Program-made: the position numbers and the translations under genes
The notes under the pieces: generated by a model
Seen by the model: the letters and a program-made list of their open reading frames with translations, nothing else
What the model was told of the DNA's origin: nothing
Database searches by the model: none
NCBI GenBank assembly: GCA_023705905.1
Contig: BPTK01000001.1
Coordinates: 8,799 to 72,798, forward strand
From: Candidatus Heimdallarchaeota archaeon
GTDB lineage: Archaea > Asgardarchaeota > Heimdallarchaeia > Heimdallarchaeales > Heimdallarchaeaceae
DNA length: 64,000 bases
Direction: 5' to 3'
Shown: piece after piece, positions 1-64,000 of the stretch
Position numbering within the stretch: position 1 is the stretch's first letter
Layout: every line of letters begins with the position of its first letter

Positions 1-374
1 TCTGGATCCAAACCTCCTTGAATACATAACTCAGTACAACCTCTTGCCAAAGCTTTTTCCGTTTCTAGTCTTATATCTTCAAGAGAGAGTCTTTTAGACT
101 TGAGGTTGTCTTTGTTATTAGAATAGTTAAATGAACAAAATCTACAGGATCCGATACAATGATTTGAAAAATTAATATTTTGATTAATTACATAGGTGAC
201 TTTATCTCCAACTTGTTGATGTCGCAAATCATCAGCTAAAGCCGTCTGTATCCATAACTCCTTTCCTCGTTTCTTTAGTAATGTAGCTACTTCTTTCATT
301 TCGTCTGTGTTTGATTTACTAAAAGTAGCCAAATCAACTATTTCATCGATTTTAGGGTGAGATAATTTCTTCAT
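1..374 (-). CDS. FO synthase radical-SAM subunit (CofG/CofH family), N-terminal 124 aa; the 3' end runs off the window
   Basis: ATG at 374-372 on the minus strand. Translation MKKLSHPKIDEIVDLATFSKSNTDEMKEV...NFSNHCIGSCRFCSFNYS carries a CxxxCxxC radical-SAM motif. It overlaps the upstream paralog's stop by 23 nt, as in an operon. It is absent from the ORF track because it has no stop in the window. Confidence 0.5.
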   Translation of the reverse strand, partial: MKKLSHPKIDEIVDLATFSKSNTDEMKEVATLLKKRGKELWIQTALADDLRHQQVGDKVTYVINQNINFSNHCIGSCRFCSFNYSNNKDNLKSKRLSLEDIRLETEKALARGCTELCIQGGLDP

Positions 375-1449
375 TCCTATACTTATCCTCAATTATTTTG
401 CGAATTCTTTTGTTTAAATACTTTTCATAAGGAGGGTACACAGGTAGTCTTTGCTTTAACAAGAAGCCTACAGATTCCAAATTTTTTCCCAATTGGCTCT
501 CTTCTTGCCACGTCATATTTGGATTGATATGATCAATCGTTACAGGGGATATTCCACCTAAATCATTTGCACCAAAGTTCAATAGATCTACTATTCTATT
601 CCTATTGAGATTAGGTGGAGCTTGAATATTAACGTTGGAACCCATTATAACGCGTGATAAGGCAATTGCTTGAAGAACATCTTTTTCTTCTGGAGGAGGA
701 TAGTCTTGCATTGGAGTTCCTTTTTGGGGATTGAAATTTTGAATAATGATTTCTTGTATGTGTTGATATTGTTTATTGATAATCTGTAAATGCATTAAAG
801 ATTTTATTCGGTCTTCCTTTGTTTCTCCAATTCCTATCAGCAAACCTGAAGTAAATGGAATATTTAGTTTTCCTGCATTCTCAATGACTTCAAACCTCAA
901 TTTTGGGTTTTTTGTTGGAGAATGGTAATGGGCTTCACCTTCATCTAATAAATGGTCGCTTGAAGATTCTAACATTAAACCGAGGCTGGCATTGTAATCT
1001 TTCAGGGTTTTAAGCTCCTCGAATGTAATTACACCTAGATTTGAATGAGGCAATAGTTTCTCTTCCAAAACAATCTCACAGAACATTTTCACATATTCTA
1101 CAGTTGAATTACATCCGTATTTTCGTAGAAATTCTCTTGCAGTCGCATGTTTTTTTTCTGGTTTCTCTCCTAAAGTTAGAAGAATTTCAGAACAATTGAC
1201 TGATTTTGCTTTTTCTAATAGAGATTTGAAGGAATCAGGAGTAATCCAACTCTTAACATCATCTGAAACGAAACTGCAATAACCACATCGATTTCTACAT
1301 TGATGAGTGATTGGCACAAAAAAATTACGTGAATAAGTTATTGTTTGACCGAATAATTTTCTTGCTTTTTCATTTGCTAAGCTCTGTAACTCCTGAGGTT
1401 CGTTGTTTAACAAAGAAAGATAATGATCAAAACTCATTTTTCGAATCAC
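352..1449 (-). CDS. 7,8-didemethyl-8-hydroxy-5-deazariboflavin (FO) synthase radical-SAM subunit, CofG/CofH family
   Basis: 365 aa with a CRNRCGYCSF (CxxxCxxC) cluster. The TIM-barrel radical-SAM layout and ITYSRNFFVPITHQC are typical of CofG/CofH. It is followed in the same operon by a second radical-SAM paralog. The G versus H assignment cannot be made by eye; by colinearity with fused FbiC this upstream one would be CofG-like. Confidence 0.7.
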   Translation of the reverse strand: MIRKMSFDHYLSLLNNEPQELQSLANEKARKLFGQTITYSRNFFVPITHQCRNRCGYCSFVSDDVKSWITPDSFKSLLEKAKSVNCSEILLTLGEKPEKKHATAREFLRKYGCNSTVEYVKMFCEIVLEEKLLPHSNLGVITFEELKTLKDYNASLGLMLESSSDHLLDEGEAHYHSPTKNPKLRFEVIENAGKLNIPFTSGLLIGIGETKEDRIKSLMHLQIINKQYQHIQEIIIQNFNPQKGTPMQDYPPPEEKDVLQAIALSRVIMGSNVNIQAPPNLNRNRIVDLLNFGANDLGGISPVTIDHINPNMTWQEESQLGKNLESVGFLLKQRLPVYPPYEKYLNKRIRKIIEDKYRNEEIISP

Positions 1450-1455
1450 GTGCCA

Positions 1456-2145
1456 TTATTTTTTATCAGTATTCTTGTTTGGTGTAAGTGTCACTAAAAT
1501 ACCTTTATCCGATTTTGTAATCTCCACCACATCAAACATCAATGCGTCTTGGATATCTTGGACTAATTGATTATTATATAAGTTTAAACCCCCTTTATTT
1601 CCAACAAACACAAAGCGGTAAAAGATATGAAAAACATCAACTAATTTGTTTTTTAATAACTGGGTTATAATTGTTGAGCCACCCTCTACTAAGACGCTAG
1701 ATACAAAATACTTTGTGCTTAGTATTTTCAAAACTGTTTTCATATCCACAAATTTGTGTTCATCTTTTTCTTCAATAAGTTCAACTTTTACGCCCAAATT
1801 TCGTAGTTTACTCCTCTTTTCTTCAGAACTTTCGAGAGATGTAAAAATGATTGTGGGAAACCTATTCTGATCTTGGATGATTCTTGAACCTAAAGGAATT
1901 CGACACTTTGAGTCTAAAACAACTCTAAATGGATGGGGAGATTTAGGCTCGGTATAACGAACAGTTAGAAGAGGGTCATCATTAAGAACTGTGTTAATAC
2001 CTACAAGAATCGCTTCTACTGAATTTCTTAACTTATGTACTCTAATCCAGTCTTCTTTCGTTGATAAAGGAAGAGTACCTTCTTCTGAACCTATTATACC
2101 ATCAAGAGAACTTGCAACATTTATGATTACTTCTGGTATTCCCAT
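1456..2145 (-). CDS. RibD C-terminal-domain reductase (2,5-diamino-6-ribosylamino-4(3H)-pyrimidinone 5'-phosphate reductase, archaeal type)
   Basis: 229 aa with a DHFR-like fold signature (VIINVASSLDGIIG ... LRNSVEAILVGINTVLNDDPLLTV ... VEGGSTI). It sits between the FO synthase genes and an amidohydrolase. It supplies the 5-amino-6-ribitylamino-uracil branch that FO synthesis needs. Confidence 0.6.
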   Translation of the reverse strand: MGIPEVIINVASSLDGIIGSEEGTLPLSTKEDWIRVHKLRNSVEAILVGINTVLNDDPLLTVRYTEPKSPHPFRVVLDSKCRIPLGSRIIQDQNRFPTIIFTSLESSEEKRSKLRNLGVKVELIEEKDEHKFVDMKTVLKILSTKYFVSSVLVEGGSTIITQLLKNKLVDVFHIFYRFVFVGNKGGLNLYNNQLVQDIQDALMFDVVEITKSDKGILVTLTPNKNTDKK

Positions 2146-3278
2146 TTTACTAACCTACCTTTGTACATATGAAAACCTATGTCAGCAGACGTAGCTCGCA
2201 TTGTTAATGCCGTATAGACATCTTTAGAGAATTTAAGATTAGGATTATTTAAATCAAATCCTAGAAAATCACCACTATATCCAATAGACAATTGTCCAAT
2301 TTTACTTTTGGTCATTAATCCTGGATTGACGGTTAAAGCTTTAAGCATATTCTTTGGAGTGACATGTTGGTTGCTTGAGCGAGCATTGTAAAGTGTAAAA
2401 GCCATTAATCTGAAAGGATCAGGATTACAGCAAAAAACATTATCTGTTCCTAGTCCGAGAAGTATTCCTTCGTCAATAATTGCTTCTAAGGGAGGAAAAT
2501 CTAGACCATGATATAAACTAGTAAGAGGGCAACATACAACCCCAACATTGTTTTGTTTCAAAGATTGGAGATCACTCTTATCAGCATAAGTTGCGTGGAT
2601 AACGAAGTCCAAATCTAATTTTTCAAGTGCTATTTTGATATCTCTTTTACCATAGGATGTTAAAGACCGAGAGATAACTTCCAATGATTCTGATACATGA
2701 ATTGCGTTCAGCTGACCAACCGTATTTTCTTTTATAGCATTTGCTTCCTCGCAAAGTACATCATTTAAAGAGAAGATATCGGGGAAACCTATTCCATCAC
2801 TTTGTTTACTAATTGCTGCTAAAGAATCATCATTGTATGGTCGCCCTAGAATCACTCCGCGAATAGGAAAATCAATAAGAGATTCTTTCAGTAAATTGAT
2901 GCCCTGTAAACCCCCTTCCCTAAAATCGACAAAGCTCGTGAAGCCGTTGTTGACTTGCATCTCTAATGAATTTCTAATGCTTGTGATTATTTCTTCAGTT
3001 GTACTGGAACTTAGTTTTTTGTGCTTAACTCCAGTAGATCCCACTGCCTCATCAAGAGTTAATCCATAGGTCTTGTCCTTAATATATGCATCACCAACAT
3101 GAACATGAGCATTTACAAAACCAGGAATCAGAATGTAAGACGATGGTAAAAGGTATTTAGTTGGTTTTTCTTCTTTTGAAACATCGATTATGGTTCCATC
3201 AGTGCCAATTTGAAACCGAACATCTTCAACAAATTCCAAATCTGGACCTACCAAAGCATTGGCGCGAACTGATACCAT
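2127..3278 (-). CDS. metal-dependent amidohydrolase (TRZ/ATZ / SsnA / nucleoside-deaminase-like family)
   Basis: 383 aa with the N-terminal PGFVNAHVHVGDA metal-binding HxH motif and the overall amidohydrolase layout. It overlaps the RibD-C gene by 19 nt. Confidence 0.6.
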   Translation of the reverse strand: MVSVRANALVGPDLEFVEDVRFQIGTDGTIIDVSKEEKPTKYLLPSSYILIPGFVNAHVHVGDAYIKDKTYGLTLDEAVGSTGVKHKKLSSSTTEEIITSIRNSLEMQVNNGFTSFVDFREGGLQGINLLKESLIDFPIRGVILGRPYNDDSLAAISKQSDGIGFPDIFSLNDVLCEEANAIKENTVGQLNAIHVSESLEVISRSLTSYGKRDIKIALEKLDLDFVIHATYADKSDLQSLKQNNVGVVCCPLTSLYHGLDFPPLEAIIDEGILLGLGTDNVFCCNPDPFRLMAFTLYNARSSNQHVTPKNMLKALTVNPGLMTKSKIGQLSIGYSGDFLGFDLNNPNLKFSKDVYTALTMRATSADIGFHMYKGRLVKWEYQK

Positions 3279-3468
3279 ATATCTCTTTTAAAAATTTGTG
3301 AGCAAGTATTAAGATTTTGCGGAAAAATTACAACAGTATGTTTAGCGGAAGATTGCATGCAAAGAGAATAGATTTGTGCACTTAAGTCTTTTAGTTAAAA
3401 AACATAAGAATCACTATATTTATAATTCAACCTTAAAATTTAGCGTCATAGCAGAATGTGTGATAAAG

Positions 3469-5700
3469 ATGGTTCGTGTAAAGAATCCAGATGAAATCCG
3501 CGAGATGATTAAAAATCATCCTATGGACTTGCGTAGAGTGTTCTCTATTGCGGCTCATATTGATCATGGAAAAACAACAACAAGTGATTTTCTCCTGCGT
3601 AAGGCTGGTCTAATGTCAGATGCAGATGCAGGAAAGAAAGTAATGATGGACTCAGATGAAGAAGAGCAAGAAAGAGGTATTACTATCTTCACATCAGTAG
3701 TCCTTTTGAATTATGATTATGAAGACGATGACGGAACTAATCAATCCTATTTGTTTGAAATAAATGATACACCAGGACATATCAGTTTTACAGGGGAAGT
3801 TTCTAGGGCCCTTAGAGGGTCTGATGGAGTTGTTCTTCTAGTAGACGCTCTTGAAGGTGTCATGACACAAACAGAAACTAACATTCGATTAAGTTTAGGT
3901 GAAAAATGTAAACCAGTTTTATTCATTAATAAAGTTGATAGATTAATCTCAGAACTTAGATTAGCACCAGGGGATGTTTTTGATAAAATAGATACCATAG
4001 TTGAGGGAGTTAACAAGCTAATTAGAGAAAATGCTCCTGAAGGTCTTGCCAAGGAATGGCAAGTTTCATTCCCAGCTGGTTCTGTAGCAGTAGGAAGCGC
4101 AAAAGATGGTTGGGCATTTAATATGAGTACTTTACAAAGACTCAAAATCAAACCCCAAGATGTCTTCGCCAAATATGAAGAAAATGATAAACCATGGCTC
4201 AGAGAGAATTTAGCTTTAGAAGAACCTCTTCTAGAGATGGTAATTAAACACCTACCAAACCCAGTTGAAGGTCAAAAAATCAAAATCCCTGCTATTTGGG
4301 GAGGAGATTTAGAAAGTCCAGTAGGTAAAGCATTAATTAATTGTGATAGAGATGGACCATTGCTGGGAATGATAACAAAAATCTTTATTGATCCAAAGTC
4401 AAAAAGGCCAACCCTCATTGGCAGAGTATTTTCTGGTACACTGAGGAAAGCAGATTCATTATATTTACTAGGCAGGAAAAATAAAGTAAGTATTAAGAGA
4501 CTTGGTGTAATGGAAATCACAGACATACTTGATGTTGACGAGGTTCCAGCAGGCAATCTCTTTGCTATTTACGGTTTTATAACACCAGCAGGAGAAACTT
4601 TTGTGAGAGAGGGTGATCAAGGCCAATTAACTCCATTCGAAGAGATTTCTTATGCCTCAGATCCTGTTGTAAGTAGAACTATCAAACCAAAACAACCTCA
4701 AGATATTGCTAAACTAGGTGAAGTAGTATCAAAATGGATTATGGCTGATCCAACTGCTACTTTCAGACATGACGAAGAATCTAAGACTTATGTTTTAGCT
4801 GGAATCGATCCATTACAGATTGAAATTCTTGTTACTAGAATTCAAGAACAAGTTGCAATTGATGTTAGTGATCCCATCATTGTTTATAGAGAAGTACCAT
4901 CTCAATCAGGTATTACCGTTCATGCTAAATCTCCAAATGGTCATAACAGGTTAATGTTACACGTTGAGATACTAGATAAAGAATCAATAGCTTTGTTCAA
5001 ATCTGGAAAAATCCATAATGACATGGATAGAAGAGAAAGAGCAAACCAACTTCAAGCAGAAGCAGGTTGGGAAGCTAAACGAGCAAGAAGAATTTGGTAC
5101 ATTAAAGACACAAACGTAATACTTGATGCAACTTCAGGTGTTCAACGATTGGACAATATTAAAGCATATATTATACAAGTTTTCGATGATTTCTGTAACG
5201 GAGCAACATTAGCGAAAGAACCACTGATGGGTACCAAATGGCTAATTACAGATGCTACAGTTCACGTAGATCCAGCTCATACAGGGTTCACAGAAATTTT
5301 CCAAATGTGTTTAGCAGCATACCATACATCCTTCTTAACAAGTCAACCTCATTTGCTTGAACCAATGCAAATTATTGATATCAAGGTTCCTTCTGATTAT
5401 GTAGGAAATATGTCTAAAGTAATTACACAACATAGAGGAGTAATTCAAGACATGACTCAAGAAGGAGAAAGCACCAACATCAGAGGAAGAATACCAACAG
5501 CTGAAACTATTGATCTTGCAGATGAGATACGAGGTAACAGTTCAGGTAGAGCGTTCTTTGGTTATGTTTTTGATGGGTTTGATCGTGTCCCAGCTAATAT
5601 GGAAAAAGAAATTATCGAAAGTATTCGTGTTCGAAAAGAGCTTTCTCCACAAGTTCCTGAGATATCCAACTGGGAACGTTTCATGTATAAAAGAACATAA
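3469..5700 (+). CDS. elongation factor 2 (EF-2) family GTPase with a degenerate diphthamide loop, possibly a paralog
   Basis: The ORF opens at 3376 but the likely start is the internal M of MVRVKNPDEIREMIKNHPMDLRRVF. The G-domain motifs are intact: AHIDHGKTT (G1), DTPGH (G3) and NKVDR (G4). Domains II-V are recognisable, including the domain V QHRGVIQDM. In domain IV the canonical HRGGGQIIP reads HTGFTEIFQ. Confidence 0.8.
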   Translation: MVRVKNPDEIREMIKNHPMDLRRVFSIAAHIDHGKTTTSDFLLRKAGLMSDADAGKKVMMDSDEEEQERGITIFTSVVLLNYDYEDDDGTNQSYLFEINDTPGHISFTGEVSRALRGSDGVVLLVDALEGVMTQTETNIRLSLGEKCKPVLFINKVDRLISELRLAPGDVFDKIDTIVEGVNKLIRENAPEGLAKEWQVSFPAGSVAVGSAKDGWAFNMSTLQRLKIKPQDVFAKYEENDKPWLRENLALEEPLLEMVIKHLPNPVEGQKIKIPAIWGGDLESPVGKALINCDRDGPLLGMITKIFIDPKSKRPTLIGRVFSGTLRKADSLYLLGRKNKVSIKRLGVMEITDILDVDEVPAGNLFAIYGFITPAGETFVREGDQGQLTPFEEISYASDPVVSRTIKPKQPQDIAKLGEVVSKWIMADPTATFRHDEESKTYVLAGIDPLQIEILVTRIQEQVAIDVSDPIIVYREVPSQSGITVHAKSPNGHNRLMLHVEILDKESIALFKSGKIHNDMDRRERANQLQAEAGWEAKRARRIWYIKDTNVILDATSGVQRLDNIKAYIIQVFDDFCNGATLAKEPLMGTKWLITDATVHVDPAHTGFTEIFQMCLAAYHTSFLTSQPHLLEPMQIIDIKVPSDYVGNMSKVITQHRGVIQDMTQEGESTNIRGRIPTAETIDLADEIRGNSSGRAFFGYVFDGFDRVPANMEKEIIESIRVRKELSPQVPEISNWERFMYKRT

Positions 5701-5745
5701 AATCTTTTTCTCTCTCTTTTTATTTTTATTTTTCAATCTAAAATC
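5701..5745 (+). terminator. T-rich tract downstream of the EF-2 gene, a likely archaeal intrinsic terminator in a convergent-gene gap
   Basis: aatctttttctctctctttttatttttatttttcaatc lies immediately after the stop codon at 5700. Confidence 0.3.
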
Positions 5746-5788
5746 AGTTTGCATATAAAAATAAGGAAAAAGTGATGAAGAAATTTCT

Positions 5789-7318
5789 CTAATCAGTTGT
5801 GTCTCCATCAAACTCAGTAGCAAGTTGTTCATAAAACTGATCTTCTTCAGAAGCTGGATCAACGCCTTCTTCTGTTAGTATTCCTGTCCTGTCATCTTCC
5901 ACCATGTATTCCATATCTTCTAGAATTGGTTCCAATTCCTCTTCTACTCTTGCAGAGAATTTTTCTTGAATAAAACCAATTAGGGAGGTAAATAGTAGGA
6001 TAAAGATTACCAGCGGAATTAAGAGAAGAACTACTCCTTCTGGCTCGAACATCTCAATTGAATTATAAATTGAAGGAGGATATCTTAAGAAGTATAACAA
6101 GATGTCTGGGTTTAAGATAGCATATAGTCCCCCAAGCATTATACCTACTCTGAATATAATCGATATCCCAACATGCATGAGAGTTTTGAAAGGAGTTATG
6201 GCTATAGACGCACCTACTAGTTTATCATCAACTTTTGGATCACTATGAACTAAACCATCATGATATCTTTGTAACCTGGCAGTTAACTTGTCTCGTTGTC
6301 CACCAGGGCGAGCGAAAAGAGAATCTGAAGCTTTTTCCATAAAATAAGTTAGGCCAGCTAAACCAAATTTTCTTCTGATTGAACTACTAGTACCCGTAAT
6401 TGAGCTACCAGATTTCCCATCTCCACTTTCGGATGTTTCTTCTACATCTTCAGCTTCGTCCCTTATTATAGGAGCTGTTTTAGAACCAGTAATTCCTAAG
6501 CGGAAATCTTTCAATCTATCCAAAGCTCTTAGAACTCTTTGTTGCCTACTTTGAGCAGGATTAAGTATCTTCGTCATATAGGATATCTGTAAAGCTATTT
6601 CGAGAAACAGATATGAGGCAAGTGCAATTAGTACTACTTCGTTTGAGATAAGCTCTCCAAAGTTACGTGTGGGGGAAAATGAGAACCCTGATTTGAAGAG
6701 TAACTTAACGCTACCGTAGTAAACTACTAATTGTATGAAAATAAATGCAGCTGTCGCTGAGCGCATATCTGCTCTTAGTAGAAATGCTGTAACAGCTACG
6801 GAAAATAGTATTATAAATAACACTAAAATTGAAGCTCTGTTTGCAGCTTTTAAGGGACCTAAATTGGCGAAATAGTAAACAAATGGAGAGAATAATGCAT
6901 CTATAGTTGATTCACCTACTCCATATAGTTCTGATGCAGTCATCTCACCTGGAGGTGAAACATTGTTGAATAAATCCACTGTGATAAATGCTCTCGCTCC
7001 TAAAAGAATAGCATTTGCATCATCTGCTGAGATAAGGAGAAATATCATCAAAGGAAGAGAGAAAATTACAAGAGCTATATTCTCGAAGAAAATGAATATC
7101 AGTGTTAAGCTATCCAATAGATGTCCATCAGGGAATTTTTCTGCATTTGCAAAGTCGATGAGATCTGCAAATTGAAGTACAACCCAAACAATAACCCCTA
7201 TAGCAACTACTCTTCCAATTACATTTGTAATTGTGGTTTGAATTTTTGCACTGCGGATTCTACGTTGTACTCCTCTGATTCCAAGATCGATAAATTGTGT
7301 GTCTCCTAACGATTCCAT
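5789..7318 (-). CDS. polytopic membrane protein with an acidic C-terminal tail; last gene of MoxR cluster A
   Basis: The ORF runs 5789..7381. The likely start is the internal MESLGDTQF near 7318, which limits overlap with the DUF58 gene. It has many hydrophobic helices and a D/E-rich C-terminus (EEELEPILEDMEYMVEDD...DGDTTD). It has the same position and architecture as 19843..20691 in cluster B. Confidence 0.4.
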   Translation of the reverse strand: MESLGDTQFIDLGIRGVQRRIRSAKIQTTITNVIGRVVAIGVIVWVVLQFADLIDFANAEKFPDGHLLDSLTLIFIFFENIALVIFSLPLMIFLLISADDANAILLGARAFITVDLFNNVSPPGEMTASELYGVGESTIDALFSPFVYYFANLGPLKAANRASILVLFIILFSVAVTAFLLRADMRSATAAFIFIQLVVYYGSVKLLFKSGFSFSPTRNFGELISNEVVLIALASYLFLEIALQISYMTKILNPAQSRQQRVLRALDRLKDFRLGITGSKTAPIIRDEAEDVEETSESGDGKSGSSITGTSSSIRRKFGLAGLTYFMEKASDSLFARPGGQRDKLTARLQRYHDGLVHSDPKVDDKLVGASIAITPFKTLMHVGISIIFRVGIMLGGLYAILNPDILLYFLRYPPSIYNSIEMFEPEGVVLLLIPLVIFILLFTSLIGFIQEKFSARVEEELEPILEDMEYMVEDDRTGILTEEGVDPASEEDQFYEQLATEFDGDTTD

Positions 7319-7325
7319 TTTCTTA

Positions 7326-8780
7326 TCATCCTCGACGTTGCATGCGGTTAAACTGTGACATGACTGTAGGTAAGAAGTCATCTGGACCTACTGAGATAGA
7401 TACCGCATCATATCTTCTTAGAAGTTTGAATAGATTCTGTCGTTCACCTAATTGTTTCTCAACCATAGCATGTCCTACCATCTGTTCTACTGGTGAAAGT
7501 TGATGTGAAACAATTTCAAACCATGGTCCAAAGGGAGAGATAACGGTTATGTTATGCTTCCTTGCTCTGGCTCTTCTGATAGCTTTGATAATTCTTTCAG
7601 GATGAGATTCTAAATCTGAAATTACTACAATATAAGCTGCACGTTTCACTCTTTGTAAGAGGTAATCAATTGCAACTTCCAAATCCGATTCTCCTTGAGG
7701 TTTAGCATGAGCAAGAGACTCTAAAAACTGAAATAGACGAGATCTCACTGAAGTTATATCAACCCAATTCCTTATTTTATCATCATAGATACATAGTCCT
7801 ACAAGATCCTTTTTCTCAAACGCAAGATGTATAAGGAGAACAGCACTTCGGATAGCATACTCTAGTTTAGTGTTTCTTGGTAGTCCTGCTCCCATGCTTA
7901 CAGAAGAATCTACTAACACAATCACACGTATATTCTCTTCAGATTCATATTCTCTAACCATCATCTTTCCTGAACGCGAGAAAGCTTTCCAATCTATGAA
8001 TTTGAAAGGATCACCTGTCTGATATTGTCGTATACCCCAGAAATCTGACCCCATACCTTTTATTTTCGTTCTATGGAAACCAAACAGAACACCTAGTTGT
8101 CGTTTCTTTCCAACCATTTCCAATTTTTTAATATCTTCGTAACTTGGATAAACTAAGATTTCTGTCTTTGTAATTATCTCTCCTTCTGTCGCATAGAATC
8201 CCATTCGATCCCTTATAATCACTTTAGTAGGACCTATCTCAAAAACACCTCTTATTGGTATTCTAACGACATATCCATAAGTTATTGTCTGTCTTGGATT
8301 CAGTTGCGTAACGATAAAGTTTTCACCTAGAATTAGATCGAAAACTTCAGGAATTGCGTCATAGATCTCAACAGTTGGCAACTGATTTACAGATTTATTC
8401 CTAGCAGTTACCTCTATGTATACATAATCTCCTGCGAAAGCTTTGGGTTTTGAAACCTTTCTAGTTATTTCTATAGATTTGGGGTTAGAGCCTAGTCTGT
8501 AAAACGGTAATCCTAACAGAACTGAAAAGATTAACATTACTCCACCGATTATGAAAAACCAGATAAGAGTACCTTGAGTATCAAGATAAAAATGTAAGAA
8601 ATCCATTATACCTATACCTTGATTTCCAGCAAGATCTCCAGTTGTTGTGGAGTTAACTTGGGGGCTTACACCAAATGAATCTAACATGGTGTTTAGAGAT
8701 AAGTAACCCATTAGTGCAAAGCCTACGCTAATCATTATGATTCCACCAAAGACTAGATAACCACCTCGGCGTGTGAACAA
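7326..8780 (-). CDS. DUF58 family protein (vWA-like, MoxR-associated)
   Basis: Two N-terminal TM helices. The DUF58 signature GMGSDFWGIRQYQTGDPFKFIDWKAFSRSGKMMVREYESEE is followed by a MIDAS-like VLVDSSVSMG. It lies directly downstream of the MoxR ATPase with a 28-nt gap. Confidence 0.8.
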   Translation of the reverse strand: MFTRRGGYLVFGGIIMISVGFALMGYLSLNTMLDSFGVSPQVNSTTTGDLAGNQGIGIMDFLHFYLDTQGTLIWFFIIGGVMLIFSVLLGLPFYRLGSNPKSIEITRKVSKPKAFAGDYVYIEVTARNKSVNQLPTVEIYDAIPEVFDLILGENFIVTQLNPRQTITYGYVVRIPIRGVFEIGPTKVIIRDRMGFYATEGEIITKTEILVYPSYEDIKKLEMVGKKRQLGVLFGFHRTKIKGMGSDFWGIRQYQTGDPFKFIDWKAFSRSGKMMVREYESEENIRVIVLVDSSVSMGAGLPRNTKLEYAIRSAVLLIHLAFEKKDLVGLCIYDDKIRNWVDITSVRSRLFQFLESLAHAKPQGESDLEVAIDYLLQRVKRAAYIVVISDLESHPERIIKAIRRARARKHNITVISPFGPWFEIVSHQLSPVEQMVGHAMVEKQLGERQNLFKLLRRYDAVSISVGPDDFLPTVMSQFNRMQRRG

Positions 8781-8808
8781 TATATTACACCTAATTTGTT
8801 TATTTCAT

Positions 8809-9822
8809 TTATACTGGAACGGGTAAGTTTCGAAGTATTTCACCTACAACGATGGTTCCAGTTGTTCCTTCTAATTCAGCTTCTGGTTTCATTTGTAATC
8901 TATGGGCACTTGCGACTCTGGCAACTCTTTTTACATCATCGGGGATAACGTAATCTCTACCTCTCATTGCTGCAACAGATTTAGATGCATTTAGAAGAGC
9001 TATACTGCATCTTGGACTTCCACCCAATGTTAATCTGGGATCGGTTCGAGTTGCTACAACCATATTCTTGATGTATTCAATAATATCGTCATGAACAAAT
9101 ATCTGGGTCTGAACGCACTCTTTCATTTTAGTAATGGTCATAGGAGTTGTTACTCTACGAACTGATTGTTTGATCTGTTTATGTTTCAGAAGTATGATTT
9201 CCTTCTCTTCTTCAGGTGTAGGTAAACCAACTAATAGCTTAAACATAAATCGATCAACTTGAGCTTCGGGTAACGGATAAGTTCCTTCCTGTTCAATCGG
9301 GTTTTGTGTCGCAATTACCAAAAATGGGTCATCCAGTTTAAAGGTAGTTCCTTCTACTGTAACCTGTTTTTCTGCCATAGCTTCTAACAATGCTGCTTGA
9401 GTTTTTGGCGGGCTTCTGTTGATTTCATCAGCCAACAATATATTTGTGAATATTGGCCCTTTTCTCATTTTGAATGTTCCAGCCTTTGGATCATAAATGG
9501 TAGTTCCTACCACATCTGATGGTAATAAATCTGGAGTAAATTGAACTCTTTTGAATTCACATCCAAGAGTTAGAGAAAAACTATTAGCCATTACAGTTTT
9601 TGCAATTCCTGGAACACCTTCTAGTAGACAGTGACCTCCACCAAGTAGAGCGATAAACATATCTTCTAGAACATCAACCTTTCCGATAATTACTCGTCTT
9701 AACTCGCTGTATATTTCTTCCCAGACTCTCTTTACGTCCTTGGGAGTAACAACTGCTTCTGTTGCTGTCTTTGCTTTCGCTTTTCCTTTTGTTTCACTTG
9801 TTTCTTCACTCATTTTTTTCAC
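8809..9822 (-). CDS. MoxR-like AAA+ ATPase
   Basis: 337 aa with Walker A LLEGVPGIAKT and Walker B ILLADEINRSPPKTQ, plus the typical MoxR C-terminal region (GGSPRCSIALLNASKSVAAMRGRDYVIPDDV). Confidence 0.85.
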   Translation of the reverse strand: MKKMSEETSETKGKAKAKTATEAVVTPKDVKRVWEEIYSELRRVIIGKVDVLEDMFIALLGGGHCLLEGVPGIAKTVMANSFSLTLGCEFKRVQFTPDLLPSDVVGTTIYDPKAGTFKMRKGPIFTNILLADEINRSPPKTQAALLEAMAEKQVTVEGTTFKLDDPFLVIATQNPIEQEGTYPLPEAQVDRFMFKLLVGLPTPEEEKEIILLKHKQIKQSVRRVTTPMTITKMKECVQTQIFVHDDIIEYIKNMVVATRTDPRLTLGGSPRCSIALLNASKSVAAMRGRDYVIPDDVKRVARVASAHRLQMKPEAELEGTTGTIVVGEILRNLPVPV

Positions 9823-9851
9823 TTTTCCTTATATCATTTTTTTTTGTAATC

Positions 9852-11651
9852 TTACAATCTATCAATTAATCCTTTAATAAATGTCATATATCTCATGAAC
9901 AGAAATTCTTGGATGAACCTTGGTCTATTAAGATACTCGTTTATTTTTACTAATTCTCCATAAAGATCTTTAAATCTTAATGAAGGATATTTTATACTGA
10001 AGTATTCAGCTATTTCTTCTGGAGAAGACATTGATTGTTTTGACACCTTTCTTAAGCCTCTGACCATCGATCTATATAAAAGACCAACTGCTTCACTATA
10101 GGCACCTGAGTCAACGATTCGCCTTATTTCTCTCTCAAACCGTGATTTTCCTTGTTCTCCTCTATACTTAGTCCACAGCACTGGAGATAAACGTGTTTTC
10201 TTTGGTATTAATGGATAAGCAATTACAGCAAGTAGGACGGGTATAAAGGGTGAATAAAGTGGAAACATTGACATTTCAGTAATAAATTTCATTATTGCCA
10301 TGGAATATACAGAAGCGCTGTAAAACTTCTGATGAGCGTGTCCTTCATCGAAGATGATAGGGATAGCACTTCCCGCAGTTACATTCATATCACTTCCTAA
10401 ATAGCTGAACAAGTTCCTACTAAATATCAAATTGTCATTTTCTTCTGGTTTGTCAATCCATTTATTAATGAAAATATCAGGATCGCCAATCATTACTATT
10501 TTACCTAATCCTATTGGTAAGGTCATAATTGGAGCAAACATAACATTTCCCCACTCATCTGCATCAGGAAATGCTTCACCGTCTTTCGCTGATTGGAAAT
10601 CAGATTCCATCCATGCAGATCTCGAAGTATAGAAAGGAAGGAAGGGGAGAAACATATCTTCTATTTCAACACCGAATATTTCCAAGGAAATGGCTTGCAA
10701 CGGCATCCAATCAGTTTTCTCTTCTCCAGTTATGGTGTCATTGTGTCTGATAGCCAAACTCAAAACTGTTCCAAACTCCATTTGTAAACCTTTGGATATA
10801 CCGTCAGTTAGAGGATTTGATGTTTCCATGTTCCTTAGAAGAGGTTGAGCAGGATTTGTTGTATATGTTTCAGCATCCATGAGAACAGAGCCATTAAATG
10901 CAAAGCCTCTCAACATCCCCAGCATACTGAAGATCAGTGTTTCAGGACCAGCTGTCTGATTTTCTCCTCCAAATCCAAATAAATCTAATAAGGAGGGGAT
11001 TGTTCCATTACTCATATCTGCTATCTCATCCCAACTATTAAGTAGTGAGAAGAATGGTTCAAAAATTTGCGCTCCCGTGCCATAATCGTCTGCTATAACC
11101 AAACTACCTCCTTTTGCTAAGAATGTTACTAAAGATATCGTATCTATAGTTCCGTAATTTGCTGCTGGACCGATGATTGCTACTATTCCAGGATCAGTGA
11201 TGCGATTTAGTACTGCAAGTGAGGACATACCATTTGTGATATTATAGCCTTCATTTTCCAAGTTAGCTCTTAAGCTAGTTAATCCATCCCAGCCTTCATT
11301 ATAAATACTAAACTTTGTTCCATATCCAGCTAAGCCAACCAAGCCTAATAAAATGGGTACCACAATAATGATAAAAAGTATAAACAATGCAATGGAATAT
11401 TTTGAGAAATTTCTAACGAATTCTGACATTAAATATAGAATTAGAATTACAATAGTTACCACTATCATCATAGCTCCAATATCTTGAGAAAATATATAAG
11501 CTACAATTGTTCCAACAATAGCCAAGATTTCGACGACTATGAATAAAGCTAATTTTTTCGGAGAGATTTGTATATTTATTCTCCTCTTAGCCTCTGGTCT
11601 TGATCTTCTTTCTCTTGACTTGTTTCTTTGTTTGTTGTCTGGCTGGCTCAA
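9852..11651 (-). CDS. membrane-anchored extracytoplasmic protein, DUF4350-like (by architecture and operon position)
   Basis: 599 aa with N-terminal TM helices, a large extracytoplasmic domain (GSLVIADDYG ... KIVMIGDPDIF) and a C-terminal TM followed by a cytoplasmic tail. The gene order matches bacterial DUF4350-DUF58-MoxR operons. It is a paralog of 23032..24315. Confidence 0.35.
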   Translation of the reverse strand: MSQPDNKQRNKSRERRSRPEAKRRINIQISPKKLALFIVVEILAIVGTIVAYIFSQDIGAMMIVVTIVILILYLMSEFVRNFSKYSIALFILFIIIVVPILLGLVGLAGYGTKFSIYNEGWDGLTSLRANLENEGYNITNGMSSLAVLNRITDPGIVAIIGPAANYGTIDTISLVTFLAKGGSLVIADDYGTGAQIFEPFFSLLNSWDEIADMSNGTIPSLLDLFGFGGENQTAGPETLIFSMLGMLRGFAFNGSVLMDAETYTTNPAQPLLRNMETSNPLTDGISKGLQMEFGTVLSLAIRHNDTITGEEKTDWMPLQAISLEIFGVEIEDMFLPFLPFYTSRSAWMESDFQSAKDGEAFPDADEWGNVMFAPIMTLPIGLGKIVMIGDPDIFINKWIDKPEENDNLIFSRNLFSYLGSDMNVTAGSAIPIIFDEGHAHQKFYSASVYSMAIMKFITEMSMFPLYSPFIPVLLAVIAYPLIPKKTRLSPVLWTKYRGEQGKSRFEREIRRIVDSGAYSEAVGLLYRSMVRGLRKVSKQSMSSPEEIAEYFSIKYPSLRFKDLYGELVKINEYLNRPRFIQEFLFMRYMTFIKGLIDRL

Positions 11652-12039
11652 CTAATTCTACACCTTGTTCTCTAATTCCACGGAAACATATATCTAATCT
11701 CTGGATGGCTTCTTGGTAGTCATCATATGTTATTTCAGTGTCTGTATATCTAGCAATTTCAAAGGATGTAAGATACTCGTCCATAACTTCTGTGGAGATG
11801 TTAGCTCTATTAGCAACTGAAAAACCAAATTCTCTTCCAGTTTGATATATTGCACGGGACATACTAAGTAACCCGTGAGCAATGTTGTTTAAACCTCCAA
11901 AGGAAGCAATAACTGCACCTTTGTAATCTTGTCTTTGCTCAAATATCCTTACATCTGCCATGACGGATGTAAACATCTGGTTTAATGATTTTACTTGTTT
12001 TCTTTTCTTGAAGAACCCAAACATACCTCTATGACTCAA
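11587..12039 (-). CDS. small soluble protein carrying a DUF4129-like ARY motif
   Basis: 150 aa. SFEIARYTDTEITYDDYQEAIQRL matches the same motif as the C-termini of 12029..15709 and 24312..25109. It overlaps both neighbours (65 nt and 11 nt), so its true start is uncertain. Confidence 0.3.
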   Translation of the reverse strand: MSHRGMFGFFKKRKQVKSLNQMFTSVMADVRIFEQRQDYKGAVIASFGGLNNIAHGLLSMSRAIYQTGREFGFSVANRANISTEVMDEYLTSFEIARYTDTEITYDDYQEAIQRLDICFRGIREQGVELVEPARQQTKKQVKRKKIKTRG

Positions 12040-15000
12040 TTTTCATTTCACCTACTTCTATTTTATCTACTATTTTTAATAATGCTCGTAATCCGGAATT
12101 GAAGTCACTTTCAGTTATTTCTTCATATCCATATCGTGCCTTTTCGAAATACGAGAGAAGTGTATACATTATCTCTCGCTCAATTTTGCCTTTTTCGGCA
12201 AGTAATCGCGAAAACTCCCAAGGAGTTTGACTCTTATATCTTGGTAAGTCGAAAAATTCTCGGCCGATACCTTCTACCACTGTCCAGGTTTTTAGTAAGC
12301 CCTCTTGGTATCTTCCTTCCAATCCATCCCTCTTGATATCTTCTATTATCTCTTTTAGATAGTCACGTAATCGTCGTCTGAAAGTTTGTTTCTTTGCATA
12401 AGATTGTAGAGAATGTCTATTAAACCATAGGAAAAGTGCTGCCACAACTGCTACAATACCTCCTATAACACCTCCAATTATACCACCGATATTACCTGTT
12501 ATTCCTCCTGGTGGAGTGGCGTCAGGATTATCATTGATGATAACTAAATTCACCGGGGTTGTTAATCTGGAATTTTCAACAGTATCCACTGCTTCAACAG
12601 TATATTCCAAAACAAAATTACCATAGTATGGCAGCTCTATCTCAGAGAGATCGAATATTGCCTCAAATACATCAGACACACCAACTCGAGACATAGAAAT
12701 ATCATAATCCACTTCATTATAGGTTATGTATAATGTTACTACATCTACTGAAGTTAGGACATCTGTCACTGTTGCAGAGAATTCAAGTGTCGTATCAGGA
12801 GTAATATATGACACATTTCCTGCCACTGCTACATTACTAATTGTTGGTGCATCACTATCAACAGCTTGCACTGTCTGCGTTGGTCCTAAGAGAGGATTTG
12901 ATATTGGTAAAGCCGTATCATATGCAATAAAATACCACTCATAATGGAAATTGTATTGAAGTGTTAGTTGATAGTACCATTGATTGGTACTAGGTACATT
13001 AGTCATCAAAGCTACAATATAATCTGTCTGATTTACAAGCGTAACTAAATTGTGGCTATTAACATGAAGTGTGACATTTTCCATACCGCTCCATACAATA
13101 CTATCATTGATGAATACAGTAATGTTAATGTACGGATTTAAGGGATTGCTAGAGGGAATAATGGTTGGTACTTGCTCCTCAAATGGTTCTACATAATCAC
13201 CTAATTGGAATTCATTTGGAGAAGATACTGAATATAGAAATCCTTCCCAACCAAAGTTGGCATCATAGTAAAGACCAACAACAGTCTGTTTAGCACCAAA
13301 CTCATCTAGACCATGTCCTGAGAAATCTGTCATTTTAATATAATATAGGACATAGTATTTTGATTCCGCAACAGTAGCATTGAGAATGCCCCTATACTGA
13401 TTCGCACCAACATGCCATAACGCAAAGGATTGCCACCCACCTACTGATGTATTACCTAGTGGTTCTAAATACTCAAAGAAGAATTCTACTGATCTGATTC
13501 CTGTTCCAACATCAGTAACATAAATATCGAATTGAATGTTGAAATAGGGATCGTGAATTCCTGGATCATAAGGGTCAGGAGTTACAACCTCACCCGTAAC
13601 AATCGGTATGTTGTTATCAGGCCCATAAATATTAATTGTACGAGTTATTGAAGTAGCTGGAGCATAATCTCCACCAGAGGCTACTAAAGACAAACCCGGA
13701 TAAGCATGAGTATCTTGAAGTATTGATAGAAAATTAAGTGCAGTAAAATCGACCCAATTCTTAGTTGAAGTAATTAGCAGATTGGATGTTTCGACATCAC
13801 CACCATTTGTTAGCGTAATGAAAATATTTACCTTCTCTGGCAGTCTTAACCATTGGTCAGTTACTGTTAAAGTATAATTATGAGTTGCATCAAGAGCTCC
13901 CCAAAAAGTGCTATTGAATATAGTGGATATTGTACCATCTAAGATATTTGCTCCACTAGGATCAGTAAAAGTTAGTATAAGTGCAAAATAAGTATTGAAC
14001 ACAGAATTATTAAGAACTCCAGCAGCAACTGCATAACGATAATCTGCTCCTGAAACCGCTAAAGGCGTAACGGTTATTGTTTTTGTTTGAGTTTCATTAG
14101 TAGAATAATCTGGAATGACTGTATCAATGTGTCTTGATCCTGTAGCAACGGAGTATGGTAAAACAATTGAATCAGGGAAGTTTAGTTGGAAACTAGATGA
14201 TTGTGCAGCATTTCCATATTCGTCATATAATGCGACAGTATAACCTATAGTATTCCCTGTTGTGTAATATCTTACACCATCATCCAAATCCAAATCTATT
14301 CTTGTAATATTAACTGCTAATTGTCCCTCCAAACTATCATGAGTTAAAGTTGATCCAATAAACTCATCACCATTTGGATCTACTAAGAAATTAAACATGA
14401 GTACATCTGTAGCGTCAGAGATATTGTTTCCATCAAAATAAAACGTATCTTGAATCTCTGCTTGAGGATTGGACGTTACATAATCATTAGTATATATTGT
14501 TCCCTCTCCTGCCCCAGTGATTGTAAGCCTAACAGTTGAATCCGGTTCCAAACCTAATTGAGAAGTTAAATTCGCATAAATTGTTATATATGTCCCCCCC
14601 ATAATTTCTGTTGGTATATTCACTTTACTTGGCCCTACTACAAAGTAAGCATCAACTACAACTTGATTTTCTGTAGAATCTTGAGTAGTTTCATAAATCG
14701 TCCTATCATTTTGAATATCACTAGTTCCATGATCTGTAAAGAAGTTGAAACCAAGCTGATTAATGTCATAAATACCAGTATAAGTTACTGTTTCCGTTGA
14801 AGGCCCAGGAGCTGTATTTGTATATAGATCTTGATTTGAGGAGAACGTTCTATTTGCATTGAAATGATATCCAGCTGTTTCCCAGTAAACTGATAGAGTA
14901 TATTGTGTTCCAGTTGGATCAATAACGGTATCATTATCAAATAAGACGCGTGTATTAAATGAATAAGATGCGCTTGGGTTAGTAACATCTACAGTTACCA

Positions 15001-15709
15001 CTAATTTTATTTGCCCAAAATAGAAAACATTTACATCTCCCGGACTCCCCGCCCCTCTTCCCATACCTGGGTTACCATAGAACCATGCAAGAAGAGTAAT
15101 TTCACCTACCTTAGAAAAGGCATCTATAGAAAGAGCTGAAGTAGTTAGTGGAATAATAAACTCACCTAGTGCATTAGTTGAAGCACTTCCAACTTGATAT
15201 TGAGGTGTTTCATAGGTTGCAGGACTGCCAATAAATTGGCTTTCAGTAACATTGTAGAAAAGCCAAACAGTTTCCCCGTCCCAATAATCTCCTACAACAA
15301 TGCCCTGCAAAACACCCTCTACATTAATGAGAGTGTCTCTAAGAATATAATCATTAGTTGCTGGAGATGTTATACTTTTCATTATGGTTGGCATGGTTTG
15401 AATTTCCGTGTCAACGCCTTGAACAGTTAGATCACTATTTTTTGGAGAATAAATTATTTTGTTTTCAGATTCGATTTCCTGTGGAACAGTATCGTCTTGT
15501 ATGTCTGGAAAATACTCATATCTGGTTGGTGCATAAGTATTGTCAACAATAGTTTGTGATCCCTGCCCAAATATATATGTTGGAGAACTAATCCCACTAC
15601 TCTGGCTATCTGAAGTATTCTGTGTTTGTACTAAAACTACAGTAGACACCTGCATGATAAGTATTAGAAAGAATGCAATTCCAGTTAGTTTTGTTCTAAG
15701 ACTCTTCAT
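12029..15709 (-). CDS. large extracytoplasmic protein (1226 aa) with a C-terminal TM helix and a cytoplasmic DUF4129-like domain
   Basis: Signal-peptide-like N-terminus. The beta-rich, N/T/S-rich ectodomain is about 1080 aa. The TM segment is GGIIGGVIGGIVAVVAALFLWF. The C-terminal domain has PRYKSQTPWEFSRLL and YFEKARYGYEEITESDF, the DUF4129-like motifs. There is a 4-nt overlap with the upstream TGase-like gene. Confidence 0.5.
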   Translation of the reverse strand: MKSLRTKLTGIAFFLILIMQVSTVVLVQTQNTSDSQSSGISSPTYIFGQGSQTIVDNTYAPTRYEYFPDIQDDTVPQEIESENKIIYSPKNSDLTVQGVDTEIQTMPTIMKSITSPATNDYILRDTLINVEGVLQGIVVGDYWDGETVWLFYNVTESQFIGSPATYETPQYQVGSASTNALGEFIIPLTTSALSIDAFSKVGEITLLAWFYGNPGMGRGAGSPGDVNVFYFGQIKLVVTVDVTNPSASYSFNTRVLFDNDTVIDPTGTQYTLSVYWETAGYHFNANRTFSSNQDLYTNTAPGPSTETVTYTGIYDINQLGFNFFTDHGTSDIQNDRTIYETTQDSTENQVVVDAYFVVGPSKVNIPTEIMGGTYITIYANLTSQLGLEPDSTVRLTITGAGEGTIYTNDYVTSNPQAEIQDTFYFDGNNISDATDVLMFNFLVDPNGDEFIGSTLTHDSLEGQLAVNITRIDLDLDDGVRYYTTGNTIGYTVALYDEYGNAAQSSSFQLNFPDSIVLPYSVATGSRHIDTVIPDYSTNETQTKTITVTPLAVSGADYRYAVAAGVLNNSVFNTYFALILTFTDPSGANILDGTISTIFNSTFWGALDATHNYTLTVTDQWLRLPEKVNIFITLTNGGDVETSNLLITSTKNWVDFTALNFLSILQDTHAYPGLSLVASGGDYAPATSITRTINIYGPDNNIPIVTGEVVTPDPYDPGIHDPYFNIQFDIYVTDVGTGIRSVEFFFEYLEPLGNTSVGGWQSFALWHVGANQYRGILNATVAESKYYVLYYIKMTDFSGHGLDEFGAKQTVVGLYYDANFGWEGFLYSVSSPNEFQLGDYVEPFEEQVPTIIPSSNPLNPYINITVFINDSIVWSGMENVTLHVNSHNLVTLVNQTDYIVALMTNVPSTNQWYYQLTLQYNFHYEWYFIAYDTALPISNPLLGPTQTVQAVDSDAPTISNVAVAGNVSYITPDTTLEFSATVTDVLTSVDVVTLYITYNEVDYDISMSRVGVSDVFEAIFDLSEIELPYYGNFVLEYTVEAVDTVENSRLTTPVNLVIINDNPDATPPGGITGNIGGIIGGVIGGIVAVVAALFLWFNRHSLQSYAKKQTFRRRLRDYLKEIIEDIKRDGLEGRYQEGLLKTWTVVEGIGREFFDLPRYKSQTPWEFSRLLAEKGKIEREIMYTLLSYFEKARYGYEEITESDFNSGLRALLKIVDKIEVGEMKIES

Positions 15710-18700
15710 AGGTATCTGTCCTTTACTGTAATACTTTTACCATTATGTTTCTGAATACTGATTTGTGCCAACAACAATAAGATTGTAATGGTGGATAATA
15801 GGGGTGTAATATTTGCTAGTTTGACTAAAGAGAAACTTCCTATTTCAACCAACGTATTATCATAATCTTGATGACCAACTACAACAGCAAAACTGCCAGG
15901 AGGAGTAGAAATGAAAACTGATTCAGATGAATTCCACCTATCTAAGTAAAATACTAAAAATACAAATGATCCAGCTCCATGGTTTCTAGCATCTACCGAA
16001 ATTGTTTCATTAACAAAACCATTTGCATCTGTTATGCTGTTCAATACTATTTTATTATATGGGATAGTTGAGTTTAAAATACCGGCTAATTCAGATTTAT
16101 ATGTCGCCACATCTTTAACTCCAGTATACGCTTCATAATCAGATTCTTGTATGAACCAGACTTCAATTGCCTCTCCATCTATTGCAGTTGGAGCACCTAA
16201 AGGAGGTTGCATATAAAGATAGAAATCAAAGTCTTCCCACAAGAAGAATCCATCTACACCTACATCCAGAATCGTGTCATTTAACGTTGTTTCTGATCTT
16301 AAATAATCGATTAGCAACATGACAGAAAATGTATAATTCTGACCATAATTTGCCACTAAGAAGTATGTTGTATCTTCAGGTAAAGCAAAATAATCTGTCA
16401 TTCCATCATTTGAATATACCGTTGATGTTCCTCCACCATTGGTTAGACCATCACCAATTTTAGTAACATCTTCAGGACCAATTATACCTAATTGTAACTG
16501 TTGAAGTTCATCAGCTGTCAAAACATAATAGGAAACATACCTTCCAGTTAAAGGTGTTATAAGTCCGGGCTCTGCGTAAAGAGTTGTGCTTATTGAATAA
16601 GTAAATCCTCTTTGGACAATATAATAATCATAAAACGTTCCTGGATCCTCAGGACTTGGTAGGTACTGCGACGTTGCATTCATCGAAACCGTCGTCAGAT
16701 AGCCTTCGGGTAGAATAATGAAACCCGTAGCATTCAAAGAAGTGAAACTAATGAAAGCGAAAACAATATACGTCGTACTATCTGGGTCTGATGGATTATA
16801 AAGTGGATATGCCGTGCTGTTGAAAGTTGGATATACCTCAGCTCTTCCGATTCCATTCGTTGCTTGTTGACCAAGATCATCGGCAATTGCAAGGAGTTGA
16901 GATGGATTAGTTTGATAGGTTTGATAATCTGCAGCAGTTACTGTTTTAAAATTAACCATCGCTCCCACTGCAGGGGAACCTTCACTATCAACATCCGCTC
17001 TAACAACATACTGAAGATTATCAAGAATATACACTTCCTCACTTCCCACCGTTTGAGTTGGGAGAGAATTATAAGTTGGGTACTCATACATTGATACATC
17101 TACATCATAAGAAGTATAGAGAGTATTTTCACAATAGACTAAATCTACTCCACTAGGATAAGGACCTATTTGAAATTGTCCCCAACGGTGTACAGGGTCA
17201 GCATCACCTTCATCAATTGGAAGGAGAGCTTCAACCCAACCATAAAGATTTGCAAATGCTAATGTTCTATTATTTGGGTCACCACCATTAGGACTTCCAA
17301 TAGCAAATCCAAAAACAGGTCTTGCAGGGATTCCATTTAAGCGCATAGTCATAATTGCTAATGCAAGAAAAGCTGAGATTGAGAAGTCTGATCTTTCAGT
17401 AAGAAGTTGTGCTCTGTCCCTACCTCCATTATCAGTCTGATCAGCAGTTGGAGTTCCATAATCTAGTAGAATCCTGTCAATTATGTAAGCAGCACGTTCA
17501 TAGTAAGTATAACTGTTGGCTGTTGCAACTGTGTCAATCTGATCTGCAAACGTTATGACACCGTCAGATGTTGTATCATAATTTGTGGGAATTTGGAGAA
17601 ATCTTTCAACATCTGAATCAGTTGCATAACCTGGAATATACGCATCTGTGCAATCATTGATGATAGTCTGAGTATCATCCTGAACAAAATAAGTAGAATA
17701 GTCGTAAGTACCAACAAAACCTAATATTTCAGCTGTAGATTGAAGCAATAGCTGATCTCTTAATGTATATACGATATCTGTTGAACCATCCACCGCCACA
17801 TTAGTACCGTTTTCATCAAATAAATAATCGTCCCAATTAGTGCTGGAACTACCTGCATCGGTACCATATACACTAAGATGAGGATAATGATATGAGCTCC
17901 AAGTTGTAAGTAATGGACTAGTAACTGTTGTAGTGGCGGAATATGCTAACTGCTTGATATCCAAACCAATAGCAGTGGGATCTGGTGACCCATAATCCGA
18001 TCCATCTTGGAGAGCATTAGTTATAGCGTCATTTGAACTGAATTCCCAAGTTGTAGAATCATAATAATCGTGAACCTCCCACCTATAGAGGAAGTTACCT
18101 AAATCACCATCCAAACCATCCGTGAAAACTTCCGCTACCTCTTGATCACCTAAAGTATCATTAAAATCTAGAGCATCCAAAAGATCTAGTAAACCATCTA
18201 TGTAGAAGGGAGCTGATCCCTGGAAATTAGCATTAAACCAATCAGGATCGATAAGTTGTTCATCAATAACTCCAGGAGGTAGATCGCGATATTTGTCTAA
18301 CATACTCAAATAGGGACCCATGAATGACATTAGAAGGATATAAATTGTGAAACTTGTAAAAAGAATTCTCCAGATGTTATGTCTAGAGTGCCATTTAAAG
18401 AGTCCGAATGGCCAAGATATTATTGGTAGGAGTATATACAAAAAGATTGATGCAATAATTCGCATAGCGCTAGGTTTGAATTCAATTCTATATGTTTCAA
18501 AAGAAATTAACACTAAGAATACATTTATTCCAATTGCGATATAGAACAAAGCTGAGGTTACAAAGGAAGGCATGCCTAGAATCTGCAAATCACCAAAAAG
18601 GAAAGTCATTACGATAGTAGTTACTAACGATATAGTAAAAATAATTGAGAAGATAATATTTACAGGTTTAATCTTTTTTTCTACTAACAGTTCAGCAGGT

Positions 18701-18810
18701 AACTGGTCTTGTTTTTTCCTAAGCTTTCTCTGCTTGGGAACTACTGCAGCGCTTGTCTTCAGCTTACTACCGCTCTTTAATTTTTTAACTTTTTTCGGTT
18801 TCTCAGACAT
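15706..18810 (-). CDS. TgpA-like membrane protein with a transglutaminase-like core that lacks the catalytic Cys and His
   Basis: 1034 aa with about six N-terminal TM helices and a large extracytoplasmic region. The TGase-like core is SDFSISAFLALAIMTMRLNGIPARPVFGF ... NLYGWVEALLPIDEGDADP. The Cys position is occupied by S/I and the HxW His by Y. The C-terminus has a TM helix. Confidence 0.5.
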   Translation of the reverse strand: MSEKPKKVKKLKSGSKLKTSAAVVPKQRKLRKKQDQLPAELLVEKKIKPVNIIFSIIFTISLVTTIVMTFLFGDLQILGMPSFVTSALFYIAIGINVFLVLISFETYRIEFKPSAMRIIASIFLYILLPIISWPFGLFKWHSRHNIWRILFTSFTIYILLMSFMGPYLSMLDKYRDLPPGVIDEQLIDPDWFNANFQGSAPFYIDGLLDLLDALDFNDTLGDQEVAEVFTDGLDGDLGNFLYRWEVHDYYDSTTWEFSSNDAITNALQDGSDYGSPDPTAIGLDIKQLAYSATTTVTSPLLTTWSSYHYPHLSVYGTDAGSSSTNWDDYLFDENGTNVAVDGSTDIVYTLRDQLLLQSTAEILGFVGTYDYSTYFVQDDTQTIINDCTDAYIPGYATDSDVERFLQIPTNYDTTSDGVITFADQIDTVATANSYTYYERAAYIIDRILLDYGTPTADQTDNGGRDRAQLLTERSDFSISAFLALAIMTMRLNGIPARPVFGFAIGSPNGGDPNNRTLAFANLYGWVEALLPIDEGDADPVHRWGQFQIGPYPSGVDLVYCENTLYTSYDVDVSMYEYPTYNSLPTQTVGSEEVYILDNLQYVVRADVDSEGSPAVGAMVNFKTVTAADYQTYQTNPSQLLAIADDLGQQATNGIGRAEVYPTFNSTAYPLYNPSDPDSTTYIVFAFISFTSLNATGFIILPEGYLTTVSMNATSQYLPSPEDPGTFYDYYIVQRGFTYSISTTLYAEPGLITPLTGRYVSYYVLTADELQQLQLGIIGPEDVTKIGDGLTNGGGTSTVYSNDGMTDYFALPEDTTYFLVANYGQNYTFSVMLLIDYLRSETTLNDTILDVGVDGFFLWEDFDFYLYMQPPLGAPTAIDGEAIEVWFIQESDYEAYTGVKDVATYKSELAGILNSTIPYNKIVLNSITDANGFVNETISVDARNHGAGSFVFLVFYLDRWNSSESVFISTPPGSFAVVVGHQDYDNTLVEIGSFSLVKLANITPLLSTITILLLLAQISIQKHNGKSITVKDRYL

Positions 18811-19135
18811 GGTTTTTCCTCGTACTAGTAGAAGGTACTGTGAACCAGATGGTTACCCTATTAACGTTATACAACTACTTTATTCAAAAACTTTTTGTGA
18901 TATGTAATGACATTGTAACTCAAAGATATAAAAAGAAAGAGAATTTATCTGAGATTCAAATCCTTTAGATTATTATATTTTAATATATTAATAATTATTA
19001 CTAGTATAGTAATATGTAATGTACTATGCAGCTAGAATTGCCTTCAAAAACAGATGTCATACATTCATTAAAAAACAAACCAAAAATAGTTTATTTAGAC
19101 TAATAATTACACGACTAATTAAGTAAAAGACCAAG
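18811..19135. promoter_or_regulatory. AT-rich divergent intergenic region between MoxR cluster A and thyX, presumed to hold both promoters
   Basis: 325 bp of over 75% AT between divergently oriented genes, with several TATA-like tracts (tatataaaaag, ttttaatatatt, tttatttagac). Confidence 0.3.
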
Positions 19136-19840
19136 GTGATCATCATCCAAGTTAAATTGATTTCTTACCCTGAAGAAGCAGAGTTAATAGCAAAAATGGC
19201 CGGTTTAATATGTTATTCCGGTGAGAAGGTTTTCGAGGAGATAAAGGAAAAAGCCTCTCTTAAACCTGATGAATATCTTGAAGCAATAATTAAATCTGGC
19301 CACTTATCTATAATAGAACACAATGTATTTGTTTTCTATGTTTCTGGAATTAGCCGAGTGACTTCTCATCAATTGGTAAGAAAGAGAATAGCTAGTTTTT
19401 CACAACAATCACAGAGATATGTCAACGCGGAAAACTTCGAGTATATCATTCCAGATGAAATAAATCAATCATCTTTTGGAGAAAAATACAAAGAAATCGT
19501 AAATCAAACCCATGAGCTCTATCAAGAAATGGTTAATAATGGCATTCCAAAAGAAGACGCGAGATACATTTTACCTAGCGCAACTTCCACCCAGTTAATT
19601 GTTTCTATGAATGGCCATTCACTAATTGATTTACTTGTAAGAAGGATTTGTCACAGATCACAGTGGGAGATTCAAGAATTAGCAGAGAGGATGCTAGAAG
19701 AAGTAAAGAAAGTTGCTCCTGCAATATTCAAGAATCTCGGTGCATATTGCGATTTCTATGGCTACTGTCCTGAAAATAGTCATTCGTGTGGTAGAGCACC
19801 TACATTAGATGAATTAAAAGAAAAAGCTGCTCTCAAGTAG
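19136..19840 (+). CDS. thyX: flavin-dependent thymidylate synthase ThyX
   Basis: The ThyX signature region VRKRIASFSQQSQRY matches the RHRx7S...SQRY motif, here with K at the His position. Overall similarity to ThyX is good (HNVFVFYVSGISRVTSHQL ... DARYILPSATSTQLIVSMNGHSL ... HRSQWEIQE). The probable start is GTG at 19136. Confidence 0.75.
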   Translation: MIIIQVKLISYPEEAELIAKMAGLICYSGEKVFEEIKEKASLKPDEYLEAIIKSGHLSIIEHNVFVFYVSGISRVTSHQLVRKRIASFSQQSQRYVNAENFEYIIPDEINQSSFGEKYKEIVNQTHELYQEMVNNGIPKEDARYILPSATSTQLIVSMNGHSLIDLLVRRICHRSQWEIQELAERMLEEVKKVAPAIFKNLGAYCDFYGYCPENSHSCGRAPTLDELKEKAALK

Positions 19841-19842
19841 TA

Positions 19843-20691
19843 TTAATCGGTATTTTTAACTGAAATATTCTCAATGGTGTCTTCAGTTACTTCCACATCG
19901 GAAATTTCTTCTTTTTGTTGATTATCTTGTGCATCTGCGTCTACAATCTTAGGTAGAATCGCATTTGTTCTAATTAGGATAACGGAATAAATTATAGCTA
20001 CTAATATCAAAGAAGGACGGATTACGTATTCGGCTATGGAATTTTCAGGTATGAGGTAATAAACCATTAAAGCATAAAGGGCAGCAAGGACAGCAAAAAC
20101 AATCAATATTAAAGATGGCCACAGCATTCTCCTCAATAATACAATCCATTTTTGTAAAGATTCAATTTCTTCAGGAGAGGCATACTCAAAATCTGTTTTT
20201 ATTAAATTGTCTGTATATTGTTGCACTTGTTCTTTTGTATACTTGCTCTTTGTCTTTACAAATGCATATTCTTGTTCGAAGTATTCCATATAATAAAAAG
20301 TTGACAGAAAACGTAAGCCTATACATAATCCGGCTAAGGTTTGATATATTATAATATCAACTCTCCCTAAGGTAGCAGGGAAAAACATTGAGTTCAGGTC
20401 AGCTAGAAGAAGAGACAGTATCGTACCGAATACAAAGAAGAGACCATAAGCAACTTCAGAGGATAATTTTATTTGAGTTCCTTTGATAAGGTCTGTCATC
20501 AATATTACTATTCCAAGAACCAACCATATTGCGAAAATATAGATATTCAAACTAAAAGCTGATTGGATGACAATTAAACTAATAGCCAAAGCACCAAAAA
20601 GATGATGAGTGCTTGCGATGAAAGTAGAGCCTGGAGACGTCAGAGAAGTTTGTTTCCAATCTTCCTCAAACACTTTGTCTTTTATTCTCAT
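19843..20691 (-). CDS. polytopic membrane protein with an acidic C-terminal tail; last gene of MoxR cluster B
   Basis: 282 aa with 6-7 TM helices and a D/E/Q-rich tail (DADAQDNQQKEEISDVEVTEDTIEN). It overlaps the DUF58 gene by 4 nt. Confidence 0.4.
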   Translation of the reverse strand: MRIKDKVFEEDWKQTSLTSPGSTFIASTHHLFGALAISLIVIQSAFSLNIYIFAIWLVLGIVILMTDLIKGTQIKLSSEVAYGLFFVFGTILSLLLADLNSMFFPATLGRVDIIIYQTLAGLCIGLRFLSTFYYMEYFEQEYAFVKTKSKYTKEQVQQYTDNLIKTDFEYASPEEIESLQKWIVLLRRMLWPSLILIVFAVLAALYALMVYYLIPENSIAEYVIRPSLILVAIIYSVILIRTNAILPKIVDADAQDNQQKEEISDVEVTEDTIENISVKNTD

Positions 20692-22070
20692 GACGATCTC
20701 CCCACTGCTTCTTGTACCAATCTCTGAGTTGGTGAATATTTTTTCATCAATCGGTACAAAGATAAGATGATATTATCGTCATATCCGAATATATCTACAT
20801 AATCTCCACGAATTGAATATAAAATTTGACGCAATTCTATTTCCCGTGTTCTATACTCATCTCTCACAATACTTGGAAAAACATCTTGTAATATCTCCCC
20901 ATAATTCATGTCTTCTGTCCTATTCAACATCCAATCATGAGAAGATAGGATATTAAAATGCATAGTAGCAAAATTAACAAAAACCACTCTACTCCCCATG
21001 GTTTGAAGTAGATGTATACCTTGTAGTTTTTTTATCAAATCACCTTCTAAATCGGAAAATATTATTGCAATAGAATGGATCACATTATTGTTTTTGGCAA
21101 ACTTAACAGCATTAAGGAAACTACTATGAACACCAGTAGCTTCAACATCATACAGGTTGAGCATTAGTCTTAGTTCATGCTTTCCGACTTGTGGTATTAT
21201 GTATTTTTGCACATTTTTAGAATAAGCTATCACAGCTAAATCATGATTAGTACCTTTGATTAATGAACATAGTTCTACTACTGAAGATAGTGCATACTCG
21301 AACTTGGGTCCAAACATCGTACTGCTAAGATCAAGATAAATCAAGAAATGTAAATTTCTTTGGTCTTCAAATTCTCTTGTTATTAATTTATCATGTCTCG
21401 CTGTTGCATACCAGTCAATGTGCTTCAGCTGATCACCAGGTAAATAATCTCGGAGCGCAAAAAATTCATCGCCTCTTCCCTTAATTCTCTGAGCAAATTC
21501 ATGAACCATTTTCAATAATAGTTCTTTCTTTGTCTTCCATGGTATGTTAATTCGTGGCCTTTGAGGTAATATCTTGATTTTTTGTGTATCCTTCAGTATT
21601 CGCTTATGCCTGAAAAGATACTGAAAGGATCCAATGGAGATTTCAATTGGACCAATTTCACCATTCCCTCTTCTATTAGCAAGCAATAACCAAACAATTT
21701 TCGTTTTCTTTTGCGGATATAATTTGATTAATACCGTCTCTGATTTGTCTATACTCTTAAAATGAAATGAGAATCGGAGTCTGATTTTTGTAAGAATTGT
21801 TCTTCTAGATGGATTTGTTAATTCAACTGCTACAGCCAACAAACCCCTACTTCTCATATAATCTTTTGAGCAACTCATTTTTGTATTGAAAGAATAAGTA
21901 TGAGAGAATAAGAAAGAGATAAATGAGGATGTAATAACTATCCAGAATAAGACACCGGGAACTATAAGAAGTAAATTATCTATTGCTAAGCCTATAATTA
22001 CAAATAGACTCCCAAATAGAATGAACGCCTTACCATTCTTTGTAAGTTCAAAGTGTCTTTCTTCTTCCAT
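20688..22070 (-). CDS. DUF58 family protein (vWA-like), paralog of 7326..8780
   Basis: N-terminal TM helices. DUF58 signature GRGDEFFALRDYLPGDQLKHIDWYATARHDKLITREFEDQ and MIDAS-like IYLDLSSTMF. Confidence 0.75.
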   Translation of the reverse strand: MEEERHFELTKNGKAFILFGSLFVIIGLAIDNLLLIVPGVLFWIVITSSFISFLFSHTYSFNTKMSCSKDYMRSRGLLAVAVELTNPSRRTILTKIRLRFSFHFKSIDKSETVLIKLYPQKKTKIVWLLLANRRGNGEIGPIEISIGSFQYLFRHKRILKDTQKIKILPQRPRINIPWKTKKELLLKMVHEFAQRIKGRGDEFFALRDYLPGDQLKHIDWYATARHDKLITREFEDQRNLHFLIYLDLSSTMFGPKFEYALSSVVELCSLIKGTNHDLAVIAYSKNVQKYIIPQVGKHELRLMLNLYDVEATGVHSSFLNAVKFAKNNNVIHSIAIIFSDLEGDLIKKLQGIHLLQTMGSRVVFVNFATMHFNILSSHDWMLNRTEDMNYGEILQDVFPSIVRDEYRTREIELRQILYSIRGDYVDIFGYDDNIILSLYRLMKKYSPTQRLVQEAVGRSS

Positions 22071-22090
22071 CTTAAGTCTCTGCCTTTTGT

Positions 22091-23035
22091 TTATATTACA
22101 ACTTCTACATCAGAAAGGATATTTTCAATTATCTCAGGAATATGGATTTGTTCTATTTCTGCTTCTGGAGAGAGTATTAGTCTGTGATTCATAACAGGAA
22201 AGAATATCGATTTGATATCGTCAGGTTCTACAAAATCTCTTCCTCTAATTGCAGCTATAGACCGACTCAGAGTAAGTAAAGCTATTGACCCTCTTGGACT
22301 TGCTCCAAGCGCTAAGGAAGGAATCGAACGTGTTGCAATTACTAGTTTAGCAATATACTCAAGAATCTGATTGCTTACAGTAACGTTTTTCTCAATTTCT
22401 GTTATTAATTTGATAATGGTTTTCTGGTCAGTAACTTTCTCAACATCTGCAAACATCTTTTCTCTCTTCTTAACAAGCATATTAACTTCTCCATGAAGAG
22501 AGGGAGGATAAACAGGAATCTTAACTAAAAATCTATCAATCTGAGCTTCTGGAAGAGGATAGACTCCTGTAGACTCTATTGGGTTTTGGGTAGCGATAAC
22601 CATAAATGGCTCAGGAAGTTTGAACGTTTGATTACCCGAAGAAACTTGCTTCTCTTGCATAGCTTCTAACAAAGCAGATTGGGTTTTGGGTGGAGCCCTG
22701 TTTATTTCGTCTGTTAGTAGTATACTTGTGAAAACGGGTCCTTCAATGAATCTAAAAGAACTTGTTTCTCTTTCGTATATGTTACCCCCTGTGATATCTG
22801 CAGGCATTAAATCGCTTGTAAACTGGATTCTTTTGAAACCCATTTCGATAGCTTCTGCTAAAGTACTAGCCATCAATGTTTTTGCTATTCCGGGAACACC
22901 TTCTAGAAGAACGTGTCCTTCACTTAGAAGAGAAGCAAACATTAGCTCGATAACATTTTCATTACCCACTATTCGTTTTTTCATTTGTACCATTATTTTG
23001 TCAAAAATATCTTTTGCCTCTTGCACTTTTGTCAT
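22091..23035 (-). CDS. MoxR-like AAA+ ATPase, paralog of 8809..9822
   Basis: 314 aa with Walker A LLEGVPGIAKT, Walker B ILLTDEINRAPPKTQ and C-terminal GASPRGSIALLTLSRSIAAIRGRDFVEPDD. Confidence 0.85.
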   Translation of the reverse strand: MTKVQEAKDIFDKIMVQMKKRIVGNENVIELMFASLLSEGHVLLEGVPGIAKTLMASTLAEAIEMGFKRIQFTSDLMPADITGGNIYERETSSFRFIEGPVFTSILLTDEINRAPPKTQSALLEAMQEKQVSSGNQTFKLPEPFMVIATQNPIESTGVYPLPEAQIDRFLVKIPVYPPSLHGEVNMLVKKREKMFADVEKVTDQKTIIKLITEIEKNVTVSNQILEYIAKLVIATRSIPSLALGASPRGSIALLTLSRSIAAIRGRDFVEPDDIKSIFFPVMNHRLILSPEAEIEQIHIPEIIENILSDVEVVI

Positions 23036-24315
23036 TTAAATCGTCCTCTTTTTTGTATCTCTTCAAGCATTTTGAAGAGTGAAAGGAAAGTTTTTGAATC
23101 TAATTTTCTTGTGAACGCAATTTCAAATAATTCTTTTTCCTCATCTGTGAATTTCTCCAAATGAATATAACTTGCCTTCTTCGTAAGATAATAATGATAA
23201 GCTTTCTGAGGATAAAGCTCATACTGGAAATACAAGTTTGATAGAAACTGTTCCTCAATCGTTGGTTTTATTGGAGAACCAAAAGTATCGTAAAGTTCCC
23301 TCTCTCGCGACCAAATCCTATCCGATAAGTATTGCTTATAGGTTTCTTTAGATTTGAATCTCTCTCTAAATCTTGGTGTGACATAGTATAAAATTAAAAC
23401 AACCATAACTAGTAAGAAAATAAAAAGTTGGGTTTTTGATAATAGAACTATTGTCCCATAAGATTGGTTAATCATTCCCTCTGTTGTTGAAAAGGGCCAC
23501 CTTTTATGGCTTTCTTCAAAACATACAAGGCTTTCTTCTCCTGCAGAAAAATCCTCCATCAGCTTGAGTGCGAGATCAATGTTCCCAAAACCTTTGCTAT
23601 AAAGATCGTTAGTTAGAAAACTTGGGGAGGAAACAATAATAATTGTTCCAAGTCCTCTACTAAGAACTGTACCTACTTGTAAACTAGCTGTATTTTCAGA
23701 ATCAACATCCCAAACACCGTCTTGATCCTCATCTAAAAACGCGGTACTGTGAGTATTTATTCCAAGAAGCTCTGTCTGTATTGAACCCTCTGTAACATAA
23801 GACAGTGCTCTAGCTTCAATCATGCAAAGACTAGTGTTTGAACTTGTTGAATTTAACATTATGATTTCTGGTGTTTTATAATAATATGTTGTTTCCAATA
23901 TTGTAGAGGTTGTAAGAAAAACCCCGAAGTGTTTTGCTAGAAGATTGGTAGGTCCAGAACCTGCCAATATTACTAATAAACCACCCTGTAAAACAAAGCC
24001 GTCTATTGCTAACGTTTCTGAATCTTGATAGTTTTTTGAGCCTCCAGCAACGATAAGAGTTGATGATTCTGGAAGTTTAATAATAGAATCTGTTGACAGT
24101 ATTGTTCTTGTGGTATTATAACCGGATTCAATAAGTAAGCTGTTGAAATATGACATGCCACCAGGTTCCGTATTGCTGATAGAATATGGAGGTTGTGTGC
24201 TAGTGACATTAATACTAAGGGGGAGGATTATTATTAAAAATATAATCAGAGTTTGGATAAGCATTTGGAACAATGGTGAATATTTCTTTGAAAATAGGAC
24301 AGGAACACGTTTCAT
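23032..24315 (-). CDS. membrane-anchored extracytoplasmic protein, DUF4350-like; paralog of 9852..11651
   Basis: 427 aa with an N-terminal TM/signal, an ectodomain (STLIVAGGS ... GGLLVILAGSG), a C-terminal TM (LFIFLLVMVVLILYYV) and a cytoplasmic tail. It occupies the same position relative to MoxR as in cluster A. Confidence 0.35.
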   Translation of the reverse strand: MKRVPVLFSKKYSPLFQMLIQTLIIFLIIILPLSINVTSTQPPYSISNTEPGGMSYFNSLLIESGYNTTRTILSTDSIIKLPESSTLIVAGGSKNYQDSETLAIDGFVLQGGLLVILAGSGPTNLLAKHFGVFLTTSTILETTYYYKTPEIIMLNSTSSNTSLCMIEARALSYVTEGSIQTELLGINTHSTAFLDEDQDGVWDVDSENTASLQVGTVLSRGLGTIIIVSSPSFLTNDLYSKGFGNIDLALKLMEDFSAGEESLVCFEESHKRWPFSTTEGMINQSYGTIVLLSKTQLFIFLLVMVVLILYYVTPRFRERFKSKETYKQYLSDRIWSRERELYDTFGSPIKPTIEEQFLSNLYFQYELYPQKAYHYYLTKKASYIHLEKFTDEEKELFEIAFTRKLDSKTFLSLFKMLEEIQKRGRFK

Positions 24316-25109
24316 TGTTCATCTTCCTCGCTAATTCTATGAATAATTTCGATATTAACTTGAGCTGAACTCAAACTTTTAACTGCTTCAAGTTCTTTGA
24401 TGAAAAACAACAAATCTTTCCTTTTCATTTGTTGTTCTTTATATCTTGCAACATAGAAAGTTTGAATCATTGAATTCAAATGTGGAAGGATATTAGGTAA
24501 ATCTAGTGAGCTTGCAAATTCTTTGGGTGTAAGATAAGTTTCTCTGCTTATCCCTAGAATTTTCTTCATATTCTCATCAAGTTGATGATAACCAAAAATT
24601 ATTCCTTCTGTATATTTTTTTTCTCTCAAATATTCCCTAAGTACTTCTGAAAGTGTTTTTATTTGTGTTCTGAATTTTTCTCTTCTAGCCTGAAGTGTTC
24701 CTCCTTTAACCATGGAACTAGGCACGGGTCTACTTTCCTCAGTTCTTCTTCTAAAAAATAGAACTGCTATTAAAATTATTATAACTATTCCAACTGCAAT
24801 AGGAATAATTTGAGCAGGAATAAGTGCTTCACTTCCACCTTGGGGATTATTTGGCGGAATAGAAGGTGTATTAGTTGGATAGGGAGGAGTATAGGGATTC
24901 GTAGCATTGAATGGGTCTGTTGCCCCAGTTGGTGGAGAGGAAGTACTGGTAATCAAATCATTTTCATCACGACTATCGATACTAACATACGTTTCTTGAG
25001 TACTGTTTACTAGAATGAATGTTAGTATACAAGCAAAAATTAGAAACAATCTAATATTAATATATTTCTTGAAATTAATCTTCACTTGTATCACCTTTTT
25101 GAACTTCAT
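24312..25109 (-). CDS. single-pass membrane protein with a T/P-rich ectodomain linker and a cytoplasmic DUF4129-like domain
   Basis: 265 aa with a signal/TM, then TSTSSPPTGATDPFNATNPYTPPYPTNTPSIPPNNP, a TM segment (IIPIAVGIVIIILIAVLFF), then YLTPKEFASSL and FYVARYKEQQ motifs as in 12029..15709. Confidence 0.4.
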   Translation of the reverse strand: MKFKKVIQVKINFKKYINIRLFLIFACILTFILVNSTQETYVSIDSRDENDLITSTSSPPTGATDPFNATNPYTPPYPTNTPSIPPNNPQGGSEALIPAQIIPIAVGIVIIILIAVLFFRRRTEESRPVPSSMVKGGTLQARREKFRTQIKTLSEVLREYLREKKYTEGIIFGYHQLDENMKKILGISRETYLTPKEFASSLDLPNILPHLNSMIQTFYVARYKEQQMKRKDLLFFIKELEAVKSLSSAQVNIEIIHRISEEDEQ

Positions 25110-26085
25110 CTATTACTAGCTTACTTTGACGTAGGAAAGCGTAAATTTTGCACAATGGCCAATATCTGCTCAAACACACTTGATATTTGTGAGCCGCCGT
25201 AAGATATCCCAAATAAGCGCACCTACCATCCTCGTAATAAATACAGCTATCAGTTTTTTCTCTTCTAAGGATTAAATTAACTGTTCTATTCAAATAGACC
25301 ATGGATAAAGCACTAAATTGTCTTTCGCTTCTCTTTGGAGGTTCGTCCAAATCGAAGATTGTTTTTACAGATAACGGCATATTTGGTAGTATTAAATGGG
25401 AATAAGATACCTTTGAACCTTTCTTGGTTGTTGACATGCTAGACAGAAGTTTGCCTAAACTAATGCCCAGTGCCCCTCCAAGCCCACTTATTAGAGTAAG
25501 CGAAAATGCAAATATAAATAGGAACCCAAATGACAAACCTTGTATGAAAGAGCTATCGGCACTATCAGAGCTTAGTGAAGTAAATAGAATTATCTGGGAG
25601 AAGTAAAGAAGAATGAAGAAGAGAAGAGAAAAAACAACAGTTGGAATAATTAGATCTTGAGCTTCTTCTCTCCACATAATACCAGCAATTAGACCAGATA
25701 GGAGAAAGGGTATGAAAGCTGTAATTATGTAATTAGAGAGTAAAACAAAAGGATCTGTAAATGTGCCTTCAAATGCGAATTTGAATGGTAAAATTAAAAT
25801 GGACTGAGGAGTCCAAATCACGTTAGTTATAATGAATTGATCCTGGAGGAAATGGTAAAGGACACCAAAAATCATCGAAAAAGCATATCCAATTGCCATA
25901 TAAGTCGAGATTCTTAGAATAAGTATAGTAATGTACTCCCGTTTTCCTCTATTTTTCAAATGAGGAAAAATTAATTTAAACATTAATTCCCGGTAATTCA
26001 TCTTAAGTGGAGGAGTACCTCCTTCAACCTTTGGACCATCATCAACAGGAAGGGAAGGTCGTTGTGTAATTACCATATTATTCAC
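25075..26085 (-). CDS. polytopic membrane protein, function unknown
   Basis: 336 aa with multiple hydrophobic helices and a C-terminal Cys-rich stretch (CIYYEDGRCAYLGYLTAAHKYQVCLSRYWPLC). It is tightly packed, with a 1-nt gap to the upstream gene. Confidence 0.35.
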   Translation of the reverse strand: MNNMVITQRPSLPVDDGPKVEGGTPPLKMNYRELMFKLIFPHLKNRGKREYITILILRISTYMAIGYAFSMIFGVLYHFLQDQFIITNVIWTPQSILILPFKFAFEGTFTDPFVLLSNYIITAFIPFLLSGLIAGIMWREEAQDLIIPTVVFSLLFFILLYFSQIILFTSLSSDSADSSFIQGLSFGFLFIFAFSLTLISGLGGALGISLGKLLSSMSTTKKGSKVSYSHLILPNMPLSVKTIFDLDEPPKRSERQFSALSMVYLNRTVNLILRREKTDSCIYYEDGRCAYLGYLTAAHKYQVCLSRYWPLCKIYAFLRQSKLVIDEVQKGDTSED

Positions 26086-27771
26086 CTATAGAACTATCAA
26101 TCTTCCTCCTTTTGAAGTTTTTAATAGAAAGTAAACACTTGCAGAAGCTAATAGAAGTGTACATAATAAAACTATGATTCCATAACCTATCAGTGAGATA
26201 GTGATTATCAAAAGTACTGAAAAAATTATCATATACAAAGAGGTCACAATAATTGATATTGCTACAATTGAAAGAAGATTTATTGAACTTATAATAGATT
26301 TTACTCTGTTTCTTTTGTATCTATACGATACCACTGTTGCGAATATTGCAACTATAATGGAAAGTAAGAACAAAGCATAACCAAGGAAAGGCACAGTAAC
26401 TTCAATGGATGTAAATGTGAAAACAAAACTGATAAATATCCCAACAGCTAGAATTCGAGTAAAACCAACTGCAATTGATGCGTAAAAAGGTGGGGAAGAG
26501 GAACTCATTTTTTCGTATAATGCATCTACTTCTGTTCCACAGGACCAACAAACTCGTGCAAATTGTGGTAGTACTTGATTACAGTTTCGGCATTGGATTT
26601 TAGGGAAGGACCAACAATTCATGCAGAATTCCCCATTAAATACTGGTGTTCGACACTGTGAACATACCATCAAGTTAGTTTTCTCATCATAAAGAGGTTC
26701 TGTGTTTTTCATTTTCTCAAGATCTTCTTTTAAAGGAAATGTGTGAGAAGAAATATCTGGACATTCCTTCTCAATGTGTTGAGTAAAACATTTAGGACAA
26801 AAACTAGGAACAGAGAACATTATTACTAAAATAAAAAATCCAAATAAAGCATAGGATAAGTTTCCAAGAATTAGTGATATTGTTTCCATATTAGCGTTAA
26901 ATTCTGTGTTAAAATTCCATAAACTATGGAAAGAAATACTCAGAATTAGAAACAAGATGCCGATTATTATTCTCTTGAATTTTGAGATTTTATTGCGATA
27001 TAAGAATGCCAACCCCAAACCTGTAGCAGCTAACATGGTTGTTACGGTGTGCAAAGGATAGATGCTTCGAAGAGGGAGTAAGAAGCTAAGAGCACTTTCA
27101 GGTTCAGAGGAATATAAAAGAAATTGTTCAAACAAATCAAACCATGCACCAAAAAATCCTCCAAGCATAATAAAAATTCTGAATGAGGGCGTAAGTTTTG
27201 TGTGAATTGACCGTTTAGCGTTGAGATTTACTCTAGCATAGTTTCCAAGCAAGATGATAATGGGGAAAATCTTTGCTATTTCTTCAACTATAGGAATAAT
27301 AAACACTGAGAAAATGAAATGCAAAATTTGATATATCACAGGAAATGAGTCAGACGATGCGAAAAACCCAGAAGTAAAGGTCATCAATATGAAAAATTCC
27401 TTTTCTATAATCACAGCAAAATAGGGGGTTAAAACCCCCATCACTAAGAGAAGAGAAAAGAGTTTCTTGATTAGTTTGGTTTCAAGTTGAGTGCTTGTTA
27501 TGCCGAATAGCAAATAGATACATGTTACCCAAAGAATGAAAAATACTGTAATTGCGAGAATTACAATAATTGGAAGAAAGAGGGAATTTTCGTATCTAGT
27601 AACAAAGGTAACTAGGAAATAAGCGAGAACTGCTAAAATAGATAATAATACAACTTTAGCCAGTGTTGAGAGATTCAAGATGCGCTTGTGTATTGGTTCA
27701 ATGATTAACAATTCTTCAACTGAAGCATCTACTTTTTTTTTCTTAGCTGAAACATTAATCATTGTTCCCAA
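26086..27771 (-). CDS. polytopic membrane protein with an internal multi-CxxC zinc-ribbon insert
   Basis: 561 aa with at least 10 predicted TM helices. The central soluble loop is CPKCFTQHIEKECPD ... CSQCRTPVFNGEFCMNCWSFPKIQCRNCNQVLPQFARVCWSCGTEV, which is 5-6 CxxC pairs. Confidence 0.4.
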   Translation of the reverse strand: MGTMINVSAKKKKVDASVEELLIIEPIHKRILNLSTLAKVVLLSILAVLAYFLVTFVTRYENSLFLPIIVILAITVFFILWVTCIYLLFGITSTQLETKLIKKLFSLLLVMGVLTPYFAVIIEKEFFILMTFTSGFFASSDSFPVIYQILHFIFSVFIIPIVEEIAKIFPIIILLGNYARVNLNAKRSIHTKLTPSFRIFIMLGGFFGAWFDLFEQFLLYSSEPESALSFLLPLRSIYPLHTVTTMLAATGLGLAFLYRNKISKFKRIIIGILFLILSISFHSLWNFNTEFNANMETISLILGNLSYALFGFFILVIMFSVPSFCPKCFTQHIEKECPDISSHTFPLKEDLEKMKNTEPLYDEKTNLMVCSQCRTPVFNGEFCMNCWSFPKIQCRNCNQVLPQFARVCWSCGTEVDALYEKMSSSSPPFYASIAVGFTRILAVGIFISFVFTFTSIEVTVPFLGYALFLLSIIVAIFATVVSYRYKRNRVKSIISSINLLSIVAISIIVTSLYMIIFSVLLIITISLIGYGIIVLLCTLLLASASVYFLLKTSKGGRLIVL

Positions 27772-27929
27772 CTCATTTACTTCTACGATTTAGTAGTATG
27801 TTTAGAGATATATCATTTTCGTGTTTGAAATTGGTAATATTAAACACTTAAAACCTTTTACGAGAATTAATTGGTTACTGTGAAAATAAAATAAGTAGAA
27901 GAACTAGATCTTCTTCTAATGATTTGATT

Positions 27930-28199
27930 TTATTCTATTAATGCGGCTTCTGTTATGTCACCTATTCCTTTGAAAAGAAAGAATATGAATATAATAGCTG
28001 ACCCTACGAAAATACCCAACAGTGCTAACACAGGTATTGGTTGGTTGGAAAAATCAATTTCCCCTGTACTAATGTTCTGCTGGGGCCCAGCTAGGAAGAA
28101 TGATAGAAGCATTGCTCCCATAGATAATGTCAATGGAACAAAATAGAATAAAGTAATTTTTAGAGCTTGTAATATTTTTACCATTTTAACGTTCTCCAA
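27930..28199 (-). CDS. small membrane protein (89 aa)
   Basis: Two predicted TM helices, with flanking intergenic regions. Confidence 0.3.
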   Translation of the reverse strand: MENVKMVKILQALKITLFYFVPLTLSMGAMLLSFFLAGPQQNISTGEIDFSNQPIPVLALLGIFVGSAIIFIFFLFKGIGDITEAALIE

Positions 28200-28325
28200 G
28201 TAATCGTTAATCTTTTCTCTCTCTTGAATCTTTTAAACTTTTTTTTAATTCCCTTACCAAAACGAGTATCTGCTTATCATGAATTAATTAATGTTAAGAC
28301 CTTGAAGGATTATACAAAGAGGCTA

Positions 28326-29048
28326 TCAACTATGTTTCTCTGTAAGAATTCTCATTTTTTCTTTAACTTCCTCAATTCTTCCTTGAGATCCAGCTAATTG
28401 ATAATTTTGGAGGGCATCTGAATAATATTTCAAAGCTAGTTGAGGTTTTTCTTCTTCAACAAAGAGAGCATTATAATATGCTAAATGAGCTTTAATGACC
28501 GGTTCATCAGAGCCTCTTTCACCCATAGTTTCAACAGCTTTCTTAAGAAAAACTTTTCTTCCTGAGATGTTCTTCTCTGCTGCAGCACGAGAGATATATG
28601 ATTTTGCTTTGCAATCCAGTTCTTCAGCTTTGATATCTATTCGCTGGTAAGCAATTGCAGCTTGTTCAAAATGAGAAGCAGCTTCAACAAATCTCTTTTC
28701 CTTCATAAGTTGGCGGGCAATAACACGTAAGATTTTTGCTTGCTGAGTGAATATTCTTTGGGATTCCGTAATCATACCTAAGCGATGGTAAAAACCACCT
28801 GATCGGCCCAAGTAATTTGCTGCCTCTAGTGCTTTGTTAAATTTAATAGCATCCATACCCAGATACTCATAATATGAAGCTTTTGCCAAATCTATCTGCT
28901 TTCTATTTTCACTATGTTTAAAAATTTCTATGGCTTTCTCAGCATATTCAGAAGCTTCGCCATACTTCTTCTGTTGAGCAGCTAAACGAGCTTTTCCTAA
29001 ATGTTCATTGGCCTTTTCTGCAGTAGATTTTTTTATTCCTTTAAACAA
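28326..29048 (-). CDS. TPR-repeat protein
   Basis: 240 aa, all-helical, with repeated A/Y/L-rich 34-residue-like units (AKASYYEYLGMDAIKFNKALEAANYLGRSG ... ALKYYSDALQNYQLAG). Confidence 0.5.
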   Translation of the reverse strand: MFKGIKKSTAEKANEHLGKARLAAQQKKYGEASEYAEKAIEIFKHSENRKQIDLAKASYYEYLGMDAIKFNKALEAANYLGRSGGFYHRLGMITESQRIFTQQAKILRVIARQLMKEKRFVEAASHFEQAAIAYQRIDIKAEELDCKAKSYISRAAAEKNISGRKVFLKKAVETMGERGSDEPVIKAHLAYYNALFVEEEKPQLALKYYSDALQNYQLAGSQGRIEEVKEKMRILTEKHS

Positions 29049-29203
29049 TGAAATGCACTTCTCCAGTCTTAGCTAAGCAACTGAGATAAATTTAGTATAC
29101 TTAAGCTAGTTAGAAAGCAGAAGAATATAAACATTTGTTTAGTTTAAACCTAAGCTAGTTATACATTGACTTCAGAGCCTTAAATTATATTTTAAGTCTT
29201 CAA

Positions 29204-29962
29204 TTATTGAAATAATCTACGGCCATCTTCAAATTGAAGTTCCTCGATATCCGAAACAATTGATCGTTGTTTTAAACCTTTTATTACTACTACAGGTATC
29301 ATTTCTCCCGCCTGACCCATTACCAATTCAGCTGCTGAACACACTTCATCAGCTAGAGCCACAACCGTTGATTTAAGCTTGTAACCAAAAATATCTTCTC
29401 TTCCTTTTGCATCATCGATAACTGAAAAATTATAGGAACCAATTGCCACATTGATTGCACCGCGTCTTAAAGCTCTGCCATGGGTATCAGCTATTAACAA
29501 AGATAGATTCTTCTGAAAAAAATCAGATAGTTTCTTACCGATGAAAGATGCTGATTTGCTAGAATCAGTTGGAAGAGTCACAGCGCAATTAGGTTTGGAA
29601 TTTGATTGATCTACAGCAGAATTCGCACAGATCCATCCTTGTTTGGTTTGTGTTATAATGATATTATTTTCTACTTTTAGAAGCTTTGATGCTTCTGATA
29701 ATATAAGTTCAACAAGAGAAGGATCTTTTCCCGTTCTTCTTGCAATCAATTCAGAAATAGGTGAAGGGTTAAGGGATGATAGATGAAATTCCATGCCTTC
29801 AGCTCTAGAGATTATAGTATGAGCAATTACTATTATATCACCATCTGAGATGAGAACATCCGTTTTCCGAATGGAATCGATAATAAGGTCAGCTATATCA
29901 TCGCCTTCCTTAATTATTGGTAATTCCAATGGAATAATCTCAATATGATGCATATAATTCAC
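29204..29962 (-). CDS. cofE: coenzyme F420-0:L-glutamate ligase CofE
   Basis: 252 aa. DGDIIVIAHTIISRAEGMEFHL and the overall CofE-family layout. It is adjacent to an FrhB-family gene, and F420/FO genes sit elsewhere in the window. Confidence 0.55.
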   Translation of the reverse strand: MNYMHHIEIIPLELPIIKEGDDIADLIIDSIRKTDVLISDGDIIVIAHTIISRAEGMEFHLSSLNPSPISELIARRTGKDPSLVELILSEASKLLKVENNIIITQTKQGWICANSAVDQSNSKPNCAVTLPTDSSKSASFIGKKLSDFFQKNLSLLIADTHGRALRRGAINVAIGSYNFSVIDDAKGREDIFGYKLKSTVVALADEVCSAAELVMGQAGEMIPVVVIKGLKQRSIVSDIEELQFEDGRRLFQ

Positions 29963-29973
29963 CTTGAACGAAT

Positions 29974-31029
29974 TTATGCTGATTCTATAGGATCTAAAGC
30001 TTTAGCTATTTTTCTTTTTAATGAGGAGAGTTTGACAGCTGGAGCTAATGTTTCTTCCCATTTACTTTCATCAATTTTCTTTACATCTAATAAATTGTCT
30101 TTAAGAGCAAACTCGAATAACTCTTTTCCAGCTTTGGTTCTTATTAAAATGATGTTGCAATCATCAGCAACACCAATATTACCAATTGAGATATCTGCAA
30201 ATTCAGCTGCAAAGTCTTGGCAATATTTACATCCCTCTGCTTTAGCACCACTACATTCTTTGATTTTGATATCGGTCGTACCATCAGGATGTTCGAAGAA
30301 GAATTTCCCACGAGCACAATCAGTTTTTGTAAGATCGGGTGTAGAGAGACCTAGACTTTTAGATATAATATCTCTGAAACCATCTGGTTCATAACTGCTC
30401 ATACAAAACAAACCTATTTTGTATTTTACTCTGAAATCTGCTCCAAGGTTTTTCATGCTCACAATATTGGTTAAAGTTTCATTATGACATGGTAGACCAA
30501 CTACTGCAACCTTCTTCTTATCACTTAGTTTAATCGATGGAAGTTTAATAAGAACGGGGTTAAGAGTGTACTTAGATTTTGATGATTTTCGAATATCGAA
30601 CTCAGAAAGTGCCAAGATAGGCACGGGACTTAGTAAATCGCTTCCATGTGTGGTTACAAGTGCGCTGTCAATTTTTCCCTTCTTCATAGCTGTTAAGAGC
30701 AAAGTAGTAACTATACCACCATTTTGTGACCTAGAATGAATATCCTTATCTTTAGTTTTTCCTGTATAAACCTCCAAAATGGGTCCAAGCTCATCTGCAG
30801 GATATGTTGGTTGTTCAACTTTTTGCTTAAATCGCAAACATATATCTACACAAGCTCCGCAGGAAATGCAACCTCCAACAAGCTTAGGCTTTAGTTGCTC
30901 AATTGAAATAACATAAACGGGGCAAACAGCTTCACATCCTCCACAGGAGACACAGTAACCTGGTTTTATTACTTCACGGTTTAACATTGCAAAATTTCTT
31001 TTTCTTTTTCTTGGTTCAGTATTGCTCAT
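29974..31029 (-). CDS. coenzyme F420 hydrogenase/dehydrogenase beta-subunit family protein with two 4Fe-4S ferredoxin motifs
   Basis: CVSCGGCEAVCP and CISCGACVDIC clusters are followed by FrhB_FdhB-like N and C domains (SQNGGIVTTLLLTAMKKGKIDSALV). Confidence 0.6.
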   Translation of the reverse strand: MSNTEPRKRKRNFAMLNREVIKPGYCVSCGGCEAVCPVYVISIEQLKPKLVGGCISCGACVDICLRFKQKVEQPTYPADELGPILEVYTGKTKDKDIHSRSQNGGIVTTLLLTAMKKGKIDSALVTTHGSDLLSPVPILALSEFDIRKSSKSKYTLNPVLIKLPSIKLSDKKKVAVVGLPCHNETLTNIVSMKNLGADFRVKYKIGLFCMSSYEPDGFRDIISKSLGLSTPDLTKTDCARGKFFFEHPDGTTDIKIKECSGAKAEGCKYCQDFAAEFADISIGNIGVADDCNIILIRTKAGKELFEFALKDNLLDVKKIDESKWEETLAPAVKLSSLKRKIAKALDPIESA

Positions 31030-31146
31030 ATCGAATCATCTCTAAGTAAAGATTAGACTGAATAAGTTTAATCTATTTTTAAACTATGCGAGATGGATAT
31101 AAGAAAAAAAATGGTAAAAATTGTTGAAAAATAAAGAAAAAGAAGG

Positions 31147-32307
31147 TTAGACATCTTCAAGTTCACCAAGAAGGTATCTTTCACTACCAGATTGTTTAGA
31201 TTGTATATCCAATTCTCTTTCAGAGATAATCTCTCTTTCTAATCTATCTAGGGCCACTGCATGTGCACTGTAGACTCCGTAACCTTCTGCTTTTGAAACA
31301 TATGTATGACCTTTATCGGTGGATATTCTCAATCTTATTTGATAGAGAACGAAACCTCTAAACTTCTTTTTTGGAATAGATTTTGCGTGAATAAATAATT
31401 GTCCGGAATTACCAATCACAGATGAAAATTTCTTTACAAGATCCACTCCCATTTCAATAACTGATTCCATGTCCTCATCATCAACATCTCCAATTACTCT
31501 CACATAATATCCTTCAGTTTTTGGAGGGATACTTATGGTTTCGAGAAGATCTGTAGTTGTTAAAACTCCAACAGGATGGTTTTCCTCGTTTATGATAATT
31601 AACGTTTTATGATTGTTCTTGTAGAGTTTACTTATAGCTTCGAGAACCAACTCGTTTTCTTTACAACTGACCACTTCTTCAGTCATAATATCTCTAATAG
31701 GAGCTGTAAGAGGAGTTTGTTGCATAGCTGACCTATCACCTCTAGTTTGTTTAGAGGGAAAGGAAGGAATTAAAAGCTCAGCCATATCATGAGGGCTTAC
31801 AATACCTAATAGGTAATTATTTTCATCAACTACAGGTGCCCTTGAGATATTATTTGTCCTAGAAATTGCAATTAACCTTGCTGCTGTAGTATCAGGACTG
31901 ACACAAATAGGATTTGGTGTCATCACATCTTTCACAGTTTTATCTTTAAACAATTCAGCTGAGGTTCTAATGACATCAATATCCCTATAAACACCAATGA
32001 TTTTTCCATCATCTTCAACTGGAACAGTGTTTATCTTTGCAGACAAAAGAGCTCTCGCTATCTCATCAGCAGAGGAGTTCCTCACAACAGTTGGAACTTT
32101 TTGGAGTAAACTGGCTACTTTCGAACCAGATTGTATTCTAGATTGCCTTGTTATATTCTTCTTTGTAAGATAGCCAAAGAAGAGGCCTTTTTCGTCAAAA
32201 ACTAGAACTTCTCGAACATTTTCTTTAAAATATTCAAATACTTTTGATAATGGTTCATCAAGATTGATAGAAGTATACTCAGAAATAATCGATAAATCAG
32301 TACTCAT
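31147..32307 (-). CDS. CBS-domain protein (two CBS pairs) with a C-terminal HPF/RaiA (ribosomal S30AE)-like domain
   Basis: Four CBS-like units carry the spaced (V/I)xD..T(V/I)..D pattern. In the C-terminal 100 aa, YYVRVIGDVDDED ... LFIHAKSIPKKKFRGFVLYQIRLRISTDKGHTYVSKAEGYGVYSAHAVALDRLEREI matches HPF/YfiA (... VAEAESDDMYAAIDLAVDKLERQLRK). Confidence 0.5.
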   Translation of the reverse strand: MSTDLSIISEYTSINLDEPLSKVFEYFKENVREVLVFDEKGLFFGYLTKKNITRQSRIQSGSKVASLLQKVPTVVRNSSADEIARALLSAKINTVPVEDDGKIIGVYRDIDVIRTSAELFKDKTVKDVMTPNPICVSPDTTAARLIAISRTNNISRAPVVDENNYLLGIVSPHDMAELLIPSFPSKQTRGDRSAMQQTPLTAPIRDIMTEEVVSCKENELVLEAISKLYKNNHKTLIIINEENHPVGVLTTTDLLETISIPPKTEGYYVRVIGDVDDEDMESVIEMGVDLVKKFSSVIGNSGQLFIHAKSIPKKKFRGFVLYQIRLRISTDKGHTYVSKAEGYGVYSAHAVALDRLEREIISERELDIQSKQSGSERYLLGELEDV

Positions 32308-32382
32308 AAGCTAATACAAGTTTTTATGGTTATAAAAGATTCTTATAAGTTGAAAGAAAACAGAAGAAAGGGAGAAAGTTTT

Positions 32383-32991
32383 CTAAAGTATGTACTCTGT
32401 TCTAAATTTAAGATGTTCTTCACTATATTGCTTTCCTAATCGCCCAGCATGGTAGAATAGTTTATCAACATTATAAGCTGGAAGAGCTGAAGTTTCAACA
32501 TAGTCAAATCGGTGTAGTTTCGCAAAAGCTATAGCGTCATCACGTGAGACTGCTCGAGCATCTTTCAAATCATATTTATTTCCACACAGAATAATAGGGA
32601 TGTCTGGTACTCTGGAAAGAACTTCATTTGTCCAAATGTCAACATCGTCAAATGAGTTTTGATTAGTAATATCAAAAACTATAATCGCACATGTAGCACC
32701 TACATAGTATTTTGGTCGAAGATAAGTAAACATTTTTTGACCACCTGTATCCCAGCAAGATAATCTGATAGTTTCAGGGTCTGTATATATTTTCTTTAGC
32801 ATATTCTCATTCAATTGTTTTGGTGTAAAGGTTAATGTTTTTGTTAACCAACTTACACCTAATGTTGGTATGTAACTATGAATAAAGGTATTTAGTGTAA
32901 ATCTTCGTGCTAACGAAGTCTTGCCAACAAATGCTGAGCCAACACATATTATTTTTTGTAACTGATTCATCTTTTTATCTCCACAATACAT
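32383..32991 (-). CDS. Ras-superfamily small GTPase (Rab/Ras-like)
   Basis: G1 GSAFVGKTS, G3 WDTGGQ, G4 GNKYDL and G5 ETSAL. The likely start is the MNQLQK at 32970. Confidence 0.75.
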   Translation of the reverse strand: MYCGDKKMNQLQKIICVGSAFVGKTSLARRFTLNTFIHSYIPTLGVSWLTKTLTFTPKQLNENMLKKIYTDPETIRLSCWDTGGQKMFTYLRPKYYVGATCAIIVFDITNQNSFDDVDIWTNEVLSRVPDIPIILCGNKYDLKDARAVSRDDAIAFAKLHRFDYVETSALPAYNVDKLFYHAGRLGKQYSEEHLKFRTEYIL

Positions 32992-33826
32992 CTAATAAAT
33001 CTTGAATCAAATTTAATCCATCTAATCTCTGCCACTCTATTTTTATGGCCATAGGTACTTTCTGAGCAATTATGTACCTTAATCCTTCTTCTCCCATCTC
33101 CTTCTTCAAACAATCTAACATATTGTTAAGAAAATAAATAAATTCTCTCTTGATTTCACTTGTCGTAATTTTCTTTGTATCAACTTCACTTATATCAAAT
33201 CCCTCTTCAAGGGTCAGAGAATAAATTTCCTTCAGATAAGAATAATTTTCATCTAAATACGTTTGTAAATTTTTGCTGAACTTCTTATAAAAATCTTCAA
33301 TTTTCATAGAGTTTCTTTCTTCAATATAACTCTTTATCCCAACCCAGATAGAATTTAAGATGTTTTCAAACACCTCAACCAGATTCCGTTTGTCAATATC
33401 CTCAATATGCAAATCTAAAACATTCCACAACAAAAAAGAGTGAGAAAGTGACTCGGATACTTCACGTCTCCTAATACTTTCTAATTCTTTAAGAAAATCA
33501 TTTGAACTAGTTTCATCTGTAATTTCAAAAGCATTCATAAAAAGTTTCATGAAGAAAAACAATTGAGAAGAAATCATTTCTGTTGAATAATTTGGAGGGC
33601 TCAGTAATACAAACAAGAATGAGAATTTATGTTTAAACAGAATTTTTGTATTACCAAACTTCATAGCTTGAAGTTCATCTAAGGAGGTGTGTTTTTCAAC
33701 TTCAGAGTAAAATTGAAGTAAAAATCTAACTATATCGTCTACCTCTTGATCCTTTTTTTGAATGGTATGGGGACGACAAAAAAGCACTTCCATTTCATTC
33801 TTGTTTACTATGTAGAATCCAATCAT
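32975..33826 (-). CDS. hypothetical protein with a longin-like N-terminal domain; candidate GTPase regulator
   Basis: 283 aa. The N-terminal 110 aa (IGFYIVNKNEMEVLFCR ... FLLQFYSEV ... KFGNTKILFKHKFSFLFVLLSP ... TEMISSQLFFFMKLFMNAF) fit the beta-beta-alpha-beta-beta-alpha longin pattern, followed by a helical domain. It overlaps the downstream GTPase gene by 17 nt. Confidence 0.35.
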   Translation of the reverse strand: MIGFYIVNKNEMEVLFCRPHTIQKKDQEVDDIVRFLLQFYSEVEKHTSLDELQAMKFGNTKILFKHKFSFLFVLLSPPNYSTEMISSQLFFFMKLFMNAFEITDETSSNDFLKELESIRRREVSESLSHSFLLWNVLDLHIEDIDKRNLVEVFENILNSIWVGIKSYIEERNSMKIEDFYKKFSKNLQTYLDENYSYLKEIYSLTLEEGFDISEVDTKKITTSEIKREFIYFLNNMLDCLKKEMGEEGLRYIIAQKVPMAIKIEWQRLDGLNLIQDLLDVLWR

Positions 33827-33951
33827 ATATCTGCACAGCCCTACAATAGTATAATTGATTCACTACGCTTAAAAATTTATATTAAGTATCATATCGAGTC
33901 AATAAGGAAACTTATTATAATAAAAAGGTAAAGAAAAGGAAAAAAAGTTAC

Positions 33952-36147
<2,196 letters not shown>

Positions 36148-36311
36148 TCAGACAATCTTGACCATTTTTCACGCTTATTTTTTCTAAAACTTTAGACTTT
36201 ATAATGGTTTGTTTTATTCCCTATTTTACATAGATAACTTGTAGATTTGGGTATTTAATACCAATGAAATGATTTTGACATAATTCAAAATAGAAGAGAT
36301 TTTTAAGGTTC

Positions 36312-36638
36312 CTAATCTTCTCCAACAGCTAAGAAACCCATATCTTTTGTCATTTTATGTATTCTTCTACGAGTTTTTGATATCCAGCTAACATGAATCA
36401 AGCCCTGATTTTCAAGAGTCATCAGTGCTTTATTTAACTCAGAGTCACTGAAATCACCGTACATATCTTTAAGGGGATTTTCCAAATCGCCCTCCAAGAG
36501 CACGCCACCTCTTTTTTCTAATATTGTTAATATACAAGATTTCAGAGGGGTAACTTTCCACATTCTGTCAGAACCCATAATTGACATACTAGAGTTGAAC
36601 TTTAAATGAGTTTTGATAGATAGAAGCTTCACTCTCAT
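36312..36638 (-). CDS. hypothetical protein, winged-helix-like
   Basis: 108 aa. SCILTILEKRGGVLLEGDLENPLKD ... LNKALMTLENQGLIHVSW resembles a wHTH. Confidence 0.3.
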   Translation of the reverse strand: MRVKLLSIKTHLKFNSSMSIMGSDRMWKVTPLKSCILTILEKRGGVLLEGDLENPLKDMYGDFSDSELNKALMTLENQGLIHVSWISKTRRRIHKMTKDMGFLAVGED

Positions 36639-36726
36639 TTCAGCAATTGGATGTTTTTATTAACTAAAGCAAGATATTTTCAATTTAAAGATATATTAAA
36701 AGCAAAGTTTTTAATACGTACTTTTT

Positions 36727-36927
36727 TTGATGTTTTCAGTTATTATGAACACTCGAAGTAGGATATACCTGATATTCTTTTTGTCTATTGGCATAATTTT
36801 CTTATTAATAGCTATCGTACAAAACCAGATAGAACACTATGCAATTATTAAAGATTTTACTGGCCCTCAAATTGTGGACTTTCTGGATACTTACACTACA
36901 GGTTTTCCAAGACCACCATTTGTATAA
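36727..36927 (+). CDS. small membrane protein (66 aa), possibly a leader or partner of the downstream polyferredoxin
   Basis: A single TM helix (IYLIFFLSIGIIFLLIAIV). It ends 8 nt before the NapH-like gene. Confidence 0.2.
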   Translation: MMFSVIMNTRSRIYLIFFLSIGIIFLLIAIVQNQIEHYAIIKDFTGPQIVDFLDTYTTGFPRPPFV

Positions 36928-36935
36928 TTTAATAG

Positions 36936-37874
36936 GTGAAGACTATGGCAACAAAACAAAAAAAGAATAAAATTTCAGTATTTCTGCGTCCAATAGATGA
37001 ACATAGGATACGAATAATTAGGACTTTGGTCCAAGTTATAAGTTTTGGACTGATAAATGGTGTAGTTTTTGGTTTGGGAAGAATGGCAGTTATCTTACCC
37101 ATCGAATATCCTTCTGGAGGACCATTTTCAACAGTATGGAGCGCATTTGAAGCTCTACAATATGCGATCACATTTGGAATGTTCCCATATCTTGCAGTTT
37201 CAATCTTCCTTCTCGTAGGTTCCATTTTTGGAAAAACATCTTGTGGATGGATATGTCCTTTTGGTGCAGTACAAGATATGATTAGTTATATCCCAACTAA
37301 AAAGAAAAAGGTTTCAAGGCCTACAAACAAAAGCTTAGGCAAAGTAGGATTAGTATTAGTCATCTTTATAGTGGTAATGTCAGTTATTATCGGTGCTTCA
37401 TGGGCTAATTCAGATCCTCACACAAAAACTGCTTGGGGAGCAGGAAGAGATATGCCATTCAGTACTGTAGATCCTGTATCAACTATTTTCGCAACTCTCT
37501 ATTATTATCTTAAATGGGGAATTCAAGGTGATTCTGTTGGCGCAGAGATAGGTCAATGGGAATTCTTATTCTTCTTGCGATTAGCTGTACTAATATTTGT
37601 TTTAGTTATGATAGTTTTTTATCCAAGAGCATACTGCAGATGGTTTTGCCCAACAGGAGTTATATTAGGATTCTTCAGTAAATTCAGCATTTTAGGAATG
37701 AAAATTAACAAAAACAGATGTACAAGTGGTTGTGATGCTTGTGAGAAAGCATGCCCAGTACAAGTACCAATACTTTCATACGACAAGAACATAACGGATA
37801 AGGCTTGTACAAATTGTGGTGAATGTATAGATGCTTGTAAAGAAGGAGCACTTAAATTAACTCTAAGGTTTTAA
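36936..37874 (+). CDS. NapH/MauN-type membrane-bound ferredoxin (4Fe-4S polyferredoxin)
   Basis: 312 aa with TM helices and CGWICPFGAVQD plus CRWFCPTG half-sites. The C-terminus has two CxxCxxCxxxC-type clusters (CTSGCDACEKACP, CTNCGECIDAC). Confidence 0.6.
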   Translation: MKTMATKQKKNKISVFLRPIDEHRIRIIRTLVQVISFGLINGVVFGLGRMAVILPIEYPSGGPFSTVWSAFEALQYAITFGMFPYLAVSIFLLVGSIFGKTSCGWICPFGAVQDMISYIPTKKKKVSRPTNKSLGKVGLVLVIFIVVMSVIIGASWANSDPHTKTAWGAGRDMPFSTVDPVSTIFATLYYYLKWGIQGDSVGAEIGQWEFLFFLRLAVLIFVLVMIVFYPRAYCRWFCPTGVILGFFSKFSILGMKINKNRCTSGCDACEKACPVQVPILSYDKNITDKACTNCGECIDACKEGALKLTLRF

Positions 37875-37901
37875 TTCAAACCTTCTACATTCTTCTTTTC
37901 T

Positions 37902-39149
37902 TTATTTACTTTCAAAAATAAATAATTTCCTTGCGACAACATTATGTTTTCTACCAATCTCGACGGGGAATTTTATATTGAAAAATTTGCTTTCTTCCAA
38001 AGTTGTCAAACCAGTTTTTTCGCATATTGCTTTGACGTTAGGATAGACAGACCTCTTTAGTGGATAATTATATTCAGGCATGATAAAAACTATTCTAGCT
38101 CCATCTTTAAGTAAACTCTTGCATAGAGCTAAAACGCGAGTATAGAGACGTTCTAAACTTTTCATTGTCATCTGTGCTTCCTCAAAGTGAGGTAAGTGTT
38201 TGAGAAAAGGACCCAAATAAGGCTCTGTAACAACACCATCAACCTTTTTCTGAATTGCATCCGTTAATTTCCGAGAATCATGCAGTTGAACTCTCCATTT
38301 TGCTTTCATTTTCTCACGACTGGGGTACTTTTCAGAGAAATGATGAAGGTTAGTTTTTGAAGATCTAACGCACTTTTGATCTTTGTCGACACCTATAACT
38401 TTCATTCCTTGTTTTAATGCCTCAATAAGTATGGTTCCAGTACCACAGAAAGGATCCAACAGTATACCATCATAGGGGATATTAGCTAATGTTACTAATG
38501 TGCGAGCTAATTTGATTGAGGTTCCATGGGTGAAGAAACGCACTGGTCGCTCCTCATCTTGTTTAATATCTTTAAATGGATTTGTTACCCACCTAGTTGG
38601 GCCGAAATAGATTTTTGATTTTACAACAAATAAATTAAGTTCAATGCCTCTTGTTGGAAGATTCTCTTTATTATAATCAAATGGAGTAAGCTCATAAGTT
38701 TCTTTTTTTGTTGGTAGAACCTTTACAGGAAAACGCTTCTCTTGAGAAATATTTTGGATAATTTTTCTTATTTCTTTACTTAGCTCAGTTCTTTGAGTAT
38801 CATCATCAGTTCGAATGTTTAATGACAATTTCAACTGCTTTTGCCGTTTGGGGAGATATTTCAAGAATATTCCATCAATAATTTTTGTCAAGTTGTTATT
38901 CAATTCTTTTTTCTCAGATGTTCCAACTTTGAACTCAAGATTGCCAAATTTGATGATGCTGCCTGTTTGTTCTAGTTTTTTTACAAGTTTCTTCTGAGAA
39001 TTTTTTCCTAAACTCAAAAGAAGATAATCTTTCCAATCTTGATATTTGACTTGTTCAATTCTTAGGGAATCTAAAATTTGAGAAAGTTCTGCTTTTGACA
39101 AATTTCTATTTGAGCCTAGTTTGATAAAAGAATTGAATGAAATAGACAT
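37902..39149 (-). CDS. THUMP-domain tRNA (guanine-N2)-methyltransferase (Trm-G10/Trm11 family)
   Basis: 415 aa. The SAM-MTase motif I LDPFCGTGTILIEA, and motif IV with VVTEPY (D/N-PPY-like). The N-terminal about 220 aa are consistent with ferredoxin-like plus THUMP. Confidence 0.55.
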   Translation of the reverse strand: MSISFNSFIKLGSNRNLSKAELSQILDSLRIEQVKYQDWKDYLLLSLGKNSQKKLVKKLEQTGSIIKFGNLEFKVGTSEKKELNNNLTKIIDGIFLKYLPKRQKQLKLSLNIRTDDDTQRTELSKEIRKIIQNISQEKRFPVKVLPTKKETYELTPFDYNKENLPTRGIELNLFVVKSKIYFGPTRWVTNPFKDIKQDEERPVRFFTHGTSIKLARTLVTLANIPYDGILLDPFCGTGTILIEALKQGMKVIGVDKDQKCVRSSKTNLHHFSEKYPSREKMKAKWRVQLHDSRKLTDAIQKKVDGVVTEPYLGPFLKHLPHFEEAQMTMKSLERLYTRVLALCKSLLKDGARIVFIMPEYNYPLKRSVYPNVKAICEKTGLTTLEESKFFNIKFPVEIGRKHNVVARKLFIFESK

Positions 39150-39248
39150 GATTGTTTCTCCTTATTCCCCCCATATTAATGTTAGCTTTTTATAGAAAAA
39201 TCTAACAAAAATCTGATTTAAACGTGGTCAATCAGTTCTGGAAAACCT

Positions 39249-40286
39249 CTACCCAAAAAAAGCATCCAGACTTTTTTGTTTAAGAGCAGAATCTTGTCCT
39301 TTTCTAGCTTTTGTTAAGGTATTTACTACGCGATCTTTATTGAAACCACGTTCTTCGCACAGGAATTCAGTAACACCCTCTATATCAATCGGTTTGAAAT
39401 CGATAGTGTAATTATCATTTATTTCATGTTTTAAGAAAATTTCACGGATAGCTTCAATATCAATATCAAGTACAACAGATTCTTCATTAGAAATAACATC
39501 CTCCAATGTACCATGTTTCTTGATGAATTTGTAAGCAGTTTTTGGTCCTACCCCTTTTACGCCATCCGGATTGAAATCGGTTCCTATTAGTATGGACATA
39601 TCAACCAGTTGTTCCTTAGTCAACTCCAAAGCTTGAAGCAATTCATGTTGGTGAAAAACTTCTACATTTATTGTGGTATATCGATTAGATTTCGGCAATT
39701 TTCTTCGCCCTGAGAGGGTTAGATTTCTTATAAGTGTAGAAGAGCCAAAAAGTAAACTATCATAATCTTGAGAAGCAACTGCCCAAACCTTCTTCTTCTG
39801 AACTAAATATGCAGCTTGAGCTTCTCCTTCAGTTGGAGCTTCAATAACAGGAATACCCATGTGTTTCAACAATTTTTTACTATCATCAATCATTGATGAA
39901 GTAACAACGCTGGTTCGTTGTGCCACAGTTCTAGCCCGTTCCATATCTCCTCGTTCTAATGCATCATCCAATTCTTCTCTTGCTTTCCGTTTAACTTCAG
40001 ATCTTCTCTTTATTTCTTCTCTTTTTAGTTTGGAAGGGGCACCATCAAATACATAAGCAAGTTGAATTCCTTTTTCCAAGAGTCGAGCATTTCTATAGAG
40101 AAGTCCCGTTAAATGACTTGTTACATAACCCTCTGAATCAGAAAGTAGACCACCATCATATCCTCTAATCGAAGCCAAAAACTGATAGATTATATTTAAT
40201 GCATCAACAGCTAGTTTCTTTTGTCTTAGTTGGTCTAGCTCAATTGGAGTTCCTTTGAACAAATCACTGATTTTCTTTACACCCAT
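39249..40286 (-). CDS. fen: flap endonuclease FEN-1
   Basis: 345 aa. MGVKKISDL ... KKLAVDALNIIYQFLASIRGYDGGLLSDSEGYVTSHLTGLLYRNARLLEKGIQLAYVFDGAPSKLK is highly similar to archaeal FEN-1 N and I domains. The H3TH region is GIPVIEAPTEGEAQAAYL. Confidence 0.85.
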   Translation of the reverse strand: MGVKKISDLFKGTPIELDQLRQKKLAVDALNIIYQFLASIRGYDGGLLSDSEGYVTSHLTGLLYRNARLLEKGIQLAYVFDGAPSKLKREEIKRRSEVKRKAREELDDALERGDMERARTVAQRTSVVTSSMIDDSKKLLKHMGIPVIEAPTEGEAQAAYLVQKKKVWAVASQDYDSLLFGSSTLIRNLTLSGRRKLPKSNRYTTINVEVFHQHELLQALELTKEQLVDMSILIGTDFNPDGVKGVGPKTAYKFIKKHGTLEDVISNEESVVLDIDIEAIREIFLKHEINDNYTIDFKPIDIEGVTEFLCEERGFNKDRVVNTLTKARKGQDSALKQKSLDAFFG

Positions 40287-40352
40287 TTGTTAAACAACCT
40301 GGCAATGACAATAATATTTTAAGATTTAAAAACTTGTTTTCGATAAATGAAA

Positions 40353-41042
40353 TTAACCATATTTTCCAGTGAGTGGGACGAAAGCAACTCCCCCTAGATT
40401 CTTTTCAGAGAAACTTCCATCTTTCTCTTTTGTCATTAATATAAGCTCTTGATAGAAGCTTCTACCAACTGGTAAAACCATTTTCCCACCAATGCCTACT
40501 TGCTCAAGAAGAGGAGGGGGAATCTTCTTACTTGCAGCAGCAATAGATACTATGTCATAAGGAGCATGTTCAGGGAGACCAATCCCCCCATCACCTCCAA
40601 GGATAGAAACTCTATCTGAATATCCAGTTCGTGCGATGTTTTCTTTTGCAAATTCAACAAGTTTAGGTACAATCTCGATAGCATAAACATGCCCTGGATT
40701 TTCACAGCCCTCCGGGGCAACCATTTCAGCAAACATTGCTGCATTATACCCACTCCCAGCGCCTACTTCAAGTATTTTGTCTCCAATTTGGGGATCAGTG
40801 CAACGAGGTGAGATATAAATCATAACCATATGAATAGCACTAATAGTTTGTCCCTCTAGTATAGGAAGAGGAGTATCGATGTAAGCACTCTCTCTATATT
40901 TCTGAAGAACAAATTCCTCACGGGGAACATTCAGAAATGCTTGTTTCATTCTCTCAGTTAATCCAACTTTGTCATATCTTAATCTCGAAAGAACCTTACT
41001 CTTCTCTTGTGAAGCCTTCTCATCTGGCATTGTTACCAACAC
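40353..41042 (-). CDS. pcm: protein-L-isoaspartate O-methyltransferase
   Basis: 229 aa with SAM motif ILEVGAGSGYNAAMFAEMV and the PIMT family layout (QTISAIHMV, VYAIEIVPKLVEFAKEN). Confidence 0.8.
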   Translation of the reverse strand: MLVTMPDEKASQEKSKVLSRLRYDKVGLTERMKQAFLNVPREEFVLQKYRESAYIDTPLPILEGQTISAIHMVMIYISPRCTDPQIGDKILEVGAGSGYNAAMFAEMVAPEGCENPGHVYAIEIVPKLVEFAKENIARTGYSDRVSILGGDGGIGLPEHAPYDIVSIAAASKKIPPPLLEQVGIGGKMVLPVGRSFYQELILMTKEKDGSFSEKNLGGVAFVPLTGKYG

Positions 41043-41284
41043 AATTACTTGTTTAATATATGTACACTATAATGATATCTTTAATTAAATCTTATTGAAA
41101 ATAATGCCGTGAAATTTTCTAGATGTCATGTCTACAATCGCAAGGGTAAAAAACGACAGTGTTTTCTGGATATTGCGGAAACTATCATAAGTTTTTAAAA
41201 ACACTGTGTCCTAACTATATACAGCCTTAATAAGTTATGAAAAGAATAAACTGTAAAGATAGCTGCATTAAAGGAGATTATTGA

Positions 41285-41587
41285 ATGATATCACAAAAAC
41301 AATTTGAAGAGACACTTAAATCTCTCGAATCACATCCCGGAGTTAGAGGAGTGATTATTACTAGCAATGACGGTTTACCAATATCAAGCACACAAAACCT
41401 TAGTATGGAGATGAGAGAAAATGTTTCTGCTCTTGTTGCTTCACTTGTAGGGCGTGCTAAAGCAGTAGTAACAGAACTAGAAGAAGGTCACTTAAACTTC
41501 TTCACACTAGATACAAGTCATGGTGAGATTTTAGTTGCACCTGAAAATGAGTATGTATTGATAGTGTTACGAGATAAAAGGAAATGA
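41285..41587 (+). CDS. Roadblock/LC7 (MglB-like) protein
   Basis: 100 aa. HPGVRGVIITSNDGLPISS ... VSALVASLVGRAKAVVTELEEG ... HGEILVAPENEYVLIVL is the typical Roadblock fold. Confidence 0.65.
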   Translation: MISQKQFEETLKSLESHPGVRGVIITSNDGLPISSTQNLSMEMRENVSALVASLVGRAKAVVTELEEGHLNFFTLDTSHGEILVAPENEYVLIVLRDKRK

Positions 41588-41646
41588 AGAAGAAACCATC
41601 GCAGATATAATGCTGGCATACAATACATTGATGAGGACAAAGCAAG

Positions 41647-42213
41647 ATGAGAAAAGACGCTTCAGGAAAAATGCATTTTAAACTGGTCTTTGTTGGACCA
41701 AGCTTGGCTGGCAAAACTACGCTACTTAAAAAACTACATACTGATGTAACTGGCATTAAGAAGGGAGGTTTAAACAGCATCGAAGATCCTTCAGGAAGGA
41801 CAATCTATTTTGATTTTAGTCCATTTATGGCAACATCTTCCGTCATTCTAGATATCTATACTGTAGCTGGTCAAAGAAGGCATAGACATCAGAGATCTCT
41901 GGTTTTGAAAGGAGTAGATGGATTGTTATTTGTAGCTGATTCCTCACGAGCTATGTTAGCTGATAATATAGAATCTGCAGTGGAACTGAAGAGTGAAGTG
42001 GGAGACAAAATTGGAGGAGAAATTCCGATCGTTATTGCATTAAACAAAAGAGACGCTCCTGATGCTATGGATAAAAAGGAATTAGTAGATGCTTTAGATT
42101 TGGGGATGAATATTCCAATATATGAGACCATTGCTGTTGAAGGGATTGGTGTAAAAAGATGTTTCCAGTCCTTAGCTAGAGAAGTACTGTTGAAGAAAGT
42201 TTATGCAGTATGA
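41647..42213 (+). CDS. small GTPase, MglA/Ras-superfamily, paired with Roadblock
   Basis: G1 GPSLAGKTTL, an MglA-like G3 YTVAGQ and G4 LNKRDA. It lies 60 nt downstream of the Roadblock gene. An alternative start is M9 (MHFKLVFVG). Confidence 0.65.
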   Translation: MRKDASGKMHFKLVFVGPSLAGKTTLLKKLHTDVTGIKKGGLNSIEDPSGRTIYFDFSPFMATSSVILDIYTVAGQRRHRHQRSLVLKGVDGLLFVADSSRAMLADNIESAVELKSEVGDKIGGEIPIVIALNKRDAPDAMDKKELVDALDLGMNIPIYETIAVEGIGVKRCFQSLAREVLLKKVYAV

Positions 42214-42257
42214 AGCAAAGGATCAATTCAGTTATTTTCAAGGAAAAATGGAGAATT

Positions 42258-43316
42258 TTAATTCAAAGCTTTTCTCAGTTTTTCTACTTCAAACTCATAA
42301 TATCTCAGAGGACTTATAATTTTGAAATTCATACGAGTATTAATAGATAACATTGCTTCATTTGTGATTGTATTTGATGTTGAAACGAATTTTGCCTTTG
42401 GATACTTATCTTTCATGAAATGTAGAAGTTCTGCTTTCAACGCTTTTCCCAGTCCTCGTTTTCTATATTCTTGTTTAACTCCAGTTAACAGCTGATGAAC
42501 TATTTTAGGTTGCTCTGGGTTGTACAAAAATTCACTTAAGCCACTTATTTTTCCATTTTTTTCTTTTGAAATTAAAGTGTGCCATTTCATTCCCCCGCCT
42601 ATCCAGACTTTTGCTCTGTTTCGTAAAGTATCTGGAGTTATAACATTTCGAAACTGCAAGGTTCCTAGAGGTTGTTGATTGATTGTTTCTGTATAGAGAC
42701 TAGCATACTCCTCAATTATCTCCTCGGGAACAGCTTCAAAAAATACAAACTCTACATTTTCATTCTCTGCTAGAACTTCTTGCTGTTTCCTCCAATCAGT
42801 CATCAATTCCCAGTCAACATTGCTAACATCTAAAACTGATACTGTCTGTTCTAAAGCAAGTTTTGCTTCTTTACTTTCACAAAATCCCCAACCCATTTCG
42901 TTGTTTGAACTAACCATAAGCAACTTTACAAAGGGAATTTCACCCGTTTTCTTTACTACTTCGTCTAATAGAATTGAACCGAGATTCATTCTTCTATTCT
43001 CATGTAAAACGTTAAGACTTAACCTAGCAATATGTCCATTTTGTTTGTAAGTAGGTGATTGAGAATTCTTAACACGCAAGATTGCCCTTCCTAGAATGGG
43101 TCTAGAAATCCCATCTTTGCTCATAATCAGCCAGGTATAAACATCGACATTAGGGTTGGTAATCTGTAAATTTTTTCTTCGAAAATCTCTAGATGTTAAT
43201 CCCTCATGTGGTTTTAATTCCAAGCCGATAATATCATCAAAATCGTGGTATCTCTCAATTAAATCTTCAGAAGCTAACGAGTGCTCAAAGGGTACTATCT
43301 CACAATCTTGATGCAT
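42258..43316 (-). CDS. GNAT-family N-acetyltransferase (two-domain)
   Basis: 352 aa. The C-terminal acetyl-CoA motif A is VKQEYRKRGLGKALKAELLHF ... NEAMLSINTRMNFKI. Confidence 0.45.
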   Translation of the reverse strand: MHQDCEIVPFEHSLASEDLIERYHDFDDIIGLELKPHEGLTSRDFRRKNLQITNPNVDVYTWLIMSKDGISRPILGRAILRVKNSQSPTYKQNGHIARLSLNVLHENRRMNLGSILLDEVVKKTGEIPFVKLLMVSSNNEMGWGFCESKEAKLALEQTVSVLDVSNVDWELMTDWRKQQEVLAENENVEFVFFEAVPEEIIEEYASLYTETINQQPLGTLQFRNVITPDTLRNRAKVWIGGGMKWHTLISKEKNGKISGLSEFLYNPEQPKIVHQLLTGVKQEYRKRGLGKALKAELLHFMKDKYPKAKFVSTSNTITNEAMLSINTRMNFKIISPLRYYEFEVEKLRKALN

Positions 43317-43378
43317 GGAATTTGCTCATTTTAAATATTTAAAAAGATAAAGGTTACTCGAGATTTACTTCGAATAAT

Positions 43379-44089
43379 TTACTTTCTACCCGGTGTTAGA
43401 AGGATATGATCAATATCACTTGTTTCGTTTTGATCAATAATCAAACGGATCGCAGTAGCTATATCTGCTGAAGAAAGCATCTTAGATCTATCAACATCTT
43501 TTCCATCAAACCATGGAGTATCTACTGAACCAGGATTAATTGTTGCAGCTTTGACACCTGTTCCTTTCAATTCTTCACGAAGGCACCACACCATTGCCTG
43601 AACCGCATGTTTAGTTGCAGCATAAAGAGAGCCACGGGCAGAAGTTTTCAATCCAAGATTGGAAGAAGTGACAATTACCTGTCCACTATTTTGACCTTTC
43701 ATAAGAGGTAAAACCATCTTCAACCAGAGAAATACTCCTCTAACATTTGTATTAAATTGACTATCAAATTGATCAAGAGATAAGTCTTCAAGATTACCAA
43801 AATGCCCAACACCAGCATTTGCTAGAAGAACATCTACCCCGCCGAGTTTTTGTTTTATTTCACTAAACATTTGCTCAGAAATTTTCTCATCAGCTACATC
43901 GCCAACACCATAATAAGCATCACAGCCTAATGAATGAAGTTCAGCAACTATCTTCTGAAGCCTACCCTCATTTCGTCCTGTTAAATAAAAGCGATGGCCA
44001 CTCTTCGCCATTTCTAAGGCAGTAGCTTCTCCTATACCACTTGAACCTCCAGTAATTACAATTCGCAGGGAATCCATTTCATTATTCAT
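43379..44089 (-). CDS. short-chain dehydrogenase/reductase (SDR)
   Basis: 236 aa with ITGGSSGIGEATA (TGxxxGxG), NAG and the YAATKHAV (YxxxK) catalytic motif. Confidence 0.8.
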   Translation of the reverse strand: MNNEMDSLRIVITGGSSGIGEATALEMAKSGHRFYLTGRNEGRLQKIVAELHSLGCDAYYGVGDVADEKISEQMFSEIKQKLGGVDVLLANAGVGHFGNLEDLSLDQFDSQFNTNVRGVFLWLKMVLPLMKGQNSGQVIVTSSNLGLKTSARGSLYAATKHAVQAMVWCLREELKGTGVKAATINPGSVDTPWFDGKDVDRSKMLSSADIATAIRLIIDQNETSDIDHILLTPGRK

Positions 44090-44198
44090 GATATCCAGAA
44101 GAATGAATGATTAATATGTTTTACCCAGTAATTTATGGGGATTTCTTCAGAGATTAAATAGAAAAAAGAGAAAGTGTTTATAATTTTCTTCAATCAAT

Positions 44199-44743
44199 TT
44201 ATTTTGCAGATTCAGTTTTTCTAGCAAACAAAAGGAGCACTGCGGTTACTATCCCACCTAAGAGACCAGTATAGAAAGTTGTTCCAAAATCCCAATCTTT
44301 TGAATCACTTACCATAACAGCAAAAATAATAGCTACTAGGATGGTTAAACCTACAACAGCAATAGCGGCAATTATAGCAGAGAGTTCTAGAACTTTCTCT
44401 AAATCTTCAGAAATTTTAAGGAAGGGGTAAAGCTTATACAATGAAACAAAAGCTACAAAGAGATAAACAAGTGCAAGTAAGACAAGAATAAGTTTGCCAA
44501 ACCAGGGTACTTCCACACCATAGAGGGCAAAATCATAGCCCCAAGAATAAGTACCTGGCCACCACCAACCGAATTCAGCAGAGAAGAAAAGTATACCACC
44601 AACCGAATTCAGCAGAGAAGAAAAGTATACCACCAACCGAATTCAACAGAGAAGAAAAGTATACCACCAACAAGACTAATTAAAAATGCTCCTAGATAGA
44701 GAGCAGGTTTAGTATAAGCAGAAGGTTTTTCTGTAGAATCCAT
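44199..44743 (-). CDS. small multi-TM membrane protein whose 5' region is interrupted by a 34-bp tandem repeat (frame-disrupted as sequenced)
   Basis: The ORF track gives 44199..44636. An upstream ATG at 44743-44741 opens a frame (MDSTEKPSAYTKPALYLGAFLISLVGGILFFSVEFGWW...) that reads the same repeat unit as the downstream ORF (GILFFSAEFGWWWPG) but is shifted and terminates in repeat copy 2. Deleting two 34-bp copies restores a single 159-aa ORF. Confidence 0.4.
44562..44671. repeat. 34-bp tandem repeat, about 3.2 copies (ccaccaaccgaattcagcagagaagaaaagtata)
   Basis: Copies lie at 44562-44595, 44596-44629 and 44630-44663 (one mismatch, g to a), with a partial copy at 44664-44671. The unit length is not a multiple of 3. 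Confidence 0.85.
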
Positions 44744-45204
44744 GAAAGAAATCACTAACACTTATTTAAAAAAGGTTTTCAAGGACAAAAAGAAATGGAA
44801 CGTAAACGAAAGTTTAATCGAAGATAATTCTTAATTAGAAGACTTTTAGATTGTATTCAATAACTTGAAAGAAGGTTAACTGGGATAATAAAGAAGTCAG
44901 TTCATTTTCGCTCATTTTATTAGTAAGAAATTCTGAAAACAATGAATTAGAATGGTTCTATAAAATAGAGCTAAAGTATGCCTCTCGATTAATTTCAGGA
45001 AGGTGAATTAAAAGAACAGGCACTTTAGCTCTTGATGAAAAATAGTATTCAAGTATATAATTCTTATTTTAATATCAAATTCGTAATATTCTGAGAAAAA
45101 AATACCATTTAAATTAGCTATCAAAAACATTTATAAATAAAAAAAAGAAAAACTATAAGTGTTTCGAATTTATCGAAACATTAAATGGAAGGTGAATTAA
45201 AAGA

Positions 45205-45822
45205 ATGAAATTAAAAGCAAAAATTTCACTTATAGGTATTCTTTTTATTTTTTCAACAACAACTTTGATACCTATTAGCACATTTGCTGCAGTTCCTAAT
45301 GCAGTTGATGTAACCATTAGAATAAAGGAATTCGATAGGCTATATAATGACGGTGATTGGTCAAATGCGGGTGATATATTTTTTAAGATATCATACACAT
45401 CAACTGCAACCTCAGGAGTAGCTTATGGTGACTATGAAGACGATGGTAAAGTCCAGAGCCTATCTAATAATGATTTTGATGGAAGTGGCTATTACAATAA
45501 ACAATACTACAACATACGCTTTGATACTGGAAGGTTGTACTGGTATATCTATGTCTATGATCATGATCCATTTGGTGGTCATGATTTATTATTTAAAGGT
45601 AAATTTACGGTTAAAACCCCCTCTACAACTGGTTCTAGATCTTATAACAACGTACACAGCTATGCATGTAAAATGATCAGTCCATCTACAGGATACTGGG
45701 TAACATTAATTGATGGTTTTAGCAACGGAGATTGTTCTTTCTACTGGGAAGATGGAGCAATAAAAAACAACATTTACAACGGAATTACTTTGTGGGTAAG
45801 TTTATACTTCAAGAGGATATAA
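45205..45822 (+). CDS. secreted protein of unknown function (205 aa) upstream of the ABC transporter
   Basis: Signal peptide MKLKAKISLIGILFIFSTTTLIPISTFAA, followed by an aromatic/Gly-rich beta-type mature region. Confidence 0.4.
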   Translation: MKLKAKISLIGILFIFSTTTLIPISTFAAVPNAVDVTIRIKEFDRLYNDGDWSNAGDIFFKISYTSTATSGVAYGDYEDDGKVQSLSNNDFDGSGYYNKQYYNIRFDTGRLYWYIYVYDHDPFGGHDLLFKGKFTVKTPSTTGSRSYNNVHSYACKMISPSTGYWVTLIDGFSNGDCSFYWEDGAIKNNIYNGITLWVSLYFKRI

Positions 45823-45903
45823 AATTGCACGCAAATTATTTTTCTTTTTATTTCGAAATAAATTTATAAACCTAAAATCATCACTAAGTTAAGGGAATAG
45901 TTA

Positions 45904-48411
45904 ATGAAAAGCAAATATAAAATCAAGAAAATTTTGTTATTGCTCCTTCCTCTGTTATTCTCAATCTTGAGTACATATATTGTATACTCAAGTCATTTTA
46001 GCAATTATCATCAACAGCATGAGAAAATATTGACTTCAACATCTCCAGATTATTCAATTATAAAAAATAACAGTTTGATTCTTACAGATCCTAACTTCAA
46101 AACAGATGAGTTCCTAGATCAATTTTCTTTAGATAGTGTCACTTATATTGGCTATCTTCAATGTGAATTAAATTTTGATTCAGAGTTTTATGACCTTGTA
46201 ATATTTTTTGCACCACAAGAGTATTATTCAAAATATAGTAATGTTGCAATAGAAAATAATTCAGTCATTTTGGATAAAACTTTTTCTACATCAAAAGGAA
46301 TAGATTTATTCCAAAATGTCACTTTTGAGTATATTATCGAAGATGAAAAAATAGAATCAAATATTTCAGCATGTAATTTTGCTGAAGTAGAGGATGTTCT
46401 AACTAGCGAATTATTAAAATACAGCTGGGATGAAACCCATGGTGAAATCTATTTATTTGTCTTACCAGATATGTTCAACCAGATATTTAATTTGATTCTG
46501 GAAAATCTAACCTATTATTTCTTACCATTAATCGAGTTTTCTGATGCATTCCTTGGTTCAAATCCCCCACATCAAATACAAAATCTCCTAAGAGAGAAGA
46601 GAGAAAAACTTGATCTATTTTTTGATTACAGTTTCAATAGTTCTAATCTGGAGGAAAGCTGGGTAAGACAGAATTTACTAGAAAGAAAGCTCATTGTTTT
46701 TGAGGAAAATTACAATGAGTACACATGGGCGCGTGTATTAATATTCTATACACTTTGTTTTAGCTTCTGTTATATTGTAATTAGCAATACAACTAAAACT
46801 TATATCAAATCACAAAAAGAAAAGATAGAATTTCAATATATTAGAGGAAACAAAAGAATGCATCTCATAAAGAATCTTGTCGTATCTGAGATTTTAATTG
46901 TGTTCTTTGCAATAACATTCAGCTTTATAATTTCTATTCTTATTATAGGACTCTCTTATCCAAATTTACTAGCTTTTGGTTATTATTATGGAATGAACAT
47001 TGCTTTGGTTAGTTCTATAGCTTTGTTTTACGCTAGCATTCAACTAATGATGCAGATGAAACACCTTACAAAACTCTATAGGAGAGTAAAAAACAGTGAA
47101 GAGACATTACTTAATAAAATCATCAGAATATTTTTGTGGACATTTGCTAATTTAGGTTCAGGAACAGTTCTTTATTTATTCTTATCAAATACCAATCAAA
47201 AAATCGAATCAAAACCAGATTTTTCACTTCTTATTGGGGGAATACTCGTAATATTGTCCATTCTTGTGATGTCAAAAAAAGGAATCATACGGATAGGAAA
47301 AGGAGTATCATATATATTTGTGAGAATCTTAAGAATTGGAAAATACATGCTTAAAACATTGGAAAAGATTACTAATTCAAATTATCGGTTAATTCAATTA
47401 CTCATATTGTTTGGAATTACAGGTTCTTTCTTTTTATCTGGTGCGGACACAATTGTAAATTACCATCATATAAATCAAGAATACAATAAGATTGGAGACC
47501 TATCAATCAATTATCCAGAAGTAGAAACACAGATAGTAGATTCACATTTAGAGATTTATGTAAACATCTCTTCCCATATTCAGCTCTTGAGAGCAAGCAT
47601 GGAATTTGTTAACGATGAAAATAGTTTTGTTTCGCATGGTATTCTGGTGTTCTTAATTAATGATAGTGCAATTTCAACAATCTTTAATTCTGATATTTTT
47701 CAGAAAAATTATGAAGGAACTCAAGAATCTCATCAAGTGGGGAATATTTTAGCTGCAAATTGGAATACGTCTATTATTAATAGAGCTTTTGCTGATTTAA
47801 CAGATAGTTCTCTTGAAGAATTGATTGAAATACCGTTACCAATTACTGATAAATCAGATTTTTATCCAACTAAAATTTATACGCCATCTGTAATTGATAT
47901 AGTAGATTTTGCACCATTTTTTTCGGGTATATCTCAAGAAAGACCGTTCATAATTATGAATGCAAATATTGAAGAGAATGCGACAAAACTTGATATATCT
48001 AGTATTTATCAAAATCTCTGGTTAAAGGATAATATTGATGTAAATCTATTTGCTGATAATCTTCAGAATTTAAATGAAGATTATAATTTACATATAGAAA
48101 TTGTTACTCAAGACAAAGATTCCATAATCACGGATGCATTTTGGATACCTTCAGTTTTGTCTAACTTCATCATCACTCTTTTCTCTATTTTTACATTATG
48201 TTTAGTTGTTCTATACCTTGGATATTACTTAGAAGTAATAGATGGACAATTAAAGAATTTCAGAACTTTCTTTGCAAGAGGTTTATCAATTAATAGGGGG
48301 ATATTTTTCGCGTTTTTACCACTGTTTATACTTACATTTTTGTATATTGTGATTGGATATTTGTTAGGGCTCTTGTTATTTTCGGTTGTTATGATCACAG
48401 TACAACCTTAG
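45904..48411 (+). CDS. ABC transporter permease, duplicated FtsX/MacB-like (YbbP-type), 835 aa
   Basis: TM1, then an extracytoplasmic domain of about 250 aa, then a 4-5 TM cluster, then a second extracytoplasmic domain of about 270 aa, then a 3-TM cluster. It is followed by a paralogous permease and a MacB/LolD-type ATPase. Confidence 0.5.
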   Translation: MKSKYKIKKILLLLLPLLFSILSTYIVYSSHFSNYHQQHEKILTSTSPDYSIIKNNSLILTDPNFKTDEFLDQFSLDSVTYIGYLQCELNFDSEFYDLVIFFAPQEYYSKYSNVAIENNSVILDKTFSTSKGIDLFQNVTFEYIIEDEKIESNISACNFAEVEDVLTSELLKYSWDETHGEIYLFVLPDMFNQIFNLILENLTYYFLPLIEFSDAFLGSNPPHQIQNLLREKREKLDLFFDYSFNSSNLEESWVRQNLLERKLIVFEENYNEYTWARVLIFYTLCFSFCYIVISNTTKTYIKSQKEKIEFQYIRGNKRMHLIKNLVVSEILIVFFAITFSFIISILIIGLSYPNLLAFGYYYGMNIALVSSIALFYASIQLMMQMKHLTKLYRRVKNSEETLLNKIIRIFLWTFANLGSGTVLYLFLSNTNQKIESKPDFSLLIGGILVILSILVMSKKGIIRIGKGVSYIFVRILRIGKYMLKTLEKITNSNYRLIQLLILFGITGSFFLSGADTIVNYHHINQEYNKIGDLSINYPEVETQIVDSHLEIYVNISSHIQLLRASMEFVNDENSFVSHGILVFLINDSAISTIFNSDIFQKNYEGTQESHQVGNILAANWNTSIINRAFADLTDSSLEELIEIPLPITDKSDFYPTKIYTPSVIDIVDFAPFFSGISQERPFIIMNANIEENATKLDISSIYQNLWLKDNIDVNLFADNLQNLNEDYNLHIEIVTQDKDSIITDAFWIPSVLSNFIITLFSIFTLCLVVLYLGYYLEVIDGQLKNFRTFFARGLSINRGIFFAFLPLFILTFLYIVIGYLLGLLLFSVVMITVQP

Positions 48412-48593
48412 TATTATTTACAGATACCCATCACTATTTTTCCTATTTCGTTTTCATTTCTTGCAACACAGATTATCGTTTTAAGTATAGTTCTCGTGAT
48501 TGCTGGGTTTATTTCATATAAAAAATTACAAAAACAAATCCCTGTTATTGGCTCCAATATTTACTCAATTATGCAAGAGGAGGTTTTTGATTC

Positions 48594-51242
48594 ATGAATA
48601 TGTTTAAATTTCTCCTAAAAGGACAAAGAAGAGTTATTATTTTCGAATTAATTGTACTAATTACTTTCTTTTTATCATCAAGCTTTTCTTATGGTTATTA
48701 TTTGAAGACTTATCGAACAGAATGGAACAATCTGTTAGAAGTACAAACAGAACCTGACTTAGAGATACAGATTTCGCAATCTATTGAAAACTATCTAATG
48801 AAAAGGGATGAACTACTAGAAAAAATAGAAAACTTTCAGTATTATTCAATTTCTATACTCCCTTCACATCTTTTTGAGCTAAAGGTAGATAACGAATCAA
48901 ATGAACTTTTTAATTTATACATTCTTAATTCTATGATATTAGAAAAATTAAATTTCTCATTATCTGGGAATCAAGTATTAATAGGTACAGATCAATTTAC
49001 AAATGTAAACTTAAGTACAATTCAAGCTAATTTCACTATACTTTCTGAATACAGTAATACGAATATCATTGGACATTTGAACGAAACCACACTTTATTCC
49101 ACTATTTTTGGGATCAGTAGTGGAAATATTGCGGAAAGCTCAGAAAATATAAGCTTAGTAATCTCAGAATCCTATTTTTCAACACTGCTTTCTTCAATTG
49201 ACACTGAAATTTTACTAAATATAACAGATAATAATCTTACTTATGCTTACTATGTTTTTTCGTTAGATAAGACTAATTTAATGGACAGTTCTCCAAAGAG
49301 TCTGAATAAAGTTTGTAGAGAATGGGGTCTTGAAAGAATTACAGTGTTTTTTCAACTTTACTATCAACAAATAAATCAATTTGCTAGTTTTGGTCTAGAT
49401 ATTAAACCGGTGCTTTTCGATAAATTGAACGATTTATCAAGTAGAATGAATGTCATTCTACTTAATTCAACCGTAGTATTATTTTTTCTTTTCTTTATCA
49501 TAATTCAAGTTTTTCACCAAATGCTTAAGAATAATATTTCAGCCTTCAATAAAATTATTAGTATATTCTCTTCAAGAGGATTAAAAAAACGACAGGCAAG
49601 AATCCAAAGTTTTCTTATACATACTTTAGTATTAGTTTTAGCAGATATAGTATCGCTAGGATTTACTTTTCTTTTTCTCTATTATTTTGAACTTTCTATG
49701 TGGAGTTTTTCTTATACAGTTATCTTAATATCAAATAGCAGTCTCTTTGTAATTAATTTAATATTGCAAATTTCTTTAGTACAACAAATAAATCAAAATA
49801 CTAAACAAGAAGTAGACAAAAAAACAAAGAATAAATCAAGATCAAACACCTTAGATAAGTCAATAAAGATAGGTATTGGAGTACTATTTTTGATTATCGT
49901 ACTGACAATTCTCTCTTTTAATCTAAAGTTTTTGAACTTATCTAATATTTCTATTAGCTCTTTATGGATAATATTTGTTAGTTTAGGAGGGTTAATCATT
50001 TTTATAATGATTATTCCATTCATAATACAAAATTTTATTTTGCAACTTATTCAACATCTACTGAAATATATCTCTCTAATATATACATTTTCAAAAAAAC
50101 TATTTTCAAGTTTGAATAGACAAAAGTATCAAATCTGGAGGATTATCTTCATTCTTCAAGTTTCCTGGTTTCTCATGATTTCAAGTTACACAACCCTCAT
50201 AGTATATCAAGAACAGTCCAAAGCAAGTGCATATTGCTATAATGTATCAATCATGATAGAAACGTCCGCTGTATCAGATGTGAAATTTTTAACTAAAGAT
50301 TGTTTATCTTTAACATCTTATATTGAACCTAAATATGAAACACCGACAGAAGTTAGTGCGATATTTATATATTTAGAAAGTCCAACTTCTTTCTTTAATG
50401 GGACAAATTTCTCTGAGAACTATTTCAAGAAAATGAGTAATTTTCAGGTATTTTCAAAGCTTAATTTATCTGAAGAGTATTTCATCACAACAAGACAAGA
50501 AGCTAAAATGATGGGATATGATATTGACGATATTGTTAGTTTGTACAAAAATGATTTAAATGGAACTAGAATTGAGGAGAGAAAGATACTGTTAGATATA
50601 GCAGATTTTGTTCCTTTTTTCTCCATTATTTTTGATTCTGACAATACTAAACTTTACTTGATGAATTATAATTCTTCATCACATATAATAGGTTTGGATA
50701 ATTATGCAATACATAGTTTTTTAGCAAAAAACGAACATGAAGCTGAACAGATTTTCGTAAGTATAAGAGAAAAACAGCACATTTTCAAAACTATACACAG
50801 TTTCTCATATTCCGATATCGAGGATAAAGTTACACATAATTTCCTTTTACCTGAGTCAGAATTACCTATCTACTTTTTGTCCCTATTAATTCCAGGAATA
50901 CTAATAATCATGCTGATAAATATTCGAAGAGAAGGATATTACTTGTTTTCATTTTTATATAATAAAGGATTAAAGATCAGCACAATAAGAAACAACTTCT
51001 TTTTATGGTTTTTTATGCAATTAACTTCAATTACATTAATATCCTATATTTATTCAATAATAGCTCAACAGAGTATAATTTATATTTTAAATTTGCTTTT
51101 TACTGTACCAATTCACTTTGTTTTTAGCTGGGTACAACTAGGATTGTTTTTAATAATTCTCTCTTCAGTATTAATGTTCATACTACCTTACAACTGGAAT
51201 AAAACTAAAAAATATATCATACAGAAAAATAAAGGAATATAA
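48594..51242 (+). CDS. ABC transporter permease, duplicated FtsX/MacB-like, 882 aa (paralog of 45904..48411)
   Basis: Same two-ectodomain plus two-TM-cluster architecture as the upstream permease. It ends 4 nt before the ATPase gene. Confidence 0.5.
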   Translation: MNMFKFLLKGQRRVIIFELIVLITFFLSSSFSYGYYLKTYRTEWNNLLEVQTEPDLEIQISQSIENYLMKRDELLEKIENFQYYSISILPSHLFELKVDNESNELFNLYILNSMILEKLNFSLSGNQVLIGTDQFTNVNLSTIQANFTILSEYSNTNIIGHLNETTLYSTIFGISSGNIAESSENISLVISESYFSTLLSSIDTEILLNITDNNLTYAYYVFSLDKTNLMDSSPKSLNKVCREWGLERITVFFQLYYQQINQFASFGLDIKPVLFDKLNDLSSRMNVILLNSTVVLFFLFFIIIQVFHQMLKNNISAFNKIISIFSSRGLKKRQARIQSFLIHTLVLVLADIVSLGFTFLFLYYFELSMWSFSYTVILISNSSLFVINLILQISLVQQINQNTKQEVDKKTKNKSRSNTLDKSIKIGIGVLFLIIVLTILSFNLKFLNLSNISISSLWIIFVSLGGLIIFIMIIPFIIQNFILQLIQHLLKYISLIYTFSKKLFSSLNRQKYQIWRIIFILQVSWFLMISSYTTLIVYQEQSKASAYCYNVSIMIETSAVSDVKFLTKDCLSLTSYIEPKYETPTEVSAIFIYLESPTSFFNGTNFSENYFKKMSNFQVFSKLNLSEEYFITTRQEAKMMGYDIDDIVSLYKNDLNGTRIEERKILLDIADFVPFFSIIFDSDNTKLYLMNYNSSSHIIGLDNYAIHSFLAKNEHEAEQIFVSIREKQHIFKTIHSFSYSDIEDKVTHNFLLPESELPIYFLSLLIPGILIIMLINIRREGYYLFSFLYNKGLKISTIRNNFFLWFFMQLTSITLISYIYSIIAQQSIIYILNLLFTVPIHFVFSWVQLGLFLIILSSVLMFILPYNWNKTKKYIIQKNKGI

Positions 51243-51246
51243 GCAA

Positions 51247-51933
51247 ATGAATAAAGAAAAGGAAACTATCATCCAAATTTTTGATTTACTTCATGTTTAT
51301 AAAGGGAAAGTGGAAACAATAGCACTTCCTGGCATAAATTTATCCGTTAAAAGGGGAGAACGTTTAGTTATAAGGGGTAAGTCAGGTGTAGGAAAAAGTA
51401 CTCTACTCTATTGTGTTGCAGGAATACTTAAACCAACTACAGGGAAAATCCTTGTAAAAAGTAAAGATATTACAGATTTTAATGAAGATCAGCTAGCAGA
51501 TCATCGATGTTTAACAGTAGGGTTAATTTATCAATCATATAATTTAGCACCGTTTTTAAACGTTAGAGAAAATATTGAGTTTCCTATGGTATTGGCGAAA
51601 ACTCAGGTAGAAAAGAGAAAAAAACGCATTAAAGAACTTTCAGAATTTCTAGAAATTGAAAGATATCTAGAACAAAAACCTGAATATCTAAGTGGGGGAG
51701 AACAACAACGTGTAGCAATTGCTGTAGCTCTTGCAAATAATCCTCCCATAATATTAGCAGACGAACCAACAGGGAACATCGATGAAGAAGCATCTAAAAT
51801 GGTTTATGAGCATCTTTCACAACTATGTCAGGTCTACAACAAAACGTTAGTATTAGCTTCTCATGATCCTAAAGCAAAGGATTATGCAGATAGAGAGATT
51901 TTTCTTTCAAAAATAAAAACTGACAACCTTTAA
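51247..51933 (+). CDS. ABC transporter ATP-binding protein (MacB/LolD-type)
   Basis: Walker [13 protein letters not shown]-loop, ABC signature [15 protein letters not shown], Walker [12 protein letters not shown] and H-loop LASHD. Confidence 0.85.
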
Positions 51934-52014
51934 TTTGAGAAAAATTTGTGAGAATAATACTTAATTCTTCTTTGCTAGCCATAATAATAAGGTTATGAAA
52001 TCTCCACTTATTAC

Positions 52015-52129
52015 ACCTACATATTAACCTGACACAAATCACTAATCATAACATCTTAAGATGACTAGTGGGATTGCACCGATTCATAGCTACCTACATA
52101 TTAACCTGACACAAATCACTAATCATAAC
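52015..52129. repeat. perfect 38-bp direct repeat pair (acctacatattaacctgacacaaatcactaatcataac) flanking a 39-bp unique segment
   Basis: Repeat 1 is 52015-52052, repeat 2 is 52092-52129 and the spacer is 52053-52091. It sits in the 684-bp intergenic region between the ABC ATPase gene and the giant-protein gene. Confidence 0.8.
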
Positions 52130-52617
52130 CAGTAACCCAGATCGTAAAAAGCTACTCCTACAATTAAAGTTAAACCAGCTACACCAATTGTTACAAAGAA
52201 AGCTATCTTTTCTAAATTCTCTGGGATATCAAAATTAGGAATAATCTTGGATAAGGCTACGAAACCAAAAAAGAGGAAACCAACAGACAATATTACGTGG
52301 ATAAGAAAAACCTAATACTATTGAATTGTGAACCAACCCAGAAATAGTATGAATCACTTTCATACCAACCACCTATACAATTTAAAAGAACTAAAGATAT
52401 AGCAATAACAGTTTAAAGGAGAGAAATAAAATAATAAGCAGGTTTAGCATAAAACGGTTTTTGTTCACTTGACATTAAGTAAACTGGTGCCACTTGTATA
52501 AAAAACATTCTTGGGAAGATTTAGAGTGTAAACGTAAGTTTTATTAAAAAAACATAAGAAAAACGATGAAATTTTACACGGTATATATATCAAATTGAAA
52601 ATGAGTACTATAAGAAC

Positions 52618-55600
52618 ATGTGTACCATTAACAATCGTATTAGTTATTTTACAATTTTCATAATGCTTTCATCTTATCTACTGTGTTCTGTTAGTTTGAC
52701 ACCCTCTGTATTAGATACATCTGCTAATATGCAAGCACCTATAATAAACGATGAAATTATTTACATTTATAATACATCAGACACCAGGCAAGAATTCATA
52801 CTAAAAAACAAAAGTCTAGATCTGGGAAGGTTCAACAATTTATCACTAGTATTTGAAATTTCAGGCGAAAAGACTGACGTAAATGGAATTGAAGTATCAT
52901 TCATAATCAATTCAACGAAGATTGATTTCATTCTTGCGAAACATTATCAAAATAGCGGAGTACAAGTCTTATCTCAAGCTTTTGAATATCCAAATGAGTT
53001 TACTGGTTCCATGAATATAACTATTGTATGCAAGGCAAAAGTATTTTCAGGAGGTTCTGGTACACTTCGTATAATAAATTCAACATTAATTGAAAAATTG
53101 GCAATACCCGAGATCCAAAGCAACCCGAAAATAATTCCTGTATATCCCAATTGGTTGATTTTTGATGGTTATGCCTTTGGAGAAAGAAATAGGACTGTAA
53201 AGACTGCGTTTCTAAATACAAAAGAAAACCAGAGTCTCAATCTTTCCGTTTTTTTTGTGTTCAATGATATCCAAACAGTCTCAAAAAAGATAATTTTGGA
53301 AATAAACAGCGAAATAGTTGATATTAGGGAAATTAAGGTTGGGACAAATTTGCTAATCTTTCAAAATCTCAAAATTGAACAAGGATTTAACCTTATACAG
53401 TGTTACTTTAGTTTTCAATATTGCAATAGTTTAATTGAAATTAAAGATATAAATTTCTTAGGAAATTCATACTCGTTTTTGGACTTTCTTCCCCTTAATT
53501 CATACGATTGGATTTATTGGAGAGGAGATGGAATAAATCATTCAATTGATTTATCGGCACTAAAACCTCAAAGTACTGAAAGATCTCTGAAAATATGGTT
53601 TTATTTAGATTTTGGTTGTTTGGGAACAATAATCTCGCCTTCAATTCATTATGAGATTCATGATGGATATGTGAAACTTTGTGAAGGATACATTTCAGAA
53701 CAGTCCCAAAAACAATCATTTAGCCAAATTATAGAACAAACATGGACTTCATTTCATGACACACAATTGAAGATATGTCTTTATGGAAGTACAGAAGGAG
53801 AAGTCGTCTTTTATTTATTGAATACAAGTAGAATTGAAATAGAGTCTATTCCTGAAATAACTACAGAGACCTACGAGACCATCCTCATAGAAGAAGAAGA
53901 AATTAGAACACCACAATTAAGTTATTTCGAAATTAGCATATGTGAGCGATTCTTTTTCAATAATTCTGAAACAATGCAGTACAGCTTCTTCTTACTATTC
54001 GATTTCATTAGGAAAGATCATGAAGGAATCAGCTATATCAAAGTTGAAGTTTATGAAGGAAACTTCCTGCTAATTGAAGAAACTGTTGATAAGCAAGGAA
54101 AAACTAATCTCACCGCCTTATTTTCTGCAAAAAAAGTTAATTCTTTGGTGAATATTACTCTATCAATATTTGGTGCTGGAAATACGATAATAATTCGGAA
54201 CATGTATATTCAAATTAAACTTTTTGTGGAAGAACAAAATACAAATAATGAAGATGATTCAAATACTAATTTTCTCAGAGATAAATGGATTCTGCAAGGT
54301 ATTTTATTGCTTTATCAAGCTTCAATGTTATCGATTTTAGTTCTTCAAGAATTAAGAAGAAGAAGCAAATATGTACATGAACTGGGAGTAAAAGAGTTAA
54401 TAATAAATATTCTTCATTCGAAAAAATATAAGAAGAAACAGCTTCTCAGTCTTACTTTGAAAATCATCAGTTTTATAATCCCGTTTGCAATCACTTTCTT
54501 TTTATTAAAAGAATTCAATTATTTGACTTCTTCATTAAGTCAAATAATATGCTCAATAGTTTGTGGAAGTATTTTCTTTGCTTTAATGGATTTGTTAATG
54601 TATAGAATAGGTAAAAAAAGCCGAAGTCTTTTATCGAAAGGTGCAACAGTTAGAAAGAAAAAAACTGCACTAAATGTGTATGAAAAAATAAGAAACTGGT
54701 TGGCAATATCTAAGAAAAGAAGGCAAAGAATAATTTTGATTGTTGGGGTGCTTACACATCTTATATCTATAAATTTTATTATGAGTTTTTTATTGAATCA
54801 CTCCATATTAGGGGATTATTATTTTCACGTAGAGTGCATTGATTGTATTGCTTGGGGGATGAATCTGTCTATATTGGGGATATTTCTTTCGATTTTTCCT
54901 TGTTTTTTTATCATTAAACTTGGTTTTAATATGATTTCCTTCGAAGACAATATTATAAAATCCTTGCTACTAGGATTGTTAGTTTTATCAACACTGTTCT
55001 TTTCTTGGGGTGTATTTCTTTATTTTATCATAATAAACAAATCTTACTTAGACTCAAACATTTATTCAATTCTTTGGACACTCGCAATGCCAGTGGGTTT
55101 CGCTTTCTTGTTAGGAATTGTGTATAGGTTAGGAAAGAGCAAAGCAAAAGAGCTTAATATTACATTCCTTTCGCTACTAAAATGTGGTAAATTTACTGTA
55201 AATCAAGAAGAAATAACCCAAGCTTTTCAGAATGGTAATTCATCGAGAATGGATTATCAGAAAGTTCAGGATGATGTTCATAGAGAGGTGTTATATCATT
55301 CAATTCAGAAGAATCTTGTATTAAATTCATCAATATCTTTTAAGGGTCTTTCAAGAATTGCTAATGTACCTGAGAGCAAGATTGAAGGATTGCTCACAGA
55401 TATTCTAGATGAAATTCTGAATATGGGGACTATTGCTATAGCGAATAAAACCTTTACTCTAAAGAAAATTGGATCAGATAACATTTTCAGCATTAATGGA
55501 GGTTTAGATAAGAGGGATGTAGCTAATTGCAACAAAAAACATACCAGCATTGATTTAGGGCCCATCAAATTTGAGGAAATTGGAGGAAAACAAAACCTAG

Positions 55601-58600
55601 TAGCACTTTTCAAAAATATAGATATAAAATTCAACGATGAGAAAGTAGCACTTAGAGCATATTCGATGCTGGGGCATATTTTTGACGGTTATGTACATCA
55701 GTATAAAGAAGGAAATTATTTGTTATCTCTATTAAACTCTTTTTCTACTAAAATTGGAAATAAGATAAAGAATCAATCAATAAACGAATCAAATCTATGT
55801 CTCCTATCGGAAGGGGAATACAATCGAATACTTTCTGATTTTGGAAGACAAATAAATCTTAGATATGCAAAAGGAAGGAGATTCAAATCTTGGATACATG
55901 GTTTAGTTGGGTCGTTGATGACAAGATTTTTTGAAAGAATGACACTAAGCATGGATGAAAAGAAAGAATCACTTATTGAACCGTTTAATGAGATTACCAA
56001 CAAAGATACAACGATTCATCTCGATTTAGATATAGGACCAAATCATAGATCCTTAGATATTTTAGGGAAAACAGAAAGTGGAGGGTATATTTTTGGAGAG
56101 AATAAGTATACACAAGGTTCTTTAATTTCTGCCTTGAGTAATGCAACTAAAGTACACAAGGGTTCAGATTTACTAGCAAATCACAATCAAAGGGTTGATT
56201 ACGTAACAACAACTGAAAATCAAGGATTCGATTTATATGTCAGATGGGGGGATTTTATCCTTGATTTAAAGGAAGAATTGTATGTTTTAAACAACCGATA
56301 TAAAACATGGCCAAAGAATAATAAGAACAATAAAATTATACAAAATCAGCTAAGAGTATTGAGAGAGTGCATGAGTATTGGAGGAATGACAGAAATCGTA
56401 AAACTCATGCAAATAGAGATGGTTGAGCAATTTGGGAAGTGTGTCAATTTTGAACTGTTCGACATAACAAAACTAGCTTGTTATAAACTGGAAAAAATAC
56501 AAATCCCAGAAAACATCAAACAATTCTTCATACCTGAAACAACATCAATATTATTACCTTACATAAAAGTTGAGAATCTTAAAATTCCTTTTATTCCAAT
56601 AAAAGAGTCACTAGATTATAAGAGAGAAGGCGGAAGAGGAAGTTACTATACTTACTTGATATTTGGATTTTTGGATAATGAAAAAAAAGAAAAAGAAAGG
56701 TATACTAAATTCGGGTATCAACTACTTACTCCTGATAAGTTCGAGAAATATAATTTTGGTTTAGAACTAATAGAAGGACTACCCTTGGATCAAGGAACAG
56801 TAAATTGTAAAGTATTCACGGTCAAAAGGGGGAAAACTAAAAGTGTTTCAATAAGAAAACTGAGAAATGAGAAGATTGCAATAACACTGCCTATAAATGG
56901 AAAAATGGTAACAATAGATGATCTTAGATTTAAAAATATAATATCAGAAAAGAGAAGAAGAAGAATATCTAATAGAAGGTTTTTAAGAAAACTCATATCA
57001 TCGAATGATAATTTCAGAAAAACTGAAATAGAAGAAGAAATTGAACAGTATTTTGAGAAAGGTATTATACGTGAATTCAATGTAACAATGATTGATTCTT
57101 TAACTTGGGAAGCTTTAGGCTACTTATTACCAAAAACAATTGATGAGATAAATTCAAAGGTTCCAGCAGCAGATATAGCTTTTTATCTCAGATTAAAGGG
57201 GAATTTTGAATATTGTAAGCAAGATATCATTGTATCATTTAAAAGCAGAAATTTAAATTTGACACATGTTTCAGATCCATCAAAGCCCTTACCTAAACTC
57301 TATAAACTGGGAGTAGCAGACATCATAAGAGCAGATGTGGAGCGACAGATAATCAGCCAAAATGACTATACAGTAGATGACGTACTTAAGAACATAGAGA
57401 AAAGTTGCAAAGATTACAATTATGAAAGTGAATTGTTAAGAAAGTTTGTTTCACCATTTATGTTAATAGAGTTGATGAAAAGTGAATGTTTTGAACAGCA
57501 TTCTAATGAACTTTATTACAACTTTCGGAAATATTTTGATGCTCATAAAGAGATAAAATTAGTTAAAGACCCCTTAGATGAAGATAAGATCATTGATCCC
57601 AGAATAAGTATTTCATCAGCACGAAATCTACTATTCGATTTCTTTAAGTTTCAAGAATTTAGGAGCATTAATCAGAATTGCGCAGATAATGAGAAGATTG
57701 ATAGCATTACTTATAACAAGATTATTAACAACAAAATTAAGAACTATGAAATTCAAAGACTTAGAAGTCTTCTAGTTTTTATGGAAGATAACAATAAAAA
57801 ACCAATTTGCAAAATTACTCCTTTCTGGGCTGTTATTTCTGAAAAAGTTATACCAAAGACCCTCAAAAGGTACATACTTTGCAATGGAAAAATAATTCCT
57901 GTAAAGTATAGAACAAATTTTGGTGGAAATAGCATCTATCCAATGATTTCAAGTAGATTTACAAGTATCAGAACTATCAGCTCAGGAAAAAAGGAAAATA
58001 GATATTTGTTTATGCAGTCTGTGCTAGGAGTATTAGCAGGACTTTCTTTTCAACCGAAAACAAAAAAGAGAAAATTAAGCGCAAAAACCTCTTTTGAAAT
58101 AGGAAACATCATGAAAGATTCATACAAAAACCTTCTATTCCCAACAAACAATAAGAATAACAATTTAAGAGCAAGTCGAATCGCAGTTAATGAATTAAGG
58201 ACCTTTAGAAAACAATTACGTGAAGGTGTTCAAGAACATCAGAATTCTAGTTACAAGAGATATGGAGAGAAGGTTGTAGGAGCTTTTATTTCTAGAGCAA
58301 AGGATTTCAAAACGAACAAAGGAATACTCAAAAGAGATATTCTTGTGATAAGGTTATATATAAATGGATATTCAAGAATACACTTTGGAGGGAAAGATGT
58401 TGAAGTCTTAAAACCCAGTTATTCTTTGTTCAGTATACAAAAATCAAGTGGTTTAGGAGATATGGAAGGCATTGAGACAGTTCTTTCCTTGAACAAGTTA
58501 CAATTTCTTGAGCTAAAAAGCAAATTAGAAGGAAAAATACCATGGTCCAAAGAGGATAAGGGAATCACAGAACAAGAACTCTGCAAAACTAGTTTTATGA

Positions 58601-59424
58601 AAGATTTATTTATAGCATATGAGAGATTTAGATTTACTAGAAAGCTAAAAAAAGATGGTAGCAAGGGAACAGATGTATTCCATGTTACAGATACAGAACA
58701 TAAACATGGGATGAAAAAAGAATATTCAAAAAGAAATAGAAGATTATTCATCAGAAACAGCTATATGGCAAGTTATAATCATGATGAACTCAAGAAATTC
58801 ATATCAAAGTATATAGAATTCCTAGGAAATCATAAATCAACGGAGCACCTGACTGAAATATCAGTAAAGCTTCTTGTTGATAAAATAGATAAAGATGGAC
58901 ATAGAACAGTTTCTTCCATAGGAAGAGCACTTCAAAAAACGAAAATATTGAACTTGAAAACAGGTGAAACAAGCTCAGTATTAGGTTATAACATTGAGTA
59001 TCTTTGGCAAGAACTAGAAGAAATATTAAGATTGAAAGAGAAATTAATTTCATTTTATGATGCAGGTGTTATTAGTCATACAGTTTCAAGAGATTCAAAG
59101 ATAAAATTCTATTCCAGAAAACTACGGGAACTGAATCCAGAATATAGCATCTTTGAAAGTATTATTTACAATGATGAAGAGTATAATTTCTCACCTGATT
59201 CTTATGCATGGTTTGATAACAAATCAGGGCAAGTTATCTCATTGGAAACCGTCCTACTAAAAGGAATTAGAAAAGGATATATTGACAAACAACAAAAGTT
59301 AGTAAAGATATTTGATTTGCTTCAAGTATTTCAAAATGAATTAGTTAAAGTTACAACTGATAAACAAGGGAGGATCCATGGTAAAACCAAAGGATGGACA
59401 AAGTTGAACTCTGAACTTAGCTAA
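52618..59424 (+). CDS. giant membrane-spanning protein (2268 aa) of unknown function
   Basis: Signal peptide, then an N/I/S-rich ectodomain of about 540 aa, then a block of 6-7 TM helices (about 54285-55140). The K/E-rich cytoplasmic region of about 1400 aa contains a wHTH-like segment (FKGLSRIANVPESKIEGLLTDILDEIL, about 55230-55500) and a PD-(D/E)xK-like motif (IHLDLDIG ... SLDILGK ... YIFGENKY, about 56017-56110). It is a single uninterrupted frame. Confidence 0.6.
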   Translation: MCTINNRISYFTIFIMLSSYLLCSVSLTPSVLDTSANMQAPIINDEIIYIYNTSDTRQEFILKNKSLDLGRFNNLSLVFEISGEKTDVNGIEVSFIINSTKIDFILAKHYQNSGVQVLSQAFEYPNEFTGSMNITIVCKAKVFSGGSGTLRIINSTLIEKLAIPEIQSNPKIIPVYPNWLIFDGYAFGERNRTVKTAFLNTKENQSLNLSVFFVFNDIQTVSKKIILEINSEIVDIREIKVGTNLLIFQNLKIEQGFNLIQCYFSFQYCNSLIEIKDINFLGNSYSFLDFLPLNSYDWIYWRGDGINHSIDLSALKPQSTERSLKIWFYLDFGCLGTIISPSIHYEIHDGYVKLCEGYISEQSQKQSFSQIIEQTWTSFHDTQLKICLYGSTEGEVVFYLLNTSRIEIESIPEITTETYETILIEEEEIRTPQLSYFEISICERFFFNNSETMQYSFFLLFDFIRKDHEGISYIKVEVYEGNFLLIEETVDKQGKTNLTALFSAKKVNSLVNITLSIFGAGNTIIIRNMYIQIKLFVEEQNTNNEDDSNTNFLRDKWILQGILLLYQASMLSILVLQELRRRSKYVHELGVKELIINILHSKKYKKKQLLSLTLKIISFIIPFAITFFLLKEFNYLTSSLSQIICSIVCGSIFFALMDLLMYRIGKKSRSLLSKGATVRKKKTALNVYEKIRNWLAISKKRRQRIILIVGVLTHLISINFIMSFLLNHSILGDYYFHVECIDCIAWGMNLSILGIFLSIFPCFFIIKLGFNMISFEDNIIKSLLLGLLVLSTLFFSWGVFLYFIIINKSYLDSNIYSILWTLAMPVGFAFLLGIVYRLGKSKAKELNITFLSLLKCGKFTVNQEEITQAFQNGNSSRMDYQKVQDDVHREVLYHSIQKNLVLNSSISFKGLSRIANVPESKIEGLLTDILDEILNMGTIAIANKTFTLKKIGSDNIFSINGGLDKRDVANCNKKHTSIDLGPIKFEEIGGKQNLVALFKNIDIKFNDEKVALRAYSMLGHIFDGYVHQYKEGNYLLSLLNSFSTKIGNKIKNQSINESNLCLLSEGEYNRILSDFGRQINLRYAKGRRFKSWIHGLVGSLMTRFFERMTLSMDEKKESLIEPFNEITNKDTTIHLDLDIGPNHRSLDILGKTESGGYIFGENKYTQGSLISALSNATKVHKGSDLLANHNQRVDYVTTTENQGFDLYVRWGDFILDLKEELYVLNNRYKTWPKNNKNNKIIQNQLRVLRECMSIGGMTEIVKLMQIEMVEQFGKCVNFELFDITKLACYKLEKIQIPENIKQFFIPETTSILLPYIKVENLKIPFIPIKESLDYKREGGRGSYYTYLIFGFLDNEKKEKERYTKFGYQLLTPDKFEKYNFGLELIEGLPLDQGTVNCKVFTVKRGKTKSVSIRKLRNEKIAITLPINGKMVTIDDLRFKNIISEKRRRRISNRRFLRKLISSNDNFRKTEIEEEIEQYFEKGIIREFNVTMIDSLTWEALGYLLPKTIDEINSKVPAADIAFYLRLKGNFEYCKQDIIVSFKSRNLNLTHVSDPSKPLPKLYKLGVADIIRADVERQIISQNDYTVDDVLKNIEKSCKDYNYESELLRKFVSPFMLIELMKSECFEQHSNELYYNFRKYFDAHKEIKLVKDPLDEDKIIDPRISISSARNLLFDFFKFQEFRSINQNCADNEKIDSITYNKIINNKIKNYEIQRLRSLLVFMEDNNKKPICKITPFWAVISEKVIPKTLKRYILCNGKIIPVKYRTNFGGNSIYPMISSRFTSIRTISSGKKENRYLFMQSVLGVLAGLSFQPKTKKRKLSAKTSFEIGNIMKDSYKNLLFPTNNKNNNLRASRIAVNELRTFRKQLREGVQEHQNSSYKRYGEKVVGAFISRAKDFKTNKGILKRDILVIRLYINGYSRIHFGGKDVEVLKPSYSLFSIQKSSGLGDMEGIETVLSLNKLQFLELKSKLEGKIPWSKEDKGITEQELCKTSFMKDLFIAYERFRFTRKLKKDGSKGTDVFHVTDTEHKHGMKKEYSKRNRRLFIRNSYMASYNHDELKKFISKYIEFLGNHKSTEHLTEISVKLLVDKIDKDGHRTVSSIGRALQKTKILNLKTGETSSVLGYNIEYLWQELEEILRLKEKLISFYDAGVISHTVSRDSKIKFYSRKLRELNPEYSIFESIIYNDEEYNFSPDSYAWFDNKSGQVISLETVLLKGIRKGYIDKQQKLVKIFDLLQVFQNELVKVTTDKQGRIHGKTKGWTKLNSELS

Positions 59425-59507
59425 CCTTAAGAGAATTGGTAATAACATTGAAACATCGACGAAAAAATTTTTAAAAGCAAATACAAGTTTAGAACACCTA
59501 ACAAAGC

Positions 59508-59616
59508 GGGCCTGTGGCTCAGTTAGGCAGAGTTTGTTTCGAGGTATTCGACAAACGCCTAAAGCAGCGGACTCTTAATCCGTCGGTCGTCGGTTCAAAT
59601 CCGACCAGGCTCGCCA
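59508..59616 (+). tRNA. tRNA-Lys (anticodon CUU) with an intron of about 32 nt at a non-canonical position (26/27 junction); CCA is encoded
   Basis: Acceptor GGGCCTG/CAGGCTC with a G-U wobble. D-arm GCTC-AGTTAGGCA-GAGT. Intron tgtttcgaggtattcgacaaacgcctaaagca. Anticodon arm GCGGA-CTCTTAA-TCCGT. Variable loop CGGTC. T-arm GTCGG-TTCAAAT-CCGAC. Discriminator G, then CCA. Confidence 0.65.
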
Positions 59617-59785
59617 TTATCTTTCTTTTTCATATGTCCCCAGTAAATTTCTGATAATAGTTTCATTCGTAAGATTGTTCCTTCGACTTCTGGTAAAAAA
59701 TCTATTCTACCAAAAAATATTCCTTGTTTAGCATAAAGAAGGTTAGTATAAGAACAATAATCACCTAACGTTTTACATTTCTCTA

Positions 59786-60121
59786 TTGTTTTATCTGTTA
59801 TCTCTAAAACTTCTTCCCCTCCCAATTCCTGTAACTCTTTCTGATCTTTCTATCAATCTTGTACCAGTAGATATGAATGACGAAGATTCCTACCTTCAAG
59901 CTCTCCGAGATTATGAACAGTCACTCCATCAAGGAGTCAAAGACCCTTTAATCTTTGGTCTCAAGAAAATCTTTGAACAATCTTACAAGGATTTCACTTC
60001 CTTTCTCTCCTCCTTCGATTCTCTCTTTTTCCTTAAGAAACAAACAGAAGATATGAAACAACTTGATGATGCTCTCTCTCATCTTGTCACTGAACTAACC
60101 TCCCATTTACAAGTAGATTGA
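59786..60121 (+). CDS. hypothetical protein (111 aa)
   Basis: An ORF with no recognisable motifs. It competes with the minus-strand ORF 59595..59825, which overlaps the tRNA antisense. Confidence 0.2.
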   Translation: MFYLLSLKLLPLPIPVTLSDLSINLVPVDMNDEDSYLQALRDYEQSLHQGVKDPLIFGLKKIFEQSYKDFTSFLSSFDSLFFLKKQTEDMKQLDDALSHLVTELTSHLQVD

Positions 60122-60272
60122 AGTGGATGTGAAGCAGTTGCTTACTTCTGAAGAACACACTACACTTACTTCTTTTTCTTTTTATAGAATTTGTTGGAAA
60201 GATATCTGAGTATGAAAGAAGATGAGAGAGGGAGAGACTGATATTATGTGTCAATCCCCTTCTAATAATATA

Positions 60273-60956
60273 TTAAATATTTCTGCGTTTTCTCCTTAGG
60301 ATTACAATAAATACGTATGAAGATAGTGAAATAAATACTAAAGAGAATATGGGGGAAAATTTTGCCTCATCAGTAGGTTGTTCAGTAGGTTGTTCAGTAA
60401 TATCAAAGAGACTATGCGTTATATTCATAACACCAGAAGCCATTGTAATAACTGTTATCAATTGCTCTCCTGGTGTAATATCATCAGGGTTGAAAACTGT
60501 ACCTATATATATAGGTCTCCAGAGAGTATAGTTGCCATCTGGAAGATGAAATAAACCTGTTTGATTAATATAAAACTTGATAAATGCATGTTCAACTGTT
60601 ATACCAGGTTGATAGGAATAATGCATAATTGTCGCATGGGCATACACTCTTTGTTTAATTTCCAATGATTGATTAACAAATGATGCATTAATCAAGACTT
60701 TAGAAGTCAAATCTGATAATTCGATTACCGTTTGATTTTCCGTATCTCTATTTAAGATCTCTACTTCTGCTTCGATACCAAATAAGGTATTATTTGACCT
60801 ATAAAAATCTGGATCTGTAATTACTGTAATGTAACTGATTCTAGAAATTCTTGAAGCAATAACTGGTTGATCTCCATTAACTGATAACGCAGTAGGAAAA
60901 ATAAGCATCGGTATTAGTATTGATACAATCAAGAATTTTTCTAGTATTTTATTCAT
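60273..60956 (-). CDS. secreted protein with a PTEQ repeat linker and a C-terminal TM anchor followed by a basic tail (sorting-signal-like)
   Basis: The likely start is MNKILEKFLIVSILIPMLIFPTALS (signal peptide); the ORF track starts at 61022. The C-terminus reads PTEQPTEQPTDEAKFSPIFSLVFISLSSYVFIVILRRKRRNI. The linker is encoded by a 12-bp tandem repeat at about 60376-60405. Confidence 0.4.
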   Translation of the reverse strand: MNKILEKFLIVSILIPMLIFPTALSVNGDQPVIASRISRISYITVITDPDFYRSNNTLFGIEAEVEILNRDTENQTVIELSDLTSKVLINASFVNQSLEIKQRVYAHATIMHYSYQPGITVEHAFIKFYINQTGLFHLPDGNYTLWRPIYIGTVFNPDDITPGEQLITVITMASGVMNITHSLFDITEQPTEQPTDEAKFSPIFSLVFISLSSYVFIVILRRKRRNI

Positions 60957-61032
60957 GAATTTTTTCCTCCTTGTTGATTTCATTAATGCTGAGTCCTTAA
61001 TTATATATATACAAAAAAACATATAAAATTTT

Positions 61033-62199
61033 TTAGGCTGCTAATCTTCCCTCCATAAACGCTTTTCCATAAGCTGTATAGGCATCTACATAACCATATC
61101 CCATAAATGTGTCAAATGTGTTTCTTGAACTAGCATAGTGCAAAATGTCAATTACTTTCTGCACAGAAGGATCAGTAGAAGAACCAATACCATTGTGATA
61201 TCCTGTAATAATTAAAGCTACTATAGCAGCTAGATAAGGAGTACTTAAACTAGTTCCGAATGCATATTTCCAAGTTCCTCTATAGCAATGTAGACTAGAA
61301 TCATAATAAGCATTAGTTAATACAGGAATACCATTTCCAGGTTCAAGCCAATTAACAATATGGTTTCCTGCTGTATAACCTTCGTACCATGACGAAAACC
61401 ATGATTTATGACCCTTCCATGATCCGTCTCGATTTTCATGATCAATTGATCCAATAGAATACCACTCTGTATAATATGATTGATATTTATGATATTCGCC
61501 ATCCCAATAATTCCCAGCACTAAAATAATTTCCTGCCGCAGTAAGCATTATCACCTTTTTACTTAACAAACTATTCCACCTTTGCTGAATTGAACTTGTT
61601 GTAAAATCTTCATAATGTACCATTGACCAATTAATAATATCAATATCCTTCGATGCTTGGTTGTTATCTATCCATTGCCAAATCTTGTATTCTCCATATT
61701 CAAATCCATATGGGTCAGTAACTTCATCAATTTCATGTTGTAAATCAATAAAGATTACTTTCACGTTTCTTGCAATTGCAGCTAGTACAGATATAACCAT
61801 AAAACCATGACCATGATGGATTTGATTATCTAAATACGGATCATCATAATCATAAATAGTTTTTATAGATCCAGTCGAAGTTTCTGTTATAAAATACATG
61901 ATGTCCACATTAGCTTCAGGATTTTGTTCTAATGCCTTCCACTCCTTATCTGTCAGACCTTCATCTATTACAACGATAGTTACATAATTATCAATTTCGA
62001 CTCCATAATCATAGACCACAACGTCTACTCCTGTATAGGTATATGCTGTATCCTGAAGGTGTCCTACTTTTACCGATGGGTTGGATACATTATAACCCGG
62101 TGTTCCACATGTTTCGCCACTTACAGGAAACACACTGAAGTTCACAGTTGGAGCTATCCCTGTTAATACTATAAATAATATTGCTACTGTTTTTTCCAT
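61033..62199 (-). CDS. secreted subtilisin-like (S8) serine peptidase
   Basis: Signal peptide. Asp region DVVVYDYGVE, His region HGHGFMVISVLAAIA and Ser region GTSLSTPYLAAIVALI, in the D-H-S order of the S8 family. Confidence 0.5.
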   Translation of the reverse strand: MEKTVAILFIVLTGIAPTVNFSVFPVSGETCGTPGYNVSNPSVKVGHLQDTAYTYTGVDVVVYDYGVEIDNYVTIVVIDEGLTDKEWKALEQNPEANVDIMYFITETSTGSIKTIYDYDDPYLDNQIHHGHGFMVISVLAAIARNVKVIFIDLQHEIDEVTDPYGFEYGEYKIWQWIDNNQASKDIDIINWSMVHYEDFTTSSIQQRWNSLLSKKVIMLTAAGNYFSAGNYWDGEYHKYQSYYTEWYSIGSIDHENRDGSWKGHKSWFSSWYEGYTAGNHIVNWLEPGNGIPVLTNAYYDSSLHCYRGTWKYAFGTSLSTPYLAAIVALIITGYHNGIGSSTDPSVQKVIDILHYASSRNTFDTFMGYGYVDAYTAYGKAFMEGRLAA

Positions 62200-62516
62200 T
62201 TCATCTAAACAACCTCTTTCTAATTATCCAATTTTTGTCTCTTCTAATTAGATAGTCGACCGAATGTGATTCACTTCAAATTATTTAAATTTTCTCTAAA
62301 GGTTTTTCTAGAAAATTAATTGTTGATTTTTCATATCTTTTAATGATTGATAAGTAGTTCAAGAATAAATATCCAACTTTCTATATTTTCCAATTCTCTG
62401 TATAGAATTACAGTTGATTCTGCGTCAAGTAGTTCACAATATTTCCATATGGCAAACCCGTTTGGTAGTGCGAAGTAACTATGATAATCTAGGAATACCT
62501 CTAAAATTTGTTGTGA

Positions 62517-62597
62517 GCAGACTCTTAATCGTTAAGCTTGTTGGCTTACGAGTTAGAAATCTGTCGGTCGGCGGTTCAAATCCGCCCAGGCTCGCCA
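62517..62597 (+). tRNA. tRNA 3' portion (positions 27-76, anticodon CUU) with a canonical 31-nt intron at 37/38; no 5' half nearby. Candidate split-tRNA 3' half gene or tRNA pseudogene
   Basis: GCAGA-CTCTTA[a tcgttaagcttgttggcttacgagttagaa]A-TCTGT, variable CGGTC, T-arm GGCGG-TTCAAAT-CCGCC, acceptor 3' strand CAGGCTC-G-CCA. No G[AG]G[CT][CT]TG acceptor 5' strand or D-arm lies within 300 nt upstream. Confidence 0.4.
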
Positions 62598-62708
62598 CAT
62601 TTATTTCTTCCAAATCTTAAGAAGAACACTATTTCTCATATTAATTTAGAAAGGATAAGATCACCATAATTCTTATGATTTAGAAAGTATAGTTTCTTAT
62701 CAATAAAA

Positions 62709-64000
62709 TGTCATGTAAACTATTCAAACGATTTCTATCCCTCATCTTTGTTCTTCTAATATTGCCTAATTTAACAGTTTTTTCTAATACTACTAATCAA
62801 AATTGCTATGGTTTTAGTTCTATTCAAAGCGTAGAGACTGAAAGATTTGAGGGGTATAACCTCTTTGTTTTTGAGAGAAAATCTAGTGCTGATTATGAAA
62901 TTATTAATCGTACTCTTGTTATTTCTGACTTGGATGGTAATCTTTTCTTAAAACGAGAATTGGATATCGAAGGAGCATTGGCTAATTTTGCTGCGGAATT
63001 GATTAACTCCACCACTATCTTATATGGAGACGGAAATGGCGCAAACCTATGGAATATTTATACTAATAAAACCATAGCTTTAGGCTTCTATGGTCATCAT
63101 GATTATGAGATGAATTATGCAGACAACACTTATTTTACTCTAAAATGCTATGTAGTCGAGATTAATGGTACAGAATACCTTTTTGATAAGATCGTTGAAT
63201 TTGATAATGCTGCCAAAATTATTTGGGAAAAAGATACGATAGATTTTGTAAATATTTCGCAATGGTGTCCCTTTTCTGATATGGAATCGGGGGTAGCTGA
63301 TCTAACTCACTCAAATACGATTTTTTATGATGAAGAGGATGATTCAATTTATCTTAATATGAGAAATACGAATACTTTCTATAAAATAGATCATAAGACA
63401 GGGGAGATAATTTGGGCTCTTGGAGAGTATGGTGATTTTGTAATGTATGACTTACAAGGCATGGAGAAAGATATACTCTTCTACCATGGCCATGCTTTGG
63501 AAAAAATATCCGATGATACTTTCATTTATTTCGATAATGATCTACACAATCAGACAGATGCAACCAATTTGCGTTCTAGAATAATTGAGATTAGAATCAA
63601 TGAAGAGACAATGACAGCAAATGTTTCATGGGAATGGATAGCTCCTTCCGATTACTTTTCTGGTTGGTGGGGTGATGCAGACAAACTTCCTAATAACAAT
63701 CGTCTTGGGGTTTTTGGCACACACAAACATCCCAATACCGATTTAGGAGCGAGAATTGTAGAAGTTACGGAAGAAGGAAATATAACATGGAATCTTTCCT
63801 TTGCCTCAGTTGGTTCAGAGACATTTGGTGTATATAGAGTTGAACGAATAAGGTTTGCTCCATTTGTTTCAGAACCAAGAATCCAAAATGTTTCTGAAAC
63901 AGAAAGATTGGTAGAATGGGATATTTGGTATAATTTTCGTTCAAAAACAGAATTTAATGGTTCATACAAGATAATTCTTGACAATGAAAATAAAAAGGAA
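62709..64000 (+). CDS. secreted beta-propeller protein, arylsulfotransferase (ASST)-like; the 3' end is beyond the window
   Basis: An open frame from ATG 62709 to the window end (at least 430 aa). It is not in the ORF track because it has no stop. It has a signal peptide (LSLIFVLLILPNLTVFS), repeated W/Y/G-rich blade-like segments and LFYHGHALE. Confidence 0.35.

Follow-up and report, generated by a model that had tools for sequence, protein, structure and literature searches.

The window, a 64,000-nucleotide stretch of a Candidatus Heimdallarchaeota contig, contains two gene clusters whose ORFs were all found at the coordinates given below, with minus-strand orientation throughout: cluster A (5789-18810; genes A1 to A7) and cluster B (19843-27771; B1 to B7). 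The only gene between them, as originally predicted, is thyX, coding for a flavin-dependent thymidylate synthase (19136..19840, plus strand; Pfam Thy1, 206 bits), which is transcribed towards cluster B and away from cluster A, so that it converges with the former and diverges from the latter. Direct reading of the sequence revealed an AT-rich intergenic region of 325 bp between cluster A and thyX (18811..19135), which presumably contains the promoter site or sites. Neighbouring genes within both clusters overlap by 4 nt, as do the end of A1 and the start of A2, or are separated by gaps of <30 nt. Given this tight spacing, and since cluster B converges on thyX whereas cluster A diverges from it across the 325 bp, the clusters are two separate transcription units. 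A small ORF encoding a two-TM protein of about 83–89 aa (27930..28199, minus strand; sequence read) is located 158 bp upstream of B1. Genes of 83 and 88 aa are called at this position in the related loci L001 and L004, but its membership in cluster B is uncertain.

Both clusters show the core order DUF4129, DUF4350, MoxR, DUF58, membrane protein, and Pfam searches supported the domain assignments made earlier. The first four of these genes are homologous between the clusters. For the terminal membrane proteins A7 and B7, no homology was detected by BLASTP or hhalign (probability 1.4%), so that the proposed "identical gene order" applies to four homologous genes and one positional analogue. The upstream polytopic membrane proteins, which had been listed for both clusters, belong to unrelated families, being transglutaminase (TGase)-like in cluster A and a PrsW protein plus a four-TM protein in cluster B.

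The MoxR (MRP-type) AAA+ ATPase A5 (337 aa; 8809..9822) matches Pfam AAA_3 with 218.6 bits and AAA_lid_2 with 78.5 bits, contains the Walker B sequence LLADEINR, and matches PDB entry 2r44 (E 8e-78). Its counterpart B5 (314 aa; 22091..23035) scores 212 bits against AAA_3, and the Walker A sequence LLEGVPGIAKT is indeed present in both. Proteins with vWA domains are MoxR co-chaperones, and the MRP subfamily is linked to DUF58 (PMC12067865). The DUF58/vWA protein A6 (484 aa; 7326..8780; DUF58 124.4 bits, VWA_2 44.4 bits) combines an intact MIDAS (DSSVS) with a TM hairpin at its N-terminus and a type-specific insert of 5 aa. B6 (460 aa; 20688..22070; DUF58 62.9 bits) lacks the insert, has a degenerate MIDAS (DLSST), and gave no VWA match in Pfam. 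The DUF58 signature proposed for both copies was recovered as GRGDEFFALRDYLPGDQLKHIDWYATAR in cluster B and GMGSDFWGIRQYQTGDPFKFIDWKAFSR in cluster A, the latter with A.SR instead of the quoted A.AR. The DxSxS MIDAS and the 5-aa insert are common to A6 and the DUF58 proteins of three further operons resembling cluster A (L008, L009 and L010), but are absent from all B-type proteins.

Both large partner proteins ascribed to cluster A are present. A1 (1034 aa; 15706..18810) consists of an N-terminal polytopic TM block, an ectodomain of ~830 aa, and a C-terminal TM helix according to TM prediction. Its Transglut_core score of 22.6 bits is just below the cut-off of 23 bits, and the profile of this region matches the periplasmic domain of Pseudomonas aeruginosa TgpA (6g49, E 1e-5). 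The designation "TgpA-like" is thus appropriate for the fold but not for the active site: the Cys, His and Asp positions are occupied by I/A/L/F/V/S, Y/F, and Q, respectively, in all Heimdallarchaeaceae orthologues. Judged from these replacements, A1 has lost the triad and is predicted to be catalytically dead. TgpA itself is essential in P. aeruginosa, and its gene is co-transcribed as PA2875-PA2874-tgpA (PMC3507681). A2 (1226 aa; 12029..15709) is a bitopic protein with TM helices at residues 9–27 (signal/TM) and 1076–1094, enclosing a sequon-rich ectodomain of ~1050 aa; the whole protein has 18 N-x-S/T sequons. Its DUF4129 domain (26.4 bits, residues 1154–1209) is predicted to be on the cytoplasmic side. 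The genes listed originally for cluster A were all found, but A3 (150 aa; 11587..12039), coding for a soluble DUF4129-like protein (weak Pfam match, 16.2 bits), had been overlooked. A3 is a paralogue of the cytoplasmic tail of A2 (BLASTP, E 1e-7). Its AF2 model is a five-helix bundle (pLDDT 79.5). It is 81–98% identical in most of 24 related species, as against about 40% for A1 and A2, and in the loci that reach it no other gene of cluster A apart from the ATPase gene is as well conserved. A4 (599 aa; 9852..11651) is a DUF4350 (arCOG01314, GldG-like) ectodomain protein (42.4 bits) with predicted TM segments at both ends and a cytoplasmic tail of 120 aa; it shares 24–28% identity over >500 aa with its DUF4350 counterparts in L009 and L010. 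The polytopic membrane protein A7 (530 aa; 5789..7381) had no match in the Pfam scan. Since most orthologues begin about 22 aa later, its true start is likely Met22, at 7318. Homologues of A7 (23–30% identity) are encoded directly after DUF58 in L008, L009 and L010. The family comprises just 74 representative clusters among 1.84e9 proteins, and no fold match was found for its AF2 model (pLDDT 64).

In cluster B, the first gene product, B1 (561 aa; 26086..27771, with a likely ATG start at 27762), is more than the "zinc-ribbon membrane protein" it had been called. It is a PrsW-family intramembrane metalloprotease (PrsW-protease, 36.2 bits; cut-off 23.5 bits) fused to a cytoplasmic double zinc ribbon (DZR, 19 bits) and extra C-terminal TM helices. 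Its EExxK, PLH and HxxWN motifs and all zinc-ribbon cysteines are invariant in 27 species, including the Hodarchaeota-type operons. The four-TM protein B2 (336 aa; 25075..26085) shows only a weak match to DUF5518 and contains Cys in its C-terminal region; orthologues occur in all Heimdallarchaeaceae loci reaching that far. B3 (265 aa; 24312..25109) is bitopic; it has a short ecto-linker rich in Pro and Thr and, on the cytoplasmic side, a DUF4129-like domain, identified by a weak Pfam match (15.6 bits) and by an hhalign probability of 97% towards both the A2 tail and A3. BLASTP and hhalign together indicate DUF4129 homology among these three, and the ARY motif noted before recurs in all of them (at residue 1191 of A2 and residue 221 of B3), including the previously unlisted A3. 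B4 (427 aa; 23032..24315) is a DUF4350 ectodomain protein (46.1 bits) with an additional match to ABC_transp_aux (GldG-like, 25.3 bits). The membrane protein B7 (282 aa; 19843..20691) had no match in the Pfam scan, and its orthologues were detected only within Heimdallarchaeaceae. The acidic tails attributed to the terminal membrane proteins were confirmed, the two having 15 and 11 D/E in the last 40 residues.

The relationships of the two clusters were analyzed by all-against-all BLASTP with the A-type operon loci L008, L009 and L010 and the B-type loci L004 and L006, the latter a stand-alone operon of Hodarchaeales. The names given by the sources to L008 ("Methanobacteriota") and P0057/L009 ("Zixibacteria") may result from misbinning and were not relied on. 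Every component of cluster A was closest to L008, L009 and L010, its cluster B counterpart being the most distant protein or giving no match, and every component of cluster B was closest to L004 and L006. A5 is 49% identical to B5, as compared to 55–66% towards its equivalents in A-type operons elsewhere, and at least 120 MoxRs in the database resemble A5 more closely than B5 does; B5 and the MoxR of L006 are 55% identical. A6 and B6 share 25% identity over 185 aa, as compared to 38–50% over the full length between A6 and A-type DUF58 proteins. An unrooted neighbour-joining (NJ) tree of MoxR proteins (100 bootstraps) comprises three clans. It groups B5 with the stand-alone operons in a B clade with 100% bootstrap support and contains an A-type clan supported by 92%.

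The arrangement of cluster B, thyX and cluster A is kept in all loci from 24 Heimdallarchaeaceae species, two complete genomes among them, as far as the contigs reach, with thyX at the same position in the loci that extend to it. In Hodarchaeota-like genomes, by comparison, the B-type genes group with operons that stand alone. The B-type operon is complete in L006 and L007, and PrsW, DUF4129 and DUF4350 were matched in most of L035–L047; neither thyX nor an A cluster was present within 10 kb downstream of these operons. Adjacency of A and B around thyX, for which a comparison across genomes had been proposed, is a conserved trait of the family Heimdallarchaeaceae only. Outside the archaea, Granulicella aggregans (Acidobacteria) has DUF4129-DUF4350-MoxR-DUF58 in the same order as in the window, and a Chloroflexota MAG has DUF4350-MoxR followed by an ORF at the DUF58 match. 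The order common to A and B is therefore the ancestral one of this operon family.

Clusters A and B are therefore very probably anciently diverged subtypes of one widespread, envelope-associated MoxR operon family, the core of which is a DUF4129 protein, a DUF4350 (GldG-like) protein, MoxR, and a DUF58/vWA protein. The two types had already split when the Heimdallarchaeaceae parted from the Hodarchaeota-type lineages. A tandem duplication of very old date, in an ancestor of the Heimdallarchaeia or earlier, with the adjacency kept in Heimdallarchaeaceae and lost by rearrangement in Hodarchaeota-type lineages, would account for the occurrence of both types in Heimdallarchaeia and for four homologous, collinear core genes. 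Such a single archaeal event is also compatible with the unrooted three-clan NJ tree, on which it is indistinguishable from separate acquisitions. We nevertheless consider it unlikely, because the mean A–B MoxR identity of 47% is barely above the 43–45% towards bacterial MoxRs (Acidobacteria, Chloroflexi), adjacency occurs in no lineage outside one family, a housekeeping gene separates the clusters, and the accessory genes belong to unrelated families. The original prediction read the clusters as "tandem paralogous", that is, as products of a local duplication within the Heimdallarchaeaceae lineage followed by quick divergence, in keeping with their adjacency, common strand and core order, and identical Walker A segment. 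This origin is highly improbable and was rejected, since all four core genes have closer relatives in same-type operons of other lineages than in the neighbouring cluster. Moreover, Hodarchaeota-type operons that stand alone fall into the B clade, A-type and B-type proteins are set apart across lineages by their MIDAS and indel, the clusters resemble each other at the DNA level only along 415 nt within the AAA core (66.5%), and bacteria show the same gene order.

The two subtypes differ in their partner proteins, which makes specialisation of the modules plausible. Type A adds the dead TgpA-like TGase-fold protein, the 1226-aa DUF4129-tailed surface protein, the soluble DUF4129 protein, and the rare A7; type B adds the PrsW-type metalloprotease with zinc ribbons, the four-TM protein, and the unrelated B7. 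By analogy, we tentatively propose, at a likelihood somewhat short of even, that in both a cytoplasmic AAA+/vWA module acts on membrane-anchored surface proteins. Both the MoxR hexamer and the DUF58 vWA domain would be located at the cytoplasmic face, where DUF58 would be held by the TM hairpin at its N-terminus, which has positive-inside flanks. Likely clients or docking sites would be the helical DUF4129 modules in the cytoplasm and the cytoplasmic tails of the bitopic proteins, whose large sequon-rich ectodomains would face outward. Through ATP-driven remodelling, the module could then govern how the surface proteins are assembled or inserted, or which conformational state they adopt. In type B this would be linked to PrsW and its regulated intramembrane proteolysis, in type A to a non-catalytic TGase-fold scaffold. 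The topologies derive from a simple hydropathy scan and positive-inside flanks; sequon densities of 1.3–2.0 per 100 residues in the predicted ectodomains, as compared to 0.2–0.6 in cytoplasmic proteins, were observed. As hhalign revealed no likeness to DUF4129 in the cytoplasmic tails of A4 and B4, the DUF4350 proteins, one shared docking module is not established, and the degenerate MIDAS of B6 weakens the case for an adaptor in cluster B that depends on metal. Taken together, the evolutionary and the mechanistic explanation are fairly probable.

A role as metallochaperones, by which a soluble enzyme would be activated or receive its metal cofactor, as known for CoxD/E, NorQ/D or CbbQ/O, would correspond to what is generally known as the best-documented biochemical function of MoxR-vWA pairs (summarized in PMC12067865) and to the intact MIDAS of A6. 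It is very unlikely here, as both operons lack a candidate target enzyme, all other gene products are membrane or surface proteins, and DUF58 itself is membrane-anchored. MoxR-vWA modules are also the cores of predicted biological-conflict systems, as far as the account of Kaur et al. 2020 in PMC12067865 goes, and secondary bpMoxR matches and fast-evolving ectodomain proteins are in line with anti-phage or other defence; this reading is scarcely credible, however, given AAA_3 matches stronger than those to bpMoxR, the lack of meaningful matches to PADLOC models in the 10 of 14 cluster proteins scanned (B5 alone gave two, at about E 0.004–0.009), the lack of nuclease, protease-effector, beta-propeller or other ternary-system effector domains, and a position and content that are stable over 24 species beside housekeeping genes.

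The proposed action on membrane-anchored surface proteins takes its client and adaptor roles from RavA-ViaA, CbbQ-CbbO and similar MoxR-vWA pairs: as in these, the vWA protein would serve as an adaptor and recruit the ATPase to its clients. The prediction by Makarova et al. of a secreted vWA protein conflicts with the cytoplasmic location suggested by our hydropathy scan. Operons of DUF4350 (arCOG01314), MoxR and vWA genes have been predicted to encode a secretion or membrane-remodelling complex (PMC5898192, section 3.2), and the mechanism put forward here agrees with that prediction.

Listing of the open reading frames and Pfam scans agreed with the gene map of the original prediction and bore out most of its domain assignments; all cluster genes (14/14) are located on the minus strand. 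Cluster A comprises A1 (15706–18810), coding for a transglutaminase (TGase)-core-like protein with a Pfam score of 22.6 bits against a cut-off of 23, A2 (12029–15709; 1226 aa, DUF4129 at the C-terminus), A3 (11587–12039; 150 aa, weak DUF4129 match), which lies between A2 and the DUF4350 gene A4 (9852–11651), the MoxR gene A5 (8809–9822; AAA_3 218.6 bits, AAA_lid_2 78.5 bits), A6 (7326–8780; DUF58 124.4 bits, and VWA_2), and A7 (5789–7381), which encodes a membrane protein without Pfam match. Cluster B consists of B1 (26086–27771), coding for a PrsW protease with a double zinc ribbon (DZR), B2 (25075–26085; four-TM protein), B3 (24312–25109; weak DUF4129 match), the DUF4350 gene B4 (23032–24315), the MoxR gene B5 (22091–23035; AAA_3 212.1 bits, AAA_lid_2 77 bits), B6 (20688–22070; DUF58, 62.9 bits), and B7 (19843–20691), again for a membrane protein without Pfam match. 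Both DUF58 scores exceed the cut-off of 23.4 bits (PF01882). Within the clusters, neighboring genes overlap by a few bases or are separated by <30 nt. The thyX gene (19136–19840, plus strand) is located between the clusters; cluster B converges on its 3' end, while cluster A diverges from thyX over a 325-bp AT-rich spacer. Because of the tight intracluster spacing and these orientations, A and B are two transcription units. Rfam and tRNA scans across the window were empty.

Both MoxR proteins retain the Walker A (GVPGIAKT) and Walker B (DEINR) motifs, and their top database matches are proteins of 93–100% identity under Heimdallarchaeaceae names, which places the window in this Asgard family. 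A match to PDB entry 2r44 was obtained for MoxR with E 8e-78. Judged by their AAA_3 and AAA_lid_2 domains and by the DUF58 gene immediately downstream (after 28 nt for A5–A6 and 20 nt for B5–B6), A5 and B5 are members of the MRP subfamily of MoxR.

The two clusters had been described as adjacent, duplicated and diverged modules of identical gene order. The four homologous genes (DUF4129, DUF4350, MoxR, DUF58) are indeed collinear, but the gene sets are not identical. The MoxR proteins share 49% identity, the DUF58 proteins 25% over a partial alignment of only 185 aa, the DUF4350 proteins 27% over 73 aa (E 9e-6), and the DUF4129 modules 21% over 96 aa (hhalign probability 97%); of the DNA sequence, just the AAA core aligned (415 nt, 66.5%). 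The motifs quoted for the paralogs were found in both clusters, except that in cluster A the DUF58 motif has A.SR at its end instead of A.AR. The upstream membrane proteins are unrelated, TGase-like in A versus PrsW and a four-TM protein in B, with no homology between A1 and B1 or B2, and A7 and B7 showed no similarity in BLASTP (hhalign probability 1.4%). The expectation for tandem duplicates that all positional pairs are homologous thus fails at A7/B7 and at A1 versus B1/B2.

When the operons surrounding distant matches were collected and their components compared all-against-all, A and B proved not to be each other's closest relatives, homologs from other lineages being closer. At least 120 database proteins are 53–93% identical to MoxR A, all above the 49% of MoxR B. 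With three operons resembling cluster A (A type; L008–L010), MoxR A shares 55–66% identity, as compared to 49% with cluster B; A6 shares 38–50% over its full length, as compared to 25% over part of it; A4 shares 24–28% over >500 aa, as compared to 27% over 73 aa; and A7 shares 23–30%, with no match in cluster B. The proteins of cluster B are nearer to those of a Hodarchaeales operon (L006/L007) than to those of cluster A; this operon, coding for DZR, PrsW, two small proteins, DUF4350, MoxR, DUF58 and a membrane protein, stands alone, with unrelated genes on both sides. The paralogs are hence no closer to each other than to homologs elsewhere, a pattern which the original prediction had itself named as refuting duplication. 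The names of two sources call for caution: L008 (GCA_003696825.1, "Methanobacteriota"), which also codes for several Arf/Ras/Roc small GTPases, and P0057/L009 ("Zixibacteria") carry A-type MoxR operons under non-Asgard names, which may reflect misbinning or old classification.

The DUF58 proteins agree with this division into A type and B type. A-type proteins show a canonical DxSxS metal ion-dependent adhesion site (MIDAS) motif, DSSVS in A6 and likewise intact in L008–L010, followed by a 5-residue insert. All B-type proteins have a degenerate motif without the insert: the window protein has DLSST, most relatives have DLG(S/G)T, and the Hodarchaeota-type proteins have DxSxT. In a neighbor-joining tree of 87 MoxR proteins (100 bootstraps, unrooted), window B grouped with the stand-alone B-type operons (100%) and window A with L008–L010 (92%). 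The split of A plus B from the bacteria in this tree is uninformative, since three clans make it true by construction. The mean identity between A and B MoxRs is 47%, barely exceeding the 43–45% that either shares with MoxRs from Acidobacteria, Chloroflexota and Dormibacterota.

A survey with a B-type DUF58 profile of one genome per GTDB species, followed by tblastn mapping, recovered 24 Heimdallarchaeaceae species, among them Ca. Heimdallarchaeum endolithica and H. aukensis with complete genomes. Wherever the contig reaches, their loci show B1–B7, thyX on the opposite strand, and then A1–A4. Thirteen further loci, from Hodarchaeota, "Hermodarchaeota", "Promethearchaeota" and two other Heimdallarchaeota chromosomes, contain a B-type MoxR-DUF58 pair, and most also PrsW, DUF4129 and DUF4350; in none of these 13 do the 10 kb downstream contain thyX or an A cluster. 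The B type stands alone in these loci, and only the adjacency of A and B is specific to the Heimdallarchaeaceae. In a close relative (L013, JABCTC010000013.1), the thyX match between the clusters falls into two pieces about 1.1 kb apart (12222–14006), which suggests an insertion or disruption. Among bacteria, the cultured acidobacterium Granulicella aggregans (L057) contains DUF4129-DUF4350-MoxR-DUF58 in the same order and orientation, preceded by genes for membrane proteins. A Chloroflexota MAG shows DUF4350-MoxR followed by an ORF at the DUF58 match, and a 341-aa protein without Pfam match at the DUF4129 position.

Since homologs from other lineages are closer and bacteria carry the same order, the common gene order is the ancestral architecture of the operon family and no trace of a local duplication. 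The A/B split predates the divergence of Heimdallarchaeaceae and Hodarchaeota-type lineages; the unrooted trees are compatible both with a single, very old duplication in archaea and with separate acquisitions of A and B. An ancient duplication in which the two were adjacent from the start is unlikely, and nothing positive supports it. A recent local duplication giving rise to both clusters is contradicted by the closer homologs elsewhere, the tree, the MIDAS and insert characters, and the gene order in bacteria. The locus is not the case of gene duplication and specialization that it had seemed, but comprises two subtypes of a known operon family lacking characterization.

Several neighboring genes are worth recording. 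A small two-TM ORF (27930–28199, minus strand; about 83–89 aa) is located 158 bp upstream of the PrsW gene B1; genes of the same size occupy the same position in the homologous loci L001 (4807–5058) and L004 (4736–5002), and it is a possible eighth gene of cluster B. These two loci also keep the genes upstream of cluster B that code for a small GTPase, a CBS protein, an FrhB-like protein, an F420 ligase and a TPR/SNAP-like protein. The GTPase (32383–32991, minus strand) is of the Ras/Roc/Arf type, a eukaryote-like Asgard signature protein, and its gene overlaps a 283-aa ORF without Pfam match (32975–33826, minus strand). The gene of a CDC48/p97-type double AAA+ ATPase (33952–36138, minus strand) lies upstream of cluster B at a distance of about 6 kb; though unrelated to the MoxR modules, it is the third AAA+ gene in 30 kb. 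The strand opposite cluster A encodes, immediately downstream of it, a 774-aa EF-2/EF-G-like GTPase (3376–5700, plus strand). Three consecutive large ORFs of 835, 882 and 2268 aa (45904–59424, plus strand), without Pfam match at E ≤1e-4, lie partly in a low-GC stretch at about 44–54 kb (27–31%, versus 34–37% elsewhere in the window); this region may be a foreign or fast-evolving island of giant proteins.

A single-sequence PDB search with A1 returned nothing. A profile of its TGase region matched the periplasmic domain of Pseudomonas aeruginosa TgpA (6g49, E 1e-5) as well as fish and human TGases. TM helices of A1 span residues 52–164, ahead of the TGase-fold domain, and the protein has the TgpA-type arrangement of an extracytoplasmic TGase-core fold following an N-terminal polytopic TM block. 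Compared with 6g49 and TG2, however, the catalytic Cys is replaced by variable residues (I/A/L/F/V/S), His by Y/F, and Asp by Q, and the Cys-His-Asp triad is absent from 22 of 22 Heimdallarchaeaceae A1 orthologs, which marks A1 of this family as a TgpA-like pseudoenzyme. A1 has neither a DUF4129 match nor an ARY motif; DUF4129 occurs on A2 and A3 instead. The TGase homolog of L010 (Hodarchaeota MAG JBHLKK010000003.1, 5174–8725) has Ser-His-Asp and carries DUF4129 at its own C-terminus. It looks intermediate between bacterial TgpA, which has both Cys-His-Asp and DUF4129, and the A1 of Heimdallarchaeaceae, which has neither the triad nor DUF4129.

A3, omitted from the original listing, is a real gene. 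Its product is 81–98% identical in most of 24 related species, in which its neighbors A1 and A2 reach about 40%; apart from MoxR, few cluster A genes are as well conserved. The A3 protein has no TM segment and is paralogous to the cytoplasmic tail of A2 (BLASTP E 1e-7; the hhalign value of 100% was left unused, being inflated through cross-recruitment of sequences). Its AF2 model is a five-helix bundle (pLDDT 79.5), for which the PDB offered only generic four-helix bundles (HEPN, FAT, designed proteins; E >0.2, TM ≤0.5). Comparison of the cytoplasmic tails of the DUF4350 proteins with DUF4129 by hhalign was negative (probability ≤1.4%).

B1 scored 36.2 bits with the PrsW-protease model (PF13367, cut-off 23.5), and its EExxK, PLH and HxxWN motifs and every zinc-ribbon Cys are invariant in 27 species. 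B1 is accordingly annotated as a putative intramembrane metalloprotease of the PrsW family; its EExxK and His motifs we take to be catalytic, as in Bacillus subtilis PrsW, a site-1 protease that cleaves the anti-sigma factor RsiW.

The A7 family is rare (74 representative clusters among 1.84 billion proteins) and has no Pfam model; an AF2 model of A7 (19-sequence alignment, pLDDT 64) gave no PDB match below E 0.2 with Foldseek, and no mutual relatedness of A7, B7 and B2 was found by hhalign (probability ≤1.4%). A single-sequence PDB search with A6 returned only noise. The predicted acidic tails are present in the Heimdallarchaeaceae members of both terminal families, but the tails are basic or neutral in L008, L009, L010 and L006. 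An acidic tail acting as MIDAS ligand and as defining feature of the operons was rejected as a general model, since distant members lack it.

A hydropathy scan indicated an N-terminal TM hairpin with basic flanks in both DUF58 proteins, which would place their Ig-like and vWA parts in the cytoplasm together with MoxR, a protein lacking a signal sequence. In the bitopic proteins A2 and B3, DUF4129 follows the last TM helix. A1, A2, A4 and B4 have large stretches between TM helices and a density of N-glycosylation sequons 2–3 times that of cytoplasmic proteins. In characterized MoxR-vWA pairs, the vWA protein acts as co-chaperone or adaptor (PMC12067865). Considering topology, sequon density and this precedent, our preferred reading is that the clusters would encode an ATP-driven module on the cytoplasmic side for the assembly, insertion or switching of surface proteins anchored in the membrane. 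Candidate docking sites are the DUF4129 bundles, and the module would be coupled to regulated intramembrane proteolysis in type B and to a non-catalytic TGase-fold scaffold in type A.

A defense function of the MoxR-vWA type is unlikely: PADLOC searches with 10 of the 14 cluster proteins yielded only two marginal matches (both B5, about E 0.004–0.009), Pfam indicated no effector domains, and the locus is stable among housekeeping genes in 24 species. Neither the PADLOC nor the NCBIfam scans produced a meaningful match. For a metallochaperone serving a soluble enzyme, the operons contain no candidate target.

The cytoplasm-side module may be extended to a bolder proposal, to which we give little credence: that A and B of Heimdallarchaeaceae form one co-regulated surface-building machine for inside-out control of the Asgard cell surface, with DUF4129 as docking module. 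The operons would have stayed side by side through the whole family history; MoxR and DUF58 would assemble or switch, from inside, the non-catalytic TGase-fold receptor or scaffold and the giant glycoprotein of type A, acting via soluble and tethered DUF4129 helical bundles, and regulated intramembrane proteolysis by the PrsW of type B would serve to release or activate components. If true, such a machine could control, e.g., Asgard protrusions or cell-cell contact, and DUF4129 would supply the long-sought module through which clients dock to MRP-type MoxR ATPases.

Few prokaryotic gene modules that lack an established mechanism are as widespread as the MRP-type MoxR/DUF58 operons. The locus separates constant parts (DUF4129, DUF4350, MoxR and DUF58 in fixed order) from swappable ones (either a TGase fold or PrsW, and terminal membrane proteins that are unrelated between A and B), which narrows the hypotheses on clients and adaptors and makes DUF4129 a testable docking module. 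It also indicates that a TGase fold can be retained without its catalytic triad. The pseudo-transglutaminase, the conserved soluble DUF4129 gene, the association of PrsW with the B type and the family-wide B-thyX-A synteny are the findings worth keeping. For the biology of Asgard archaea, the locus marks envelope machinery stably throughout the family; on eukaryogenesis it says nothing specific.

Literature searches on MoxR with Asgard archaea and on recent DUF58 work gave nothing specific, most "DUF58" matches referring to DUF581/583/584. B1 resembles B. subtilis PrsW in its EExxK and His motifs, but is extended by a fused double zinc ribbon and additional TM helices and encoded within a MoxR operon. 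The clusters contain no sigma/anti-sigma pair, and archaea are not known to possess sigma factors. The operons of Acidobacteria and Chloroflexota (e.g., L057) keep the core order, in the Chloroflexota locus that of DUF4350, MoxR and the DUF58 match, but their products are annotated as hypothetical proteins, their MoxRs are 43–45% identical, and the accessory genes are not the same.

Cluster A resembles PA2875-PA2874-tgpA of P. aeruginosa, in which MoxR and DUF58 genes are co-transcribed with that of a polytopic protein with extracytoplasmic TGase fold (PMC3507681), and the bifidobacterial PFNA cluster pkb2-fn3-MoxR-duf58-tgm, which combines the MoxR-DUF58-TGase-fold set with a large surface protein (PMC8430577). 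DUF4129 is the C-terminal module of TgpA-type proteins. However, TgpA is an active, essential enzyme with Cys-His-Asp (PMC3507681), whereas A1 has I/Y/Q-type replacements at all three positions; the TGase gene is last in the bacterial operons but first in cluster A, and the bacterial operons lack a DUF4350 gene, the window clusters a kinase. The Bat/aerotolerance and mycobacterial moxR1 operons share an MRP MoxR gene followed by DUF58 and an envelope context (PMC12067865, PMC5700661), but the window clusters contain DUF4129 and DUF4350 proteins instead of BatA/BatB-type TM-vWA or TPR proteins.

The archaeal arCOG01314 (DUF4350)-MoxR-vWA neighborhood was predicted to encode a secretion or membrane-remodeling complex (Makarova, Galperin & Koonin 2015, PMC5898192, section 3.2). 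As in the window clusters, its DUF4350 protein has an N-terminal signal or TM segment and, behind a large ectodomain, a TM helix at the C-terminus, and its operon contains an adjoining COG0714 MoxR gene, a gene for an Ig-like plus vWA protein (DUF58), and further genes for membrane or surface proteins. Its partners arCOG02884, arCOG03442 and pfam07760 (Ig-like, S-layer-type) gave no Pfam match at E ≤0.1 in any cluster protein. The window clusters differ in having DUF4129 proteins together with a dead TGase fold (A) or PrsW and zinc ribbons (B), and in their vWA protein, which would be cytoplasmic, whereas that of the arCOG01314 complex was assumed to be secreted (PMC5898192). A module acting from the cytoplasmic side nevertheless fits the secretion or membrane-remodeling role predicted for that complex.

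Follow-up and report, generated by a model that had tools for sequence, protein, structure and literature searches.

A probable Heimdallarchaeial orthologue of the archaeal ribosome hibernation factor HibA/AHA, with four CBS units and a C-terminal HPF/RaiA-like domain

Archaeal proteins in which four CBS units are fused to a domain of the hibernation-promoting factor (HPF) type are already known, having been published as HibA (Madru et al., Nat Commun 2026, PMC13324472) and as AHA (bioRxiv 2026, PMC12934967). HibA was characterised from Pyrococcus abyssi (PAB0961; PDB 9SR9-9SRF) and Thermococcus barophilus (TERMP_00697) by cryo-EM and by translation inhibition in vitro, and the structure shows its C-terminal domain occupying the HPF site of the 30S subunit. 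This archaeal HPF domain has two insertions and makes many more ribosome contacts than bacterial HPF does. A delta-hibA strain has a recovery lag and about 60% fewer 70S ribosomes, and the CBS module binds AMP with a Kd of 12 µM, more tightly than it binds ADP or ATP (PMC13324472). AHA (HVO_2384), which was found on Haloferax volcanii ribosomes with bound AMP (PMC12934967), is the same family under a second name. It has an AMPK-gamma-like 4xCBS tetrad with AMP at the CBS3/CBS4 junction, and its HPF domain is located in the A/P-site region of the 30S subunit. In both proteins the AMP/ATP site is CBS3/CBS4 (PMC13324472, PMC12934967). The 4xCBS-HPF fusion is present in about 47% of archaeal genomes and in 17 phyla, including Asgardarchaeota and Hodarchaeales (PMC13324472, PMC12934967), and AHA homologues in particular have been reported in Asgardarchaeota, including Hodarchaeales (PMC12934967). 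Given this distribution, an HPF in an archaeon, Asgard or other, is not the rarity that the initial annotation expected.

Within the window, by which we mean the whole 64-kb stretch of DNA that was analysed, the list of open reading frames contains a minus-strand frame that runs from ATG to TAA exactly at positions 31147-32307. It is a complete HibA/AHA-type coding sequence of 386 codons plus the TAA stop at 31147-31149. The gene is single-copy, and neither a second copy nor a separate CBS or HPF gene was found in the window. The whole protein matches PDB chain 9sr9_H (P. abyssi HibA on the 70S ribosome) with E=2.7e-44, query residues 9-368 aligning with chain residues 12-376, and this full-length homology to a ribosome-bound factor bears out the fusion of CBS units to a hibernation domain that the initial annotation had proposed. 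The Thermococcales HibA representative has 30% identity to the protein (E=4e-47). The haloarchaeal-type chain 9l96_a, which aligns in two stretches (E=4e-27), is further from the window protein than Thermococcales HibA is; HVO_2384 itself was compared by description. We observed directly the domain architecture, the fold, the conserved family signature, and the homology to ribosome-bound HibA, and conclude from them that the gene is probably (probability about 0.88) the Heimdallarchaeial orthologue of HibA/AHA, an archaeal ribosome hibernation factor.

Compared with HibA, the window protein has the same succession of four CBS units, a long loop at CBS3, a C-terminal HPF/RaiA-like domain, and a short tail, with a KFRG...R.R..TD.G...GE.(Y/W)G core common to both and nearly equal lengths (392 amino acids in HibA and 386 in the window protein). 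The two differ in that overall identity is only about 30% and the loop sequence is another one. HibA comes from a hyperthermophile, whereas the host of the window protein is a mesophilic, low-GC Asgard archaeon and the protein is known from sequence alone.

There are 49 orthologues in Heimdallarchaeia (52-93% identity), and intact orthologues of the same length are found at 27 species-level Heimdall loci. All relatives found in a scan of contigs with clade-specific peptide patterns belong to the Heimdall group; one of these carries the label Thorarchaeota. More broadly, the family consists of 203 cluster representatives at E<=1e-3, mostly of 350-410 amino acids with the domain at the C terminus, together with short standalone forms, which is the same pattern as in the literature. 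Homologues are publicly annotated as "CBS domain-containing protein," "IMP dehydrogenase," "transcriptional regulator," or "Dehydrogenase." The IMP dehydrogenase assignment was examined and rejected: NCBIfam TIGR01302 has a cutoff of 481.5 bits but scores only 59.3, with a match confined to the CBS region (residues 112-291). The full-length protein matched only CBS-containing NCBIfam families, all far under their cutoffs.

The C-terminal HPF/RaiA-like domain occupies positions 31192-31521 of the minus strand, as delimited by the topology of an AlphaFold2 (AF2) model, Foldseek, and profile searches. In the model its elements are strand 266-273, helix 277-298, strands 301-316, 319-330, and 335-343, and helix 345-372. 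An HPF-like domain is thus present where the initial annotation had placed one in the last 100 amino acids, except that it measures about 110 residues and is followed by a 14-residue acidic tail. The stretch that had been singled out as the best match, VSKAEGYGVYSAHAVALDRLEREI, corresponds to residues 337-360 (strand 4 and the start of helix 2), and HMMER aligns it against HPF chain 9sda_9 in the register that had been proposed. The N-terminal "IxG-x-V" strand is VIGDV at residues 270-274, inside strand 1. Strands 2 and 3 are long, as is helix 2, and query-normalised TM scores are below target-normalised ones in the Foldseek comparison of the domain, which is consistent with extra segments.

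In profile searches against PDB sequences, the isolated C-terminal domain gives E=5.4e-22 against the HPF-like domain of HibA as solved on the ribosome. A broad profile of 60 sequences matches HibA with E=1e-35 and 9l96_a with E=4.8e-22, and it also reaches HPF chain 9t0z_9 with E=4.7e-4 (profile positions 12-114, chain residues 11-112). After HibA and 9l96_a, 18 of the 22 remaining matches listed are HPF, RaiA, YfiA, or protein Y chains, beginning at E=4.7e-4; matches to RaiA/YfiA, HI0257, and protein Y lie at E values of 0.003-0.03. The profile-level evidence is moderate. Pfam PF02482 (Ribosomal_S30AE) scores 15.2 bits against the window sequence (E=0.036), below its gathering cutoff of 23.7, but it matches 42 of 60 family members (best 3e-7), and no other Pfam family recurs for this domain. 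The Pfam search that had been suggested as a check thus stays below threshold for the single sequence and points to S30AE for most of the family. NCBIfam gave no match to the isolated C terminus. Based on these sequence comparisons, the resemblance to HPF is well beyond chance.

Fold comparison points the same way. Predicted models were compared with a copy of the PDB that ends at 2026-04-08, apparently ahead of the release of 9SR9, and HibA entries are not among the matches listed. Since CBS tetrads dominate the matches to the full-length model, the C-terminal domain was modelled alone. Twelve of the 13 PDB matches of this domain model at E<=1e-3 are HPF, RaiA, or protein Y (pY), mostly ribosome-bound, with TM scores of 0.5-0.7 (for example, 6eri_BV, E=7e-6, TM 0.63/0.73). 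Structure prediction, which had also been suggested, thus returned HPF-type folds almost exclusively. The bacterial and plastid proteins of this group (YfiA, protein Y, PSRP1; PF02482) resemble the window domain at the family level (E=4.7e-4), and bacterial HPF/RaiA binds the same small-subunit site as the characterised archaeal homologues. However, their identity to the window domain is about 12-17%, the single window sequence scores below the Pfam threshold, and bacterial HPF either stands alone or carries the long-HPF dimerisation domain, whereas the window domain is fused to an N-terminal CBS tetrad.

Alignment of orthologues reveals a conserved signature consisting of K309, PKKKFRG at 312-318, R325, R327, T330, and EGYG at 341-344. 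The core K..KFRG..R.R..T..G..EGYG is invariant and is common to the window family, HibA, and 9l96_a. The HPF-like domain is preceded by the 260-residue CBS tetrad and followed by only the 14-residue tail (residues 373-386, positions 31150-31191, minus strand; S-E-R-Y-L-L-x-E-L-E-D-V). Model confidence in the tail is low (pLDDT < 50 for residues 370-386), and its R377 and Y378 are nearly invariant among orthologues.

The four CBS units named in the initial annotation are confirmed by Pfam, which finds four CBS stretches with E=1.2e-40, and by the AF2 model. All are on the minus strand: CBS1 (about residues 8-53) at 32149-32286, CBS2 (about residues 62-120) at 31948-32124, CBS3 (residues 125-179, the best Pfam stretch) at 31771-31935, and CBS4 (residues 204-258) at 31534-31698. 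In the G-h-h-T-x-x-D motif of CBS1, the ribose-binding position (residue 51) varies among orthologues. Conservation is much stricter in the other units, where D111 of the CBS2 motif GVYRDID is present in 36 of 37 sequences, and D174 of the CBS3 motif GIVSPHD and both T250 and D253 of the CBS4 motif GVLTTTD are invariant (37 of 37). Nucleotide-binding Asp/Thr motif positions of the AMPK-gamma type are therefore retained in CBS2 to CBS4, and by analogy with HibA and AHA, the CBS3/CBS4 pocket of the window protein probably prefers AMP over ATP.

Between CBS3 and CBS4 lies a long flexible loop (residues 180-203, positions 31699-31770, minus strand; pLDDT < 50 for residues 181-196) in the position of the "PTC loop" of HibA. 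In HibA, loop residues 190-207 enter the peptidyl-transferase centre, and deletion of the HibA loops does not significantly change inhibition in vitro (PMC13324472). The roughly 24 residues of the window loop align with HibA residues about 185-212, an alignment that speaks for the presence of a loop only. A Q-T-x-G-D-R core is conserved among Heimdall orthologues, and the sequence is not conserved with HibA.

The closest fold to the CBS module in the full-length model is ribosome-bound SriA (Foldseek E=1.9e-20, TMt 0.79), followed by MJ1225, AMPK-gamma, and Dri, and SriC and SriD match as well. SriA-D (PDB 9ZNF/9ZNG/9ZNI), ARC-P/ARC-A, and Dri (PDB 9E6Q) are ribosome-bound CBS tetrads with adenylate pockets. 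These factors, none of which has an HPF domain, use their CBS domains together with short occlusion elements to block the ribosome. The HPF-like domain of the window protein excludes it from this CBS-only class, and the factors of the ARC preprint (10.64898/2026.01.19.700304), being CBS-only, are a different family. In published surveys the Sri/ARC/Dri and HibA/AHA groups largely exclude each other phylogenetically. The four-CBS disc of AMPK gamma/SNF4 is also like that of the window protein (E about 1e-16, TM about 0.5/0.65). In contrast to AMPK gamma, to which it has about 18% identity, the window protein adds an HPF domain, and no kinase alpha/beta partners are implied.

A TATA-box-like archaeal element, TTTTATAA, was read from the sequence at positions 32330-32337 (minus strand), 22 nucleotides upstream of the ATG. 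Its position is kept in 8 of 8 aligned loci, even in relatives with 58-61% protein identity in which the intergenic sequence has otherwise diverged. This suggests that the gene has its own promoter and that its mRNA is leaderless or has a very short leader. Just past the stop codon, a T-rich tract (31101-31146, minus strand) is a possible archaeal oligo-T terminator. A scan with bacterial models (sigma-70 promoters and intrinsic terminators), which do not apply to an archaeal host, found fewer sites than in shuffled sequence and no terminator of relevance.

In every Heimdall genome examined, the gene lies directly downstream of a Ras-like GTPase and longin-like pair, F420 genes lie downstream of it, and a block of about 13 kb is collinear. 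At two distant non-Heimdall loci the neighbours are unrelated. The neighbouring genes thus reflect synteny within the lineage and not a linkage across the family. The gene is unlikely to form an operon with either the GTPase upstream or the F420 genes downstream, given its own conserved TATA box, the T-rich tracts behind the stop codon, and the unrelated neighbours outside the lineage. A Roadblock/LAMTOR-like and Arf/Rag-like GTPase pair is located 9 kb from the gene.

By analogy with the characterised homologues, we infer that the window protein binds ribosomes, inhibits translation, and binds adenylates. Its HPF/RaiA-like domain would lie at the decoding centre, within the small-subunit channel for mRNA and tRNA, where it would overlap the A and P sites, while the N-terminal four-CBS disc would reach the large subunit and the module would take the P/E-site tRNA positions; the long CBS3 loop could enter the peptidyl-transferase centre. 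Because one polypeptide would hold both subunits, idle 70S ribosomes would be kept assembled, translationally silent, and protected in starvation or stationary phase. Binding of AMP over ATP at CBS3/CBS4 could make engagement or release responsive to energy state, and the HibA and AHA authors likewise hypothesise that adenylate sensing is linked to ribosome silencing (PMC13324472, PMC12934967). This link is hypothetical, since neither AMP nor ATP had a clear effect on ribosome binding by HibA (PMC13324472).

Two other readings deny the protein a role of this kind at the level of the domain or the gene. One is that it is a generic CBS regulator with an ACT-like or other ferredoxin-like ligand-binding C terminus that resembles HPF by chance. 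The window sequence is under the Pfam S30AE threshold, small domains of the beta-alpha-beta type are common, and three of the public names of homologues ("IMP dehydrogenase," "transcriptional regulator," and "Dehydrogenase") would fit such a regulator. However, neither the Pfam scans at E<=10 nor the Foldseek comparison turned up an ACT or ferredoxin-like family, so the HPF identity stands where an ACT-type domain without S30AE had been envisaged as the refuting outcome. The similarity to IMP dehydrogenase is confined to a CBS pair, and the domain matches ribosome-bound HibA with the E value of 1e-35 given above and bacterial HPF over its full length. We regard this reading as largely refuted and highly improbable. 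The other reading, in which the gene no longer has a function and is decaying or unexpressed, has nothing specific in its favour and is more improbable still: the reading frame is intact and full-length, the orthologues in 27 species-level genomes have the same length and invariant motif residues, and the promoter element is conserved.

A different possibility is that a protein descended from HibA was repurposed in Heimdallarchaeia, for example, as an adenylate-sensing regulator of a nonribosomal partner, and is not mainly a hibernation factor. The suggested partners are the Ras-like GTPase/longin-like pair, which always adjoins the gene in Heimdall genomes, or replication and recombination proteins; pull-down experiments in Thermococcales found HibA together with DNA replication and recombination proteins, and a sequestering partner is discussed by the authors (PMC13324472). 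We consider repurposing unlikely. The HPF-domain signature shared with ribosome-bound HibA and 9l96_a is invariant, and a conserved TATA box of its own precedes the gene. In addition, since the entire block of about 13 kb is collinear and the neighbours at non-Heimdall loci are unrelated, adjacency to the GTPase may be mere inherited gene order. A functional coupling of small-GTPase nutrient signalling to AMP-sensing ribosome hibernation in Heimdallarchaeia, the nearest archaeal relatives of eukaryotes, is very unlikely, and inherited gene order explains the adjacency equally well. If true, such a coupling would represent an archaeal precursor of translational control of the Rag/Ragulator type.

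Publications of 2025-2026 already cover the family, its ribosome-bound structure and phenotype, and its occurrence in Asgard archaea, so the Heimdallarchaeial orthologue opens no new question, and it is useful mainly for annotation of a protein that is under-annotated. HibA/AHA represents an HPF silencing module common to bacteria and archaea that in archaea is joined to an AMPK-gamma-like adenylate sensor, and its probable Heimdall orthologue bears on the translation-control machinery of the archaeal ancestor of eukaryotes.

The minus-strand ORF at 31147-32307 runs from ATG to TAA over 386 codons and encodes a protein in which Pfam detects four CBS stretches (E = 1.2e-40). AlphaFold2 modeled this HibA-like protein confidently (mean pLDDT 80.9, from an alignment of 37 sequences). 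After the four CBS units, the modeled C terminus consists of a strand (266-273), a helix (277-298), strands 301-316, 319-330, and 335-343, and then a long helix (345-372), and the order of elements is identical when the C-terminal 125 residues are modeled alone (pLDDT 84.9). The initial annotation had described a fusion of CBS domains to an HPF (S30AE)-like domain at exactly this position, and the Pfam and AlphaFold2 results bear out that pattern. The motif that it quoted is residues 337 to 360 (strand 4 and helix 2), and HMMER places the HPF-chain segment in the register it proposed. The window carries a single copy of the gene, and no further ORF with a CBS or HPF domain was found in these 64 kb.

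The identity of the C-terminal domain was examined by four independent tests: single-sequence Pfam, PDB sequences, family breadth, and fold. The top Pfam match of the isolated C terminus is Ribosomal_S30AE (PF02482), at 15.2 bits and E = 0.036, which is below the cutoff of 23.7 and leaves the protein outside Pfam S30AE by Pfam's own cutoff; NCBIfam gave no match to the C-terminal part. Among PDB sequences, the full-length protein matches 9SR9 chain H, which is Pyrococcus abyssi HibA although named "Dehydrogenase" (E = 2.7e-44, residues 9 to 368), and the haloarchaeal-type 9L96 chain a (4e-27), with the C-terminal domain included in both cases. A profile of the C-terminal domain only, built from 16 sequences, recovered the same two chains (9sr9_H at 5.4e-22 and 9l96_a at 4.5e-9); its remaining matches were two bacterial HPF chains (E = 0.17 to 0.34), RecA chains without a significant individual domain being set aside. 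Against 1.84 billion cluster representatives, the C-terminal profile matched 203 proteins at E ≤ 1e-3. The 149 new proteins in the list include 84 of 340 aa or longer, with the HPF-like domain at the C terminus, and 53 shorter than 200 aa.

A broader profile of 60 domains drawn from these cluster-representative matches detected HibA at 1e-35 and 9l96_a at 4.8e-22 among PDB sequences, and 18 of the 22 remaining listed matches are bacterial HPF, RaiA/YfiA, HI0257, or protein Y chains. Of these chains, the top-scoring one (E = 4.7e-4) matches across the whole domain. When the 60 family domains were scanned singly, 42 matched PF02482 (best, 3e-7), while the next commonest family was matched by only 4. 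Foldseek, given the C-terminal domain model, returned 13 PDB matches at E ≤ 1e-3; HPF, RaiA, or plastid pY account for 12 of them, most from structures solved on ribosomes, with TM scores of 0.53 to 0.73, and these include 6eri_BV, 5mmj_y, 8uu4_w, 8fmw_W, 4hei_A, 6qbz, 5ngm_Av, 8rd8_D, and 7m4z_v. The initial annotation had named an ACT or other ferredoxin-like assignment, with no S30AE match, as the outcome that would count against it. No such family appeared in the Pfam, PDB-sequence, family, or fold tests; therefore, that outcome did not arise, and an unrelated, ACT-like C-terminal domain is very improbable.

HibA was found by cryo-EM on 70S ribosomes of stressed cells and consists of four CBS domains (residues 1 to 269) joined to an HPF/RaiA-like domain (270 to 392) (Madru et al., Nat Commun 2026, PMC13324472). 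On the 30S subunit, the HPF/RaiA-like domain occupies the mRNA/tRNA channel, with contacts to h44, h28, h24, h23, uS12, uS9, uS19, uS11, uS7, and eS28; on the 50S subunit, the CBS module has three alternative sites, the PTC (via loop 190-207), uL5, and the L1 stalk (PMC13324472). HibA inhibits in vitro translation, for which its C-terminal domain is required, and removing hibA from Thermococcus barophilus doubles the regrowth lag and lowers stationary-phase 70S ribosomes by ~60% (PMC13324472). At the CBS3/CBS4 interface, AMP (Kd, 12 uM) binds more tightly than ADP (65 uM) or ATP (113 uM), with no clear effect of nucleotide on ribosome binding (PMC13324472). The same family was independently described in Haloferax volcanii as AHA, with AMP seen bound in its CBS tetrad (Souza et al., bioRxiv 2026, PMC12934967).

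The HibA-like protein agrees with HibA/AHA in the features that sequence and model could resolve, starting with four CBS domains and an HPF-like C-terminal domain. It aligns over its full length with a Thermococcales HibA representative (30% identity, E = 4e-47), has a flexible loop of ~24 residues at the position of the PTC loop, and ends in a short tail alignable with that of HibA. Across the 37 sequences, D174, T250, and D253, the Asp and Thr positions in the nucleotide motifs of CBS3 and CBS4, never vary, and the HPF-domain core (K309, P-K-K-K-F-R-G 312-318, R325, R327, T330, and E-G-Y-G 341-344) is invariant or nearly so. HibA and 9l96_a show the same pattern, K-F/L-R-G ... R-x-R ... T-D-R/K-G ... 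G-E-x-Y/W-G. The protein has neither the standalone nor the long-HPF architecture of bacterial HPF proteins and does not belong with the CBS-only hibernation factors Sri, ARC, and Dri, although ribosome-bound SriA is the nearest structural match to its modeled CBS module.

We observed the architecture, fold, homology, and residue conservation, and consider it highly probable (roughly 0.88) that the protein acts in ribosome hibernation in the manner of HibA/AHA; each functional step, including binding to ribosomes, inhibition of translation, and binding of nucleotides, is inferred from the characterized homologues. The HPF domain would block the decoding center and mRNA path of the small subunit, and the CBS disc would occupy the tRNA positions and PTC of the large subunit. 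Their covalent link would keep 70S ribosomes together, inactive and protected, and AMP bound at CBS3/CBS4 may adjust engagement or release. A regulator repurposed for nonribosomal partners is unlikely, and a nonfunctional remnant is the least probable reading of all. Both the structural observation and the functional interpretation of the initial annotation were correct, in effect rediscovering HibA/AHA from raw sequence.

The HibA-like gene lies in a same-strand (minus) series: CDC48 (33952-36138), a 283-aa longin-like ORF (32975-33826; weak, subthreshold Pfam match to Fuz_longin_1, E = 8e-4), a Ras/Roc-type small GTPase (32383-32991; Pfam Ras, E = 4.6e-44), the HibA-like gene, an FrhB/FdhB-type coenzyme F420 hydrogenase/dehydrogenase beta-subunit homologue with 4Fe-4S motifs (29974-31029), CofE, the F420-0:gamma-glutamyl ligase (29204-29962; E = 4e-66), and a TPR protein (28326-29048). 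Relatives with as little as 52% identity retain this order, and in them the ~13-kb block is wholly collinear. Two distant family members have wholly different neighbors (ribonucleotide reductase/NrdR/archease and PyrBI/radical-SAM/Cas6). Given this collinearity and these differences, synteny within the lineage is the best reading of the neighborhood. The GTPase and longin-like ORFs, a eukaryote-like pair overlapping by 17 nt, precede the HibA-like gene directly in the Heimdall relatives as well; a functional link to the adjacent small-GTPase genes is speculative and improbable. The FrhB-like gene and cofE likewise form a pair conserved in relatives; both are F420 related, and this Asgard lineage is non-methanogenic. 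A TTTTATAA box (32330-32337, minus strand) read 22 nt upstream of the ATG is constant in position across eight loci, with divergence in the rest of their intergenic sequence, and T-rich tracts follow the stop codon; from these we infer separate transcription, probably as a leaderless or nearly leaderless mRNA.

Elsewhere on the plus strand, a Roadblock/LC7 protein (41285-41587; E = 1.3e-20, with a weaker LAMTOR5 match) is followed after 60 nt by an Arf/Ras-like small GTPase (41647-42213), an arrangement that resembles MglB/MglA or Ragulator/Rag pairs. A low-GC stretch at ~45900-59400 (+) (27 to 31%, versus about 35% elsewhere in the window) contains three very long ORFs (835, 882, and 2,268 aa) with no Pfam match at E ≤ 1e-4 and, among them, an ABC-transporter ATPase (51247-51933). 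GC skew turns positive at ~54 to 58 kb. The stretch could be a surface-protein/transporter island or foreign DNA. No tRNA genes or Rfam families at gathering threshold were found in the whole window (1-64000).

The initial annotation had considered an archaeal or Asgard copy unusual, which is out of date: the HibA family occurs in 47% of 4,026 archaeal genomes across all major lineages, with Asgardarchaeota in the distribution figure, and another 8% have standalone HPF/RaiA-like proteins (PMC13324472); AHA and HPF homologues are stated for Asgardarchaeota, including Hodarchaeales (PMC12934967). Given these two papers, the literature already covers the CBS-HPF fusion, how it works, and its occurrence in Asgard archaea. 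The 49 close homologues (52 to 93% identity) are from Heimdallarchaeia MAGs and are named only "CBS domain-containing protein," "Inosine-5'-monophosphate dehydrogenase," or "predicted transcriptional regulator"; similarity to IMPDH is confined to the CBS pair. Such names in public homologue records (P0039, P0028), like "Dehydrogenase" for 9SR9 chain H, are uninformative or misleading. Scanning species-representative genomes gave 27 loci with the gene, Heimdallarchaeota except for a few generically labeled, the nearest at 89 to 91% identity and complete Candidatus Heimdallarchaeum genomes at 52 to 53%. One locus labeled Candidatus Thorarchaeota (L017, JBHLQZ010000084.1) has an orthologue that is 63% identical, within the range of Heimdallarchaeota matches; the label may be a binning or labeling error, or the gene may have been transferred. 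The practical value of the finding is annotation correction, the protein being an uncharacterized orthologue in a family whose Asgard representatives have already been surveyed.

Follow-up and report, generated by a model that had tools for sequence, protein, structure and literature searches.

A giant seven-helix membrane protein of Heimdallarchaeaceae with a conserved, possibly nuclease-like cytoplasmic core

Described systems closest to the giant protein

Anantharaman and Aravind (2003) reportedly described the 7TMR-DISM proteins as bacterial 7TM receptors with diverse intracellular signalling modules. RgsP is an example (PMC6107284). Seven-helix membrane proteins are also represented in the Heimdallarchaeota, from which 7TM ion channels (7TMICs) have been reported (bioRxiv 10.1101/2023.08.30.555482). 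On the nuclease side, the PD-(D/E)xK superfamily has been reviewed (PMC1189080), and SNIPE, an experimentally characterised membrane-bound anti-phage nuclease of E. coli, provides a precedent for defence nucleases held at the cytoplasmic membrane (bioRxiv 10.1101/2025.11.03.685801). Giant proteins are known from the aloposons of Ca. Heimdallarchaeum, which carry Otus and Ephialtes (PMC8813620).

The window, a 64,000-nt stretch of a Candidatus Heimdallarchaeota contig, contains an uninterrupted ATG-to-stop frame for a protein of 2268 amino acids (Table 1). An initial annotation had considered its architecture unlike any described system. That was too strong, as the layout matches that of bacterial 7TMR-DISM receptors: a signal peptide, a predicted beta-rich extracytoplasmic domain, seven TM helices oriented N-out/C-in, and a cytoplasmic output region. 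However, the protein is archaeal, it has no match to Pfam 7TMR-DISM_7TM or 7TMR-DISMED even at E values up to 5, and its 1433-residue cytoplasmic part lacks a kinase, cyclase, GGDEF, or phosphatase module. The 7TMICs share the phylum and the helix count but have the opposite orientation (N-terminus intracellular, C-terminus extracellular) and none of the huge added extra- and intracellular domains. Likeness to SNIPE is conceptual, in that the initial annotation had likewise proposed a membrane-anchored nuclease; SNIPE is a bacterial defence protein, whereas for the giant protein a nuclease activity and a defence role are both hypothetical, and the two showed no sequence relation in PADLOC, a library that SNIPE may postdate.

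Searches of large databases turned up close relatives, a single distant lineage, and nothing else. Queries of Pfam, NCBIfam, PADLOC, PHROGs, and PDB sequences were all empty, as were phage, plasmid, and IMG/VR searches, and neither profile, sequence, nor structure comparison tied the protein to a nuclease, a receptor, or another family. Judging from these comparisons, the giant membrane protein is restricted to Heimdallarchaeaceae and matches no known family.

Table 1. Features of the giant gene and its upstream region (window coordinates)
Feature	Coordinates	Strand	Basis or remarks
38-nt perfect repeat pair	52015..52052 and 52092..52129		
TATA-box-like element, TATATATAT	52582..52590	+	28-36 nt upstream of ATG
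Giant ORF, 2268 aa, ATG start, stop included	52618..59424	+	Orthologues intact over residues 1-1921 (L003), 1136-1894 (L004), and 1888-2268 (L005); dN/dS 0.22
N-terminal hydrophobic segment, signal-peptide-like, residues 1-31	52618..52710	+	Hydropathy: R7, h-region 8-31, then TSA|N
Predicted extracellular domain, residues 32-557 (~525 aa)	52711..54288	+	Hydrophilic, acidic (net -24), 14 N-x-S/T sequons
Seven predicted TM helices, N-out/C-in, residues 558-835	54289..55122	+	Hydropathy peaks, loop K/R counts
Winged-helix-like segment, residues 883-960	55264..55497	+	Sub-cutoff Pfam PCI, model secondary structure, Foldseek
Cytoplasmic module common with distant homologue, residues ~1088-2268	55879..59421	+	Colinear, 28% identity
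Best-conserved block, residues 1133-1221	56014..56280	+	Alignment with 28%-identical homologue
Strongest constraint among close orthologues, residues 1201-1350	56218..56667	+	dN 0.006, dN/dS 0.04

Topology and the conserved cytoplasmic core

Hydropathy showed a signal-peptide-like N-terminus, bore out the proposed large ectodomain (estimated initially at about 540 residues) and resolved the membrane region, previously given as six or seven helices, into seven (558-576, 612-630, 643-661, 705-723, 750-768, 788-806, and 817-835). Lysine and arginine counts in the loops following TM1 to TM7 are 10, 1, 16, 0, 1, 1, and 6; in line with the positive-inside rule, those after TM1, TM3, and TM7 carry 10, 16, and 6, compared with 1, 0, and 1 in the alternate loops. 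N-x-S/T sequons are enriched in the ectodomain alone (14 versus 6.2 ± 2.2 in shuffles, P=0.0005), with the cytoplasmic part at chance level (12 versus 12.1). Together, the loop bias and the sequon distribution support the N-out/C-in orientation. No other part of the gene diverges as much as the ectodomain (86% amino acid identity, dS 0.42), which has no Pfam match; an impression of four repeats of ~125 residues within it was not backed by hhalign.

The cytoplasmic region had been described as lysine-rich and about 1400 residues long. Its length was close to correct, but the lysine richness (9-13% K) is in keeping with a gene of 30% GC, and a clear basic excess (net +41) is confined to residues 1481-2268. 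Motif scans and domain searches agreed with the initial annotation that a Walker A motif and any recognisable catalytic domain are absent.

Near the start of this region lies LSRIANVPESKIEGLLTDILDEIL (residues 911-934), which had been called a winged helix-turn-helix. Three weak but concordant hints favor the call. Pfam PCI, a winged-helix domain, aligns with residues 883-930 at E=0.13, below cutoff; an AlphaFold2 model (pLDDT 33.9) shows three helices (or, read differently, E-H-H) followed by a beta-hairpin; and the top Foldseek matches, none of them significant, nearly all have winged-helix folds (ArsR/CadC, PCI lid subunits, MarR, TFE, and eS25; E of at least 0.064), with proteasome lid and CSN subunits among them. 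A winged helix in residues 883-960 is thus weakly but concordantly suggested by profile and model, at a position outside the reach of the distant-homologue alignment. PCI-type winged helices bind proteins, so the hint does not imply nucleic-acid binding.

Further along, a distant Heimdallarchaeaceae homologue (P0009/P0007) aligns colinearly with residues from about 1092 to 2268, at 28% identity over ~1180 residues. Given that the homologue's contigs are truncated at their 5' ends, the common module may reach further toward the N-terminus, and any membrane anchor of the homologue would lie in the missing part. Within the best-conserved block, the invariant residues are D1136, G1140, N1142-H-R-S-L-D1147, E1161-N-K1163, T1165, G1167-S-L, K1178, and D1184, followed by E1200-N-Q-G-F-D1205, R1209, G1211-D1212, and D1216; K1218 is not conserved. 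The block contains the segment proposed to resemble a restriction-endonuclease-fold core, namely IHLDLDIG (1133-1140), LDILGK (1146-1151), and IFGENKY (1158-1164). D1136, D1147, E1161, and K1163 thus fall among the most conserved positions of the protein, but D1138 does not, and the three strings are separated by 5 and 6 residues where 10 and 9 had been claimed. D1136 and D1147 are 11 residues apart, and D1147 lies 14 residues before E1161; this D-to-E spacing shrinks to 9 in the distant homologue, varying as a hairpin loop would. The bare pattern D-x(8-25)-[DE]-x-K is not rarer than chance in the region (12 observed, 16.3 expected); the motif gains weight only from its conservation in the distant homologue.

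Locally, the arrangement recalls the PD-(D/E)xK pattern hDhh-hairpin-hhhExK followed by a helix, as can be seen by setting LDILGKTESGGYIFGENKY of the giant protein and LDAIYEKGIIENKV of the distant homologue beside PDIIALKNGVIILIEMKS of the archaeal Holliday junction resolvase Hjc (PDB 1HH1). Both the acidic residues and the lysine persist across 28% identity, and the predicted order of helix, three strands, short helix, and strand is compatible with alpha-beta-beta-beta-alpha-beta. In contrast, hhalign against Hjc gave a probability of 1.5%, Pfam and PDB gave no match, and no nuclease appeared among the Foldseek matches to the model. The candidate site is also embedded in a 2268-residue membrane protein, and the invariant N1142-H1143-R1144, ENQGFD, and GDxxxD fall outside the canonical motif. 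The same residues can be read as a His-Me-like NH...ENK or as a HAD-like DxD...GDxxxD. We regard residues 1133-1221, from their conservation, as a candidate active or ligand-binding site. With pLDDT values of 33.9 and 33.5, both AlphaFold2 models are unusable, and the secondary structure and Foldseek matches drawn from them count for little.

This evidence also bears on whether the protein is catalytic. It may instead be a scaffold or anchor in which PCI-type winged-helix and helical-repeat elements tether cytoskeletal, ESCRT, or GTPase partners, the conserved acidic/basic block is a binding interface with no active site, and the ectodomain is a surface, adhesion, or envelope-organising module. 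What resemblance there is to any family points to protein-binding winged helices (PCI, proteasome lid, and CSN subunits), the C-terminal ~790 residues are predicted to be largely helical, and every search came back without a catalytic domain. A sequon-rich ectodomain is likewise typical of archaeal surface proteins, and neighbouring variable islands encode secreted S8 peptidases, beta-helix proteins, and TSP3 repeats. However, conservation is strongest at charged or polar residues (D, H, D, E, N, K, D), as is typical of active sites and not of a hydrophobic interface, self-BLAST finds no repeat structure in the cytoplasmic part, and the models behind every structural hint have a pLDDT of about 34. 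A purely structural role is possible, if on balance somewhat unlikely.

Genomic setting and selection

The initial annotation placed the gene immediately downstream of an FtsX/MacB ABC transporter and a 38-bp repeat pair. The repeats are real, as is the ABC ATPase (Pfam ABC_tran, 8e-33), but two large permease-like ORFs have no FtsX or other Pfam match. The four upstream genes (encoding 205, 835, and 882 residues and the 228-residue ATPase) form a 7.7-kb cassette inserted strain-specifically between 17-nt repeats. The otherwise syntenic locus of the metagenome-assembled genome (MAG) HM4_B41 lacks this cassette and retains the giant gene, which refutes the implied functional link to the transporter. 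The upstream stretch with the TATA-like element is kept there although the cassette is absent, and TATATATAT appears, from its sequence and position, to serve the giant gene as an archaeal promoter of its own, giving a transcript with little or no leader.

Such a setting raises the alternative that the gene serves genetic conflict, either as a membrane-tethered nuclease acting at the membrane against incoming foreign DNA, by the logic of SNIPE, or as a giant selfish gene carried by an aloposon-like Heimdallarchaeal element. Four consecutive genes including an ATPase, then a giant gene, then a tRNA-Lys immediately downstream echo the aloposon description (PMC8813620) in the same archaeal family. 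The tRNA-Lys is an integration hotspot, and the neighbourhood is variable and low in GC (0.27-0.31 for the gene and cassette versus 0.34-0.38 in the surroundings). One strain carries a pseudogene. Relative to HM4_B41, dS is 0.09-0.22 from about residue 550 on, compared with 0.31-0.57 in the ectodomain and 0.44-0.75 in flanking core genes, a roughly threefold drop suggesting that lineages have recently exchanged this part of the gene. However, aloposons carry tandem genes for proteins of 3000-6000 residues and a MinD/ParA ATPase, whereas here there is one gene, the ATPase is of the ABC type, and the cassette is an independent insertion, gained and lost separately from the giant gene. Searches with the giant protein returned only P0007/P0009 and neither Otus nor Ephialtes, although this was not a direct comparison. 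The gene occupies a constant position in four related genomes, variable islands enter on the 3' side of the tRNA, away from the giant gene, and in the distant lineage no tRNA directly follows the homologue. With no integrase or transposase nearby, and no match in PADLOC, PHROGs, or phage, plasmid, and IMG/VR sequences, we judge a conflict role improbable.

The giant gene is real, under purifying selection, and not an assembly chimera. As initially described, it is a single 6.8-kb frame, and orthologues in independent MAGs share 87-91% amino acid identity: residues 1-1921 are intact in HM4_B41 (L003), with zero indels over 1921 codons, and 7H_bin003 preserves residues 1136-1894 (L004) and 1888-2268 (L005). 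Overall dN/dS is about 0.2, ranging over 0.12-0.42 by region and 0.04-0.66 segment by segment, and the most constrained stretch includes the conserved LLPYxK...IPFxPI. Fragmentation in relatives, which had been named as a possible sign of chimerism, was found in one related metagenome copy (L002), which a nonsense mutation and a frameshifting 1-nt deletion disrupt; this pseudogene points to a function that is dispensable in that strain, not to misassembly of the window. That the frame is a spurious or decaying AT-rich ORF without a functional product, as its near-orphan status and the broken copy might suggest, is effectively refuted by intact copies in two separately assembled MAGs, dN/dS, the colinear homologue, coherent topology signals, and 2268 stop-free codons, which chance excludes at 30% GC because stop codons are AT-rich.

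A possible mode of action

Our leading reading, held tentatively, is that the ORF encodes a genuine, Heimdallarchaeaceae-restricted accessory 7TM receptor-like protein whose cytoplasmic core is possibly nuclease-like; its receptor behaviour, catalytic activity, and substrate are what we infer from the features above. The N-terminal signal would be cleaved or kept as an anchor. The acidic, fast-diverging ectodomain, probably N-glycosylated, would contact something outside the cell, and the seven-helix bundle would join it to a cytoplasmic part composed of the putative winged-helix-like domain, the core (residues 1133-1221, with the constrained 1201-1350), and the basic, predicted helical C-terminal region. 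On a predicted strand-hairpin-strand-helix, the core's invariant D/H/D/E-N-K may form a metal-dependent phosphodiesterase- or nuclease-like site, whether its fold is PD-(D/E)xK-like or that of a different small nuclease, or else a ligand-binding site. A nucleic-acid- or partner-binding activity would thereby be kept on the cytoplasmic side of the membrane of these archaea, influenced by the ectodomain.

The giant gene product and its family

The giant protein is a real, well-delimited orphan family, specific to Heimdallarchaeaceae, in the form of a receptor-like 7TM giant. Its gene is one unbroken ORF of 2268 codons plus a stop, and the hydropathy profile resolves an N-terminal hydrophobic stretch, a long hydrophilic domain, seven hydrophobic helices, and a C-terminal hydrophilic remainder (see table). 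The loops following TM1, TM3, and TM7 hold 10, 16, and 6 Lys/Arg residues, versus 1, 0, and 1 for the loops in between. Sequons (N-x-S/T) are enriched in the N-terminal domain (14 observed versus 6.2 ± 2.2 in shuffles, P=0.0005), and the enrichment is confined to this domain, with 12 versus 12.1 in the cytoplasmic part. These two independent signals indicate an N-out/C-in topology. No Walker A motif is present in the 2268-aa protein, and self-BLAST detected no internal repeats; four candidate ectodomain repeats of ~125 aa were unsupported by hhalign. The initial annotation, which described a single-ORF membrane protein, was accurate as to ORF, hydropathy, and the lack of Walker A, and needed small corrections.

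A spurious ORF or chimeric assembly is ruled out by intact orthologues, dN/dS values, and the length of open frame in 30% GC DNA. Scanning species-representative genomes retrieved three loci, which belong to two MAGs of Candidatus Heimdallarchaeota. In HM4_B41 (locus L003), an orthologous reading frame without stops or gaps covers residues 1-1921, as far as the contig reaches, at 89.8% amino acid identity; in 7H_bin003, residues 1136-1894 and 1888-2268 lie on two contigs at 87-91% identity. Relative to L003, dN/dS (Nei-Gojobori) is 0.22 overall and 0.12-0.42 by region, with a minimum of 0.04 at residues 1201-1350. In a copy of the 3' part of the gene on a metagenome contig (L002 3-2740; JGI 3300029812 contig Ga0311295_1156960; 91% nucleotide identity), a nonsense codon takes the place of E1386, and one nucleotide is deleted near codon 1980. 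Unless these are assembly errors, the copy is likely a pseudogene, and the giant gene is dispensable in at least one strain.

An exhaustive HMMER search with residues 860-2059 against 1.84 billion representatives returned a sole match (E=1e-11; BLASTP 1e-27), P0007, a 5'-truncated product of 798 aa encoded on a Heimdallarchaeaceae contig. The 90% cluster of P0007 contains a longer fragment of 1115 aa (P0009, MHA1347835.1), whose reading frame is open right to the start of its 3.4-kb contig. Together, the two fragments form a composite that is 28% identical to, and colinear with, residues about 1092-2268. By these alignments, the family comprises at least two deep lineages, both from Heimdallarchaeaceae, and the cytoplasmic module common to both spans at least 1180 residues, all contigs of the distant lineage being cut.

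Neither the whole protein nor its segments gave a significant match in Pfam, NCBIfam, PADLOC, or PHROGs. There was likewise no match in the PDB by phmmer/hmmsearch with the protein and alignments A2, A3, and A5, in phage and plasmid collections by tblastn, or in scans of IMG/VR. The first genome scan and both metagenome scans found no homologue, and word-indexed protein searches returned the query itself, a close-homologue fragment (P0008, 86-88% identical), or no match. The word-indexed search missed P0008 at the first attempt, which makes its negatives weak; the representative library failed to recover the cluster of the query and is blind to regions absent from a truncated representative. 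The lack of homologue matches is therefore weaker than it appears.

Coordinates of features in the giant protein, its gene, and the surrounding window
Feature	Location	Strand	Content or basis
Giant gene	window 52618-59424	+	
N-terminal hydrophobic stretch	residues 8-31		then TSA|N; Kyte-Doolittle
Hydrophilic region	end of N-terminal stretch to about residue 557		Kyte-Doolittle
Seven hydrophobic helices	residues 558-576, 612-630, 643-661, 705-723, 750-768, 788-806, 817-835		Kyte-Doolittle
C-terminal hydrophilic remainder	1433 residues		Kyte-Doolittle
Conserved positions, first half of block	D1136-L, G1140, N1142-H-R-S-L-D1147, E1153, E1161-N-K1163, T1165, G1167-S-L		alignment
Conserved positions, second half of block	A1172-L, K1178, D1184-L, E1200-N-Q-G-F-D1205, Y1207, R1209, G1211-D1212, D1216-L		alignment
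aEF2	window 3376-5700	+	
Cluster with DUF4350 and DUF4129 giant ORFs	window 9852-18810	-	1226 and 1034 aa
CDC48	window 33952-36138	-	
Arf-family small GTPase	window 41647-42213	+	
17-nt imperfect direct repeat, left	window 44802-44818		GTAAACGAAAGTTTAAT
Inserted cassette	window 44819-52527		205-aa secreted ORF, 835- and 882-aa multi-TM permease-like ORFs, 228-aa ABC ATPase, 38-nt repeats
38-nt perfect direct repeats	window 52015-52052 and 52092-52129		ACCTACATATTAACCTGACACAAATCACTAATCATAAC
Small hydrophobic ORFs, putative coding	window 52123-52372	-	55 and 45 aa
17-nt imperfect direct repeat, right	window 52528-52544		GTAAACGTAAGTTTTAT
TATA-like element	window 52582-52590		TATATATAT, 28-36 nt 5' of ATG
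tRNA-Lys(CTT)	window 59508-59616	+	
Candidate integrated element	window 59617-62620		S8 peptidase, membrane/secreted ORFs
Repeat of tRNA-Lys 3' part	window 62558-62620		

The conserved cytoplasmic block and the winged-helix-like segment

Within the shared module, residues 1136-1221 form the best-conserved block of a four-sequence alignment, which we take to be a real site under conservation, with many residues of catalytic type. The initial annotation had likened this segment to a PD-(D/E)xK nuclease core. The strings it quoted are present (residues 911-934, 1133-1140, 1146-1151, and 1158-1164), but the gaps between the motif strings are 5 and 6 residues rather than 10 and 9. D1147 and E1161-x-K1163 are invariant even in the 28%-identity homologue, which favors the likeness; against it, D1138 is lost, being Leu in that homologue, and no profile match to member families was obtained. 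K1218, part of a second possible DxK, is Arg in the homologue. The distance from D1147 to E1161 is 14 residues in the giant protein versus 9 in the homologue, a change expected of a hairpin joining two strands. The bare D-x(8-25)-[DE]-x-K pattern occurs 12 times versus 16.3 expected and is thus not rarer than chance, leaving conservation as the sole real argument for the motif.

AlphaFold2 models reached a mean pLDDT of 33.9 for residues 841-1480 (single sequence) and 33.5 for residues 1478-2268 (with P0008 and P0007). The conserved block is modeled at pLDDT 34 as a helix, three strands, a short helix, and a strand, an order that is compatible with the α-β-β-β-α-β nuclease core and is not evidence for one. 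No Foldseek match in the PDB reached E≤0.001, and the top 50 included no nuclease, the model being too poor to support a negative. A low-powered hhalign comparison of the block with a single family, represented by an alignment of the archaeal Holliday junction resolvase Hjc (PDB 1HH1; a PD-(D/E)xK nuclease), yielded a probability of 1.5%. The superfamily is known for escaping sequence methods (PMC1189080). A PD-(D/E)xK identity for the conserved site is presented here as a reasonable but tentative reading of its sequence, judged less likely than not. HAD-like (DxD...GDxxxD) and His-Me-like (NH...ENK) sites are what we take to be the other candidate readings of the block, while interpretation of DLDIG as the DxG of an RNase-H/RuvC or actin fold was rejected because D1138 is Leu in the homologue.

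A winged helix in the giant protein is plausible, as three weak lines agree: a Pfam PCI match, the pattern in the model, and the Foldseek list. PCI, the best wHTH-family match, aligns with residues 883-930 below threshold (E=0.13; 13 bits versus a cutoff of 22), and no wHTH family profile matched the giant protein significantly. In the low-confidence model, residues 905-960 comprise a strand, two successive helices, and then a two-stranded β-hairpin. The Foldseek matches to this pLDDT-34 model are nearly all winged-helix proteins, none of them significant (E 0.064-0.66, probability up to 0.96), and include ArsR/CadC, proteasome-lid and CSN PCI subunits, MarR, TFE-α, TrmBL2, and eS25; across both AlphaFold2 models, this pattern was the sole Foldseek result worth mention. 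Among close orthologues, the segment is less conserved than the region past residue 1200. If PCI-like, a winged helix would argue for protein binding over DNA binding. The broader proposal of a nuclease or nucleic-acid-binding module is partly supported, by the conserved motif residues and the plausible winged helix, but is unproven.

Genomic surroundings and divergence

The surroundings of the giant gene are chromosomal and Asgard-like, with genes for aEF2, CDC48, and an Arf-family small GTPase; among the context genes, Pfam gave no match for the 1034-aa ORF or a 530-aa ORF. The initial annotation had implied a link of the giant gene to the ABC transporter genes upstream. This context claim fails, as the link is not conserved and HM4_B41 keeps the giant gene without the cassette: in L003, the equivalent of window 39289-44818 joins directly to 52525 onward, so that the intervening 7.7-kb low-GC segment is an insertion relative to HM4_B41. 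A 17-nt imperfect direct repeat lies on either side of the insert, and the empty site in L003 has a single, hybrid copy of it. The cassette (44802-52544) shows no recombinase gene. Its ATPase belongs to the ABC_tran family, and the 835- and 882-aa ORFs have no match to FtsX or any other Pfam family. Between the ABC genes and the giant gene is a gap of 684 nt with small reverse-strand ORFs, including two hydrophobic ones located between the 38-nt repeats and the giant gene. About 90 nt of the region upstream of the giant gene are kept in L003, and because the TATA-like element persists there in the absence of the cassette, we infer that the giant gene has its own promoter.

The two 38-nt repeats are 39 nt apart. 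A mini-CRISPR was considered, given their CRISPR-like dimensions, but was rejected: the repeat occurs just twice in the whole window, and cas genes were not seen. A Logan contig of this strain (L006, 99.99% identical) is broken within the first repeat.

Divergence from HM4_B41 is uneven along the gene (window 52618-58379 versus L003 5570-11332). Values of dS are 0.44-0.75 for flanking core genes (39249-44636) and 0.31-0.57 for the ectodomain, then drop sharply at about residue 550 and stay at 0.09-0.22 as far as the contig extends. Unusual synonymous constraint past residue 550 is an alternative explanation; the pattern suggests that the TM and cytoplasmic part (3' ~5 kb) may have been exchanged between Heimdallarchaeal lineages, by recombination or transfer, at a later time than the genome around it. 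Together, the dS drop, the low GC content, and the pseudogenised copy lend the gene an accessory and possibly conflict-related character.

Downstream, tRNA-Lys(CTT) begins 83 nt past the giant-gene stop codon, and its D-arm region contains a non-canonical intron of ~30 nt. It was missed by ARAGORN in default mode and by a gathering-threshold Rfam scan; ARAGORN reports tRNA-Lys once 28-35 nt are removed and, with its intron option, a tRNA-Asp with a 30-nt intron. Synteny with L002 and with L005 (a 7H_bin003 contig) stops just past this gene, the 3' part of which is repeated downstream in the window and also, at a distance of about 6 kb, in L005. The downstream copy in the window reads GGCGG...CCGCC, as in relatives, and the intact gene GTCGG...CCGAC. 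The interval thus bears the signature of a ~3-kb element that would have integrated into tRNA-Lys; it encodes no integrase. At the same tRNA, 7H_bin003 carries a different 6-kb island (L005 1350-7364), likewise coding for secreted proteins, with a TSP3 repeat-containing S8 peptidase and a beta-helix/NosD protein, and L002 has an empty site with no island. In the distant lineage, no tRNA lies directly downstream of the homologue.

Relation to known systems and significance

The giant protein shares the layout of bacterial 7TMR-DISM receptors (signal peptide, extracytoplasmic domain, 7 TM helices, and cytoplasmic module), and its ectodomain, TM, and cytoplasmic segments gave no Pfam match, at E up to 5, to the 7TMR-DISM_7TM or 7TMR-DISMED2 profiles or to a recognized signaling output domain. 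Heimdallarchaeota are also reported to have 7TMICs, in which the N-terminus is inside and the C-terminus outside (bioRxiv 10.1101/2023.08.30.555482), opposite to the N-out/C-in topology predicted here from positive-inside counts and sequons. Aloposons, the giant-gene transposons of Ca. Heimdallarchaeum, consist of tandem genes for proteins of 3000-6000 aa (Otus, Ephialtes) with a MinD/ParA-like ATPase and move jointly (PMC8813620). The window resembles them in having four upstream genes including an ATPase, a giant gene, and a downstream tRNA, but differs in its single 2268-aa gene in place of the tandem arrangement, its ABC_tran rather than MinD/ParA ATPase, and the lack of joint movement, the four-gene cassette being absent from HM4_B41 where the giant gene is kept. 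Protein searches found no homologues other than P0007/P0009, and so no aloposon giant protein among the matches. SNIPE, a bacterial membrane-bound nuclease defence protein (bioRxiv 10.1101/2025.11.03.685801), offers a precedent for a nuclease at the membrane; no sequence relation to it, and no defence context by PADLOC, was found here. We regard as improbable the most far-reaching interpretation, an undescribed class of archaeal transmembrane effector, confined to the archaea nearest to eukaryotes, in which a glycosylated ectodomain and 7TM region would be physically coupled to a cytoplasmic nuclease and nucleic-acid-binding machine of >1100 residues. Such a machine would work at the membrane, where it might cleave viral or mobile DNA on entry by SNIPE-like logic, or it would drive a new giant-gene mobile element.

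At present, the giant protein is a well-documented orphan, one among many uncharacterised Asgard proteins, with no demonstrated new mechanism. No known archaea are more closely related to eukaryotes than the Heimdallarchaeia, whose proteins are in large part unexplained. The new protein family defined here has a clear topology in the membrane, a cytoplasmic module conserved over at least 1180 aa, and invariant charged residues open to direct mutation (D1136, H1143, D1147, E1161, K1163, D1205, D1212, and D1216). It is this combination of lineage and directly testable residues that makes the protein notable. If its core is a nuclease, it would be the first archaeal receptor-like protein to tether nucleic-acid cleavage to the membrane; if a scaffold, it would be a candidate membrane-cytoplasm connector in a lineage relevant to the origin of eukaryotic cell organisation.
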